A DNA stretch of 64,000 nt from Cyanophora paradoxa CCMP329 (GCA_004431415.1 QPMI01000089.1:124001-188000), one strand, 5' to 3'; numbered from the stretch's first letter, positions 1 to 64,000 are shown. The notes: generated by a model from the letters alone, not told the origin. Numbers and translations are program-made.

Positions 1-365
1 CCATTCACACTCAGTCCAGTCCCAATCCATGCCCCTCCACTGTAAACTTGAAAAGCCGCCGAATTCCTATCAGCCGGATTAAAAGCCGTTTTGGAATCCT
101 GTTGACCTTCATATAGATATTCTTTGGTGACCAGCCCCGAAGATATTGCGGGTCGATTAGATACGATCATTTGAGTAGCTTTAACGAGTCCATCAATCTT
201 GTCAGCTCTGAGTTCTTTGACTCTGAGTATGCTTTGGTCATTAAAAGAATCGGTTTTCGCTGTCTCAGTCGAAGGATGGCTCGGAGATAAATCATAGACT
301 GTGTGTTGGACATTATGGACAGCACTTGCACTCAAAGAAAACACAGGCGTGAATACAGTTGACAT
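1..365 (-). CDS. Viral hypothetical protein, 5' part only (runs off the window)
   Basis: Manual translation from ATG 365: MSTVFTPVFSLSASAVHNVQH...FQVYSGGAWIGTGLSVN, open to position 1. Not in the ORF track. Confidence 0.7.
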   Translation of the reverse strand, partial: MSTVFTPVFSLSASAVHNVQHTVYDLSPSHPSTETAKTDSFNDQSILRVKELRADKIDGLVKATQMIVSNRPAISSGLVTKEYLYEGQQDSKTAFNPADRNSAAFQVYSGGAWIGTGLSVN

Positions 366-386
366 CTTTTGATTGTTCTTTACTTA

Positions 387-1849
387 TTAAGCGAGAATAT
401 TATTGTTTTGGAGAGGTCCGACAGCAATCCAATGGAGTTTAAGGGTGCGATTGCTTTGGATCACACTGTTATAATTGATGTCCGAGTAACAAGTGAATAT
501 CGCAATCCAAGTGAATTTATTTTTGAACCCAATGCGATTTCCGAACTGATATTCAGCAGAGAGATATATGCTATTGGTGAAATCGACACTTGTTAAAATA
601 ATACTGTTTTCGAGAGTAGCAGTAATTACAGGATCACTAAAAAATGGGTTGAGAATGTAACGGTTCCCGATACTGTGGTAAAATCCCCTTTGTAATAGAC
701 TCCGGCAGGAATTACTACATCCATTGTCCCTTGTTGCACATATGCATTTGGATTCACATAACTACCGAAATTCGTGAGCAACTCGATGCTGTGATTGTGA
801 GTAGGTGGCGAAGTGGGTGTGTTAATTAAATCGTCATAGTTCCCGCTTGTAGCCACAGCATGCAAGTTTGGTGTATTAACTAAATCTGTATAGCTCCCAC
901 TTGTAGCCACAGCATGCAAGGTCGGTGCAATAGGGGTGTTAGTTAAATCGTTGTAATCACCACTTGTGGCAACAGCATGCAAATTCGGCTTAGTAAATAA
1001 CCTATCCCATGTCCCATTGAAAGGGAGTGTAGATTCTGATATAATTACACCTTGATCAATCCAACGAGGTATATAGCTTGTGAAATCGGGAGGATTTACA
1101 AGATCATAGTAATTTCCTGTGTATGCTACACTACTCCAAGTCGGCTTCTGAATGATATCACTCCACTTCCCACTAAATCCCGCCGGCACATCTGTAAGCT
1201 CTTTATAGCTCACCTTTTGCTTCGGTATAGACAGCTCAATGGGTGAGAATGCACCCGAAAGGCGATTTTCAGAGGTGAAATACATAAGACTTTGACTGTT
1301 AGGGAACTCATCCACGAGATTAAAGGTGAAATTCGTGGGCAATTCGAGTCGACTAATTGGGGTGTTGTCGCCCAATATAAATTCGGCACCTGTATGCACG
1401 ACCGGGTTTCTTTGGATATACATATTTGATGCACCTATTACAGGTGCTACTATGGGCACATCCGAATTAACGAGATTGCAAGTGATGGAGAAAATGGTTT
1501 TGGGGGCAAACAGATTGCAATCAAAGGTAATCGTGGCGGGATCAATAGTAGGATCGACATTTGAACAGATCTGAAACATCCACCCACCCACACAGTTGCA
1601 ATTTAAATTGCGAAAGGCTGTGCCTGCCATTGCATCCACATAGCCGATCCCATTTGCAATGTCATAGATGTGACCAAACTCGTAACCGAAAAGGTCATTC
1701 CATAGGTTAGAAGCCATAGCTCCCATCACATAGCCTTTCATATTAACGATCAGATCATTGGATTCACTGGGTAGATCTTTATGGGTGATGTAGAATTGAT
1801 TTTCCAATACAGCATTCTTTACTGTCGTTTCTACTATGGGTTCCGTCAT
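387..1849 (-). CDS. Tail-fibre/spike-like protein with LHAVATSGxYxDLxNxP repeats and a C-terminal H-lectin/gp53-like domain (one -1 frameshift near 638-648)
   Basis: ORF 626-1948, likely start MTEP at 1849, with three near-exact and two degenerate fibre-type repeats. The -1 frame continues PFFSDPVITATLE...LHWIAVG to TAA at 387-389, completing a GTVTF..PF...P......WIAxG domain. Confidence 0.7.
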
Positions 1850-1877
1850 TATTTCTCTATTAAGGCATTCTACAAAA

Positions 1878-4800
1878 TTAAGGTCGCATCGGGAGAAGCT
1901 CGTATGTTCTGCCCTCTCGCTGTGCCATTTCCGCCATAAAGTCTGCATTATCTTTTATTATTGATTCAGCCCTTCGTTCTGCTCGCGATTTTTTGGGTGC
2001 TGCCCTACTTGCTGGTGGTTGATCAGTTCTCACAACACTTAGACCATTCCCCTCGGCTGACCTCACCTCTAACCCCACATCTCCTTCGGCTGTTTGGGTC
2101 ACATTCATCTCTGGTGCCGAATATTTATTCCCTGCACCTGCAATGACCCGATCACAACATGCACAACATAAAGCCCGAAATTTGTATGCAAGTATACCCC
2201 CGAATAAAGTAATAACAGGCACAACCACAGCAATAACTATCAGTCCTGGATCGACACCACGACCCACGGGCTGGTTTGTAGGATTTGAGGATTATTAGGT
2301 GTCGTGTTTGGATCTGGATTAGTTGTAGGGGATTTTTCGAATCGGGATCTGGCTTAGGTGTGTTTGGATTGGGATCGTTTGGTGGCGGTTCTGTCGACCC
2401 TGCTAATGATGTCGGCGCTGTGTATGCATTCGCAAACACGATGGGAGCCGTTGCTGGATTTCCTGTTGAAGACCCTGTAATTGCACCATAGGTATCTGAC
2501 AGGTATTTATATAATTCCTTTGTCACAGGCGGATTGCTCACAGATCGGCACACCCAAATATTGCATGTAGTATCATAGACTGTGTCCCTGATAAAGGGCG
2601 GTAGAGCCGTCCCACTGAATGACTCAAAGAGCCCATTTCGCGATAGCAACCTATGGGCTGCATCACAGTTCCCACCCTCGAAATATTTGGTAGCCGAAAT
2701 TGCACCTTGCACATAAATATTACATGTCGAGTGCATTCCAATGTTATTTAGGTTGGGAGTGTATCTATCATCGAGCCGGACAGTGCACACCCATGGGGAA
2801 GCGGTTTTAATATATTTCTTATCGCCCACTTCGATGACATCTGTATTTGGGTGGCTGTCAAGCTGAGTCCAAACAGCATCATACCTGAAAGTGTAATAAA
2901 CTAAGAGCCCATCAGTAGAGGATGTGAAAGCAAAGAAGGTCATAAAGTCGGTGGATCCAAAGAAGTCAGCATTGGTCGATGTTAGGGTGACTCTGGATAG
3001 CTCATGTTGACAGTCTCAGAAGGATATGGAATATAGGAGGTGTAATTGCGATTGAAAAGATAATAGTGAAATCCATCTGAGACATTCGAGTGAGTGGGCA
3101 AGGTGACTGTTAAGGTCTTACTGCGATTCTCAAACGTGTTCTGTATGACAATGTTGCAAGTATTAATATATCGAGAATCGAAAAAGTAATTATTTGTGAC
3201 ACTGTTATTGATCAGAGTCGCATTGGTTCCATTAAATACGAAATTCTGCCCATTTATTCTCGTAGTATGGAGGTCGGTCACATCGAGAGGATACCTAATT
3301 TTCAAGCGATCTTCGGGGTCGAATCGTGGAATAGTTCCTGTTGCCTTCCAACTGATAGTAAAGGGAGGAGAAAGGGACACAGGTGGGATTGGAGTAAGAT
3401 TAAACTTCGCAAAATATAATCCAACAGGATATCCTGACAGAGCATAGGTCACTGTTGCATTTCCGACAAGTGTAAAGCCGGTTGTTGTTATATTTGTGGC
3501 GACAAATGGAGAGTAACCAAGGGGCGCATTGTTGAGAGAGGTAGATGATCCATTATTGATCACATACAAATTCGTATCTGTTATTTCAATAGTAGGAGGG
3601 GAAACAAAAGGTGTCTCAAATGTGAAATTAAAATTCGCTGGAACCCCTGCAAGGTATCTATATGTTGATGCTGATATCTCGGATGCCTGGAATACTTTGC
3701 TTCCCCTCTGCACTACATTACTTGTGTCTTTCACATTGTGGTAGGATATACTGGGAGTGGGGGAGAGCACCAACGAAATAGCATCTGGTAAATCAGACTT
3801 TGTTATATACAGTTCTCTGAGAAACTCCTTTCTAAAAGGGGCGGTCAGTTCTCCAATAGTAGCCGATGATCCTGCGACCACAATATTACAGGTGTTTGCA
3901 TTCAAAGAATAAACTGTGTTCCACCTTAAAGAGTTCGCCCCAAGATCCAAATTCTGTGAGAAGGGCACGATATTGCTACCCTGTAAATCGCGGTAAATCT
4001 TTACTCTGGGTTTGCTATCGAAGACAGGGGTGACATAATTGATAGTAAGAGTGAAGCTCACATTTGCTATGCTGTTTAGTGAAGAGTTTCGGATGGTAAT
4101 TAAATTACTAAGATTGATAAACGAAACCTGGAACCCTGTGGAGGTGATATTATGGACATATGCTTTATTAGATTCATTAGTGTAAGTAACATTGTTATAG
4201 TAAACTGTATGATCGACCAAGGTCACAGTAGGTAAAGCCTCGAAACCTGTGACACCCAATTGACCCCATGTAAATGTATAGGTCGGGCTATCAGCATACA
4301 CCACATAGACTTCGAGCCCTGCGATCTTTTGAGGGTAACCTGTGACCTCGTAGGTCTCAGTTCGCGAAACTGAGCGGGAAAGATTGCTGTTAAAGTCATT
4401 ATAGCTGATCAGAGCTCTCTCATCAGTGGGTAAATCACTGGGTCGGACTGACTGATTGAAAGGCAAGATTATGTTACTTGTTTTTGAGGTCGTGCTATAA
4501 AGGTAAGTCGTGTGCAAGTCATCAAACCACCCATCATAGGCATACACATTGAGCCATTTCTTAACAGCATCAGTGTTAGATTGCCCGAGATTAAATTGAT
4601 GATCGAGCAAAGGCACCAAATCGCGGGATAAATACATGATCGCATCAGTGATGGTGATTGCACCTGTTAAAACAGCGAGCCCTGCCGTGTTTGCTGCGGT
4701 AGCAATTGATAAACCCGAAATTTCGAGATCCTGGGCTACATCTCGCTCGTTTCTTGTGAATCGCTCACTATAAAACTCCTTTACAAGGTCGACCCCCATG

Positions 4801-5195
4801 ACATCAATTAAATGCGGTCGGGTCAGAGTGATATTGCTTGTGATTCTCTGCGAATATTTAACAGGATCCCATTCGACGACAGCTGTCAGTGGGATGGGGC
4901 GGGCTTTATTGATTTCGTGCTGAAAGGTTCTCACTGTGGGGAAATTGCTGCCAAAGAATGCAACAGGTGAGCCCCCATGATATATTACGAGGGCTGAGTT
5001 ATCAGTGCCATAGGTAAAAGGGAGATTGCTGGTGATATCAATATATTCAAGGTTACTCTGATTTAATAGAAAGTCTTTTACCACAAGGTTCGAAGATATG
5101 GTCACATTGGAAGCGGTAATGTTACTGCTGAGCTCGAAACCGTCATCCAAATACAAGGTTTCCCGAGTGATAAAGGGGAGATTCGTGATACTCAT
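1878..5195 (-). CDS. Large fibre/adhesin-like protein with Pro/Asn stalk and C-terminal transmembrane helix (ORFs 2982-5195, 2152-2943 and 1878-2267 joined across three -1 shifts)
   Basis: Contains fibre-type VP....LG...(K/R)W.xVY repeats and two H-lectin-like NITxTGF domains. The frames join by restoring one base at ~2995, ~2330 and ~2285, and the first and last ORFs share a frame. TM segment LIVIAVVVPVITLFGGILAY is followed by CCACC. Confidence 0.6.
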
Positions 5196-5213
5196 TTGTA
5201 ATATAAGATTATT

Positions 5214-6187
5214 TTAACCCGATAGCACCTCTAATATAAAGCTGTGATTAACGCCATTAAAGTTGACTACATTATTGTAGGCGTCGAGCCATTTAATGGT
5301 GAGGGTGTCTATGTCATAAGCCTGATCGTGGGAATTAAAGAACTCCACAGTATCGATTCTGCGGAATGTCAGGTAGTAAACAAACGATCCCAAGGGGCTG
5401 GTCAGTGGAATCTTAGCGAGGTTTGCATTTCCGCCCTCATCTGTCTTTGCTGCCACCATATACCTGTCGTAAAAGGGAGTAAACTCTTTAATTTGTAGGT
5501 AAACATAGGGGGTCGGATTTAAATTGATCGCATTCGGGAAGGTCACTGCATTGTATAGGAATTTCTCGGATATTGGTAAATTAGGCGGGAATATTGAGCG
5601 ACCCTCGAATGCTTGCAAGAATGAATACTGCAAGTGGAATGGGGTCACATCAGCATACGAGACCTGATAGTGAGGGCTTCCTTTTTCTGCGACTGCTGTT
5701 TGGTAAACCTGCCCTTTGACCATTCCATGGAATCGTGCAAAGTCGTCATAAGCACAGCTCAGTGTTAGAGGAATGCTTGAATAAAAGGTGAGTTTCATTG
5801 TCGCTGGATTATAGAGCCACTTGTAGTAAACTGTGACGCTTTCGCTTGTGAGAGGGTTTACATCGACAAAGCTGCCCGAATAGCCTAAGTTCTTATTACC
5901 ATATCCCCAAATCGCTGGGTGTAGTTCCCAATATCAGGGAAAGGGGAAAAGGTGATGGTGTTCGTCATTCCCTGTATGGTCACGCCTCTGGAATTATCGG
6001 TGACAGCATAAATCGTGTTCGGGAGCTCGGCACTCGCAATGCGCACCCCTTTTACGTTCAGAAGTCGCTGAGAAAGCTTTACTGTATATTCTCCCGGGTG
6101 CCCTGCACTGCGCTCAATAGAATCGATATTAACATTGACCCTCGTAAACTTGCCATTATAGAAATCGTTAACTGGCTTCCGAATCAT
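5214..6187 (-). CDS. Minor capsid (penton-like) protein 1, split by one frameshift near 5918
   Basis: N-terminal VNIDSIERS...YTVKL...NVKGVRIASAELPNTIY and C-terminal LAKIPL...IDTLTIKWLDAYNNVVNFNGVNHSFILEV, the pattern of PLV/NCLDV single jelly-roll minor capsid proteins. The -1 frame bridges the two ORFs without a stop. Confidence 0.8.
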
Positions 6188-6214
6188 TTTTATTTCCTAT
6201 TAATAAAGAATAAA

Positions 6215-7500
6215 ATGCGCGAGTATCTCAGCATCAGTAGCCGTGATCGATCAGAGGGCTCGGCTCATTCCTATAAGGTGACCCTTCCAAAGCAATACCA
6301 CAATGTGAAGAGCATCGCTGTGCGACAGATCGAATTTTCCAACACGATTCCGACGGTTCCAAGCCCTCAATTCTATACTGAGATCGGGGAGACGAAAGCC
6401 GAGGATGCTAATACGATTTTCATATCCTTTCCTTACCGATTTTCGAGCGGTCAGCTGAATGGTGCCACTCAGGAAATCAGAGATTCACAGGCAACTGCAA
6501 TATACGAAGCATACAAAGCGATAGATTTCGGCGACCAAGGCAACTATATACCGCCTGATTACCTAAACACTTTCAGAAGATATACCCGATACAGGGACGT
6601 AGCAATTACGATCCCTCCTGGCACATACTCGACTGGAACCGACCTTGCCACTGCAATCGATAACATCTTAACGAAAAATGGAACTGGCAACTACATCAAG
6701 GATATGATCGACACAAAAATTAATCCAAGCTACGCATCGACAGGGGAACCTTTTACCCGGTGGTGAGATGCCGTTTTGAGAGCACATTAAATGCCATATG
6801 CTTTTATTCGAGTGATTATGTCTACATAGCTTTCACTAAATATGGTCCGAGTAATGCCACTGGGTCTACTGCGAATGAAAGAAAGGTGCTCGCCTATCGC
6901 ACGATGACTCTTCTCGGGTTTACATCGATCAGAGAGAATATAATGATAGATCAATACAACGGATCGGGCTATACAGCCTTTGCTGGGAGTGGTGTCGTTT
7001 ACTCAGCTGGTGATGCATTCCGCAATTATAATTCGACGGCTCTGGTCTTAGGCATAGCCGGAGGCACTGCCCCTGATTATACACCGGATAATGCAATAGT
7101 TTTAAAGATCACAGAGCCGGACTGCTCGCTTTTTACGACATGCACCGAGGCTACTAATGGATTCCTCGCTAAGATCCCGATTTCGAAAGGCACAGCCTAT
7201 GCTGATGCTGAGCTAATTAATTATGGGGCGGATGCTTTCACGAAATACTTTAACACCCGCCTCTCCTTTGATAGTTTAACCGTTCAAATTCTCACGGAGA
7301 GCGGTTATAGGTATTTCCTCGGAAGCTGTGAGCACACATTCATTTTGGAAATTACTATGGGAGTGGATGAGCCCGACGACGATTTACAGCGCATTGTTAA
7401 TAAGGGATTCGCGAAAATGCTCTATGAGGACTACCCGCATTGCGGCAATTTAACGAATGCGTTGAGCGGGGTGGCTGTAAAAAATAATCCGTTCTTCTAA
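6215..7500 (+). CDS. Minor capsid (penton-like) protein 2, split by one frameshift near 6745
   Basis: MREYLSISSRDRS...YKVTLP..YHNVKSIAVRQIEFSNT, ITIPPGTYS, then LAKIPI...FDSLTVQI...EHTFILEI. Motif order is the same as in penton 1. Confidence 0.8.
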
Positions 7501-7533
7501 AATAAATTTCTCAGCGGAAGATAAAAACGAAAT

Positions 7534-8982
7534 ATGGATCCCACGACCTCGCTTAGCCGCCTCACGCTCAAATCCGTCCTCGAAACCCCGGAGGATTACA
7601 AGAGCATGCTTTTGGATCGCGGATTTATCGTGGGTGTGGACAAACAATTCAAGCCTTCTCGTGTGGAGGTGCTCCCAATTGCGGATCCCGGCAATCTGTT
7701 CTCCTCTACTGGTGCTACCACTCGTGTGGTCTTCTATCTCCCTCGCTACAATTGGTGCAATGGTATTAGCCTCCAAGTTACCATCCCGTCGGCGAAGGCG
7801 CTAACTGCCATCGCCAAGACCTCTGCTGACTGCTCGGCTGATCTATTCAACACTGGATTCGTCCGCGGGCTTCCTGGCTCGTTTGTTCAGCGAGTCAGCA
7901 TTAAATACGGGTCGTATGAGCAAATTATTCCGGCTGAGCGCCTGGTAGATTACGCTTTCCTGGCTAACACTCCGGCTGAATTCGACCAAAAGAAGCGCAA
8001 GCATGGGCTGCATCTCGGACCGAAGGTAGAGGGCGGCAACCAAGCTGGCGGCATTTTTACCATGCGAATTCCGAGCTTCCTCGATGCTGGCGTGCCCATC
8101 GGTGCGCTCCCATCCGAAATCGCGGTCGAAGTATATTTCCAAACCCCTGCGCTGCTCGAAACTGCGGCGGTTCCTGGCGTTTACGCTCAGAATAACGCTG
8201 CTGCAATTACTGCGACCAATTCTACTGATGGCGAGACAACGCTTGCTCAAGCGGCTGCTTTCGGAAATATTAAGACCTTAGCTCACTCGGGTGCCACTGC
8301 GATTTTCGATAGTGCGGCTCTCACACCTACACCTGCACTTGCGAATCTGGAAATGACGACCCCTCGTATTGTTATGGACGCTGTTAACATCGATGAGGAA
8401 ACGATGGGCGAAATCATTACTCGTGTTAAGACCTCTGGCATCGCCATCCCCTACACTGATATTCAGTTTGCGGATTATACCGGTCTTGCTCTCGGCTCTG
8501 GTCTCCGCCTGTCACTATCTCAAATTTCTGGGCTTGTTTACGCACTTGTTGTCAAGGTTCGCGACGAAAACACACTCGGCGATAATAAAGGAGGGCACTC
8601 TACTGTCCGCACCCTTGCCTTCGATGATAATGTCGTGATGCAAGTTCTAAATAACAACAATTACCTATATTCCAACACTGGTGTCCCGCTGCAATCCGCG
8701 GCTATGGAGCTCGCCGATAAATTCAAGATGACTAACTGGATCGATAGCAACAAGCGCCCCATTTACACTGGCTTCTGCTTTGCTCTCGATGGTAAAGCGG
8801 CGCTCAAAGGTGAGAAGGCGACTGGCTACGTCGATCTAACGCAATCAGCGTCGAGCTTCCTGCTGCTCACACCAAATGGCACACCCCTCGCCACCTGGAC
8901 AAAGGTCGGTGTTCAGATCTCGGCTTACTGCCACAATATTCTTGTGATGAATGCCAATGGATTGTCAAAAATTTCAGCCTAG
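7534..8982 (+). CDS. Major capsid protein (double jelly-roll, PLV-type)
   Basis: 482 aa, beta-rich, located between penton and ATPase genes. C-terminal ISAYCHNILVMNANG resembles MCP termini, and codon bias is strong. Confidence 0.8.
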   Translation: MDPTTSLSRLTLKSVLETPEDYKSMLLDRGFIVGVDKQFKPSRVEVLPIADPGNLFSSTGATTRVVFYLPRYNWCNGISLQVTIPSAKALTAIAKTSADCSADLFNTGFVRGLPGSFVQRVSIKYGSYEQIIPAERLVDYAFLANTPAEFDQKKRKHGLHLGPKVEGGNQAGGIFTMRIPSFLDAGVPIGALPSEIAVEVYFQTPALLETAAVPGVYAQNNAAAITATNSTDGETTLAQAAAFGNIKTLAHSGATAIFDSAALTPTPALANLEMTTPRIVMDAVNIDEETMGEIITRVKTSGIAIPYTDIQFADYTGLALGSGLRLSLSQISGLVYALVVKVRDENTLGDNKGGHSTVRTLAFDDNVVMQVLNNNNYLYSNTGVPLQSAAMELADKFKMTNWIDSNKRPIYTGFCFALDGKAALKGEKATGYVDLTQSASSFLLLTPNGTPLATWTKVGVQISAYCHNILVMNANGLSKISA

Positions 8983-9109
8983 TTTGCATAGAGAATCAGA
9001 AACTGGATTCATTTTTACAATATCTTTCAAATATATGAAAGTGCGAGCCTTCAAAAAATGACAAAAGTATTTAAAGGTTAATTCACTACAAGGATATTAA
9101 GAGATCGCA

Positions 9110-10057
9110 ATGGTTCCCGCACTCACACAGGAACAGTTTATTTCGCGCTCGAAAGAGAGATATCCTAATAAATTCGGATATGAGAGAGCAAGCTATAAAA
9201 CGTATTGTTTAGATAAAGTCACTCTTCTTTGCCTCACATGCAATGAAGAATTCAGTATCCTTCCGTCTAATCATCTTAAAAAGGGAGGCTTAGGCGGTTG
9301 TTTAAAGTGCCGAAATGACCTGCAACAGAAAGAACGAGCTGTTCCCCAACATATTTTCCTTGAAAAAGCTCGGTCAGTTCATGGAGACAAATATGAATAC
9401 GACCTTACAGGATACGTAAATTGTAGATCTAAAATATCTGTGACCTGCAAAGAGTGCAAGCAAATATTTGTAAAAGCGGCTTTCTGTATAACTAGGGGCG
9501 ATGGATGCACACATTGTAGTTTCAAAACCAAATGTGCAAAACTGACCAAGCCACAGGAGGTCTTCATAGCACAGGCGAAAGAGATACATGGGGACAAATA
9601 TGATTACTCACAGACCATCTACAAAAACAAACGGACAAACGTCGTAATTAAATGTAACAAGTGCTTGACAGAGTTTACGTGTGCACCAAGCAATCACCTG
9701 GGAGGGACAGGCTGCATCCGTTGTAGATTTTCCAAAGGTGAAGCTGCTGTCGAAAGTGCTCTAATGGATCTTGACATCCAATTCAAACGACAGCATCGAT
9801 TTTCTAATTGTAGGCATAAATACACTCTACCTTTTGACTTCTATATACCATCACTGAAAATTGCGATTGAATATGATGGTAGACAGCACTTTGCATCTGA
9901 TGAGTTCTTTGGAGGTGAGAAGGCATTTGAAGAGTGCAAGATTCGTGATGGTATTAAAAATCGCTACTGTGAAGCTAATGGTATCAAACTACTTCGTATT
10001 CCCTACACTGAAAAAGATATTAAAGGATGCATTGAGCGCTTCTTTGCAAGCCTTTGA
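9110..10057 (+). CDS. Zn-ribbon repeat + Vsr-like (PD-D/ExK) endonuclease, homing-endonuclease-like
   Basis: Three repeats of FI.KA..(V/I)HGDKY.Y...Y.N....CxxC...G.GCxxC followed by LPFDFYIP..KIAIEYDGRQHF...D..KN.YC..NGIKLLRIPY. Confidence 0.85.
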   Translation: MVPALTQEQFISRSKERYPNKFGYERASYKTYCLDKVTLLCLTCNEEFSILPSNHLKKGGLGGCLKCRNDLQQKERAVPQHIFLEKARSVHGDKYEYDLTGYVNCRSKISVTCKECKQIFVKAAFCITRGDGCTHCSFKTKCAKLTKPQEVFIAQAKEIHGDKYDYSQTIYKNKRTNVVIKCNKCLTEFTCAPSNHLGGTGCIRCRFSKGEAAVESALMDLDIQFKRQHRFSNCRHKYTLPFDFYIPSLKIAIEYDGRQHFASDEFFGGEKAFEECKIRDGIKNRYCEANGIKLLRIPYTEKDIKGCIERFFASL

Positions 10058-10117
10058 AGCGCCTGAGGAATGAGGGCTGTCGCGTTTCGTAATTTTTATA
10101 TGTTTCTTATAAGGGAA

Positions 10118-11029
10118 ATGGATATACAAGATCTGAGTGAGTTTGACCCGGGAAGCCTGGAATTTCCGAATCGCGCCGTTTTTGTGGGCAAAACTGCAAC
10201 TGGGAAGTCAGTGTTTTTGAAATACCTGCTTTACCACAACGAGGACAAGATAGATTCGGTGATGATTTTCGCCTCCACGATCTGGAATCATCAATACGAC
10301 AATGTCACATCGTATCTGTATGAGGATTTCGACCATAAGCTGATCGACAATATAATAGAGAAACGCAAGGAGAGGATCAAGAAAAATGAGAAAGTCGGTA
10401 ACCTGTTAATTGTGCTGGACGATTTTATTGATAATCCGAGTCTATCGATGTCAGGAAAGGGTGAGCCTATATTAAATCGTCTTTTCACGGCTGGACGCCA
10501 TCTGTTTGTGAGCGTCTGGATTTTGTCACAGAAACTCACGAAGATCTCGCCGACACTCAGAGTAAACGCCGAATATATATTCCTGTTCTCATTGCCCAAT
10601 AGAAAAGAGATGGAGAGCGCTGAGGACGAGTTTAATCCATACGAAAAGCGGTGGTTCGAGAAGGTGATGAACGAATACAGTCACAGCTATCAGGTGATCG
10701 TGGTAAACAATGCGAAATATAGCCTGGAATTCTCTGTTGGCAAGGCTGATCCGGTGCCCGACGAATATAAATTCAAGCGCTTCTTTAAAAAAGCGGCGGA
10801 CGACATAAAGACCGCTGGTAAACAGTCGGTAAAACCGACGTCGGGCGCGGTAAATGGCGACCAACCCCAAACCACCGATATTACGAAACCTGTGAGTGGA
10901 AACGTCGCAACCTTAAAGCGATCCACCAAAAGGATAATCGAAGCCGACCTACTTAAAGACCCCAATCTATTGCTGGCATACCAAGAAAAGCGCCGCCCAA
11001 AATTTGCAAAGAAATTGGGTAAATTTTGA
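10118..11029 (+). CDS. A32-like (FtsK/HerA) genome packaging ATPase
   Basis: Walker A GKTATGKS, Walker B LLIVLDD, arginine-finger GRH motif and ILSQ...LRVNAEYIFLF. Confidence 0.93.
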   Translation: MDIQDLSEFDPGSLEFPNRAVFVGKTATGKSVFLKYLLYHNEDKIDSVMIFASTIWNHQYDNVTSYLYEDFDHKLIDNIIEKRKERIKKNEKVGNLLIVLDDFIDNPSLSMSGKGEPILNRLFTAGRHLFVSVWILSQKLTKISPTLRVNAEYIFLFSLPNRKEMESAEDEFNPYEKRWFEKVMNEYSHSYQVIVVNNAKYSLEFSVGKADPVPDEYKFKRFFKKAADDIKTAGKQSVKPTSGAVNGDQPQTTDITKPVSGNVATLKRSTKRIIEADLLKDPNLLLAYQEKRRPKFAKKLGKF

Positions 11030-11052
11030 ATAAATTTCTCGCATAATGATAA

Positions 11053-11724
11053 ATGCCACCCAAGAACTCGCGGAAAGCGATCCAAATGGAAGATCAAAGC
11101 GCTGTTGTCGCTGGCAAGATTAATCCTGCGGAGGATGCCGGTCGCACTGGTGGTGCTGCCGCTTCTGACCAAATAGATTTCGATCTGATTGACCCGAATA
11201 CAAAGGTTTCAGAGCGTGCTCAAAAGGCGGATGCTAAGCGGGAGCCGGTCGATTCCACTGATAGAAAGCTGGCGGATCAATCCCTCGCTGAATCACAGCT
11301 CACAGGCGAAAAGCTTACTGATAACAAGGTGGTAAAAGCCGAAGCAACAGCCGCTTTACCTGCCTCTATGGAAGCCCCTAAAAAGCGGGCATCTGTCTAT
11401 GTGACCAAGGGCGAGAAAGTCGGTCAGGAATTAGAGGAGAAGTTTAGGGCGCTCGAAGCGCGACTGGCTACATACGACACTACTGTGCGAGCCTTTGATG
11501 ATTTCACTAAGGAATACAAACAGCGCAAGCTGATTAAACAAGCTGTTCGCGTGGAAATGGAAAAGAAGCGGGCAACTGTTCCCGATGTTCAGACAGTCGA
11601 AAGAAAAGAGACAGTCATAGCTGAAAATGCACCAAAGCCGGGCGGTTTCGTTAACCCATCGGGTGTGCATGCACAGCCGGGTGCCAATCTGTCATCTATG
11701 TTTGGTGGGCGTCGTCGCTTCTAA
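11053..11724 (+). CDS. Viral hypothetical coiled-coil protein
   Basis: 223-aa ORF directly after the ATPase, preceded by the ATAAATTTCTC motif also seen before the MCP. Confidence 0.75.
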   Translation: MPPKNSRKAIQMEDQSAVVAGKINPAEDAGRTGGAAASDQIDFDLIDPNTKVSERAQKADAKREPVDSTDRKLADQSLAESQLTGEKLTDNKVVKAEATAALPASMEAPKKRASVYVTKGEKVGQELEEKFRALEARLATYDTTVRAFDDFTKEYKQRKLIKQAVRVEMEKKRATVPDVQTVERKETVIAENAPKPGGFVNPSGVHAQPGANLSSMFGGRRRF

Positions 11725-11875
11725 TGTGTAGGTCGTTCAAACATAAATGAATCCGCCCGTATTTAGAGCGGGTCTTAATATGAATTCCCTTGCAAAAGGG
11801 ACAGGTCGGCTCCACAAACACCATTATAAGGTCGACTAATTCGTATGGGAACACACGAGCAAGTAACACCCTCAT
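11696..11875 (-). CDS. 59-aa microprotein with F-box-like N-terminus and CxxC
   Basis: Manual translation MRVLLARVFPYELVDLIMVFVEPTCPFCKGIHIKTRSKYGRIHLCLNDLHIRSDDAHQT. It lies below the ORF-track cut-off and has an AT-rich leader. Confidence 0.45.
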   Translation of the reverse strand: MRVLLARVFPYELVDLIMVFVEPTCPFCKGIHIKTRSKYGRIHLCLNDLHIRSDDAHQT

Positions 11876-11924
11876 TCCCTTTTATTTTCTCCAATATTTA
11901 ATACGTTGTGCAATATTAGGATCT

Positions 11925-12272
11925 ATGAATTTCATCACACAATGTATTGAGATGTTTCACCTACATTTCATATCTCACTGTAAGTCCGGATGCTGCGACA
12001 CAACCGTAGAGTTTGACATTTCGGACGAGGATAATGGAGGTAGGCGACTATCTGTATATTCCAACCACAGCGAAAATCACGATCGCCCTCGATCTCGATC
12101 GCCCTCGCCTGTGCCCGCTGACTCCAATATAATTCCACAGACAGCAATAGAAGACGTGCAAGTATCCTATATAAGACGCCGGTCGTGCCCTAATTCCGTG
12201 GAAGGTCATTTTCGCGTTGATTCCCCATATCCGCCAATAAATCCGCTTTATTTGGGCGAATACGATCGCTGA
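11925..12272 (+). CDS. Viral hypothetical protein (His/Cys N-terminus, RS/SP-rich)
   Basis: First ATG at 11925 after an AT-rich leader. Contains HCKSGCC and RPRSRSPSP. Confidence 0.55.
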   Translation: MNFITQCIEMFHLHFISHCKSGCCDTTVEFDISDEDNGGRRLSVYSNHSENHDRPRSRSPSPVPADSNIIPQTAIEDVQVSYIRRRSCPNSVEGHFRVDSPYPPINPLYLGEYDR

Positions 12273-12299
12273 AACTATTTTCGCGTTAAATAGTATCGA

Positions 12300-12440
12300 A
12301 TGCCCGACCCTGATCTCTACGCGATCCTATACAGGAAACGCGCGCAATATGCACTGGAAGCCGCTATTAAAAAACGTAGAGAAGAGCTCGCTTCGATCAC
12401 AAAAAATGACAGCTCAGAAAATGATTTAAAGAAGAAATAG
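12300..12440 (+). CDS. Possible 46-aa basic microprotein
   Basis: Manual translation MPDPDLYAILYRKRAQYALEAAIKKRREELAS...KKK. It fills the gap between neighbours but overlaps the next promoter motif. Confidence 0.3.
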   Translation: MPDPDLYAILYRKRAQYALEAAIKKRREELASITKNDSSENDLKKK

Positions 12441-12455
12441 AAAATACGACTGATA

Positions 12456-12480
12456 AAATATTTTCTCCGCTTATAGTAAG
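12456..12480 (+). promoter_or_regulatory. Conserved viral promoter motif AAATATTTTCTC.GCTTA.AGTAA (also ~12898-12922 and ~20809-20834; degenerate at ~17150-17170)
   Basis: Near-identical motif ends about 10 nt upstream of three ATGs, each with AAAAATGA and GATTTAA(A/G)GA further upstream. Confidence 0.75.
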
Positions 12481-12490
12481 GAACGCGAAA

Positions 12491-12721
12491 ATGACCGCCA
12501 TCGCTGCTGTAAATATTGAGGCAAAGCTTGTCACTGAGGACATGAAGAAAGGCGACGGACTTAATTATCGGATCCGTGAAATCATCAAAATGCGGAATCG
12601 GTATAACGAGGATCCCGAATATCGCGAATTCAAGAAGAAGATGGCTTTGGAATCGTATTATCGTCGCAAAGCCGAGGAGGGAAGCCATATGGGAAAGCGG
12701 GGGCGCCCCCGTAAGTATTAG
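12491..12721 (+). CDS. Small basic DNA-binding protein with C-terminal AT-hook
   Basis: Ends in KRGRPRKY (AT-hook core RGRP) and is preceded by the conserved viral promoter motif. Confidence 0.75.
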   Translation: MTAIAAVNIEAKLVTEDMKKGDGLNYRIREIIKMRNRYNEDPEYREFKKKMALESYYRRKAEEGSHMGKRGRPRKY

Positions 12722-12931
12722 GAAACGCAAACTCTCGATTGCCGCTGAGCCTATTCCTTATTTTTCGAGCGGCTTTCCGATGCAAATCGGGAAGCTCCTT
12801 ACCATACTATCGGTTGCCCGATCGCAATCGATTTTATCATCGGGAAAAAAACTGTAAAGGGATTTAAGGATAATGCGCAAAAAATGAACAACCTGAAAAA
12901 TATTTTCTCCGCTTAGAGTAAAACAGAGAAG

Positions 12932-15553
12932 ATGGACGCTATCACGAAATTCGCATTCTCTAGTGTCAAGGGCACCTTTCTGAAATGTCTGACTGGTTCT
13001 CGCAATACGTCTAATTTGGTTGAGTTAACCGATGATGAGATTATTGATCGCATCAATAGCTCAAAGAAACGAGACAATATGACCTATCCTACATGGGCGG
13101 AATGCATACAACCTGATCAAGTGACTCGTGTTTATCTGGATCTGGACAAGTTCGTTGATCTGAAACCTGATGTAGCCGACAACTACAAGGAAGCCGAAGA
13201 GATCATCAGGGAAATGCGCAAGAAATTGCAAACCCTGTCGGGATCTACAATTGCCGTCGCTGTTCGCCATCGCCGGGTTCATTTAATCAAAGAGAATGTC
13301 ACTAAGTTCAAGATTTCCGGGCATTTCGTATTTACCGATCTTGTCTGCCGCCACGAAGACATTCCAAAGCTTTTTAAAGCGATGGGTCTCATCAAAAATG
13401 TGGAATTCGATAGTGGTGTTTATGGAACTACTCAAAACCTGATCTGCCTCCGTTGCTGCAAAGGCGAAGCTTTGGACGCTCAAAGCAAATCAAAGCACGA
13501 TGTCGATAAGAATGTGGTGTTCACTAAGTTCATTGATTGCGAAAAAGAGGGCATGCACGATGGCTTTTTCCTGGTGCAATGTTTCGATCGCCCCACCAAG
13601 TGGGTGGAAGTAGACACCATGTCAGCCTTTGCGGTCGATAAACCAAAGGAAGCTACAAAGCCTGAGGAACCTAAGCAAACGGTGGCGCCCAAGTCTGTTA
13701 AGGACAAGCCCTGTAAAGAACCTGTGAAGAAGAAGGAGGAGATGTTGGAGGATCTCAAAGAAAATAAGGTTTCGTTTGAGCTGTTGCAAGAAGTCATTAT
13801 GAGCCTCAGTGGAGAGAGAGCCAATGAGTATAAGTCATGGATCGATGTAGGCATTGCCATAATCAATACCTGCGAAGATAACAACATTTCTCGCAAGCAA
13901 CAGGTAGAGCTTTTCCACAAATTCTCGGAGAAAAGCGAAAAATATGAATATGATGACTGTCATGAGAAGTTCATGAGCCTTTGCAAAGGCAAGAAAATGG
14001 TGGAAGGAAAGCGGGTTACATTCGGTTCGATTGTTTACTGGCTGAAAAAGGATAACAGCGACAGTTATAATAAGCTGTTTCCCAAGAAATATTCGTTTCA
14101 GCCTGAGGATTCCGACGATATTGACTACAAGACTGCCCCCATTCCACCTATGGTCGATAGCTTTGAAGTCCATCTGCGATATTTAAATGCGCGACTGCAC
14201 CACATCGAGAGTATTGGCACTGTCATGTATTGGGATGAACAGCTATTATCCTGGCGACCGAAAGATATTACGAAATTGGCGACCAAACATTTTCCCCATC
14301 TGTTTCACAAGGTGATTCTCAATGAGGGGACTGAGAACCAAACCGAAAAGTGGGTAAAAACGTTGTCTGAATGGATAACTGACCCAAGGGCGACACGATC
14401 CACTTACATGGATTTCCTGCCGCCTCCTGCAAAGCTGAGCGCGAAATGCAAGTCTGTGTTTAATCTCTACCCTGGATTCAAGATTGATCATGAAGAATTC
14501 GAGGAGCCGCCCCCCGAGGATGTGACAGAAGAGATGATTCAGCCTTTTCTGACACATCTATATTTAATGTCAGGCGAAGATGATAAGACATTCGATTATC
14601 TTAAAAAGTGGTTTGCCCACATGATGCAAAAGCCGGGGGAACTAAATAACGTGTCCCTCATCTTCCTAGGTCGCCAAGGCGCTGGAAAGAATATGCTCAT
14701 TGATACCTTTGAGAAGAAGATACTCGGTGATGCATTGGCATACTCGACAGCCAAACCAAAGGATGATCTATTCGGGCGATTTGCTCACAACCGGGAGGAT
14801 AAGATTATGATTGTGGTAAATGAAGCTTCTGGAAAGGATACCTTTGAACATAGCGACCTTCTCAAAGATATTGTCACAGCCCCGAAGATTGTAATCGAGC
14901 ACAAGGGAATCGATTCTTATGATAAGAAGAATTTCGCGCGGATCGTTTTCACAAGCAACAATACTGTCCCTGTGAAAATCGAGGCTGATGATCGTCGCTT
15001 TGTCGTTATTGAGGTGAGTGACAAACAGCGCTGTAATAAGGATTATTTCGCTCCGCTTGTTGAGTGGCTGAATGATATGAGAAATATTCGAAATATCGTT
15101 CAGTATCTCAGGACGAAAGTAAATTGCGAGAAAGTCAATTGGAGTCAAGACAGACCGCTTACAAACCGATACTACTTAGTTCAGCAAGCGGCTGCACCTA
15201 TTATCCTGATGTTTGCGAAGTGGCTTGTCGATAGTGAGCGGGTTACAGAGCTGAAAACGAAGCTGGGCGGTCTTGCATCGACATGGGAATTGTTCAAAGA
15301 CTTCATCTCTGAAAACAAATATAAAAACGATTATAATAGCAAGCGGTTCTATACTGAGATGCGCACGACTACATATATTCAAGTGAAAACGACCAATGGA
15401 AAATCTAACTATCATTTCCTGTGGAATGAGATGATGTCTGAATTCCGAAAGTTGAAGCTTATCGATGATGATTCGATTAAAGAAGATGATTCTCCTCAGC
15501 CGCAACCAAAGAAAAGGGGCACCAAATTCGAGGATTCAGATGTGGAAGCCTGA
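12932..15553 (+). CDS. AEP primase - PriCT-2 - SF3 (D5-like) helicase
   Basis: AEP motifs RVYLDLD, SGHFV and FDSGVY. PriCT-2 segment YKSWIDVGIAI...FHKFSEKSEKY. Walker A GRQGAGKN, VVNE, FTSNN and DDRRF. Confidence 0.92.
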   Translation: MDAITKFAFSSVKGTFLKCLTGSRNTSNLVELTDDEIIDRINSSKKRDNMTYPTWAECIQPDQVTRVYLDLDKFVDLKPDVADNYKEAEEIIREMRKKLQTLSGSTIAVAVRHRRVHLIKENVTKFKISGHFVFTDLVCRHEDIPKLFKAMGLIKNVEFDSGVYGTTQNLICLRCCKGEALDAQSKSKHDVDKNVVFTKFIDCEKEGMHDGFFLVQCFDRPTKWVEVDTMSAFAVDKPKEATKPEEPKQTVAPKSVKDKPCKEPVKKKEEMLEDLKENKVSFELLQEVIMSLSGERANEYKSWIDVGIAIINTCEDNNISRKQQVELFHKFSEKSEKYEYDDCHEKFMSLCKGKKMVEGKRVTFGSIVYWLKKDNSDSYNKLFPKKYSFQPEDSDDIDYKTAPIPPMVDSFEVHLRYLNARLHHIESIGTVMYWDEQLLSWRPKDITKLATKHFPHLFHKVILNEGTENQTEKWVKTLSEWITDPRATRSTYMDFLPPPAKLSAKCKSVFNLYPGFKIDHEEFEEPPPEDVTEEMIQPFLTHLYLMSGEDDKTFDYLKKWFAHMMQKPGELNNVSLIFLGRQGAGKNMLIDTFEKKILGDALAYSTAKPKDDLFGRFAHNREDKIMIVVNEASGKDTFEHSDLLKDIVTAPKIVIEHKGIDSYDKKNFARIVFTSNNTVPVKIEADDRRFVVIEVSDKQRCNKDYFAPLVEWLNDMRNIRNIVQYLRTKVNCEKVNWSQDRPLTNRYYLVQQAAAPIILMFAKWLVDSERVTELKTKLGGLASTWELFKDFISENKYKNDYNSKRFYTEMRTTTYIQVKTTNGKSNYHFLWNEMMSEFRKLKLIDDDSIKEDDSPQPQPKKRGTKFEDSDVEA

Positions 15554-15771
15554 CCCCACCCTACACCCCACCTGGTTTCATTCTAACATTGATATATCTT
15601 ATTTTTATAACTTAAAACACATTGAATTCAGTGTAAAGTATAGTTCTTAATACAGGGTGGGGAGGGTGGGGTTGGGTGGGGTCTTTTTTGCCCAAAATTT
15701 TTGGGTGGGAGAATTTTTTATTGGAACTCAAAAAATGCCCCACCTCACCCCACCCTCCCCACCCTATCGAA
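15554..15771. repeat. ~220-bp G/C-tract palindromic unit, copy 1
   Basis: CCCCACCCTACACCCCACC, an AT spacer with ACATTGAA, then AGGGTGGGGAGGGTGGGGTTGGGTGGGGTCTTTTTT pairing with AAAAAATGCCCCACCTCACCCCACCCTCCCCACCCT. Confidence 0.9.
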
Positions 15772-15810
15772 AAACAAAAAAGTCAGCTATTTACCACGTA
15801 TACAATCGGC

Positions 15811-16665
15811 TTACGTTTCTACGGTTATGTTTATATAATCCATCGTGAAGTGTTTTTTGAGTAGTTCAATAGTTTGCTCGACATTAGACGTTTCCCATGT
15901 GAAAACCCTAACCCTATTGCAATTGAGGGATTTTGGTATATCCTTCCTGTTCAATGGGACTCGAAAACCTATGGTAACCTGAACCCCATCGATTGAGCTG
16001 CATTCGGCTAACCTGTCGACGAATTTCTTTCTATCAGCTCTGAACTTCTCAATATCTTCCTCACGGCTTTCTTCCATGGATTCAATGAAGTCTGTTGCCC
16101 ACATCGCGAACTCTCTTAAATTCATTTCTTTCTGAAAGCGTTCAAGCCATTTTTCGTCCCTGAGGCGCCTTTGGTGTTCCTCAAACAACCTCTGGTGTTC
16201 CTCAAACAACCTTATGCGTTCTGCTCTTTGCTCTCTCTCCGCTTCTTCTTCTTTCAGTCGTTCATGCTGTTCTTCGATCCACCTCTGACGTGCAATGAGT
16301 GGGCGACATTTCTTACAGTAGTTGTCTTTGCGGTTCCTGTGACGATCCCCACAGTGCTTACAGACATCACAGCGGAACTCTTTGGGAATAAAGCGTTTTA
16401 TGCAGCAATTTCCGACCACAACAGGGATCTTTTTGGCGACATGCAATATATAACACTGCTCCACTATATCATGCGTGCATGCACATGTAGGGGAATCCCG
16501 AGGGAGATGATGTAGGTCTAAATCGTATTTTTTCAGTTTGGTTGAGAGCAACCCAAGGTTTTTGTTACTTCCTAAGCTTACATAGTCATGGAAATCATCA
16601 GAGCCACACAGGTCGCGCAAGGCTTCCTTTAAGCGCTCCAAATATGACATCGGTTTCGCCGCCAT
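15811..16665 (-). CDS. Cys-rich Zn-binding protein with coiled coil (giant-virus-like hypothetical)
   Basis: CACTHDIVEQCYI...VGNCCIKRF plus CxxCxxC...CxxC, and an RLFEEHQ repeat. Confidence 0.75.
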   Translation of the reverse strand: MAAKPMSYLERLKEALRDLCGSDDFHDYVSLGSNKNLGLLSTKLKKYDLDLHHLPRDSPTCACTHDIVEQCYILHVAKKIPVVVGNCCIKRFIPKEFRCDVCKHCGDRHRNRKDNYCKKCRPLIARQRWIEEQHERLKEEEAEREQRAERIRLFEEHQRLFEEHQRRLRDEKWLERFQKEMNLREFAMWATDFIESMEESREEDIEKFRADRKKFVDRLAECSSIDGVQVTIGFRVPLNRKDIPKSLNCNRVRVFTWETSNVEQTIELLKKHFTMDYINITVET

Positions 16666-16811
16666 GCTCTTTACAATAACAGACGGAAAACGTTTTTCAT
16701 GTCATTTTTTGAGTTCTCTTTAAATGATTTCCGACATTCGGCATCGGATGAATCACTCCCGATGCAAAAATTGATGTGATTTTAAAAGAGCCTCTAAAAA
16801 TAGTTATAACA

Positions 16812-17129
16812 ATGGGTAAGAAAAGCAAAAGCAAACGTCAGCGTAGCACGATAGTTGGCGCAACAAGTGGGCGCCCGGTTGTATCTATGATAGATGCAAA
16901 TGTTGGCGAGTTGAAATTAACACCATTCCAACAAGCCATAGCCCAATCAATGTATAAACGAACAGGAACGGGCAACTGTTGTATGATCTGTGGAGATACG
17001 GAAAAACTCATACCAATATCACAAGGTTTTCATTGTGAATTCTGCTATAATTTTCAGAGAAGGGGAGCATCCTCATTTGATGTCGACATTTCGAATCCGG
17101 TAAGTTGGATTCAGTTTATGCGAATGTAA
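16812..17129 (+). CDS. Small Zn-finger protein
   Basis: CMICGD...HCEFC. ATG 16812 lies downstream of AAAAATTGA. Confidence 0.65.
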   Translation: MGKKSKSKRQRSTIVGATSGRPVVSMIDANVGELKLTPFQQAIAQSMYKRTGTGNCCMICGDTEKLIPISQGFHCEFCYNFQRRGASSFDVDISNPVSWIQFMRM

Positions 17130-17172
17130 CGCGTCCTTTCTCGAAAATTAAAATGTTCCCTTAGAGTAAAAG

Positions 17173-20100
17173 ATGCCCCGCCAAACTAATCGCCTTATAA
17201 AAGAGAAAAAGGACGAAATATTAGGCTTGTTAGGTAGTCTTTTAGTCACTGGCGAGATCACCGAAGCCGAATATGATCGGAGGGCGGCGCTCTTAGATCG
17301 AAAACCCCGCTTAGCTAACCTTGTGAATATTGCCGACGAGCTCTATAATCGCCTGGAAAATGTGGAGCGCTTCTATACCGAAGGGCGGCGCTTAGCCGTC
17401 ATAGAACCTGATGAGGAAGACGGTTTCGCAATGAATAAAGCATACGCCTGGTATAGCTATAAGGCGGATGAACAGATAATCTTAGATCCGGTGGAATTTC
17501 TCACTACCATCGCTGCAAATCTGCCTGGGCGGCTGAAAGAGAGGCTGGACGAACTGAAAGCTATTAAGGTGCGCCTTACTTTCATCTGCCGATACGTTAA
17601 AGTGAGTGATCCTAACGTTTTTATCACCAAACACATTTACAGCGATTATTTCGTAATCACAAGGTCGCGCAATATTCTCACTGAGTTAGTGGGTGTAGCT
17701 CAGCAAATGAATGAACAGATGATACAGGTCGACAGCTACCGGCTCAGTAAATTAGATAAGCTACATGTCGCCGTTTTGTCATATGCGCCGGTGGGCGGCT
17801 GCTACATTGAGACCCCCGAATGGATTGGATTAAAGCGAGCCACAGTAAATATTAAGAATATCGATGGTCACGACTGTTTTAATTACGCTATCCTCGCATG
17901 GCTGCACAGAAACGACATAAACAGACACAAACGTAATGATCCGTTCCAATATAGGCGGTGGATGACTGAGCTGGACTTCTCAGGCATTAATTTCCCGGTG
18001 GCTTGCGATGCTGCATTAATAGATCGTTTCGAGGACAATAATCCCGAGCTGTCAATTAATATATATGGCGCCGACAATGCGACCCAAACCTTTTATCCAC
18101 TGCACATGTCAAGTAATCCGCGTCGTAAATCGAAGGTAAACCTGCTGCTGATCGAGGACGCAAACGGACAGGGTCACTATATTACGATTATGTCACTGAG
18201 CCGCCTATTAAAGACCACCTTTGATAAAGCAAACGACGGGCGCATTTTCTACTGCGAAACCTGTTTGTCCCGGTTTAGATCACAGGAGAAACTCGATAGC
18301 CACACCGACTCTAATCGCTGTATCGATTGGAGAATGAGTAAAGGTAAATGCCCCGAACCCGGAAGCTTTATTACTTTCGGACTGCAACACCTAAGGAAAA
18401 TGGTGTGGCTGCCCACTGTCTGCTACTGCAAGGTAGAGATGGAGTCGGTGCCGGTTCTTAATGAACCAAACCGAAGCAAGCGAGAGGTAAAGTCGGTGGC
18501 ACTTAATGTAGTTATGGGCTCGCATGTTGAAAATCACGAATTCGAGGGCGTGGATCCGCTGGGTCAGATGTTTACTACGTTAGGGGATCTGTGCCGCGAG
18601 ATGCTTAATACCCTATTTACCAACACGCCTATGATCCCGCTCACAGAGGCGCAAAAGCAAGCCTATAAGCTCACCAAGCACTGCTATATATGCAATCAGC
18701 GATTTACCCACGAAAACTTCCCTGTGCGCGATCACTGTCACCAAAGCGGCGATTATATAGGGAAAGCTTGCCGAAAATGCAATTTACACAGGAGGATCTC
18801 AAAGCAAACGAAAGTAGCCGTGGTCATTGATCGGATGGACGAGTGCGGGCATGCTATATTCAGGAAAATCGCACAGCAAGACGATAAGCTGCGGGTCGAG
18901 ATCCTAAGTAAGAATTTCGACGAGTATCTCTCTTTACAGTGGGGACTTTACAAGTTTATAGACGCCTCGAATTTCATGGATTTTCAGGCGTCCGATGTTA
19001 ATGATCTCATGGTAAAATTCGGTAAATTCAGTATGCTCGCACATGAGCAATACGGTCTGGATCCCACGCATTATGTGAGCGCACCGGGACTATCGTGGGA
19101 CGCGATGTTAAAGCATACGAGGGTCGCAATTGAACAGATCAGCGATGCGGATCAATACGAATTTATTGAGCGGGCAATTAGGGGCGGCTTTGCGACCATG
19201 CCCACACGATATGCCGAGGCTAATAGCGAGGATAAACATATAGTGCTATTGGATGCGAATAATCTATATGGCTATGCGCTCAGTCAGCCTTTACCGGTCG
19301 GGGACTATCGCTGGGACGACACAAGCACAGCTTTTACCGAGGTTGTAGGGCGGAGTGCATTTATAGAGGTCGACCTTGCATATCCGGACTATTTAAAGGG
19401 CGACCATCGCGATTTCCCGCTGATCGTGAGTAAAGAGGTAATTACTGTGGACATGCTCGGGAAATATCAGCGTGGGCTTTTGGAGATTAGCGGCGAGAAG
19501 CTCAGTAAAGATCCGAAGCTGATCGCCTCGTTTACTCCGAAATATAATTACGTGGTCTCTCAGCCGATGCTGCTCTATATGGTGCGGAAAGGCATCGTAG
19601 TTACTAAGATTCACCGCGTGCTCTCGTTTGCAACCGCCGCATTTATGAAGCCCTATATAGATCTGAACACGAAACTGCGAAAGGAAGCCCGGAATAAATT
19701 CGAGAGCGACTTTTTTAAATTGATGAACAATGCTATTTACGGTAAATGCCTGGAATCGTGTCGCGGGCGCTCAGTGGTAAAGATCGCGAACAGCACGAAG
19801 CTGTTTAAGAAATATGCGGCGAGCCCATTGGTAAAAGCGACGAATGTATTAAACGAGACTGCGGTCGCCTTTGAAATGTATAGTAAACACGTAAAACTCG
19901 ATAAACCGGTTGCGATTGGCGCTTATGTGCTGGATGCCGCGAAGCTACATAATTATAGCTTCTTTTACGACGTGATCCGACCCACCTGGTCGCAAGCTCA
20001 GCTGCTGTTCCACGATACCGACTCGTTCTGTCTGTATATAGAGAGCGCGGATCTGGAAGCGGGCATGCGAGCGATCAGCCCTTATTTAGATTGCCCTTAT

Positions 20101-20436
20101 AGTCCCGAGAACCGGATGGTTCCCGGTAAATATAAAAATGAGATGCCGGACGTCAAGATAGTGGAGTATGTGGGACTGCGACCGAAGCTATATGCTTTCC
20201 GCACCGAGAGCTACGACAAGGTAAAAATGAGCGGGACAGCCTCGAAAGAGGTGCATTTCGACGACTTTAAGCGCTGCCTATTTGACGGGATCACAAAAAC
20301 AGTAACAGTAGTAAACAAGCAACGGCGATGCCACCACTTATATGATTTGGAGAGCAAGCGGATAGCGCTGACCCAATTCGATGGCAAGCGCTGCATATCA
20401 GGCGACGGCATACATAGCCTTCCATTCGGCTGTTAG
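17173..20436 (+). CDS. polB: Family B DNA polymerase, Polinton/Maverick (protein-primed) type, with endonuclease VII-like Zn insert
   Basis: LLDANNLYGYA (motif A), FFKLMNNAIYGK (B), HDTDS (C) and YVGLRPKLYA. Also CYIC...VRDHCH..G.Y.GKAC..CN and YGLDP.HY.SAPGLSWDAMLK. Confidence 0.95.
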   Translation: MPRQTNRLIKEKKDEILGLLGSLLVTGEITEAEYDRRAALLDRKPRLANLVNIADELYNRLENVERFYTEGRRLAVIEPDEEDGFAMNKAYAWYSYKADEQIILDPVEFLTTIAANLPGRLKERLDELKAIKVRLTFICRYVKVSDPNVFITKHIYSDYFVITRSRNILTELVGVAQQMNEQMIQVDSYRLSKLDKLHVAVLSYAPVGGCYIETPEWIGLKRATVNIKNIDGHDCFNYAILAWLHRNDINRHKRNDPFQYRRWMTELDFSGINFPVACDAALIDRFEDNNPELSINIYGADNATQTFYPLHMSSNPRRKSKVNLLLIEDANGQGHYITIMSLSRLLKTTFDKANDGRIFYCETCLSRFRSQEKLDSHTDSNRCIDWRMSKGKCPEPGSFITFGLQHLRKMVWLPTVCYCKVEMESVPVLNEPNRSKREVKSVALNVVMGSHVENHEFEGVDPLGQMFTTLGDLCREMLNTLFTNTPMIPLTEAQKQAYKLTKHCYICNQRFTHENFPVRDHCHQSGDYIGKACRKCNLHRRISKQTKVAVVIDRMDECGHAIFRKIAQQDDKLRVEILSKNFDEYLSLQWGLYKFIDASNFMDFQASDVNDLMVKFGKFSMLAHEQYGLDPTHYVSAPGLSWDAMLKHTRVAIEQISDADQYEFIERAIRGGFATMPTRYAEANSEDKHIVLLDANNLYGYALSQPLPVGDYRWDDTSTAFTEVVGRSAFIEVDLAYPDYLKGDHRDFPLIVSKEVITVDMLGKYQRGLLEISGEKLSKDPKLIASFTPKYNYVVSQPMLLYMVRKGIVVTKIHRVLSFATAAFMKPYIDLNTKLRKEARNKFESDFFKLMNNAIYGKCLESCRGRSVVKIANSTKLFKKYAASPLVKATNVLNETAVAFEMYSKHVKLDKPVAIGAYVLDAAKLHNYSFFYDVIRPTWSQAQLLFHDTDSFCLYIESADLEAGMRAISPYLDCPYSPENRMVPGKYKNEMPDVKIVEYVGLRPKLYAFRTESYDKVKMSGTASKEVHFDDFKRCLFDGITKTVTVVNKQRRCHHLYDLESKRIALTQFDGKRCISGDGIHSLPFGC

Positions 20437-20597
20437 TCGTCTATCTTATCGTGCGTTCTTTTTCTTGGTTTGCGCTCTAATTGAAGGAGCTGTCGCCTTA
20501 GGATATGGAGAAGCCATATGCACTTTAATCCGGGGTCGTCCGGGTCGATTAGGAAGTAATTAGGGATCGGGTGCGCGTCCCATATCGGGGCGTTCAT
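20433..20597 (-). CDS. Possible 54-aa microprotein
   Basis: Manual translation MNAPIWDAHPIPNYFLIDPDDPGLKCIWLLHILRRQLLQLERKPRKRTHDKIDD. Its stop overlaps the polB stop (TTAG). Confidence 0.35.
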   Translation of the reverse strand: MNAPIWDAHPIPNYFLIDPDDPGLKCIWLLHILRRQLLQLERKPRKRTHDKIDD

Positions 20598-20842
20598 TTT
20601 ACTGTTTACTGCACGTTTTTATTGCGCGTTTTGCGGTGTTTATTGTCACGATTTTCATTAATTATTAAAATCTTGACAATAAACGCTCAGGTAAACTGAT
20701 TTTATTGACAGTAAACGTGAGAGTCTCACCACGATTGCTGTAAAAAATGAAAGCCCCGTGGGCAACGCAAAATGATTTAAGGAGAACGCGCTACATTTAG
20801 GCAACAGGAAAATATTTTCTCAGCTTAAAGTAAAAGGCGACA

Positions 20843-21442
20843 ATGGCGTATCTGTTCAATGGCGAGCCCATCTTTGAATATCCTCTTTCGGATCTCTCAT
20901 TTACCGCTGTCGAATTGCTTGACATCGTCTTCTCTATTGATAGCGACCGCTGTAAATTTTCTATTATCAATACATTCACCCGCCCGGAAGACATTGAATC
21001 TATTGGTTTCTTTATTGAAGAACCTCATAAAATTGTTGTTCGATCATCAAGAGGGTTCTCATACGTTACAGTCCATGATTTTTCCATAAAATATAGCATC
21101 GTTGGCGTCCATGAAGAAAATGAGGGAGGTTATCAATCTGTTCTGAATTTCCGGCGTCTCATCAAATGCACTCCATACACCATGAAGGATGTAATCAGAG
21201 CCGTTAAGCGTGAGCATGAACATGAACCAATAAACCTCCATTATTTCAATGTTAAACGCAATCTGTCCACATATCATAAGAAGTTTGAAGAGCATGAGTT
21301 GAAAATTACACGTCGCACCACCTTGCGTAAATTCTTAAAGGATAATGGAGCGAAATGGAGTCGTAATTGCCGAAAGTGGTTTATCGATTCAAACAACCGA
21401 AATGGTGTCGTCGCTAATATATTCTGCCCCGATTTACCGTAA
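20843..21442 (+). CDS. Viral hypothetical protein
   Basis: 199-aa ORF with the conserved promoter motif upstream. C-terminal LK.NGAKW....KWF. Confidence 0.75.
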   Translation: MAYLFNGEPIFEYPLSDLSFTAVELLDIVFSIDSDRCKFSIINTFTRPEDIESIGFFIEEPHKIVVRSSRGFSYVTVHDFSIKYSIVGVHEENEGGYQSVLNFRRLIKCTPYTMKDVIRAVKREHEHEPINLHYFNVKRNLSTYHKKFEEHELKITRRTTLRKFLKDNGAKWSRNCRKWFIDSNNRNGVVANIFCPDLP

Positions 21443-21514
21443 ACAAACAAAACCTTTTCTTGTCGCGTGCGAGTAAAATGTTACATTGATCTTTTTTATT
21501 GTCTGATGACAAGG

Positions 21515-22948
21515 ATGTCAAGACCGCCAATAGTAAGACGATCGCAAGATTTAGAGGGGAGCACATTGCCGATCCCCGTGCCGAAAGAGAATAAAGAGAG
21601 CCGCATAGTAAAGCGGTCTGATTTAAAGGCTTTGGTGCCCCGCGAGGTGCCCGTAGCCCTTGCTGTCCCGGAGGAATCGAAAATTGCCCGGAAGTTTTAC
21701 AGTCCGCAAACAGGCTTTAAAGGGATCACTAAGCTACGGCAAGAGCTGCCCGACGAGAATTATAAGAAATTGCAAGAGTGGTATAGCCGGCAAGAGGTCG
21801 TTCAGATTAATGCGCCGCACCTATCCCGCAAACGAGACCCTGCTATACCGATCCGACAGCCTCTCGATACCTACGTAATTGATCTGCTATTCTTTCCCGC
21901 TTACTCGAAGTATAATGATAATTACAGTGCTTTTCTCACGGCTATGGAGAACACATTACGGGTCGGGTTCATTATCCCGATGCGGGATAAGTCCGCGGCG
22001 TCGACCTTAGCCGCCTTTATACAGCTGCAAAATAAGGCGCCGAGACCAATTTTCAAAGTGCAAAGCGATGCGGGAAGCGAATTCCGCAATGATATTATGC
22101 GCAAATATTTCGAGAATCAGTTTATCGAGCATCAGATAGCGGACACAGCCGACCATCGCGCGCAAGGGCGCATAGAAGCATTTAACAAGCAAATGCGGCG
22201 GCTGATCACGAGCTACTGCATCGCGAATAATACGGCGCGATTTATAGATGTCCTTTCGTCTCTGGAATATAATTATAATAATACGGTGCACTCTGCGACC
22301 GGCTATATGCCCGCCGAGACCAACGAGAGTCACTATAAGCTTATAGTGCAAAAAGAAGATGCGAAATTCAAGAAATCGATAGCTTATTTGGATCAGATTC
22401 AGCCGGGCATGTCAGTAAGGCTACGGATCGAGAAGACGCCATTCGCTAAGGGCGGTAACAATTGGAGCCGAATCGTATATACTGTCGCCGCGCGCGAGGG
22501 CTATAAGTTTATGCTAACTGATCCGGACGGCAATCGCGTAGAGGGTCGCTTTGCCTTCCACGAGCTATTGCCTGTCCAAGCTGTGGATTACCTAATGGCG
22601 CCCACAGTAGATGCATTAGAAGCGGCAAAGGACGAGGCGCGGGTCGATGCGCAATTGCGTAGAGAGGGCATAGAAGCCGCCGCATCAGTGCCGCAAGGCA
22701 CTCTATTAGAGGATCGCGTGCAAAAAGAGAAACGCGTAAATAAAGAATTACAGCGGCTAGTAACCGCCGCGGAGCCTAAGCTATCCGGCGGCGTGAATAG
22801 CCAACGATGGTATAAGTCGTTCTCGAATCAGACTGAGAGCTATAAAGCGCCGGAAACCAAAGCTACATTAAGAAGTAGTAGAAAAGTAGCAACGGTAGCG
22901 CCGGTAGCTAATGGCGATCGAAAAGCGACTCTGAGACCACGAAAGTAG
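21515..22948 (+). CDS. Retroviral-type (rve, DDE) integrase of Polinton/Maverick class
   Basis: FYSP.TGFKG..KL, YVIDLL (D1), VQSDAGSEF (D2), GRIEAFNKQMR (E), YNNTVHSATGYMP and an SH3-like VRL......FAKG..NWS..VYTV segment. Start codon uncertain (21506 or 21515). Confidence 0.93.
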   Translation: MSRPPIVRRSQDLEGSTLPIPVPKENKESRIVKRSDLKALVPREVPVALAVPEESKIARKFYSPQTGFKGITKLRQELPDENYKKLQEWYSRQEVVQINAPHLSRKRDPAIPIRQPLDTYVIDLLFFPAYSKYNDNYSAFLTAMENTLRVGFIIPMRDKSAASTLAAFIQLQNKAPRPIFKVQSDAGSEFRNDIMRKYFENQFIEHQIADTADHRAQGRIEAFNKQMRRLITSYCIANNTARFIDVLSSLEYNYNNTVHSATGYMPAETNESHYKLIVQKEDAKFKKSIAYLDQIQPGMSVRLRIEKTPFAKGGNNWSRIVYTVAAREGYKFMLTDPDGNRVEGRFAFHELLPVQAVDYLMAPTVDALEAAKDEARVDAQLRREGIEAAASVPQGTLLEDRVQKEKRVNKELQRLVTAAEPKLSGGVNSQRWYKSFSNQTESYKAPETKATLRSSRKVATVAPVANGDRKATLRPRK

Positions 22949-23984
22949 TAGGCGCCGCGGTGCTTTCGTAGCCGCCAAATCGCGCCCTTTGCGAATCAGA
23001 CCTCGCCACTTCGTAGTAGTGTAGAACTACTCTATACGCGCGCGGATGCAAAGTATGACTAGTGGAGCCTCACGGGAACGCGCGCCGGCGCGCACGACGT
23101 AGGGGACACCTCGGTTTTCGGGCACCTGTGCCTATGGAGAATTCGCGCTTCGCGCCATGGTTGAGTAAGCTAGTCAAACTAGCACCAACATGCCCGGAAG
23201 CAAGTTACAAGCACGTAGCAATTGAGAGCGCGCCGAGATCGGCTTGCTGTCCAAAGTTATGCCCGGAAAACGAAAGGGGGGGTCGCCGCCGAGTCGCGAT
23301 CGCGGTGTTATGGTAAATATTTGCCGGCGACTCGGGACTCGGGACTCGGGACTCGGGACTCCGGGAAGTTGGCAAGTCGGTCAGTCACTGGTCAGTCATA
23401 GTCAGTCAAGTTTTGGTGTCGGCTTGTCGTTAAATCGACAAGTAATGGCGGCTTGTCGAAAAAACGTCAAGTCTGTTGCGGCTTGTCGTAAAAACGTCAA
23501 GCCGACGAAAGATATACCCCAATCGGTTACGCGAGCCTCTACCCCAATCGGTTACGCCCGCATAACCGGTTACGCGAGCCTCTACCCCAATCGGTTACGG
23601 TCACATCCGCGATTGGTCGAACATCGAAAAACACATAAAAAACTACTTTGTGGCATGCTATATGTTTTCGGGATCGCCGTGATGTGATGACCCCGAATAT
23701 GTCGGTGACGCCGGTGTATATATGTATATGTCGTGATATGCGAAAAAAACAAAAAAAAACAAAAAATGCAAAGTTGTGCGGGATCACTCACACAGAGGTT
23801 CGGACATATATACGAAATATATGCATGACTAAATCGTTATTGTTTTCATAGAACTCGCATGTAGTTTGCATGTATCTTGCATAGTGGGCGGGGCGCACTT
23901 ATCCCCTTCGTATCCACTTCGTATCCACTTCGTATCCACTTCGTGTTCACTAAATTATATCGCACTGATTCAGTTTGCATTTTG

Positions 23985-24216
23985 CCCCCACCCTACACCC
24001 CACCCTATACTACAATCTCGTTATTTCTATACATATTTACTATCTATTTAATTAGAGTTTGTACATTGAAATAAGTGAGGTGTATCGATAAGTAATACAG
24101 GGTGGGGAGGGTGGGGTTGGGTGGGGTCTTTTTTGCCCAAAAATATTTGACCCCCCAAAAATTTAAGGGATTCAAAAAAAAGCCCCACCTCACCCCACTT
24201 ACCCCACCCTATCGAA
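23985..24216. repeat. ~220-bp G/C-tract palindromic unit, copy 2
   Basis: Same architecture as 15554-15771 (C-tract, ACATTGAA, TACAGGGTGGGG... arm, ...CCCTATCGAA). Confidence 0.9.
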
Positions 24217-24468
24217 GTACGCACGATATCATAGTAGGCTACATCGGGATTGCGATCATATGACAGTGTATACAGTGAGGGTGGTGCCCCACTTTCTCAC
24301 CCCACCCTATCGATTCGCGATTCAGGGATCGCGAAATATACAGCACATGATACTTGTTTTTCTTAGTGATCGCGCCGTTCTAATACGATCCGATTATATC
24401 ATATCTCGTCGGTATCACGTCGGTTCAATATCGTAATTATTAAATGGTTGGCTGATACCACCTTCACA

Positions 24469-24687
24469 CCCCACCCTCACACCCCACCCGGTATTAATTT
24501 AACATACATAATCTCTATACTTTATACATTAATCACATTGAAATCAATCATGAATATAATAAAAGATACAGGGTGGGGTAAGTGGGGTTGGGTGGGGTCT
24601 TTTTTGACCAAAACTTTTTGAGGGGGAATTATTTTAGGGAATTCAAAAAAATGCCCCACCTCACCCCACCCGCCCCACCCTATCGAA
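24469..24687. repeat. ~220-bp G/C-tract palindromic unit, copy 3
   Basis: Same architecture. The left arm carries the variant GGGGTAAGTGGGG. Confidence 0.9.
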
Positions 24688-24945
24688 GCTACATAGATGA
24701 TACACATGACTATATGTGGCGCGTCCCAAGCAGCACATTGTAATTATTTTAGATACACATCGCGCATCGTAAACACATATCGGCTATATCGCGACTACAT
24801 ATTTTTATATACATAATTTACAAAGATTTCACGATACATATATTATTTTTTATTGATTCGTTTACGAACTACCGATAAAATACATATCAGATATCGATAT
24901 ACACTATGATAAAAATGCTAATATCTTTATATAACTTATAGTAAC

Positions 24946-25016
24946 ACACATATAAAAACAAATATTATTATCCTGAGCGGAACGCGAGGGATAATAATAT
25001 TTGTTTTTATATGTGT
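24946..25016. repeat. Perfect 28-bp terminal inverted repeat/hairpin at the virus-host junction
   Basis: ACACATATAAAAACAAATATTATTATCC (24946-24973), a 15-nt loop, then the exact reverse complement (24989-25016). Confidence 0.95.
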
Positions 25017-28000
25017 CGCCGCATCTCCCCGCATTGGCTCTCTCACCTGTTGGAGATGTCGCCGTTGGCAGCATTCAAAGGGATGGAGACGTGTTCGGCT
25101 TCAGAGCCCAACTTCCCGCATTCAGCGTGGTTCGAGCACTTTTGGCAATTTGTACATTTGTTTTCCAGCTCTGGAGTCGTGGATCTGCGGGAGGTCGGCG
25201 TCTGGCCTCTGCTTCCCGCCACTGGAGGGCGCTTCGTGTCTGCAACCCTCTCAAAGTCGGCCGTCTTCCTCCTGGACGCGCACCTAAGCGCGCTCGGCCT
25301 TCGCGGCGCGGTCGGCCTGCTCTCTTCCCTCGGCGTCGTCGTCCTCTCCACTGCGGCCGCAAATGCAATCACGGCCTCTCAGATGCGCTGCCTCCTGGAG
25401 CCCTTTGCGACTGCACTTGACGCCGCAGCCGTGGTGCAAGCCCTGCGAGCCCCTGTCTTCCCCGGCTTGCCAATCAGCAGTCTGCCGTCTTCCGAGCTGC
25501 TGCAGCTTCGCGAGATCTTTGCGACCCTCATCCACGGCAGCAGTATGCAGTATATGAACGATCGCGACCGCGAGGACGTACTGGGATTTCTGCGAAGCAC
25601 TCCGCTCTTCTCCACCCGACAGGACCCAACCAGTTTCGTCTCAGCGTCGGGTGGCGTGGCGCTCGCTCCCTCGGGCCTCACCCAACTCGTGCACGAGAAT
25701 CGCTTCTTGAGTGAAGACAGCGTCGCGCAAATGCAGCTGTTGCGGTTCATGGAAATCCCGCGCTGCTCCGTCGTCGAATACGTGAAGTCGCACTTGCTGC
25801 CGTCTCTCGTGATCGGCTGTTCAGACAGCGTACACAAGGCCTGCGTTGATCTCCTCGCGATCGTGCATGCGCATCTACAGCATTCGCGCGAGCGCGACGC
25901 CGTTGCGTCTCTGATGAAGTCGCACCCCTTCGTGACGGTCGGTGAAGGTAATCCGTTCTATCTGCGATACTGCCGCCAATTGCCATTGCAACTATATAGC
26001 TAATGAATCAAACGCTGCGACAGGTGCAAGTGTCAAGCTCTGCGCGCCCGAGAGCCTCTACGATCCTGTCGTCATTGAGCTGCGGAATCTTCTTCCGAGC
26101 GATTGTTTTCCCGCTGGTGCTTACAATGAGCCGATATCTCTTTCGATTCTGCGGGAGTGGCTCGGCCTGCGGCGAATTCTGTCGACGAATGACGTTTTAT
26201 CTGTTGCTCAGTCGATTGCAGACTCATCCAGCGATGGCGGTGAGTAAAACGTTAACCGGACACATGCATAAATTTTGAATATATTTATGATTAATTATAA
26301 TGACATGCACGCGCAGATTTGGGTACTGCAGCTGCGCATGCGCGATCGCGAGGGCTTCTTCATTACATCCAGCAGCACCATGGCGAAATCCACGGCGATC
26401 GCGGCCTGAGCGAGTTGCGAGCCATCCGCTGGCTTCCCGTACAGATTCGCCCGCAGAAGCTCCCCACCTCCGTCCTCTGGCTCGAACTCGCCTCTCGTCG
26501 CTTCGCGTCGCCGGACGAGTCCAGGCCCGCGTCGGATGCCGATTTCGCCTGCGCCACCAAGTTCATTGTCGACGTTGACGTTCCTGTCTGGTCCCGTGCC
26601 GTCCTGGATATTTTTGGTTGGTCCAGCGGCAACGCGGCGCTGGCCGCGGCGCAGCTTCGCGTGATGCGCGAGGCGTTTGCGAATGGCAAGCTGAATGCGA
26701 AAGACATCGAGGGTTGCATCGGTTCAGTTTACTCTGCAATGGAGCAGGATTCTGATTGCGACTCTATCAAGGAATTTCTGGTCAACGACGAGTGGATCTG
26801 GGATGGCGTTGACAAAGCATTTCTCGGGCTCTCTCGATTCGCGCTGTCCGGACACCGCAATTTGGACGCGCGCCCCTTCCTGCGCATCCTGCCGCCATCC
26901 ATAGCGACTCGACGCCGACTCATCGAAGTCTCTGATATTCGCCAAAACTGGTCTATCGTCGACTACGTCAACGTGCTTTCATCGTGTGCGGCTTCGCCTC
27001 GTGACGGAGGCTTCACCGAGTCTGAGCTCCAGCTTTTTGCGTCCATTGTGAACGAAGCCGCCGCGCAGCATGCTTCCAATCCACAGCTCCTGTCCTCCGT
27101 ACCCTTCTTTCTTCCCGCGGAAGACTCTCGCCTGCACGAGCCCACTATGTGCCTCTACGACGACTTGCGCATGCAGAAACGCACGTCGTTGTCTCATGAT
27201 CACGATCGCTTTCGGCCTATGCATGTTGCCTCTCACTCGAGCTCGACCTCCGGCTCTGTCCTGGGAGACCACGTCATTCTGCATCCTTCGGTGAAGAGGG
27301 AGGCGGCGGAGGCACTCGGCATCCGCATGCTGAGGGAGCACATCAACAGCGTCGTCTTCATGGACAATGGCAAGGCGCCGCTTGCGGTGCGCATGCTTTC
27401 AGTACCTCAAACTTAATTGAACTTGACTAAATATCAACATGCATAATGACGATCGATTCGCTTCCGCATTTTCAGTTCAAACCCTCCGGGCCTAAAATCG
27501 AGCTGACGACTGCTATCAAGAATGATCTGCGCGACTACCTCGCCGCGGATAAAAGCCCCTACGAGACGGTCCGCATGGACATGCCATGATAATCATTGCT
27601 CCTTTTCACGCGCAAGTCTGACATTTAGAGATTTGTGCGACAATTTTGCGTGCGCAGCTCCTGAAGGAGAAGATGCAGAATGCGGACGACGCGGGCGCGA
27701 AGGAGGTTTGCTTCGTGTTGGACCGCTGCAGCTACGGGGAGGAGTCGCTGCTCGTGCCGGAGCTGCGGGAGTGCCAGGGCCCCGCCCTCCTCGTCTACAA
27801 CGACGCCGTCTTCACGGAGGCCGACTTCGAAGCGATCGAGCGCCTCGCGAGTGGCACTAAGGCGGGGGACGCCTCCAAGATCGGCGCCTTCAATCGCGGC
27901 TTCAACATCGTCTACAAGTGCGTCCTTTAAGCATCCAGATCTATTCACTTTTCATTTCGCGCCGCGGAACGATCGCTTGCGTTTTCGTTGCAGGTTCTGC

Positions 28001-31000
28001 GACGTCGTCGAGTTCCTCTCGGGGACCTCCTTTGCCATCTTCGACCCGCACCAGAGGTGCAAAGCACGCTTAAAATGGAGACATGTACATGTACAATATG
28101 TAGCGCTAGCGTGCGACTGTGCATATATATGCATGTGCTGACAATGTGCTGACAATGTGCTGACATTTCAGGTACCTGCCCCGCCGGCCGGGCTGCTCGG
28201 AACGGGACCCCGGCTGTCGCTGGGAAGACATCGTCAAGATCGGACTCGCCGCTCACCTCAGGGACCAGTTCGCCCCACTCTACGCCTACGCTGACACCTT
28301 CGGCATCTCGGCTACTGAGTCCTTTCCCGGCACCCTCTTCCGCATCCCTCTCCGCTCGGCCAAGCAGGCAGCAACGTCGAAGATCTGCCCCAACGAGCGG
28401 CCTCTCGATCCCAACACAGTCTTTTATCAGCTTCGAGCTGCCTTCAGGGTCCATCCGTCTACTTCTTTGGATTTGCATCACTCGGGATCTCAGTCTTTTC
28501 CGCGCAGCGCTTGGGCCCTACTATGCTGCTCTTTCTTCGGAATGTCGAATGCATTCGCCTGCTCGAGCGGCGGACACCCGGCGAAAAGCCTCACACAGTC
28601 GGCAAGGTCTGGATTTCAACTCCAACAGGAAAACCGCCTCTGGACGTGCTGCGCCGCCCGCCAGCGCTGGCAGCGGCAACGCAGGAGGGGACGTGGCACA
28701 TCGGGGAGATGATAGTCACGAGCGAATTCGGCAGCGAGCACGCAGAGGAGGCGACGTGGCTCGTTTGCAACCGCACGCCAGACGAGAGGCAGCGAAACGA
28801 GCTGCTCAAGCTCGCAAAGGCGGGCCGCGCCCTCGCGCCATGGGCAGGCGTCGCAGGTCTTGTGGGCACCCGCGGCCGTACGCATCGCTTGCAGACTTCG
28901 TCGGCAGCCATGGCCAGCGTTGGCGCCGAGATCTTCAGCCAGACCTCCGGAGGGCTTTTCTGGTGCGGAGCCATTTTGAGTTTAATTATCAAACCTGATC
29001 GAAGCTGAGGGTTTCACTCGCCGTCTCCCAGCTTCTTGCCGGTCCCCGGCGACACGGGCCTGCCTGTCCTCTTGAACGCCGGCTTCGAGCTCTCCTCCGA
29101 CCGCCGCGACCTCCTCACGGGCCAGGACCACGCGACGCAGCACGCGGTCCTCTCGCCCGCCAACGCGTTCCTCTGCGAGGAGCTGCTGCCCGCCGTCTAC
29201 GCCCGCTACTTGGTCGAGCTCGCTGCCAGGGGTGACCCGCAAATTGTTCTTTCTCACTGGCCCGGCTACAGTACGCAGGCGATGACCAGGTTCGTTTCAG
29301 TAGATTTTTGCAGCTGCCATTTTTCGCCTTCTCAGCTCGAGATCTAGGCCTTCTAATTTCCTGAATGCGCTTGCCGCCGCAGGTACAAGCCTCTCTGCCA
29401 GAACACTCTAAAATTTCTGTTCGATCTTCCTGTCCTGCCTCGCTACTCGGCTTCCGTTCGCGTCGATGACGATGGTTCCTCGAGCTCTGGGCCCGGCCGC
29501 GGGCGCGCTCAGCAGTGCACATGCACCTTTGTTGAAGCCAGGAAGAGCATCTTCTGGGCACGTCATCTCTTCACGGGCTTAGGAGAACCAGCGTCTTCGA
29601 CGTCGACGTCGACGGCGAAACTCTCGGCCGGACGCACATCATATCTAAATTCTTGCAAGGCGGTGCTGGATTGCCTGACGGCGGTGGGCGAGCTGCTGGT
29701 CGAGGACGTCGACGCCGGTCTCCCCGGCTGCGGCGAGACCCTCGCTTCCCTATTCACAAGCGCCCAGTGCCACATCAAATGGCTGACTCCAAGTATCGTC
29801 CGCGACTGGCTCCGCAGCAAGCAGACTTCCGGACTGGCCCGTGCGCACCTCCAAGCTGTTCCTTTCGCCGACCGTCGCGCGGTGTTCAGCTACTGCATCT
29901 CGGACCTCGAATTCCGCTCCACTGAACACGATTGCGCCGAACTGCGGGCGGAACTCGTCGGCTGCCCCTTGGCGTTGCTGGAGGGCGGCACTGTGGCAGT
30001 GCTGCAGGAGCCGAGCAGTTCGACTCCAACTCACTGGGTCGTGAACAAGGCGCAGCGCTGTCTCTTCTCGGCAGTCCAGCAGTTGGCTTTCGTGCACTCG
30101 GATCTGGGGGGCAGCGCCGATCGCGAGCTCTCCATCCTTGTAAACGCGGGCCTGAACGTGAGGGCCCTAGAGCCCTCCGCGCTGCTGCAGCTGCTGGCGG
30201 AGCCCGGGAGCCCGTTCGCACCTCTGCGCAACCATGACGTGCTCGACCGGACTCGGATGCTTGAGCTCGCCAAACGCGGCTGGCCCGACGCCCTCTGGAA
30301 GCTATTCCTAGCAGCCTTTTCAAATACAGCGGACATGTTCGCTGCTCTCCATGAGTGGCCGGTCCGTGTTCATAATAAGTTCAATTTGTCAAATTGTTTT
30401 GTCTTTAATTCGTATTTGGGCGCCCAGGTTCTCCCGGCTGAACGCGACGCCCTTGTCCGCCCCTCGTCCCCTTCTATCATACTCAGACCCACCCGCTGCG
30501 TAGCTTCCCTGCCTGGGGCAATCGATATTTTGGGCAAGCTCGGTGTGCACGTCGTTCAGGACGCGTGGCTCACTCGCTACACCGCCGCGGAGGCTTCTCT
30601 AGACGTCCAAGGCCGGCAGACGCAGCCGTGCTTGCCTCACGGGACAGCCTGCGACCTGCTGCGGGCGATCACGGAGGCAAGGCGCCGGGGAATGCAGCGC
30701 TGCGAGATCGTGGCGCTAGCCCCCGACGAGAAGCGCACCCTGCTCCGCAACCTCTGTACTGACCTTGTCAACTACGATCAAAACCATGGCCAGTCAATGG
30801 CTGTCCAGATTCTGAAAACGCTCCCAATCTTTGGTGCTTCCCCCCTCGTGGTCTCACGAACATTTAATACAATTGCGCTTTCTTTCTTCTTGGCTGATTG
30901 GGGTTATTATCATTTTCTTCAGAATGCGCTTTCCAGCGGGGCGTCTTCACACCGATCACCCCGGGCCGCTCGTACGTTGCAGAGCAGTACGTCATCGATT

Positions 31001-33590
31001 TCGTGCAGCGCGTCACTCCGGCTGCCATCGATCGCGACGTCGACATCACCGCATTCGTCGTCCTCCCACGGCCGTCTTTGGGGACGCGCTCAGAGGAGCG
31101 GCTCATGAACTTCCTCGGACTGGCACCGGTCGGCATTTCAGCTTTCCTTGCCCAGCACTGTGTCCCTCGCTTCCGTTCATGGCCCCTCCAAAGCCGATTG
31201 AGTGTCGTCCTGGCTATTATCGACCTCTGTGCAGACTCGCCCACTGTTGCCAACGAATTGCTGCCTCTGCTGCAAAATCTGCCCTGCATCCGCACCGCCG
31301 GAGATGAATGGAAACGGCCCCGAGAGACATTCAGCCCGCAGGTCCCAGTGCTCTATAGGGTGCACCGCTATTATTTTTTCCTTGCTTGCGCTGCGCTGAT
31401 GCTGATATATTGGATGCTGCTCGTGGGGGCGACAGGTCTTTGAAGGCCAGGACGTGTTCCCCGCAGAACCCTACATGCAAACAACGGCACGCAGCCAGGT
31501 GCTTGCACGGATGGGCTTCGCCAGCAACGCCCGCAGTGCCGCAGTCCTCGCGCGCTGCGCGCGGGAGGTCGAGCGCCAGTTCGCGGCTCTACCCGTTGGT
31601 GTCGCGGCGAGCGACCAGGCGGACTCCAACAAAATCCACGACAGGAGCAAATGCGTGCTGGACGCCCTGTCGAGCGCACTGCTGGGGGCTCCGCAACCTC
31701 TTCCCCGGGAGCCTTCGCGACAAGCAGCGGATGCGGATCGCGACCTTCCTTACTACGTTTCCTTCCTGCAGGAGCTCGGCAAAATCCGCTTTGTGCGGCC
31801 CGTGCTGCCGGACGACTTGAAGAACCGAATGACAGAGGGCAAGTGCGACTACGCTGCCGAAATCGCATTCCGCTTCGACTCAGCAGTCGCCCTGAACCAG
31901 TGCGTCAGCCTTAGCTTGGTACGGGATTTATATCTGTGCACGCGATCTAATTCGGTTTCGCCATTCATGATCATGATCACACGCACCGCAACAGAGCTCC
32001 TCGGATCGGTGGCTCGTTCTCACGCAGAAGCCGTTCGTCCTGCTGGACCAGCAAGTCGCCGAGCGCCTGCCCGTATCTGCGCTCGACGCCCTTGGCGTGT
32101 GGCGCAGCAGCGCCAAGGGCGCCTCCATCGAGCCTGTGCTCGACCATGTCCGCCGTTTCTTTGCGCCTCGCGGGCCTGCCTCGAACTGGGCTGCCCGCGG
32201 CGGCAACGCAAGTGCAGACCTTGAAATTGTGTGTGATTATACACTTACAGGAGCCAATTTCAATTTTTGCGTCATCTTCTTACCCCGCGCACCCGTGTAC
32301 GCAGATGGCGTACGAAGTCCTGAAGTTTCTCAATGCTCGCGGCGATTTTCGCAACGGCGATCCCGATTCTATGGAGGCCGCTGCGATCCAGGGGCAGATT
32401 ATTGACGCACTTCGGGGCGTGACGATGGTGCCCGTCAGGGGCCGCGGCATCGTCCCGTGGCGCTCGATGATCTTCGACGACGGTGAAGGCTGCTCTGCGG
32501 ATTTCGTTCCGGTGCGTTCGAATACATGTACAAGGTTCTTAAAAGCGCTGCGAATATATATCAATCTGATCGCGAGCCTCTTTCGAAATGCAGGTTCCAA
32601 ACAAATACCGCGAATTCGAGGCTCTCTTTCTCGCCCTCGGAGTCCACCGGCCCGATCTGTTGGGTTTGTATTTTTCATAGTTGACTTGATTATAAGATCC
32701 TTTTTTCGGCGCCGTTAACGAGTGGATCGTCTGCGCAGCCTCCGGCATCAAAGTGCGAGCGCAGGGCCACCTGAAGGGGGTGCGGGCGGGACAGCTCGCC
32801 AAACTGCGCCTCGCCAACAGCAGCGCCGGCGGGCCGGACGGCCTCCCGATCGCCGCCTCGCGCGCCGACGTCTGCTACACGGTCGGCCCCGAGAAGGAGC
32901 GCGTGTACGCGCACAGGTGCTTAAGCTTGCAACTGCGCTTCGTGCCTCGAGCTCGAGGCCTAGGTCCAAAGATAGGAGGCACACAGCCTCGTGCTCGAGC
33001 CTTATATAATTATATAACACATGCACAGCTTCGTGCTCGAGGACTGCCCGCACTTCGGCGCCGCCTTCCGCCTCCGCGGGGCGGCCTCCGGATCGAGCTT
33101 CCTCAGCCCGCCCCTCGACCACTTCGAGGACTTCTCCCGCCGCGCCTTCTGCGCCCTCCTCTATTACATGTACGCCGCCCGTAAATTAGTAACTTGGTAA
33201 ATTAGCTAATTCTAAGCGCAGTTACACGGAATCCCTTCCGGAGGCCAGCGCGGCGGATGAGCTCGAGGACCAGCCATGGCCAGGAGAGCTGACACCCGAC
33301 GAGGCGGTTCAGCTGCTGGCCGCCTCGCACATATACGGCAACGCTCATTTCCGCGAGGTCCGCTTTGATTTCTGATCCGAATGACAGCCTGGCGCGCTGG
33401 CGCTCAGGCCCGAGATCTGCATCCTCGCCAGACGGTGGAAGTGTACATCGGGGACGTGCAGCGTGGGATGGTGACGCGGGAGACGGTGGCGCACCTGCTC
33501 GAGGCGGCGCGCGAGTACGGCGCCGACCAGCTGGAGCGCCACTGCGTCGACCGCATGCAGGAGATCTTCGAATTCGGCTCGGAGGACTGA
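25017..33590 (+). CDS. Sacsin-like protein (Hsp90-like ATPase repeat) with C-terminal BTB/POZ domain; multi-exon, 5' part cut off by the viral insertion
   Basis: QNADDAGA.EV.FVLD...QGPALLVYNDAVFTE.DF, FDPH, GTLFRIPLR and TGLPV.LNA.FELSSDRR. BTB segment ADVCYTVG....VYAH...LLYYMY...LLEAAREYG..QL..HC. Confidence 0.85.
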
Positions 33591-33745
33591 TCTGTATCCT
33601 CAAGTGAAGTATCAATCAAATCGCGATCAATCAATCAAAATCCTGTACCTTCCGTTTTTTTTGTATGCATGCGCATCATGTACCGCATCACTGCATCACT
33701 GTTGTTTTTTAATTTGTATGCAAGGCATCACGCATTTGAAGTCCT

Positions 33746-34142
33746 CGCTGTCCTTGCGCGAAATCCTCGCTTAGCGGCTGTCCTCGCGCGAAATCCTCGC
33801 TTAGCGGCTGTCCTTTAAGGCTTGCGCGAAATCCTCGCTTAGCGGCTGTCCTTGCGCGAAATCCTCGCTTAGCGGCTGTCCTCGCGCGAAATCCTCGCTT
33901 AGCGGCTGTCCTTTAAGGCTTGCGCGAAATCCTCGCTTAGCGGCTGTCCTTGCGCGAAATCCTCGCTTAGCGGCTGTCCTTGCGCGAAATCCTCGCTTAC
34001 AAGTTAGCGGCTGTCCTTGCGCGAAATCCTCGCTTAGCGGCTGTCCTTGCGCGAAATCCTCGCTTAGCGGCTGTCCTTGCGCGAAATCCTCGCTTAGCGG
34101 CTGTCCTTGCGCGAAATCTTTGAATTCAATGGCGGCTGTCCT
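33746..34142. repeat. Intergenic minisatellite, ~30-bp unit GCTGTCCTTGCGCGAAATCCTCGCTTAGCG
   Basis: About 11-12 tandem copies with small insertions, between convergent genes. Confidence 0.95.
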
Positions 34143-34471
34143 TCACACGATTATTTGCGCGAAATACGCGAAATTCTCCTTCTCACGATCTTTGCGCGAG
34201 TGAAATGGGGGCGCGCAGCGGTACCTGGAGGCGTATGAGAGCGGGGAAAGAGGTGTGCACGTGCACGCTAGCCTTAGCAGTCTATTCAGAAAGCCCAGTC
34301 TCGAGGAGGAGGAACCGCCTGCCGCGCCGAGTCTCTTGCTGTTCAAGAGTTTAAAAACGTTGAAGCTGACAGGCGGATGAAACAAGTTACATTCGAATTC
34401 TACGTTATTCGCCGATCCATGCCACGACCATCAGATCCGCGGAGGGCGGAGGCCGGGCGCGGGGCACGGCC

Positions 34472-37400
34472 CTACGGGCGGCGCCAGGTCGAGTGGCGCT
34501 CGACGGTCCCCAGCACGTCGTCCTTCCGCACCGGCCTGCCGCGGCGGCCGGGTCAGAGGCAGGCCCGCAAGCTCAAGGGCCTGGGCCCGGGCCCTGGGGC
34601 CGGTCGAGAGGGGACGGGGGCGAGGTGGGAGGCCGGGGAGGCCTAGGGTCCCCCTACATTCTTTTAACCGCTCTAAACCTCGCGGGCCGGGGCGGGGGCG
34701 GGGCCGGGGGCGCGCTTGACGAGGACGGCGTTCATGCCGGCCTCGAGGCACCGCCGCAGGCTCGCCTCCATCGCGTTCGCCGTCAGCGCCTGAGGCGCTC
34801 GGAGCGTGAGCTCGCACTCAACCTAACTAAGGCGAAGGCCGAGCTGGCGCCTCTACTTTGATTCTTGAGGCCTAATGATTCTTAAGGCCTAACTAAAAGT
34901 TAACAGCTCGCCGCGCTCGCGCTCGGAGCTCAAGCTTGCGCATGCTTAAGGCCCGGGCGAGGGTCGAGGCCGGCGGCGCAGCGATCTATCGGGGCGCACG
35001 ACGATCGCCGAGGGCGGGCCGCCAGTCTCCCCCGCCGCCTCCTTCGGCGCGCGTCATCGGGCGCTGGGGGAGGGGTACGCGGGGGGGGGGGGGGGTTGAG
35101 GGCAGGGGCGGGCCAGGCGGCGGATCTCGCGGGTGGCCCCCGTCCCGTCCAGCACCGGCATCTGTCCCCCCCCCCGGCGGCGTCACGGGGGCAGGGGTAC
35201 AGGGGCACGGGCTCGGGCGGGGGTACGTGTACGCGCCTCCATGTCCATGAAGATGACGCGGTAGGGGGCCTCCCCCCGCGCCGCCCTGCCGCACGCTCGT
35301 GACCCGTTCTCCTACCAACTAACTCTTCCCTCTTCCCTACTAACTAGAGACGCCTCGGAGCGGTGTCCTCTACCACCAAATCGAACTCCATCTCTTCTCT
35401 ACCACCAAATCTAACTCCAATCTCTTCTCTACCACCAAATCTAACTCCATCTCTTCTCTTCCAATCTTGGAGAAGGGCGAGCGCGCACACACGCACCGGG
35501 CGCGGACGTGGTCGACGGCCTCGCCCCCGTGGGTCGCCTGGTCGCAGGCGAGGCCGCCCTTCTTCAGCAGCGAGACACACACCTTCCGGCTGCGCACGGG
35601 CGGGGCGGCCGTCGGGGGGCGACAGTGCGGGGAGGGAATTCGAAGCGCAGGGGGGCGGCCCCGCGCACTTCAGATCGACGTCATCGACGACGCTGCGCGG
35701 GGCGCGGCGGGCGTCAGGTGAGGGCCGGGGGGCCGGGGCGCAGGCGCACAGGATCGGAGGCTGCTCCAGGGGCCCGTCGGCCGGCGGCGGCGGCGGCGGC
35801 GGCGGGTGGGGCGAGGCGCGGGCCGCCGCCTTGGGGATGGCGAGGGCGCCCGAGGGGCGGCCCAGCTGACGGCGCCGCTCGGCCGAGCGGGCTCCGGAGG
35901 GCCGGGGGAACGATCTCCCGCCCGGTCTCCCGCCCGGGATGGAGCGCGGGGCTTCAGCGCCGCCTCGGGCGGTGCTGCCGGATCGTTGCCCTCCGTCGGC
36001 GGCTCCGGAAGGGGAGCGCGGGCGGGGCGAGCTGCGGGGCGGGGGCGGGGGCGAGGGCGCCGGCGTCTGACTGCGGGCGGCGTCCGCCCGCACTTCGATC
36101 ACGGCCGCCTCGGCCTCCGGCGCCCCCGCCCCCGCCGCCGTCTCGAGCCGCTCGGGCTCTGCAGCGGCGGCGGCGGCGGCGGCGAGGGCGTCGAGGGCCC
36201 TCTGCAGCGTCGCCACGAACTTGTGGTACCGCACCTGCGAAGGAATCAAAGCGGACCGAATGCGGGAGCAAAAGAGGTGGTCGCCGACGCACGGGCTTGC
36301 CGAGGGGCAGCTCGGCGACCCACTCGGGGCCGGCGGGGACTCCCGAAGGGGCCGGCGAGCCGCGCTCGGCGTCGGGCGACCGCGAGGCGTCCAGAGCGGA
36401 GGCGGAGCTCTGCCGTGGACCGGACCCAGAGCGCGAACGGCGGCGGCGGCGCGCGGCCCGCACGGAGCGCAGGACGGGCGCCTCGAGCCGCACGATGGCG
36501 ACGGCGGCCGAGGCGGCCGAGGCGGCGGCGGCGCCCGCGGCACCGACTCGTCCACGATGACGAGGGCGTGGGGCGGGAGGGCCGCGGGCGGCTCGCGACC
36601 AGCCGGCGGCTCCTCCGGGCCGGCGGGGGCGGGCGGGGCGTGGGCGCGGGAGGAGGGGCCGGGCCAGCCGGCGGAGCGCGCGTACCCCAGGACGATGGCG
36701 GATACTTCGGGGTCCGGGTGGAAAACCAAGAGAGGCGGGAAGGCGGGGAGGCCGGGCGGCAGGGCGAGGCGGGGCGGGTAGAGGGCGGGCGACCCTGGCC
36801 CCAGGTGGGGGTACATGCCGGCCAGGGACGGCGCGTCCTCGAGGCGCGCGGGCGCCGGCTCAGGCGCGGCCTCGTCCCCAGATTCGGAGCGGGCGACGCC
36901 GTTCGCCAGCCCGTTCTCCGCGCACGGCGCCAGCGCGAGGGGTACCTGGTAGGCGGCTCGAGGCGGGGGAGGGGGGAGGAGGCGGAGGGGGGTACGCGCC
37001 TCGATAGTGAAGGTGGAGCCGTGCCCGGGGACAGACTCGACGGTGATGGAGCCGCCCATCAGCTCCACGAGCCGCTTGCTGATTGGAAGGCCCATTCCCG
37101 TACCCCCGAAGAGCCGCGTGATGCTCTGGTCCGCCTGCGCCGCGTGCCGTGTCACGGGAGGAGGAGGAAGCGGGACGGGGGTACGCGGCGCCTGGACGTA
37201 GTCCTGCCAGATGCGGTCGATCCCCTTTGGGTCGATCCCAAGGCCCGTATCCGACACCTGCGCACGAAAACATGACTCCAGGAGAGCGCGAAAGAATGCA
37301 GGGGGGTACGCGCCTCGACGCGGAGGCGGGCGGCGGCGGGCCCCGCCGGAAACACCTCGCACGCGACGATCACGTGGCCCTTATGCGTGAACTGGGCGGG

Positions 37401-40400
37401 AGAGCATCAGGGGGCGGGGCAGGCGGAAGGCAGAGAGCTGTGCAGGCTCGAGGGACGTAGAAGGGTGCGGCACCTTGATCCCGTTGTAGGCGAGATTTGT
37501 GATGATCTGTGAGGGGAGCGGGACGGTTCGGGCGGGGCGGGGCGGGGTCGAGGGCAGCGCGAAACGAAGCAGGAGGAGCAGCCCGGCACCTGCCTGCAGG
37601 CGGGGGCGTCAGGCGGGAGGTTTGGGCGGGGCGGGGCGGGGCGGGGCGGGGCGCGCTTGAGGCGGCAGGGGTCGCCGACGAGGCGAGGGCAGCGCTCGCC
37701 CTCCAGCGGGGGCGGGATGAACGACGCCAGCTCGACTCCCTGCAGCCCCGTGAGGCCCGCCAGGGGACGGGCGGGGCGGGCGGGCGGATTCAGGTTTCCC
37801 GTGACGCTAGGAGCAGAGCCCGCCGCCCTCGAGGCGTCCTTGGCAACCGGGCGGGCGTGGCGGGCGGCACGGGCGGGCTGGCGGGAGAATGCGGACCTTC
37901 GCGAAGGCAGTCGGGGCGACGATCTGGGGCGGCGGCGGCGCGGACTCGCCTCGGCGGGGTACAAGGTCAAGCTTAGGGGGTACAGTACCGTACCTCGACG
38001 AGCTCCTCGAGGGCGGGGCGGAGGTCGAAGGGGACGGCCTCCAGGTCGACCTTCCCCGCCTCGATCTTGTGCAGGTCCAGAAGGTCTGGGGGGGAGGAGG
38101 AGGCTCAGATGAGGCTCAGGTGAGGAGGGGAAGGTCTGGAGGAAGAAAGAAAGGAAGGGGAGCGAGGGGAGGGCGGTGAGGAGGGGAGAGAGAGCGGGGG
38201 GAGAGCGGGGGAAAGGCGAGTGTACGCGCCGTTCACGATGACGAGCATCTGCGCGGGGCGGGCGGGCGGTCGGAGGCCGGCGCGGGGGCGGGGCGGGCGT
38301 GGGGCGGGGCGGGGTGGCGGGGGCGGGCGTGGGGCGGGGCGGGGCGGGCGGGGGCGGGCGTGGGGCGGGGCGGGGTGGGCGGGGTGCGTGAGAGAGAACG
38401 GCAGATCTAGAGCGGCGCGGCCCGCTTGCAGATCCCGGCCAACCTTAGATAGCCGAACACTAAGGTCGGCCGCGTGGTGGGCGGGGCGGACGGACCTGCT
38501 CGGAGCAGTTGTGGATGGCGTGGCTGAGCTCGCGCTGCTCCTCGTCGAGCGAGGTCTCCCCCAGCAGCTCGCCCAGCCCCAGCACCCCGTTCTGAGCGGG
38601 GGTGAATCAGCTCCGTCGTCCCCTTCTTCTTCTTCGAAGTGGAGGGCGGGGTCCACCAGGGGCGTCCTCAGCTCGTGGACGGTGTAGGCCTGCGGCGCAA
38701 GTGGGGCAGGGCGGGGGCCGGGGTGAGTGCGGGGCAGGCGCAACGAGGAGGCGGGCGTTTCTCGAGCATCTAAAGGATCGAACGCATCGATACATATCGT
38801 GGGCGCCTCGGGCTATCTCTCGGGGCGGGCGCACCAGGAACCGGTTCTTTGTCTCGTTGGTGGCCTCCGCCTCGATGCGCCGCCGCTTCTCCGTCATGTC
38901 CTGCGCCAGATGAGGATGAAGGCGGAGCGGGGCGGGGAGGGCGGCTTTGGGGGGCGCGCCTGGCCGACGGCGACGGCGCCGACGACGGCGCCGCGGGCGT
39001 CGCGGCGGGGCGTGGCGGAGAGGAGCAGGCGGAGGTCGTTGCCGGCCTGCGGGGCGGGGCGCGAGGGAAAAGATGTCGGCGGGCTGAGGGTCCGAGCGAG
39101 CGAGCGAGGAGGGCGGCGGAGCCACCGGGAGGCTAGCGATAGGCGCCCCGGAGAGCGCGGGGCGCCGGGTCCGGCCGCTAACTATGGCCGCCGGAGAACT
39201 AGGCGTGCCCTACGCCTGGCAGCGGACCTGGGGTACGCGGAGGCAGAGCTCGGCGGGGGCGGCCCCTGCCGCCTCCTCGCGGCCGTGGAGCGCCCGCGCG
39301 AAGAGCGCGGCGGCGGCGGGGCGATCGTCGGGCGCCACCAGCTCCAACAGCTCCCGCCCCAGCATCCGGGCCTGGCCGACGAGGGTGAGACAAAGGGCGG
39401 GGGCCGAGCGTGCGCGCTCGCCTCGGGGATGCCGGTGAGGCGGGCGGCGGCCCAGTTCCAGCCGGCCACGCGCAGCTCCAGGTCCACCATGAAGATCGGC
39501 GCCCCCGCTGCGATCGGAGAAGGAAAGGGACGGGGTTCGGATGCCAGTGAGCTCGGCGGGCTCAGGTGAGAGGGCGCCGGCGGGCGGGAGCGCGCGCGCG
39601 GGCCGGCGGCAACTCTAGAAACCCAGAAGGAGAAGGTTGAAGCTTAAAAGACTGAAAGGCGCGGGCGGAGCTCGGCCGACCCGTCTCGAGGATGCGGCGC
39701 ATGTCCTCGGAGGTGACGCGCGCCCGCTCCTCGCTCGCCTTGAGCGCGCGCTCCATCGCCTGCGGTGAGGAGCGGGGGAGAGAGGGTGAGAGGCGGGGCG
39801 AGGCGGGAGGCGGGAGGGAGGGAGGGAGGGAGGGGAGGGAGGGAGGCGCCCGGCGGGTAAGAGAAAGAGAGAGGGGGCGGCGCCGCTCGGCTCTAGAGAG
39901 GCTCCATGGTAGACAGAGCTCCTGGGGGAGGGAGGGAGGGAGGGAAGAGGAGGAGGGGGGGGGGGGGGCGAGGCGGGAGGGAGGGAGGGGGGAGGGGGGG
40001 GGTACCTTGCGCTCGCTGATGTCTCGGACGACGAGGACGAGCTGCCGGCCGGGGCGCCCGGCGGGTGAGGGAGAGAGGGCGGCGCCGCTCAGCTCTAGAG
40101 AAAGAGGGCGGCGGCGCTCGGCTCTAGAGAGGCTCTAGAGAGACATGTACAGAGGTCCCGGTAGATTTCCGACGCGGGGCGCGCACCAGAAAGTCGCCGC
40201 CATACTGCATGCGCCCTACGGAGATCTCGACGGGGAAGCGGCGCGCGGCGCCGCCGGTGCGCACCTGCGCGCGCGCCGGTGAGCGAGTGAGAGGGAGAGA
40301 GCAGCGTCTCGACCGCAGCTAAGCGCCGCGCCGCAGTGCGGCGCGCACGGAGCCCTCGCGGGGTAGCGCCTCAGACTCGAGGACGGAGAGGCCGCAGCGC

Positions 40401-43400
40401 CCCGCCGCCGCCGCCGCGAGGAACGCAGCCATAGACGCCTCGTGCTGCGGAGCAAAGATCTTAGATAGAAAGAATGTTGCGGCATTTCATTTATACATTG
40501 CACACTTTGATTTTGATTCTAATAGTTTAATACAAGAGCGCGTCTCAGCGTCAAGGTCTTAGCCTCTCACGCCGGGCCGGGCCGGGCCGGGCCAGGCCGG
40601 GCCGGGCCGGGCCGGGCCGGGCGGACCTCAGGGGCGAAGTACTCGAGGACGGAAGCGTAACCCGGCTCGCCCGGGGCCGGGGCGCCCTCCGGGGCGTGGC
40701 CGGAGGCGGAGAGGCGGCCCGGGCCCGGCCGGAACATCTCCCGCGCGCTCTCGTTCATGTGCGCCACCGAACCGTCCGGCCGCACCACGAGCAGCGCGTC
40801 CGAGATCCCGCCCATGATCTGAGATCCGGGATCAGATCAGATCAGATCAGATCAGGTCGACTTCAGATCTGATCTAAGGACCTGGATGGCGTGCTTCATC
40901 TTGGCGAAGGCCTCGCCCACCTACCCGTACCCCGGCCCGGCCCGGCCCGCCGTCAGCCATCCGCTTGGGCCGTCCGTCGGGTCCAGAGCGCCGGCGTTCA
41001 CCTGGTCCAGCTCTCTTATGGAGGACGTCGGCCGCGGGGCGCCCTCTTCCTCCGCCGCCGCCGCCACGGAGCGCGCCGGGGCCGGCGGCGGCGGCGGCGG
41101 CGGCGGCGGGGCGAGGCCTAGGGACGGGGCGGAGGGGCGCCGAACGGAGGGCGGCAGGTCCGAAGAGGTGGCGAGGAGGACGGCGGGGGACGGATCCGGG
41201 ACGGGGTACGCGTGCGGGTGGCCCGGGGGCGCGGGCTGGAGGTTGTGCGGGGCGAACGCGGGGGCGGCCGAGGGCGGCGGGGGAGCAAGGGTCGACCCGC
41301 GGTGGCTGAGATGAGGGCCCGCCCCGCCGATCAAGAGGGCGGGGGCGCCGCCCGGCGGCCCCGGGCCCGGCGGATCGCCCGCCGGCGCCGAGGCGTGGCG
41401 CGAGCGCGGGATCCACCTGCGGGCGGGCGAATCGAAGCCTAAGGAAGCGACGCGGAAGGAGAAGGAGGAGCGGGAGCACGGCTTGGGGGGCGGCCCGTGC
41501 GAGTCGGAGAGGTCGAAGAAGGAGAGGCGATCGAGCTCCTGCCGGAACCGCCGCATCGCCCGCCACACCTGAGAGAGGGATCAGGGAGAGAGAAAGAAAG
41601 TAGGAGAAGGAGGCCCCGGCGCCCGCTGCGAGGAGGAGGCCCGGGCGCCCCGCTGTAGTTGGCTGGAGATCCCTAGATGTCTCGTGTTCAAGAAGACGGG
41701 GCCGGGGATGTATCGTGTTCTAGGACATCTAGACGTCTCGTGCCTCGTGTTCTAGATGTGCGGGCCGGGGAGGGAACCTCGAAAACGACGAAGGCGCCGA
41801 GGAGGAGGGCCAGCCCGCAGGAGACGCTCGAGACGATCGCGTTCGCCAGCGTCAGCTGCCGCACGTTCCCCGTGATGTCTGCGCCCGCGAACCCGCAGCC
41901 TCAGACTGAGCCCCGAGCTCGCGCGGCCTGCGCGGGCGCGCCTGTCTCGAGCGCCGCGACGGCGACGAGTAGGCTGAGGGAGGACGTGTCGTTCGGGCGG
42001 CCCAGGACCTTGACCCAGCGCCCCACGAAGGACTCTTGTCCCACGTCGAAGCTCAGGTCCTGCGGGGGCCAAGATCCCGTCTGTCTTAGGGCGAGGGGCG
42101 CGCGCGCGTATAAACGCACGTGCTGCTCGTGCTCGTGGTCGCCCGCGTCCGGGTCCTCGTGGAGCTCGTGGACGTCGCCGGGCAGCGCGAGGAGCATGGC
42201 CCGCAGCTCCGGGTCCGCCAGCTCGCCCGTCGGCACGAACTCGTTCGTCGTGCCCTGGCCCGGCAACAGCGGGCCCGGCCGCATCAGGATCTCCGGGTTC
42301 TGAGCGGTTCGCAGTCAGCTGAGCCGGCTGAGACGAGACGAGATGCGATGAGATGAGCCGCGAACCCGCCAGCCGATGGCGCGGCGGGCCCCCGTGTTGT
42401 CGTCCGCCACGATTGCCGCGAAGCCTGCGCGCCGCCCTCAGAAAGGGCCAGAGCCGGGGCCGGAGCGGGCACGGCGGGCGGGCGGGCGGACCGTTCTCGG
42501 CGACCCGCACTGAGGCGAGGTACGCTGAAATTCCAAAGGACTGGAACCCGATCGTGAGCTGCGTCCGCGTGAGGCGAGGGCGAGGGCGACGGCAGCGGAC
42601 GGGCGATGCAAAGCGAGGGCTCGGCCGGAGCACCACTGCTTTGAGGTTCTCGCTGGTGTTGGTGCCGGGAGGTCGCTCGGCCGGCTGCAGGATCGAGCCC
42701 AGGATGCCCGGCGGGGGAAGGCCCCCGCCCGCGTACAGTGGCGTCGCATAGAGGAACTGAGCGCGCGGCGGCTTAAGCTTCTGAGAGCGGAACTTGGGAC
42801 TTGGGTTAGACGGGGCGAACGCACGCCGCTGCGGCCGAAGACGAAGGGGATGGCCGGCGTCCACGTGGGCGCTCCGTTGGCCACGGCGCCTGTGTAGTAC
42901 GAGCGCGTCGTCACGTCGAACGAGTCGTTGCGGACGGTTTCGTAGACGGTCAGCTCCCCAGTCGTCCTGTCCACGAACGAAGTGAAGCGATCCAGCACCT
43001 GCGCGTACGCGCGACGGATTCAGGGGCGTGGCGTATCGTACCGGCGACGCGCGGAGCGCACCCGCGAGCCCGCGGCGGCCGACGCCGTCGAGTTGATGCG
43101 GTACTCCACGACGCTGGCGGCGGGTCAGCTGCGGGCGCGGGCGCGGGCGCGGGCGCGCTAGCGCTGGAGGGCGACCTGATGGGGAAGAGGGCCCGGGGGT
43201 GCTTTTCTATGAATTCCGGCGCCTCCCGCTTAATTAAGAGGTTCTCGTGGTTCGGTAGCCCCAGGCCGTAATACTGCCCGCGGCAATCCACGTCGGTCAG
43301 CTGGGCGCGCCCGCGTGCGCTGGATCAAATTTTGAGCTTCGCACCTCGAACGCCTCGTAGCCGCGGATGAGCAGCTCTGAGAGGAAGATCGTCGATATCT

Positions 43401-44171
43401 CGGGGAAGTTGGCCGAGGTGATCGCCGCTTGGTCGCCGTCGCCCGTGTTGCGGAGGACGCGAGGAATGACCCTGATTGCGAAGGTGGGAAGGGGCGGCCA
43501 TAGGACCGGACTGACCGATGCGGAGGACTCGCTCGCTGTATGCGGACGCGTACGCACCGCGCTGCAGCGCGCTCCGTCGTGTTGACGAGCGTCCCAACGC
43601 GCTCCTGCAGGCGGTGGCCGATCTGGTCGAGGAAGTAGGAGCTAAGGCGATCCGCGCTTCTCTCCGCGTAGTGCGCGCTCACAATCGTGATGATCTGTGC
43701 GCAGGGAGGTTCAGCCGACACGGCACTGCGAGAAGCGATCGATTCGATTCGAATCGAGGGCCGGGGCGAGCGACACGACAAGGCAGGGCGAAGCGCTCTT
43801 CAAGAACCAGTGAAGAGCCTAGAGCCTTCAAAAGCCTGCAGAACGCCCTGCAGCACCCAGGCGCACCACAGTCGAAGCAATCAGAAGGAAGAGGAAAACT
43901 GAGAGCGACAGGGTTGAGATGCCAGGGGATTAAACGCGGAAACTGGCGTAAGGCGGAAGCGCAGCGCAGGGCGCTCAGCGCCCGCGCGCCGATCCGCCAG
44001 CGCGCTTAGAAAGGTCGCAAGGGGACGCGCACCCGGAAAGATGACGGATACCTGGCGTATGCGCGATGCAGCGCGTTCAGGAGCGTTGCGCACGCAGGGG
44101 AGCGCGCAGGCGACGCGCACCAGGCCAACTCGTACTTTCTTCCACCCCAGGCGCTGAAAAAACGCCGGCAT
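34472..44171 (-). CDS. Hybrid sensor histidine kinase (TM/extracellular sensor - PAS - PAS - HisKA - HATPase - receiver), multi-exon
   Basis: PAS: ISDALLVVRPDGSVAHMN and PIFMVDLELRVAGWN. H-box TVHELRTPL. G-boxes DTGLGID and GGTGMGLPISKRLVELMGG...GSTF. Receiver VVDD, IFMDME-MPVLDG, ALTANA. Start codon uncertain. Confidence 0.9.
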
Positions 44172-44332
44172 TCTAAAAGCAAAGCCAGCAAGCGAGATTC
44201 GCGCTCGTGCAGGCCTCGCCAGGCACGAGAGAACGTCGACGCCTTTTGCGACCGTACCCCACCGGTTCGGACTTGCCGGCTGGAGCGCCCAACAAAGCCC
44301 TCAGCAAGCCCTCCGCGCGCGCCAAAAGCAGC

Positions 44333-45006
44333 ATGCCGTCTCTGCCGCCACCCAAGACACCCGCCGTGGGCGGCGTCCTAGAGGATTTGATCGAGTCGTT
44401 CTCCAAGGTCGTCGAGGACGCGCGGCAGGTCACGCCGCTGCAGGCGCTCAAGGGCTTCTTGCACGCTGTCGACTGGTCCGAGCCCTGGATCATAGCGCTC
44501 GTCGCCTTCCACACATTCGTATTCTTGTTTGTGATCATCACGCGGCACCGCTCGACTGTCCAGATCGTCACGTTCCTCGTAATCAGTGCGCTCTCCCACC
44601 GCCGCGCGCCGCCTGCGCTCACGCGCGCCGCAGTGCTCCTCGTGTACTTGTCACAGGCCATCAACGCGGTGTGCGCGGCGCACTGGGCGCGGTTCGCGAC
44701 GCAGCCGTACTTCGATCCGAACGGCATCTTCATCTCCGCGGTCTTCTCGGGCCCCCTCCTCCTAACCTCGATCGTCCAGCTGGTCTGTCGCACACCCCGC
44801 GCCCCGCGCCCGGCGCCCACGCACGCCAGCTGACGCGCGCCGCGCCGCAGCTGATGTGCATATACCAGTCGGGCTCGCTCCTTATCAAGGTCAAGAAGGC
44901 GGAGCTGAAGGCGCAGGCAAGGAGATACAAGGCGGCGGAGGCGGCCGGCGCGGGCGGCGGGGCCGGCGACGCAGCGCCGGCGCCCGAGGGCAAGAAGGAG
45001 CAGTAG
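44333..45006 (+). CDS. TMEM18: Transmembrane protein 18
   Basis: FLHAVDWSEPWIIALVAFH, W..FATQPYFDPNGIFISAVFSGPLL and LIKVKKAELK, with two short introns. Confidence 0.9.
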
Positions 45007-45259
45007 CAGAATGCATAAAGAAGGGCAAGAAGGGCAAGAAGGGCCTATAGCTGAGCACTGCGGGCAGTCTGCGGCACATGCACTGCAGCTGCGGCACGTC
45101 GTAATGAACCTTAGTGATCTAGATCTGGCAGGCCCGGGCCCGGGGCCGAGTGAGTTCACGACCACAGCTGCAGGCTCGCGCTTTCGACGTCGTGCATCGA
45201 TGCAGGTCGATGCAGCGTTACAACAACCTCTCGGGTTTCGATATTATAAGTTACGAACG

Positions 45260-48200
45260 CTACAAAAAGGGGTCCCCGGCGCCTATAAGAGGGCGAGGTC
45301 CGCCGCGGCCTCCGCCCCGCGCGCCTCCGCCGCCGCCGCCGCCTCCGCCCCGTACCCCTCTTCGGCGCCCTCCAGGAAGTCCTCGTCCTCGGCGGCGGCC
45401 CCCTGCGCACGCGGCTCCGGCGTGAGAAGACTGCTCAGGGGAAGGGAAGGGGGGTAGGCGCGCCTCCTCGCTGGCCGCCTCGCTGCCCTCCTGCTCCTCG
45501 TCGGCCAAGCTTGCCGGGCCCGACGGCTCGGGCTCGGGCACGGGCTCGGACGACGCAGGGCCCGCCCCCTCCTCCTCCTCCTCCTCCTCATCGGCGGCGC
45601 TCGCCGGGCCGGAGGAGCCGACGGAGCCGCGGAGGAGCTCGCCCGGGGGCGGGAGGTTCGCCAGGGCGGCCTGGATCGCCTCCTGCTGCTCCAGGGTACG
45701 GCACTCGGAGTCGCCGTCCGGCTGCAGGCGGAACTTGTCCAGGATGTCCAGCACCTGTGCCCAGGCAGGTCAGGAAGACTCCGAACGGGCCTCGAGGATT
45801 TGGAAGAAGCTGTTAAAATGGTTTAAGGAGTGGAGCCTAGGCAGTTTAGGAGGTCTCTTTTTCTTACAGTGTGATCTAAAGGAATTTAATTCGGAACGGA
45901 ACGAGCGAGGAAGAAAGACTCGGACGGGGCGGGGCGCGCGGGGTACGTGTACACGGACCTTCTTGAACTCGGTCTCGCCCTCGATGACGCCGATGGGGCG
46001 CCGCGCGGCGTGCTTGCAGCCACTCGTGCACTTCGTCCTGTACCCCCACCCCCGGCCGCTAAGAAAAAGAGAAGGGGGGGGGGGGAAGACGGGCGGCGGA
46101 CCCCGTGACGCCGTCCTTGACGTAGTCGTCCTCCTCGGGCGCCTCAGTCTGCGGGGGGGTACCGTGGGCGACGGCTGCGAACTAGACCCGCTGCGCCCGA
46201 AAAAGCACAAACACACTTGGCGCCACTCGGCAAAGCTGGCCGGCTCGGCGCAGTCGAACTCGCCCGCCTGCGCCAGCTCGCCCTTGCCCTCGGCCCCGAG
46301 CCGCCACTCGCCGGCCGACCCGCCGTCCCGCTCCTCCCGCACGTGCGTCGTGACGACGCCGCGCTCGGCCCCCGGGCGGACGTAGTACCCCGCCAGGCGC
46401 GTGTCCTCGTGCTCCTCGTACGCGGCCTGGCCCCGCCCGACGCCCTCCTGCGTGTAGGGGCGCTTCCCCGCCTGCTCCACCGGCCGCGTCCTGCAGAGAG
46501 AAGAAGAAGAAGAGCGTTAGAGCAAGATAGAAAGCTTATACTTAGATGGAAACCTTTTTGAGGAAGAGAGCAGGAAGAGAGCTTTAGAGGAAGGACGAGG
46601 AGCTATCCCGCGCGGCGGGGCGGGGCGGGGCGGGGCCGGGGCGAGCGGACCAGGCGCGGGGCCCGGTCTCCTGGTACTCCATGATGAAGCGGTGCTCGGA
46701 GGCGGCGAGCTCGCAGTCGGCCCGCAGCGGCTCGGAGGCCTTGACCTCGAACTCGGCGCGGGGCTCCGGGCGCAGGCCCTTCTCCTCGAGCAGCCGCCGG
46801 AACTCCTCGTCCAGCTCCGCCTCCTCCTGCGCGCGCCGCCGCAGCTTCAGCACTCTATCTTCTAGCTTCTCCCTAACTTTTTATATAACGTTTCCCTCTC
46901 TTCCAGGGCGCACCGTTCGGGGCCCCGGGACGTGGAGCCTGACGGCGGCGGGGGCCTCCAGCGGGTCGCCCTTCTGCCACGTGACCTTCACGCCCGACAC
47001 CTCCTGCCGCCCGCCCGCGAGATGTTTGTTTGAGCCCCTTCCAGCGAGGCTCGGCCGAGCTCGGAAGAAGCCCGCTCGCACCGTCTCGCCGCACTTCGGG
47101 AGCTCGCCGTAGACCTTGGGCCCGGTGGGGACGGGCTCCCCGACGGGTACCGCCTCGCCGGCCGGCTCGGGGGTACCCGCCACGCGGAAGACGACGTTTC
47201 CCAGGTCCTCCCAGTCGATGCGCGGCTCCGCGGGCGTCGGCTCCTCTGCGGGGGCGAAAGAGGCTCAGCCGAGCGAGGCCGGGGGGGGGGGGGGGGGGGG
47301 CTGCTCAGGTGAGCCGACCTTTCAGGAGGTCGACGTACTGGCCGTACTCGATCTGCGGCGGAGATAAGTACGAGGGGGGTACACGGTGGGGGGGGGGGGG
47401 CGAGCCTCGAGGGGTACGACGCGCTGCGAGGCGTGGAGGACGCCCTCCTCGGTGACGTCACGCGCGAACTCGTCGCTGCCGCGCTCCGCCCCGCCCCGCT
47501 TGCACTCGGCCTCGCCCTTTCGCTCCCCCGCCACCTCGTAGTGGCCCGTCCTGGGTACAAGGGCGAGGATGAGGAGGAGGAGGAAGGGAGGGGGGGGGAA
47601 AGAGAGAGGGGCAGGGCACCCTTCGGTGATGCGGCCGCAGCCGCCGGTCACCTCGATCTGGCCGACCTCTGCGGCGGGCTCGCCGGTTAGCGGCCGGCCG
47701 AGCGGTCGGGCCAGACCAAGCAAAGCGCGCGCGCACCGGTGAAGGGCGTGGTGTACTCGGTCTTCTGCACGAGGGCGCCGAGGCCCTCCTCCGAGCAGTT
47801 CTCGCGGGTCCCCTCCGGCGCCGCCCGCTCCTCCTCCTTCTCCTCGGGCTCCTCGAAGCGCACGCGCCCGCCGCAGCTGTTGTCGCAGCCGCAGCCGCCG
47901 CATCCGCAGCCGCAGCCACCATCCTCGTCGCCGCCTTTGTCGTGCTTGTCGTCGTGCTTGTCGTCGTCGTTGCCCTTCCCCTTGTCGTGGTCATCGGGCG
48001 AGTCCTCCTTGTCGTCGTCGTCGTCGCGCTTCTTCTTCTCGCCGCAGCCGCAGCCGCAGCCGCCGCAGCCGCCGCAACCGCAGGAGCCGCCGCCCGAGCC
48101 CCAGTCGTCTCCCAACAGCGTGTCCAGGTAGTCCTGCAGGAGGGCAAGGAGTCAGCTGGGCTCAGCTGGGAGCGGGCTCGGCTAAGCTGAGACGGCTCCG

Positions 48201-50250
48201 CCCCGCCCGACTCCGCCCGGGCCCGCCCAGGCCCGCCCCGCCCGGGCCCGGGCCCGACCCGACCCGCCCTGCCCCGCCCGGGCCCAACCCGCCCCGCCCC
48301 GCCGCACCGTCTCGAACTCCGGCTCTCTGCTGCGGCTGCTGCTGGCCGGGCCGCCCCGCTCCTCGGCCTCGGCCTCGCCCTCGCCCGGGGGCCCGCCCAG
48401 CTCCGACGCGATCTCAGCCTCCAGCGCTCGCGTCTGCGGAGGACGATCAAAAATGGCGGGGGCGGGGCGGGGTACAGGGCGCACGGCCTCCTCGAGCCCC
48501 TCGACGTCGGCCTTCTCGGCCTTGTCGACGCGCCCGTCGGCCTTGGCCCGGTCCTTCACCGCCTCCAGCTCCGCTTCCAGCTCCTCGCGCCAGTCCTGCG
48601 GCGCCCGAGTCTCAGGGCGTTTCGTAGCGCAGGGGACCGGGCGGGATCGGCTTGGCGGGGGCGAGGGCTTCGATCGATCGACCGCACCTCCAGCTTCTCG
48701 ATGTACGTGCCGCGGTCGGACGACGCGGGCTCCTCCCCCTCCCCCTCCTCCTCCTCCTCCTCCTCCTCCGGCCACGTCTCGGGCAGATCGATTCCGCGGG
48801 ACGCCGGCCCGTCGGGCTCCTCCTCCGCCTCTGCCGGCGGTGCCTCCTCCTCGGCCGGCGGCAGCTTGCTCACAAGCGACTCCTCCTCCTCTTGTTCCTC
48901 TGCGGGGGGTTCCTCTGCCGGCGGTTCTTCTGCTGGCGGCTCCCCGATCTCTATCGCGATCTCGCGCGCTTCGCTGGGGGTCTCTTCGGTCGGCGGCTCC
49001 TCCGCCGGCGGCTGCTCCTCCGCCGGCGGCTGCTCTGCCGGCGGTTCTTCCGCCGGCGGCTGCTCCGCCGGAGGCTCCTCCGTCGGCGGCGGGGTCACCG
49101 GCTCCTCTGCCGGCGGCTCCGCGCTCTCTGCCACGTCAAACGAGAGCTCCAGATCGCGCGGCTCGCTCGAAGGCGGCTCCTCTGCCGGCGGCGGCAGCTG
49201 CTCCTCTGCCGGCGGCGGCTGCTCAGCCGGCGGCTCTTCGGCCGGCGGCGGCGGCTGCTCCTCTGCCGGCGGCGGCTGCTCAGAAGGCGGCTGCTCCTCG
49301 GCCGGCGCCGGCGGCTGCTCCTCTGCCGGCGGCGGCTGCTCAGAAGGCGGCTGCTCCTCGGCCGGCGGCGGCGGCGGCTCCTCCGCCGGCGGCTGCTCCG
49401 CCGGGGGCGCCTCGGCCTCCGTCGTGGTCACGTGGAGGACCTTCTCCTCCAGGGCGGCCACCTGCCGCTCCAGCGCCTCAAGCGGCGACTCCGCCGGCGC
49501 CGGCTCCTCCTCCTCCTCCTCCTCCTTAGTTGGCTCCTCTGTGGCTGGCTCGGCCGACTCGGTCACCTCGCCCTCGCCCTCGCCCTCGCCCTCACCCTCA
49601 CCCTCCTCCTGCTGGGACCCGATGCCCAGGTTCTCGACCAGCTCCTCGGCCGCCGCGTCCACGTTGGCCTTCTCCTGCTCCAACCGCGCTATCTCGGCGG
49701 AGAGCTTGTCCCTCGCCTGCGGCGGCGGCGGCCGGGGGGTCGCTCGCTCGCTCGAGGCCCTCAGGGACCCGAGGCGGGGCCGGCGCACCTCCTGGTCGGT
49801 AGTCTGCTCGAGCTGGGCCTTCCGTCCATTGATCTGCACGCGCGTGGTTGGCGCGTGGGCGGAGGGGGCAGGGCACGGGAGGCCCAGGCTGGGAGAAGGG
49901 GACCTGGGACTGTAGGTCGCCCTCCTCTGTGTCGAGCGCGCTGAGGACCTCCTTGATCAGGTCCTGCGTGTTGGGGCTCTGCGTGCCGGGGGCGGCGGTG
50001 AGGCGCGCGGGCAGGCGAGGGGAGGGGCCATATGGGCCCGCCGGGGAGCGCCCACCGTCGGCTCCTCTGTCGTGCCGCCCTGCAAGGACGGCATCAGGCA
50101 CATGCGTTGCAGCAGAGGCGCCCACGCGGAGCGAATGAGCGCCGCGCACTTCGTTGCTTGTCGGATCGGAGGAGCCGGGGTCAGTCTCCTCGCCGGACTG
50201 CGCGGGTGCTCCCGTCAGCTCAAAGTCCAGAGAGACGACGCGAAATCTCT
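45260..50250 (-). CDS. Large acidic low-complexity protein (EEPPAEQPP repeats, CGCGGC tracts), multi-exon, unknown function
   Basis: A chain of acidic coding exons on the minus strand. Boundaries are approximate. Confidence 0.55.
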
Positions 50251-50847
50251 ACGGCGGTGCTGCGCGGGACGCAGTTGCTAGGAGCTAGCCGGGCCGCGGG
50301 GGTCGGAGTAGGAGCTGCAGAAGGAGGCGAGGCCTAGCGGCCCTCTCTGTGACCGGGGCAGGCGACGGACTCGCGCAGGTATTAAACAGCGGCTCCTCTA
50401 GCGTTGAATTCGTTCACCGGCCCGGCCGGTTCGTCTCCAGCAGCAGAGAGCAGGGACTCTGCCTGCGAGCCCGCGCGACGGCGACGCTACGCACCATGGC
50501 GGCAACCTCTTGCGGCGCTCCTGCAGCGACGGCTGCCTGCCCCTGCACGCTCGTGTCGATCCAGGTACCTGCAAGGAGCCTCGCTGCTTCTGGCGGCTGT
50601 ACCCCTGCCGCGCAACCTCGCTGGTCCTCCCTTCGCTTTACGAGCATCTCCAGAGCAGAATCCGGATCAGCGCTCGACCAGCAATCTTCCACGCTTAGGG
50701 GCGCCAGTCATCCACGTCCGGCATAGCTACTGCGACGTTCCAGAACAGCAAGAGAGCACAGCATATCGTCTCGAGGCTTAGCTAGAGTAGCAGTCTCCAC
50801 ATCGACAAGCTTAGCTAAGTTGACGGACAGCACGAGAAGCAGACGGG

Positions 50848-51460
50848 ATGGTGTTCTTCTATGTAAAGTACGGTGAAGACAGCACCAAGATATTCAACGC
50901 GGGTGCGCCTTCGCAGCGCTGCGAGACAGCGCTGCGTTCCTGAGTCGGCGCGGCGCCGGATGCAGACTGCCCAAGCCATGTGCTTGCCAGCCACATAAAG
51001 AAAACATGCGGGTGAGCTTCACGCACCTCTTGCCCGCTGCTGCGCTCGCTGCCCCTCGGGCCGCTCCCAAGGCGCCGCTTGACAGCCCCGCGCCCTGCAG
51101 GGCAACGCAGTACGCCACGATCGATTTGACGGATGAGAAGGGTGCTCCTGCCTCGCGACGCCAGGGATGCGGTTTTGCGGCGCCCGGCTGACGCTGGCCG
51201 CGCAGGGAACAGGAGGAAGCTGGACGACGCGAAGGAGCAGCCGGCGACGACTCTGCTCGCCGAGCGGCAGTCCTACTTGCTCGTTGGCGTCTCCGGTGCG
51301 CCCATCTGCCTTTTAAGCGTCCGCGCGCGTCCGGACCCCTCCTGAGCCCGGCCGGGCAGAGACGGGCGAGGTGACCAAGCTGTTCACGGGGACGCTGAAA
51401 GCTCCGGAGGGCAAGGGGAAGAAGGAGGACCCCAAGGCCGCCAAGGCGGGCAAGAAGTAG
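50848..51460 (+). CDS. Small C22orf15/CXorf65-like protein, multi-exon
   Basis: Spliced reading MVFFYVKYGEDSTKIFNA-DCPSHVLASHIKKTC...TIDLTDEKG...LLAERQSYLLVGV...KAAKAGKK. Confidence 0.6.
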
Positions 51461-51638
51461 CGGAACAAGCAAGCAAGTTTGTGTGTCCAATCCTTCCAGG
51501 GGCGGCCCGGAGCCGTGCGGAATGCATTTGTCTCTACACATTCGCTGGCGCGGGCAGGGGGGTCCGTCGGTGCTACCGCCCTCGGCCGGGGCGGGCGGCG
51601 GGCTGGGGCGGGCGGGGGAACGCCGCCTCGGACTGCGG

Positions 51639-53744
51639 CTAGTCGGCCCAGCGCTTGCCGGAGCCGGTGCCGGCGGGGGCGGCCGGCTTGGGCAGGTGGT
51701 CCGGCGAGGGCGGGCCCCTCTTCTGCGGGGTACGCCGTTAGAGGGGCGGCGGGGCTCGAGAATCGCGCAATAGATCGCGCCTTGCCCTCATCCTCGTCCT
51801 GAATGTCCAGGCCCCCGCGGGCCGCGATCTCCGCGTCGGCGCTCTGGTCGTGCAGCAGCACGTACGTCCGCGAGCTGTGCCCGCCGGAGATCAGAAGAAA
51901 GACAGCAAAGCAACAACGGGAGACGAATGAGGCTGAGAAGAAAGGGGGCCCGCCTGGTGCCGAACTTGAGGACGTCCTTCTCGCGGAGCTCGTAGTAGCG
52001 GGAGGCCTCGATGCGCTCGTCGTTCAGGAACGTCCCGTTCGTCGATTCGAGGTCCATGATGTACGGCCTGCCCCGAAATCAGAGAAAGAGGGGGGTACGA
52101 GGATCGGGCGGGCGCGCTCACTTGACGGCCTTGATGGGTACGAGGTCGGCGTTGAGGCGGTCCGTCTCGACGAGGCGGTACTGGAGCACGGCGTGCTGCT
52201 TGGAGCAGGACGGGTGGTCCGTCGGCACGTCGCACACCTGCGCCCGCACCGTCGGACCCGACCCGCCCCGCCGGGCCCCGCCCCTCCCAGCCCTTCTGCG
52301 CCCCGCAAAGGCGGAGGCAAAGGCGGAGGCGGCCCTCGCCGAAGTGACCCTCAACGCGTGCGCCCGCGCCCCCTCCGACGCCCGCCTTGAGCTTGCGTAA
52401 CACCGGGCCCCGCCCCTCCCAGTCCTTCTGCGCCCTATCCCAACGGCCTCCGCGCCGCCCGCACCTTGCGCTCGCGGCCGAAAAGGTAGCAGCTCTGCCG
52501 GTGGATCTTGAGGGGCTCGCCTGCCGCCGCCGGCGAGGTCAGAGCAGGGCGGGGCGGGGCGGGGCGGGGCGAAGCAGGGCGGGCGGGCGGGCGGGCGGTC
52601 CGCACCGACGAGGTCGTCGCCCTTGAAGATGTAGAGGCGCCAGCGCTTCCGGGGTACGCGCGCCTCCGGCGGCTCGTTGAACTTGAACACGACGCCCTGC
52701 GCCCCGCCCCGCCCGGCCCCGCCCCGCGCCGTGAGCGGCCCTGCAGGGAAGGCTTCGGGCGGGCGGGGCGGCGGGGCGCGCGTTGTACGTGTTCGTGTCC
52801 TTGGCGAGGGCGCCCGAGGGCTGGAAGTTGGGCTTCTCCTTGGGGCCCTCCTCCTCCTCTCCCTTGGCGTCTCTGTCCCGAGAGTCGGAGGGGCGCACGG
52901 AAGGGCAGAGAAAGCGGGCGCACGGGTCGGGCTTCTTGCCCCAGACGCCCTTTCCGGTCGGCTCGGGAGAGCTGGGCCCCCGCTTGCCGCGCCCGCGGAA
53001 GCGCGGCTCGTCCTTGCCGCCGTCCTTGTAGAAGGCCTGCTTCTGGTCCGGCAGCGGGGCCCCGCCCCGGAACGCAGCCGGCCCCGGCGCGTCGCCCATC
53101 GCCCGGACCGCCGCCGGCCCCGGTGCGTCGCCCATCCCGCGGAAGGCGGCCGGCCCGGGCGCGTCGCCCATCGAGCGGCGGAAGGCCGCCGGCCCGGGCG
53201 CGTCTTCGTCGGAGCCCATCATGCGGACCGCCGCGGGACCCGGTGCGTCCTCCGCAGAGCGCGAGGGGGGCGGGCCGCCGGCGCCTTCGCCGGCGGGCGG
53301 CTGGGCCCGCTTGGGCTCGTACAGCGCCCGCGCCTTGTCGCCGAACTTGTTCTGAAAGCCGACGCCCGGGTTCGTCTTCTGCTGCGGCAGAGGCCGCACT
53401 TGCGGGAGGGTCGGGTCGACTGGGAGGCGTCGCGGCCCGAATGTCTCGGCTGGGCCGCCCTCCCGCCGGAACGCTTCCTTCTGATCCGGAAGCGGGCCGC
53501 TGCGCGAGCGCGGACCATCCTCGCGCGGCCGCTTCGCGTCACGGTCCCGGTCTCGCGGCGACCTCGAACGCGAGCGCCTGTCCCGCCTGTCGTCTCTGCT
53601 GCGCTCGCCGCGGGGTCGGTCCTCGTCTTCGCGCTTCCGGCGAGGCGGCGAGCGGCTGCGACTCCTGCTGCGGCTTCTGCGACGCTCCTTCTCGCGTCTG
53701 CGGTCGGAGTCGCGGCGCCTGTCGTCCTCGTCGCTGCGCGGCAT
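51639..53744 (-). CDS. SNIP1: FHA-domain RES-complex splicing factor SNIP1/DDL/Pml1
   Basis: RS/RD-rich N-terminus. KPNF.PSGALAKDTNT, EPPEAR.P..RWRLY.FKG, YLFGRER, DHPSCSKQHAVLQYR and DLESTNGTFLN...RYYEL.EKDVLKFG. Confidence 0.93.
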
Positions 53745-53904
53745 CGTGCCCTCCCAGGCTGTGCCCGCGGCTGTTTGTTGTTATGCTCTACGATGAAGAA
53801 GAACTCGGAACGAGAACGATTCGATGAGCTAGAGCGCTCGTGAGCCAAACTGCGTACCCTTGCCACGAAACTTCAACCCTTCCAGCCCAGCAAACCAACG
53901 AGCC

Positions 53905-56569
53905 ATGGGCGTCGGAGCAAGTCGGCCCGAGCTGCAGGTGGGTGTCGGCCTCAGTTTCTTTAGCGACTGGGCGCGCGCCGGCGAAGGCTAGCCGTGCCGC
54001 GCTGCCCCTCCGTGCACGAGAACCCCGCTTAATACGCTAGCGCCGCGCTGGGCTTCCGTCTGCCGCACGCCGGGACGAGTACCACGCGGCCGCCCAGTTC
54101 CTAGCTGCCATTCCAGCGGGACCGCACTTGTCGAGCTGCAGCTGCGGCATGCATATGCGCACGCCGCTATTCGCGCATTGAGCGGGTCCTAATCTCAGCG
54201 CGTCCCGTCGCGCAGAAAGCGGTGCTGCAGATCTCTGAGAAGTCCCTGCCGGATTCCGACGCGTTCTGGAATGCGCCAGCGGGCTTCTTGGCCGGCGGTG
54301 ATATCAACAACGACAACATCTACCAGATAGTGAGACCAGCGGACGTCCGTCAGATTCGGGAGCGCGTTCCCGGTGCGCACCCCGCGCGCCCGTCTTGCGT
54401 CCGTGGCTCACGGCGCGGGGCAGAGAACCTGCGGACCTTCCTGCGCAAGAGCGTGGAAGTTCTGGAGCGCTCCGACGAGAAGAATGTCGCCCTGCCGAAC
54501 GCCGTGCGGCTCCTCACGCGCGTCCTGCCCTTCATGTTCGAGGTCGAGGACCTGGAGGAGGAGTTCTTCTGGCGGGAAGGCGCGCGCAGCCCGTCTAAAA
54601 GAGTGCCGCTCGCGCGGTTCAGACGCCTCGCCCCGCAGAAGCGGAGACGGCGGCCGTCAGCGTACCCCGGCACACGGCGCTGGGGTACCGCCTCGTCAAC
54701 GCCCTCATGCAGGCGCGCCCGCCGCCCCGCCCCCCCTGCTACGCGCTTACCCTCCCCAGGTGGCTTTCCTGCCGGGGTACACCATCCCCGCGTCCGCCCA
54801 GGTGCACCTGCCGGAGGGGTACCTCTGGGCCGCCGGCATCGGCGCGGCGAAGGTCCAGTACCCCAGCGCGGTGCGCTCCCCCGGATCCCCTTCCTCCCTT
54901 CATCGGATCCCGCATTAATTGACACGTACCCCCGCTCCCTGCAGGCGATGCTGAACAGGCGAGCCGAGGTTTTGAAGCTCCTCCTCGTGTGCTGCTCCAA
55001 GAACCTGTACCTCTCCCCGGACCAGCTCCTCGACCCCAAGACCCCCAACAAGGTCGCATCAGATCACATCAGATCTGATCTGATCTGAAACTTCCCCGCA
55101 GTGGCTGGAGGCGGCGACGAGCCCGGGGTGCCCCAACACCGACAAGCTCCTGCGCAGCATGCTCAACACGATCGTGTCCTACGACCCCGTGCGCCCGATC
55201 GGATCCGGTCAGATCAGATCTGATCTGATCTGAGCCCCCTTCGTCCCTCGGCAGGTCGGGTGGGGCGTCCCCTTCAACAGCGTCTTCGCGGATCCCCCGG
55301 AGGCCTGCTTCAACACCGCCGCCCAGGCGCGCACGCACAGCGAACCGTAGCGAAGAGGAAGCCACTCTAAGCTGCCCTAAGCCGTCCTAAGCCGTCCTCC
55401 TAAGAAGTTTTTACCTCATAAGCCTAAGCCGTGTTTTACCATTACTAAGTGCAGTATTTATGCTAGTACACTTCTTATTAATTCGTAAACAAGTTATGCG
55501 AAGAAGAAGCCGTCCCAAGCTGTCCTAAGCCGTCCTCCTAGGAAGTTTTCCAGCGAAGAGAAGCTCTCCTAAGCCGCCCTAAGCCGTCCTAAGCCGTCCT
55601 AAGCCGCCCTAAGCCGTCCCAAGCCGCCCCAAGCCGCCCTAAGCCGCCCTAATCTGTCCTAAGCCGCTCCAAGCCGCCCCAAGCCGTCCTAAGCCGTCCT
55701 TAGCCATTTTAATCTGACCTAAGCCGCCCTAACTGTTCTTTTCTCGCCCGCCTCTTACCTTCCGCCCACGGCAGCTCGTGGCGGCGCTCCTGGACTACAA
55801 GGCCTCCCCCGAGCTCCTCCCCGAGCCCCTCGCGGCCGTCCCCAACGCCTACCGCCGCGAGCTCGCCGCCGTCTCGGACCCGGCCGACCTCGAGGCGCTC
55901 CTGCAGGCCCTCCGCCGGTGCGCCAGGCCTCGTGCCTGCGTGCGCCAGCCGCCCGGGACGGTTAGAGTTGATAAAGGACACCCAGTGCAAGCAAAGTCAC
56001 GCGTGCCGGGCACAGCCTAGTCTAAACTCTCAGCCTAGTCTAAACTCTACCGCCACACCCAAGCCACTTAGGCTATCTCTACGCCGCCGTCTCGGACCCG
56101 GCCGACCTCGAGGCCCTCCTGCAGGCCCTCCGCCGGTGCGCGCGGAAGCTTAAAATCCGCGCCGTTGGAGCTTAATGGTTGAAGCGTTGAAGATCCGGGC
56201 AGAAGTTTTCAGCTAGCTTGCTAGCTAGCGTACCCGCCCGTCCTTGCTGGCTAGCTTGCTGGCTAGCTAGCTAGCGAGCCCGCTCGCCCCTCTGATTAAC
56301 TCCGCCCCGCAGGCTGCTGAACAACGTGTGGCAAGCGAAGAACACGTACCTCCCAGGCTCCATGAAGGTGTGAGAGAGAGGGGGCATCCTAGCTAGCTAG
56401 CTAGCTAGCTCCCTACAAGATCCACGAGGGACCTAGCGAGACGTAGACCCCCCGCTTTCTTTCTCACGGCTCTCTCACCTACCTGCCCGGCTCTGTGAAG
56501 GGCATCCAGTGCTACCCCGAGCTCCTCGTGCTCCTCTGGCACTGCCTCGACGCCAACAAGGTACACCCC

Positions 56570-56605
<36 letters not shown>

Positions 56606-58344
56606 CGGGCGGGCGAGCTTGAGCCTGAGCTTGAGTTTTGCCGTTGCTTCCTTTATTCTCATATCCCCCCGCAGGAGTTCCTGGGCCACCTGCTGCGCTC
56701 CCCGCACGCGATGGAGATCGCCGTACCCTGCGTCTACTTCCTCGTCGACTCCCGCCGCGACCCGGGTACGTGACCCCAGATCTTCCCCCCTCCGGCCCCT
56801 CTCACGCCCGGCCCCGCAGCGCGGATCGGGGTGGTGCACATCGCTATCTTCACGCTGCTGCTGCTCTCCGGGGAGCGCGAGTTCTGCGTGGCGCTGAACC
56901 GCCCCTGCGCGACGCGGCTGCCGACGGACCTGCCCCTCTTCGCGGGGACCCACGGGGACCTCGTCGTCCTCGCCATCCACAAGGCGCGCGCGGCCCTTAA
57001 GAAGAGAGAAATATATATAGGAGCTCGAGACTCGTTCAGATGGATCCAAGGCCCGGCCCGGCCCTTTCAGAAGAACCCCTCTAGAGAGATAAGCGCCTTC
57101 TAAGTATCTTGGCGCTCTCCAAATCAAGCGCGCAGGCGCGCGCTCTCAGTGCTTAGAGTTTTAAAGAGAGGCCGGGGGAAAGATAGAGATAAGGTTCAGT
57201 TTCTAGAGGATTAGGCTCCCCATCTCTTTCGAGGGATCAGAGACTGCTAGCTTGGATTTCAGGGCCCGCTACGCTTTGCCCCTTGCTGACTGACCCCTAC
57301 CCCCCTCCCTCAGGCGATCACGAACGGGCTGGACCGCCTGCAGTCCCTCTACTCCTGTATGCTCACGGTCCGCCCCCCTCCCCCTCCCCCCCCCCCCCCC
57401 CCCCCCCGCCTTCCCGTCCGCCCACATCGGCGGTGGCCCCTCGCTACTCCTTTCCGCCCCTCCTCCTCCTCCTCCTCCTCCTCCTCCTTCTTTGACGCCG
57501 GAGGGGGGCTACAGGTGCTGTGCAACATCAGCCCGTACCTCAAGTCACTCTCCTTCGCCTCCGCCACAAAGCTCATCCACCTCCTCGAGGTGCGGCTGAG
57601 GGCGGCGCGGGGCGGGGCTAGAGATAGTGAGCCTCGCGGGTGGTGAGCCAGAGATAGTGAGCTAGTGGGTGGGTGGCAGGGCATGCAGCTCGTCCACCTC
57701 CTCAAGGTGAGGCTGGCGGCGGGGCCGGATGAGGCCGGGCGGGTGGTGAGCTAGTGGGTGGGTGGAGGCCTGCAGCTCATCCTGCAGGGGCTGGGCTGGG
57801 CGGGGCGGGGCGGGACGGGCGAGATGATCCGCCGGTCGGCCGGCTAGCCGGTGGGCGAGGTGGCCAAAGGCGGGCAAAGTAATGGCCAGCTAGCTCTGGG
57901 CGCCTGCCCCCCCACTTCGTCCTCGCCTCTGAGATAGATAGATAGATAGACAGCTCTGACCTGCAGCTGCGCGCCTCCTCCTCCTCCTCCTCCTCCGCCG
58001 CCGCCGCCCTTCTACCTCTTCTTCCCGCGCGCCTTCTGACCCCGCGCGCCCTCTCTTCTTTCCCCGCCGCAGGTCTTCTCGCTGCCGCGGATGCTCTTCT
58101 CGTCGGAGGGCGCCCACAACTACGCCTTCCTCCTCCTCGAAACCTTCAACAACCTCATCCAGTACCAGTGCGCGCCCCCTTCCATTCCTAAGCCTAGCCA
58201 TCCGTCCCGTGAGCTAAGCTTTCCAGGTACGAGGGGAGTGCGCACCTCGTGACGGCGGTCCTGCGCCAGCGAGAAACCTTCGACCGCCTCGCCGCCGTCT
58301 CGCTCCCGGCCCCGGGCTCCGCCCCCGCCCCGGGCTCCGACCCC

Positions 58345-58376
<32 letters not shown>

Positions 58377-59567
58377 GCCGGCCGCCCAGCCCTCCTCTGA
58401 GCACCACAACGATGCCGCCGGTGCGCCCGCCGCCCGCCCGCCCGCCCGCCCGCCCGCCTGCGGCTGCTTCGCTTAGCACGAGCAGAGCACGCGCCCGTAC
58501 CCGACAGCGAAGCGTCCCCGAGGCGCGCCGTACCCCTCCCCCTCCCCTCTTTCCTGTACCCCGCCTGACTCGGCGCAGCGAGACGCACTCAACGCTCCCG
58601 ACTCTCCGGCGGCCCCCGTCTCCTCCTCCTCTTCCTCGTCCATCCTGGGCGCCGGGGCCGGGGCGGCCCCTCGGGCGCCGCCGCCGCTGGCCACCCCGCC
58701 GCCGCCCCCGCGCCCAAGCAGCCGCCCGCCTTCGTCCCCACCGAGGAGTGGGTGCGTACCCCTGCTAATTCCTCCCCGCCTCTGACTTGCGGCGGGGTAT
58801 GCGCAGCTGAACGAGTGGAAGCAGCGGATGCCGCTGGGTACGATCCTTCGGCTCGTGGCAGGCCTCCTCCCCCAGGTACCTCCTACCACCCCCGCAAAAG
58901 TCTACCCCCTTCCGCCCCCCTTCCGCCCCTCTGATTCCGTCCCCCGCCCCCCCCCCCCCCCCCCCCCCCCCCACACACCACCACCCCACCCACCCCACCC
59001 CACCCACCCCAGGTGGAGTCCTTCACGGCGGCAAAGGAGAAGGAGGGCGTCACGGTCGACGAGGCCATGATCATCGACTTCGTGAAGGCGGGCACCCTTG
59101 TACCCCCTGTCTTTCCTGTACCCCCCTGTCTTGAAGGCTCAACCTTTCTCCTCCCCTCGCAGAACACGACGATGGTCGGGCTGCTCCCCGTACCCCACCC
59201 GAGTGCGCCGGGGGGCCCCCCGTCCCCTTCTTCCCCCCCCCTTATCGCCTTCGTTGTTTCCGACGTCCCGCCCACTCTCTCCGCAGTTTTGATGCGAAAG
59301 TACCAAGGGAACCACTACACGGCCGTCTGGTTCACCACATTCATCTGGGGCATCGTCTACATCCGGTCCGCCCCGCCCCGTCCCTCGCCCCGTCCCTCTC
59401 ATTTCTTCTCTAACGGGACCGGGACGTAGGAACCAGTTCCCGCCGCTCTTCGACGGGAGCCATATCAAGCTCTTCTCCATAACGTGCGTACCCCGGCCCG
59501 GGCTCGAGGGGTATGGCGCGCGAGCACGCGCCAATCGCGGGTTGTTTGCAGCTACGTCAGGGCGTAG
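53905..59567 (+). CDS. HID1: HID1 (Ecm30/dymeclin family) Golgi protein, multi-exon
   Basis: MG start. NAVRLLTRVLPFMFE, LLLLSGEREF.V.LN.P, LCNISPYLKSLS, LLETFNNLIQYQY, FVPTEEW, VGLLPVPHP and WF.TFIWG.VY. Confidence 0.92.
55368..55732. repeat. Intronic decamer minisatellite CC(T/C)AAGCCG(T/C)
   Basis: Many tandem CCTAAGCCGT/C units inside a HID1 intron. Confidence 0.9.
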
Positions 59568-59751
59568 GAGACTGGAGCAGCGCCGGCGGCGCCAGCGCCC
59601 CGCGCCCCCGCCCCCCGGTGCGCTTCGGTCCGGATGCGGGGTACCGGTGCTGTACATACACGAGAGAGGGAGGTCCTGCATACATGGAGAACTTGCAAAG
59701 ATACGCCAGCGTGGCTGCCGGCTGCTACTGCTGCTGCTGCTGCTGCTGCTG

Positions 59752-61595
59752 CTATACTCGCGTGTTGCTGAGCTGGATCGCGCCCGTGTTGTCGTCGTCG
59801 GGCCCCACCTCCTCGTCCTCGTCGTCCGCGCTGCCCGCCCGCGTAAGACGGAGGGATGCGGCGCGCGATGCGCCCCCGCCCCGGCCCCCTCCTCCCCCGC
59901 GCACCGGAGGGGAATGTAAGGGTTCTCGGCCACGGGCCGGAACTTGTACCCGACCACCGAGAAGAAGACGAGCGTCGTGAGCTGCGGTACCCCGGCGAGT
60001 CGGGACGGGTACCGTGAAAGCGACGGAGTGGGGGGGGGGTACGCGGTACCTCGTACAGGAGGTTGGAGAGGTAGGTGAGGGTCCAGGGGAGCGTCGGCTC
60101 CAGCAGCGGCAGGATGATGCGCGTGAAGTACCTGCGGGGTACGTCAAATCAGGGGAGGGGGGTACGAAGGTGACGGGATACGTTAAAATCAAGCGTACAC
60201 GTAGGAGACGACGATGAGGTAGAGGTGGCGGAAGAGCTTGAGCCTGTGGAGGTTGCGGGCGGCCTTGCCGTCGCTCTGGGACGCCTCCCGCAGGTGCCGG
60301 ATGGACCAGACGATCGGAAAGAGGATCGCACAGCTGCGCGCCGCGTCGGAAAAGGAAGGAAAGGAAAAAGGAAGGGAAGGGAAGCGGGAGGGGCCGCGGA
60401 CCAGCAGATGATGTCGAGAAGCTTGAAGGCGTCCTGCCACTTGAACCAGCCGCGGTCGCCGGGGAGCTTCTCCTCCACGACCGCCGCCGCAATGTTGGCG
60501 AGCACCTGCAGCACCAGGCACACGATGACCACCTGCCGGGCGGGCGGGGGCGCGCGCGTCAGAGCCTGGCGGGCGGCCGCGCGCGCGCGCGGGCCGGAGG
60601 ATAGATGCGCGCCTTCTTCTCGCGGCCCGAGATGAAGGGCTTGAGGAGGGAGTAGCCCGTGCCGATGAGGAGAATGACGAGGAAGAGCATAAGGCCCTTG
60701 AGGGTGGCGAAGATGTAGTAGACGATGTCAAGGCCGGAGCTGCGGCCCGCGACCTTGGCGTGGTGCCAGCGCGCTGCCTCGAAGATCATCGTGAAGACCT
60801 TCAGGCCGAGGAGCACCGACATGAGGACGTGGATGCGGTGCACGTTCGCGCGGTTCTTCCAGTAGAAGTAGGTCCACACGCCGGTCGCCGCCATGAAAGC
60901 GAACATCATGAGCAGGTAGACGGTCGGCAGCGGCGACTCGCCGGCCGAGAGGTAGTTGTTGCCCGGGTTCTTAGCGGAGATGACCAGTTCGAAGCTCACG
61001 TGCGTGCGGGGCTCCAGACCCTCGCCGCACATCGCAAAGATGACGCTGTAGAGGCCCTCCTCGCCCACGCCGAACGTCTGAGACGCCTCCTTCTCCGGGA
61101 ACCGAACTTTGCCGGCGCCGTCCTGGGCAGCGTCGTACTGGGACCAAGTGAGGGGCTTGAATGTCTGCTTGCTGAGGTCCAGGAGACAGTGCTCGCTGGC
61201 AGCCTCGATGAAAGCATACGGATCCTTGTCGAGGGCCGACACGATGAAGCCCATCTGGTACTGGAACTTCTGCGCTTGCTCCTGCGCGACGAACCCGCAT
61301 CAGACGCATGCACCTCTCGAGCGCTATCGAGCGCAAGCTCGGCGCCCCCGCGCGCGGGGAGCGCGCGGGATGCGGGGATGCGGCCGGGGCAGGGTCGGCT
61401 CACCGGGGCGGCCCACTTGATCTTCAGGTCCTCGACCTTCAGGTTGATCTCGCCCCCGGCGTAGAAACCGAACTGCTCAACATATATGACCTTCCGCGGG
61501 TCGTCATCGATTTCTAGCTTGTTGATGCGGGCCGAGGCGATGCCGAGCAGGCAGGCCGCCACGAGGAGCGCGAGCGCCGCCTTCTGTTTCTGCAT
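59752..61595 (-). CDS. GPR107/GPR108-like (lung seven-transmembrane receptor family) protein
   Basis: Signal peptide, FGF..GG, NYLSAGE.PLP.VY, VHRIH.LM, LIGTG.S.LKP..S.REKK, PIVWSIRHLREASQSDGKAARNL..LKLFR and GYKFRP...NPY. Confidence 0.93.
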
Positions 61596-61662
61596 CGCGC
61601 GAGCGCCGCCGCTAGAGGGGTACTGCCTTCAAAAAGACGTCTGTCTGGCCGGCCCGCCGCCA

Positions 61663-64000
61663 ATGGAAGTCGGGTTCGTGGGGCCGGTGGCGCTGCTGGC
61701 CTCTTCCAGCAGGCGGCTTGCGGAGCTGGAGGCCGCCCGCCGTCCCGCCGTCCGCCTTGCAATGTCTCCAGCACCGTCATCCTCGTCCGCACCGCGCCGG
61801 CAGCCCCGCTTTGTGGCAGAAGATCAGATAACAACGTTCGAGGCTTCGCTCCTGCCCGACCCTGGTGCTCTGTGGAGGCGCGCGGTGGGCTCCGAAGGTG
61901 CGGAGCGGCCGCCGCTTTTCCTCCGACCTTCTGCTGACTTGCGCGACGCAGATCTTCGAACCCCGGATGTGCGCACTTAGCTAGCTCCCTCGCGTGCACG
62001 ACGGCACGCTTCTCGACTCCTCGTTGACGGCTGCTCCGTTCCGCGCAGAGCCCCGCGCCCCCGCCGATGGAGCGAGACATCCACGCAGAGCTTCTAGAGT
62101 GGCAGGTGCTCCGCGCTGCACGCTTTCGTCTGCGGCGTCATCGTGCCTGACGCGGGCGGTTTGACCGACACCAAGAACCATGAACTGCCATTGGTGCGCT
62201 AGTGTCCCCCGTTAGCCATTGCTACGCTCTAATCTTATGTGCGCTCTCAGATTCTGGAGTCCCTCGACTTGGGTCTCAAGCTGCCGGACGACCCAAGATC
62301 GAGGGGCGTGCTGTGCGTCCTCTTTCTCTCCGCTCCGCTAGCGCGCACATTCCGCGTACTGACGCCGCTCTGCCGCTCATGCAGGACGCTCGCTTTCTGC
62401 CACGGGTCCGCCCGCAAGCCGCTGAGCGCCCGCCGCGCGCTCGAAAGGGCCGTGCGCTTACCGCACACGCGCGTGCGTGGCTGCAGGTCGTTCCTTCGGA
62501 CGAAGCGGGCGCGGGACGTCGCGATGAACTTCCTGTACACGCGATCCGCGACGTATCAGCGCCTGGAGTTCTACGGGGACCTCGTTCTCAAGAAGGTGCT
62601 CGGCGGCGCCCTGTTGCACGACGACGAGGAGCCGCGGTCAGAGCACGAGCTCACCGAGTGCAAGTCGCACCTGTGCGCACGCGTTGGCGCCGGCGCTCGC
62701 GCCCGGGCGGCGCGCCGCAGCGCAGCAGCCTGACGGGCGCCGGCGGCCGCAGGGAGAGCAACCGGAACTGCGCGGCGGTGATGCGGGGGGCGGGCCTGGA
62801 GCGGCACGTTCTGGTCGGGGCGCACCTGGCGCAGAGCGGGCCGCTCCCCGACAAGCTGTGCGCCGACGTCCTCGAGTCCTTCATCGGGGGTGCGCCCCGC
62901 CGCCTCCGCCGCCGCCGCCGAGCCTCCCCGGGGCGTCTCCGAGCGTGCCGCGCAGCCGTGGAAGAAGTATACGGACACGCACAGGCCGAGCGGCTCGTTC
63001 GGAAGCTGTTCTTCGGGCACGAGGACGCGCCGGCGCCGCGAAGGCCCGAGCCGCGCCGGGCGCCGGCGCCCACGCCCGAGCCGCCCTCGCCCGAGCCCGG
63101 GACGACGCCCCTGGGCGTCGAGCTTGAGGGCCACCTCGCGCGGGCGCGGGCGGCGCAGGGCCTCCCGCCCCCGCCGCGCCGCCGCCGCACGGCCGGCGAC
63201 TGGCGGCGCACCTCCGAGGGCACCCTCATCCCCTGTGCGTGTACCCCGCGCGACTCCGTTCGTTCGTGTCTGACGGCGCGCGCGGCAGACACGGCGGAGG
63301 ACCTCTCGGACGACGGGGTGCTGGCGCTCGCGCCGTCAGCGGCCGCCGCCGGCCCGTCCTCCTCCTCCTCGGAAGGCAGCCCCGCGCCGGCCCCGTCGCC
63401 CCTCGAGGCGCCGCCCGTGACGCTCAAGCTGGCGTGCGTGTGCCGCCGGCACGGCCGCCGCGCGATGCGCGTGGCTGGGAGCTGGCGGCGGCAGGGCAAC
63501 GCGCACTTCATCGTGGGCCAGTGGCAGCGGGTCCGGCCCTCTCCCCTCGATCCCGCCTTCTTCATTCAACAGATTTGGCTGACTGGGCGAGCTGCCCAGG
63601 CTGTGGACGCGTACGCTCGGGCCGTGGAGCTCGACCCGACCTGCGCCTTCTCGCACGCGCTGCGCTCCATCGCGCGGCTGCGGGCCGGCGACGTCGGCGG
63701 CGCCCTCTGCGACGCCCGGCGGGCCGTCACGCTCGACCCGGAGTACGCGAAGGCGTACGTGCGCCTGGGCGAGGCGCATTTGGTGCGCCAGGAGTGGAAG
63801 GAGGCAGCCACGGCCTTTGCGAGGAGCCTGGAGGTCGCCGCGCTCTCCCCGCGGCGCTGCCCCGCCTGCAACCGGAAGCTCCCGGAGGCCAAGAGCGGCG
63901 GAGGAGGGGGCGGCGGAGGGGGCTACCGCGCCGCGGGACGCGCCTCGTCCTCCTCGCGCAACGGCCACGTCTCGGGCCCCGCATCGATCCCGGAGCGCGG
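61663..64000 (+). CDS. RNase III-domain protein with C-terminal TPR repeats (runs off the window)
   Basis: YQRLEFYGDLVL signature and CADVLESFIG. TPRs AVDAYARAVELDP and ARRAVTLDPEYAKAYVRLGEA. Confidence 0.8.

Follow-up and report, generated by a model that had tools for sequence, protein, structure and literature searches.

The window, by which we mean the whole 64-kb stretch of DNA analysed, carries at bases 1 to ~25,016 the right part of a Polinton-like DNA virus integrated in a single-celled eukaryote, in which a pPolB stripped of its exonuclease motifs lies near an AEP-PriCT2-SF3 primase-helicase. We put at slightly better than even (about 0.55) the probability that this exonuclease-dead pPolB works with the SF3 helicase of its neighbour, in one integrated virus family. 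The left end of the element lies beyond the window, and only the right part, with its genes and junction, was read. The features are listed in Table 1.

Table 1 Features of the right part of the element and of the adjoining host DNA
Feature	Position	Strand	Evidence and remarks
ORF cut by the window edge	3..365	-	family match absent; a variant of the motif found upstream of other element genes precedes it
Fibre-like gene, 18-residue repeats (likely start near 1849)	626..1948	-	PHROG 17509 (unknown function), E 2e-17
Large fibre-like gene, probably a single gene of ~1,100 codons	1881..5195	-	breaks near 2994, 2327, 2288; two weak H-type lectin stretches
Penton-like gene 1, two pieces (break near 5916)	5214..6187	-	DUF5901 E 0.0058; pairwise likeness
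Penton-like gene 2, two pieces (break near 6742)	6215..7500	+	divergent from penton-like gene 1
Major capsid protein (MCP), 482 aa, double jelly-roll, near-orphan family	7534..8982	+	feature match, fold searches, relatives
HNH/homing-type endonuclease, accessory	9110..10057	+	PHROG 559 E 5e-68; ~1-2x host depth
A32-like packaging ATPase	10070..11029	+	Walker A and B; Pox_A32 E 5e-10
Three unknown ORFs	11053..12721	+	11053-11724 (core depth), 11925-12272, 12491-12721 (AT-hook-like end)
AEP-PriCT2-SF3 primase-helicase, 873 aa	12932..15553	+	Pfam, motifs, PHROG
Repeat R1	15551..15775	.	G/C-box iterons in alternating orientation around an AT-rich stretch; 37-bp inverted repeat; z -4.4
Two accessory ORFs	15811..17129		15811-16665 minus (~2-5x host depth); 16812-17129 plus
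pPolB, 1087 aa, Polinton group 2 type	17173..20436	+	terminal-protein domain, vOTU, polymerase motifs intact
Accessory ORF	20843..21442	+	depth close to that of the host; this site differs in other copies
Retroviral-type (rve) DDE integrase	21506..22948	+	D126-D188-E224; PHROG
Repeats R2 (23983-24216) and R3 (24468-24690)	23983..24690	.	direct copies of R1, 72-81% alike
Terminal hairpin	24946..25016	.	perfect 28-bp arms; z -9.4; marks element end
Host sacsin-like, intron-containing gene	25017..33000 (approximate extent)	+	directly adjoins element end; SACS E 0.077, off-frame

An earlier note on this DNA had proposed an integrated Polinton-like virus, and the low-GC block, the core genes, the right junction and the between-copy variation bear this out. 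The GC content per kb was 38-51% up to position 25,000 and 56-80% beyond it, the element standing at ~44% against 56-80% in the host DNA. The right end at ~25,016 lies inside the host gene, which we take to be of the sacsin type from motifs recognised by eye. In 4 of 4 short-read runs, a contig began 24-28 bases inside the element (below the 31-base bridging threshold) and continued into the host without mismatch. The core genes named in that note (pPolB, rve integrase, AEP-PriCT2-SF3, MCP and ATPase) were all recovered by Pfam matches, motifs, tblastn and fold evidence, and every frame from 7534 to 22948 was open, as it had stated for MCP to integrase. An upstream TTTCTC-type motif is common to the MCP, the primase-helicase and three other genes, and pPolB has its CTTAGAGTAAAA tail in common with the primase-helicase. 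The integrase reached only E 0.014 in Pfam, and tblastn matched it in 13 of the 17 viral loci of Polinton type. The ATPase had one relative, P0001 (69%), its closest counterpart among the viral loci being that of L001 (28%); no PDB sequence matched it, and its alignment search found no related loci. No maturation cysteine protease was present among the scanned ORFs of the element's right part, nor did any element ORF match HUH or VLTF3 genes in Pfam.

All 30 bins of the element were covered in all short-read runs. The depth relative to the host was 23-25x for the MCP, 14-21x for pPolB and 5-11x for the window's primase-helicase allele, contig depth not being a copy count. Judging from the short-read contigs, the element likely exists in ~20 copies with swappable accessory genes. 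Compared with the majority contigs, the window shows a few percent divergence as well as single-base indels, and 42 of the 64 between-copy substitutions listed in ORFs are at the third position of a codon (p 1e-7). All this supports a Polinton-like virus that is integrated, multi-copy and mosaic, with selection acting in its recent past. Diverged SF3-like peptides at contig ends in the same runs indicate that other primase-helicase alleles exist. Half of the copies may lack the primase-helicase; this was dropped as a finding, since such diverged SF3-like ends lie below the mapping cut-off.

The earlier note had proposed structure prediction for the MCP, and the resulting model was recognised as a double jelly-roll capsid, though its confidence was low (pLDDT 41). 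Such capsids filled the best rows of the Foldseek and VIA searches (Z 8.7, rmsd 14.9, 252 aligned), and the Atlas features matched capsid clusters at 0.97-0.98, a recognition value below the strong threshold. The feature matches, and the fold matches of this low-confidence model, lean to NCLDV capsids: an adintovirus capsid stood at row 11 among mostly NCLDV capsids, the mavirus capsid at row 50, and the Sputnik capsid gave Z 5.0. Because the model is poor, assignment to a capsid group by fold searches was dropped, and the missing virophage family in the best fold rows does not exclude that family. At the sequence level, two relatives were found among 1.84 billion proteins, one of them from a glaucophyte alga; the nearest named relative is P0002 (40%). 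No match was found in the word-indexed protein search, viral contigs, metagenome contigs, PDB sequences or Pfam, and comparison with one capsid-like gene, that of locus L001, gave no sequence link (hhalign probability 0.2).

Candidates for the two minor capsid genes and the large fibre genes claimed in that note were also found, but frameshifts interrupt both penton-like genes and the larger of the fibre-like genes as assembled, and a weak profile match together with pairwise likeness only suggests that the former are pentons. The two resemble each other (N-termini 36%, E 6e-5; C-termini 28%, E 0.002) and match the penton-like gene of L001 at the expected ends, non-significantly (E 0.11 and 0.48). 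Six frameshifts, near 5916, 6742, 2994, 2327, 2288 and 1873, split these three genes; each falls in a run of 2-4 G or A bases, and because short-read contigs differ there by one base, we regard them as assembly errors or lesions of this copy. An H_lectin match in the larger fibre-like gene (E 1.3e-4) is below the curated Pfam cut-off, and the gene at 626..1948 is presumably a fibre, given its likeness to phage tail-fibre repeats. As far as the available part of preprint 10.64898/2026.10.13.758929 goes, two minor capsid proteins there mean two groups rather than two genes per genome.

The pPolB proved to be of Polinton type, as claimed, but not a normal one, for its proofreading motifs are gone. 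It matches Pfam DNA_pol_B_2 (E 2e-11) and shares 32-39% identity and an endonuclease-VII-like zinc module with 119 matches; we take it to belong to group 2. All three exonuclease motifs are lost, together with a deletion of ~94 residues, and the palm and polymerase motifs are intact. The model retains the terminal-protein fold and an exonuclease-like fold without catalytic residues. The ExoI Asp is kept in 104 of the 120 matches listed (15 have gaps, and P0004 has Gln) and is Lys in the window. The window pPolB and P0004 both have 32 residues across the ExoIII region. This spacing could be measured in 69 of the 120 matches, with a median of 126 and a next shortest value of 78; the short spacing is shared with only 1 of the 120 matches listed, the nearest relative. 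In a tree of 121 sequences, the window pPolB and P0004 form a long-branched pair with support 1.0. Since P0004 shares the loss and pairs with the window, the loss is inherited, and decay of this copy was ruled out as its source.

The best sequence matches of pPolB are long, exonuclease-bearing pPolBs, and mavirus ranks 42nd in the fold search with 10% identity. Against viral contigs, the window-P0004 pair found a sole locus, L011, where the copy is fragmented and an ExoII-like stretch is retained; metagenome contigs held no related loci for the pair, and the phage collection gave no pPolB match. Judged from sequence, the databases searched contain almost no known relatives of the capsid family or of the exonuclease-less pPolB variant. 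A diverged pPolB contig end in the same short-read runs, read by eye, suggests that its ExoII motif is also absent.

The vOTU catalytic pair C235/H335 of pPolB is kept. Ser188, the candidate linking residue, lies in the loop before the last strand of the terminal-protein fold (model, pLDDT 88.9), where PMC11161782 places linking residues. Its column holds Gly in 84 of the 120 relatives listed, and their Gly-Ser-Gly loop is altered in the window, so protein priming may be impaired.

The primase-helicase matches PriCT_2 (E 1e-12) and SF3/DUF5906 (E 4e-19) in Pfam, and carries AEP catalytic motifs A (D70/D72), B (K127-S129-H131) and C (D160) and an SF3 domain with Walker A (580-586), Walker B (627-631), N676 (motif C) and an arginine finger (688-689). 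Phage primases match its PriCT2-SF3 part only, the AEP domain had no PDB sequence match, and a search for related loci found none. By offset from motif C, Gln168 and Ile171 stand at PrimPol Arg288 and Arg291; the PrimPol Lys297 equivalent is kept. With both arginines replaced despite three AEP motifs, the two priming options proposed earlier stay hypothetical. For ASFV C962R, primer extension and unwinding are reported, and de novo priming is presumed only, in the part of that literature available. The better reading would be that the SF3 helicase serves the exonuclease-dead pPolB, as in mavirus.

R1 begins at the primase-helicase stop codon, and R2 and R3 sit in a 2-kb non-coding end region. 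These three ~220-bp G-box repeats look origin-like by their pattern, for which a search found no related loci. R1 as the terminal inverted repeat of a nested transpoviron was ruled out, R1-R3 being direct copies.

From the observed genes, motif losses, repeats, junction and between-copy variation, we infer the following steps of replication. The rve integrase would insert and disperse the element. After excision, pPolB likely starts at the genome ends, using either the terminal-protein domain that it carries (Ser188) or the terminal hairpin, and the intact vOTU protease would release the terminal-protein domain. The SF3 helicase likely loads at the G-box repeats and would unwind the template for pPolB, as in mavirus, with the AEP domain as a likely helper in re-priming or gap filling, not a second full replicase. 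Virion assembly and filling would fall to the capsid, pentons, fibres and ATPase. Two observations run against helicase coupling: the depth of the window's primase-helicase allele is below that of pPolB and MCP, and exonuclease loss with a helicase is known here from one element, the neighbour genes of P0004 being unseen.

A possible but less likely explanation is replicase turnover in progress, in which recombination joined the primase-helicase and R1 to the pPolB-integrase module, either as a semi-autonomous cassette or as a relic of a sister element's right end; the two enzymes would then simply coexist, and either could be lost. The exact position of R1 at the stop codon, its bracketing of the pPolB-integrase block with R2/R3 and the unequal depth of the modules speak for this, as do genomes with several replicases, one of which lies between internal repeats, among them a contig with an AEP-only module, in the available text of 10.64898/2026.10.13.758929, and the interpretation, in that of 10.64898/2026.07.28.741278, that having both pPolB and a D5 primase-helicase is a transient state. 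However, the repeats are direct rather than inverted, neither module is flanked by a second integrase or a target duplication, the genes share upstream motifs and have similar GC3 (0.51 vs 0.55), and the primase-helicase allele reaches several times the host depth in all 4 runs, with diverged SF3 homologues in the same runs. We think it very improbable that the block was misassembled from different copies or consists of two unrelated elements, one nested in the other. It is true that no single short-read contig spans the whole stretch and that the window departs from the majority contigs as described, but every bin is covered in every run, overlapping contigs lead from the primase 3' end into R1 and from the ORF at 15811 towards pPolB, the upstream motifs are common to the modules, and the contig crossing from the element end into the host does so without mismatch in 4/4 runs, its 24-28 bases falling short of the 31-base rule.

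It is unlikely that pPolB is no longer protein-primed and merely elongates, in an obligate two-enzyme replisome where the AEP primes at the G-box repeats inside the element or the terminal hairpin primes itself. The altered linking loop, the retained AEP motifs and Lys297 equivalent, the origin-like repeats and the hairpin, a structure tied to non-pPolB replication in Halocafeteria elements in the available text of 10.64898/2026.07.28.741278, would fit; the terminal-protein fold, loop serine and vOTU pair kept in pPolB, the loss of two PrimPol nucleotide-binding arginines and a primase allele at about half of pPolB depth argue against it. We are equally sceptical of a new small integrating virus lineage with an NCLDV-leaning capsid, whose pPolB has lost proofreading and protein priming and elongates for a primase-helicase firing from internal G-box origins. 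If true, that lineage would offer a living model for how protein-primed polintons moved to primase-dependent replication.

The combination of pPolB and primase-helicase, presented earlier as unusual, is not a new headline because it has already been reported: AEP or D5 with pPolB is in print (10.64898/2026.10.13.758929 and 10.64898/2026.07.28.741278, in the parts available), and pPolB with a DUF5906 helicase is reported in mavirus-related elements. The multi-replicase polisuviruses of the former and the Halocafeteria seosinensis virophages of the latter resemble the window in uniting pPolB, DDE integrase and AEP or D5 primase-helicase in one element, and in internal repeats bracketing a replicase, nearby endonucleases and terminal palindromes. 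As far as their main texts go, the window would be set apart by a dual state at multi-copy depth, and the polisuvirus text does not mention the exonuclease loss seen in the window pPolB.

In pPolB type, rve integrase, MCP, penton candidates and ATPase, the element resembles group 2 Maverick-Polintons/beta-adintoviruses (Polintoviricetes). Unlike them, its pPolB lacks exonuclease motifs, its MCP has no sequence link to the L001 capsid-like gene, no protease occurs in the part seen, and a separate AEP-SF3 gene lies beside pPolB, whereas group 2 is described as swapping one for the other. Of the TP-vOTU-EXO-PALM layout of Polintoviricetes, the window has TP, vOTU and palm, the exonuclease catalytic motifs being absent. 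The primase-helicase shares domain order and catalytic motifs with ASFV C962R and poxvirus D5-type AEP-PriCT2-SF3 proteins, but belongs to a small integrating virus, beside pPolB, and has two PrimPol-site arginines replaced. The nearest named MCP relative, P0002, is a Cyanophora paradoxa protein. PMC12220804 counts 11 glaucophyte PLVs and names in passing a Cyanophora paradoxa fibre with an H-lectin domain; in its available text, the catalogued Cyanophora paradoxa PLVs are passing mentions without capsid group, gene order or replication module. The capsid family thus has a glaucophyte member, and glaucophyte viruses are barely described in the literature surveyed.

The element is like mavirus and the mavirus-related elements (pMVRE group 1) in its exonuclease-deficient pPolB, separate DUF5906 SF3 helicase and rve integrase. 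It differs in that its pPolB is not of mavirus type and retains an exonuclease-like fold without catalytic residues in the model, its helicase bears an AEP domain, and its capsid, in a low-confidence model, does not rank with virophage capsids. In PMC11161782 (2024), exonuclease loss goes with helicase gain in two lineages, maviruses and Tlr1-type elements, and the window looks like an independent case of this published pattern. As a small control, one query sequence was compared with 17 partial viral loci that carry a pPolB of this type; no SF3 relative was detected in them, and their pPolBs were mostly exonuclease-intact where the region was present. It appears, then, that the window adds a third, independent case of exonuclease loss with a helicase, in a polymerase with close relatives that have kept proofreading, and with ~20 sister copies the exonuclease-helicase idea therefore becomes testable.

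The best 120 of 609 matches to the pPolB of the element were long Polinton-type enzymes, 119 of them at 32–39% and the nearest homologue, P0004, at 47%. The window enzyme retains its polymerase motifs and the Cys/His pair of the vOTU domain. The ExoI, ExoII and ExoIII patterns, found in 98, 110 and 74 of the 120, respectively, are absent from both the window enzyme and P0004, and a spacing as short as 32 residues occurs in these two alone (median 126 among the 69 of the best 120 that could be measured). P0117 (612 aa) also matched no exonuclease pattern and is probably truncated. For the polymerase part, a midpoint-rooted FastTree tree covering 121 of 121 sequences, with mavirus and group 1 rows left out, placed the window enzyme and P0004 as sisters on long branches, beside P0040 and the exonuclease-bearing P0005. 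This placement indicates that the exonuclease loss is inherited; it is most likely independent of the loss in mavirus. A pPolB model built from 90 sequences (pLDDT 88.9) predicts a terminal-protein-like domain, in which Ser188 occupies the loop preceding the last strand, as well as a residual exonuclease-like fold. In fold comparisons it came closest to bidnavirus- and adintovirus-type enzymes and phi29; mavirus ranked 42nd.

Residues 1–245 of the primase-helicase matched AEP_C962R clusters, and its SF3 motif set is complete. At its stop codon lies R1, one of three direct 220-bp G-box repeats (R1–R3, 72–81% alike); R2 and R3 are in the non-coding end region. The repeats contain 22 of the 23 CCCCACC-type boxes of the element, in alternating orientation around an AT-rich stretch, and include an inverted repeat of 37 bp. 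With known SF3 origins as the model, this layout suggests a candidate origin for the SF3 helicase. R1, between two convergent genes, could be a terminator instead; R2 and R3, however, are some 1 kb past any gene. The repeat pattern had no copy in the viral contigs searched. A further motif, common to the upstream regions of several genes, was located at four plus-strand sites in the element, all of them ahead of a gene, and at one minus-strand site; the 39 kb of host DNA in the window contains none.

A word-indexed protein search with the MCP gave no match, and only two relatives were found among 1.84 billion protein representatives (40% and 38% identity), one of them a Cyanophora paradoxa protein. 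Language-model features matched NCLDV-type capsid clusters, the recognition value being below the tool's strong threshold. Although the structure model from three sequences was poor (pLDDT 41), the named top rows in both fold searches were double jelly-roll capsids (NCLDV, adintovirus and prokaryotic, mixed); we consider this fold class secure and the assignment to a capsid group not secure. The two pentons and fibres of the earlier note survive in part: two divergently oriented genes, alike at both ends, are likely pentons, but the evidence for this is weak, and both, together with the large fibre-like gene, are frameshifted as assembled, at short homopolymers where short-read contigs are one base off the window. 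Of the loci compared, L001 had the closest ATPase (28%); this viral contig (1–15372) carries an exonuclease-intact pPolB, integrase, ATPase, and capsid-, penton-, lipase- and fibre-like genes.

GC content per kb is 38–51% over positions 1–25,000 and 56–80% thereafter, and the ORFs of the low-GC block are intron-less and tightly packed. Pfam hits there were pPolB, A32 ATPase, PriCT_2 and the SF3 family DUF5906 above the cut-off, and rve, H_lectin and DUF5901 below it. The block terminates in a hairpin with perfect 28-bp arms (0 of 200 shuffles fold equally well), immediately beside a host gene which we take, by its sacsin-type motifs, to be sacsin-like and which the insertion probably interrupts. 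In all four runs, the element-host junction contig had the depth of the host. Host flank genes are GC-rich with many introns, with TMEM18 and GOST matches; the element end adjoins coding sequence of the sacsin-like gene. These features suggest that the host is unicellular, a eukaryote other than an animal or land plant. The short tandem arrays of the element's non-coding end region differ between copies.

Features of the window, with depths from contigs of six runs, each scaled to that run's host-flank contig (single contigs picked from tables; contig depth does not equal copy number)
Feature	Position	Depth (x host flank)	Remark
Penton-like genes	5214-6187; 6215-7500		
MCP	from 7534	23-25	482 aa
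HNH/homing-type endonuclease	9110-10057	only 1-2	between MCP and ATPase
Primase-helicase, window allele		5-11	
R1	15551-15775		
ORF 15811	15811-16665	2-5	
pPolB		14-21	
ORF 20843	20843-21442	about 1	
Short tandem arrays	23329-23600; 23900-23951		7-, 30-, 25-, 11-bp units
R2	23983-24216		
R3	24468-24690		
Terminal hairpin	24946-25016		
Sacsin-like gene	about 25017-33000		host
30-bp tandem array	33747-34137		~12 copies; 68- and 98-bp higher-order units; just past sacsin-like gene
Gene resembling hybrid histidine kinase	35344-41700, minus strand		host; intron-split; receiver domain (by eye)
10-bp tandem array	55359-55760		~16 copies; within host gene region

Of the 24 sequencing runs listed, 20, which bear one organism label and come from 18 studies, each contained 65–69% of the sampled words. 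Given its low depth, the endonuclease is probably a recent guest of one or two copies. A contig of depth 13.5 departs from the window at 12455, and since 13.5 + 8.9 agrees with the MCP figure of the same run, the copies divide into two kinds near this point. Read by eye, the loose ends near 14609 and 14647 resemble diverged SF3 peptides (5/10 and 7/10 residues as in the window) and others (17184, 18818, 19214) a diverged pPolB, so the low depth of the primase-helicase allele does not mean absence. Contigs of these runs that look, by eye, like diverged pPolB and SF3 helicase homologues suggest that the host carries another, related virus family; by eye, the diverged pPolB of the loose ends has seemingly also lost ExoII. 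Among the 80 best-supported substitutions between copies (about 750 more exist), 64 lie in ORFs; third codon positions account for 42 of the 64, a bias that suggests purifying selection during the divergence of the copies.

We favour, at a probability of about 0.55, an integrating virus in which an exonuclease-dead pPolB would depend on the SF3 helicase, the AEP domain acting as helper. The case for this coupling is weakened by the lower depth of the helicase allele and is made from one element, the gene neighbourhood of P0004 not being part of it; in a small control of 17 partial viral loci that carry this pPolB type, none had a detectable SF3 relative. Replicase turnover without any coupling of the two enzymes is a less likely alternative. 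The available part of 10.64898/2026.06.19.733378 shows that replication modules are swapped in all groups.

Obligate priming by the AEP domain seems improbable. Motifs A (D70, D72), B (K127, S129, H131) and C (D160) agree with the consensus in the accessible text of PMC10778844, and the equivalents of Asn289 and Lys297 are retained; Arg288 is replaced by Gln and Arg291, necessary in human PrimPol according to the same text, by Ile (counted from motif C, with PrimPol rather than close AEP homologues as reference). For ASFV C962R, the sections available of PMC10516667 give primer extension and unwinding as demonstrated and de novo priming as merely presumed. An assembly chimera or nested elements we regard as very unlikely. 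Both the observation and the interpretation in the earlier note stand in part.

The combination of pPolB with a primase-helicase in that note is not new, as dual replication genes in one element are already published. The portions available describe multi-replicase elements with bracketing repeats (10.64898/2026.10.13.758929), one example having the contig prefix given in PMC8502044 for C. paradoxa, which is also the source of the nearest named MCP relative; pPolB with a D5 primase-helicase and terminal palindromes (10.64898/2026.07.28.741278); and DUF5906 as the commonest partner of mavirus-like pPolB (PMC13215967). Glaucophyte PLVs are mentioned in passing in the part available of PMC12220804, and no glaucophyte group is named in that of 10.64898/2026.06.19.733378; further background is in the excerpts of PMC10120064 and PMC12721341. 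The element's family may already be present, unnamed, in figures, supplements or deposited datasets of these works. Exonuclease-less polinton polymerases among the literature matches listed are those of mavirus and Tlr1-type elements, with no group 2 case. As in the coupling that we favour, the available text of PMC11161782 pairs exonuclease loss with a helicase in mavirus and Tlr1-type elements.
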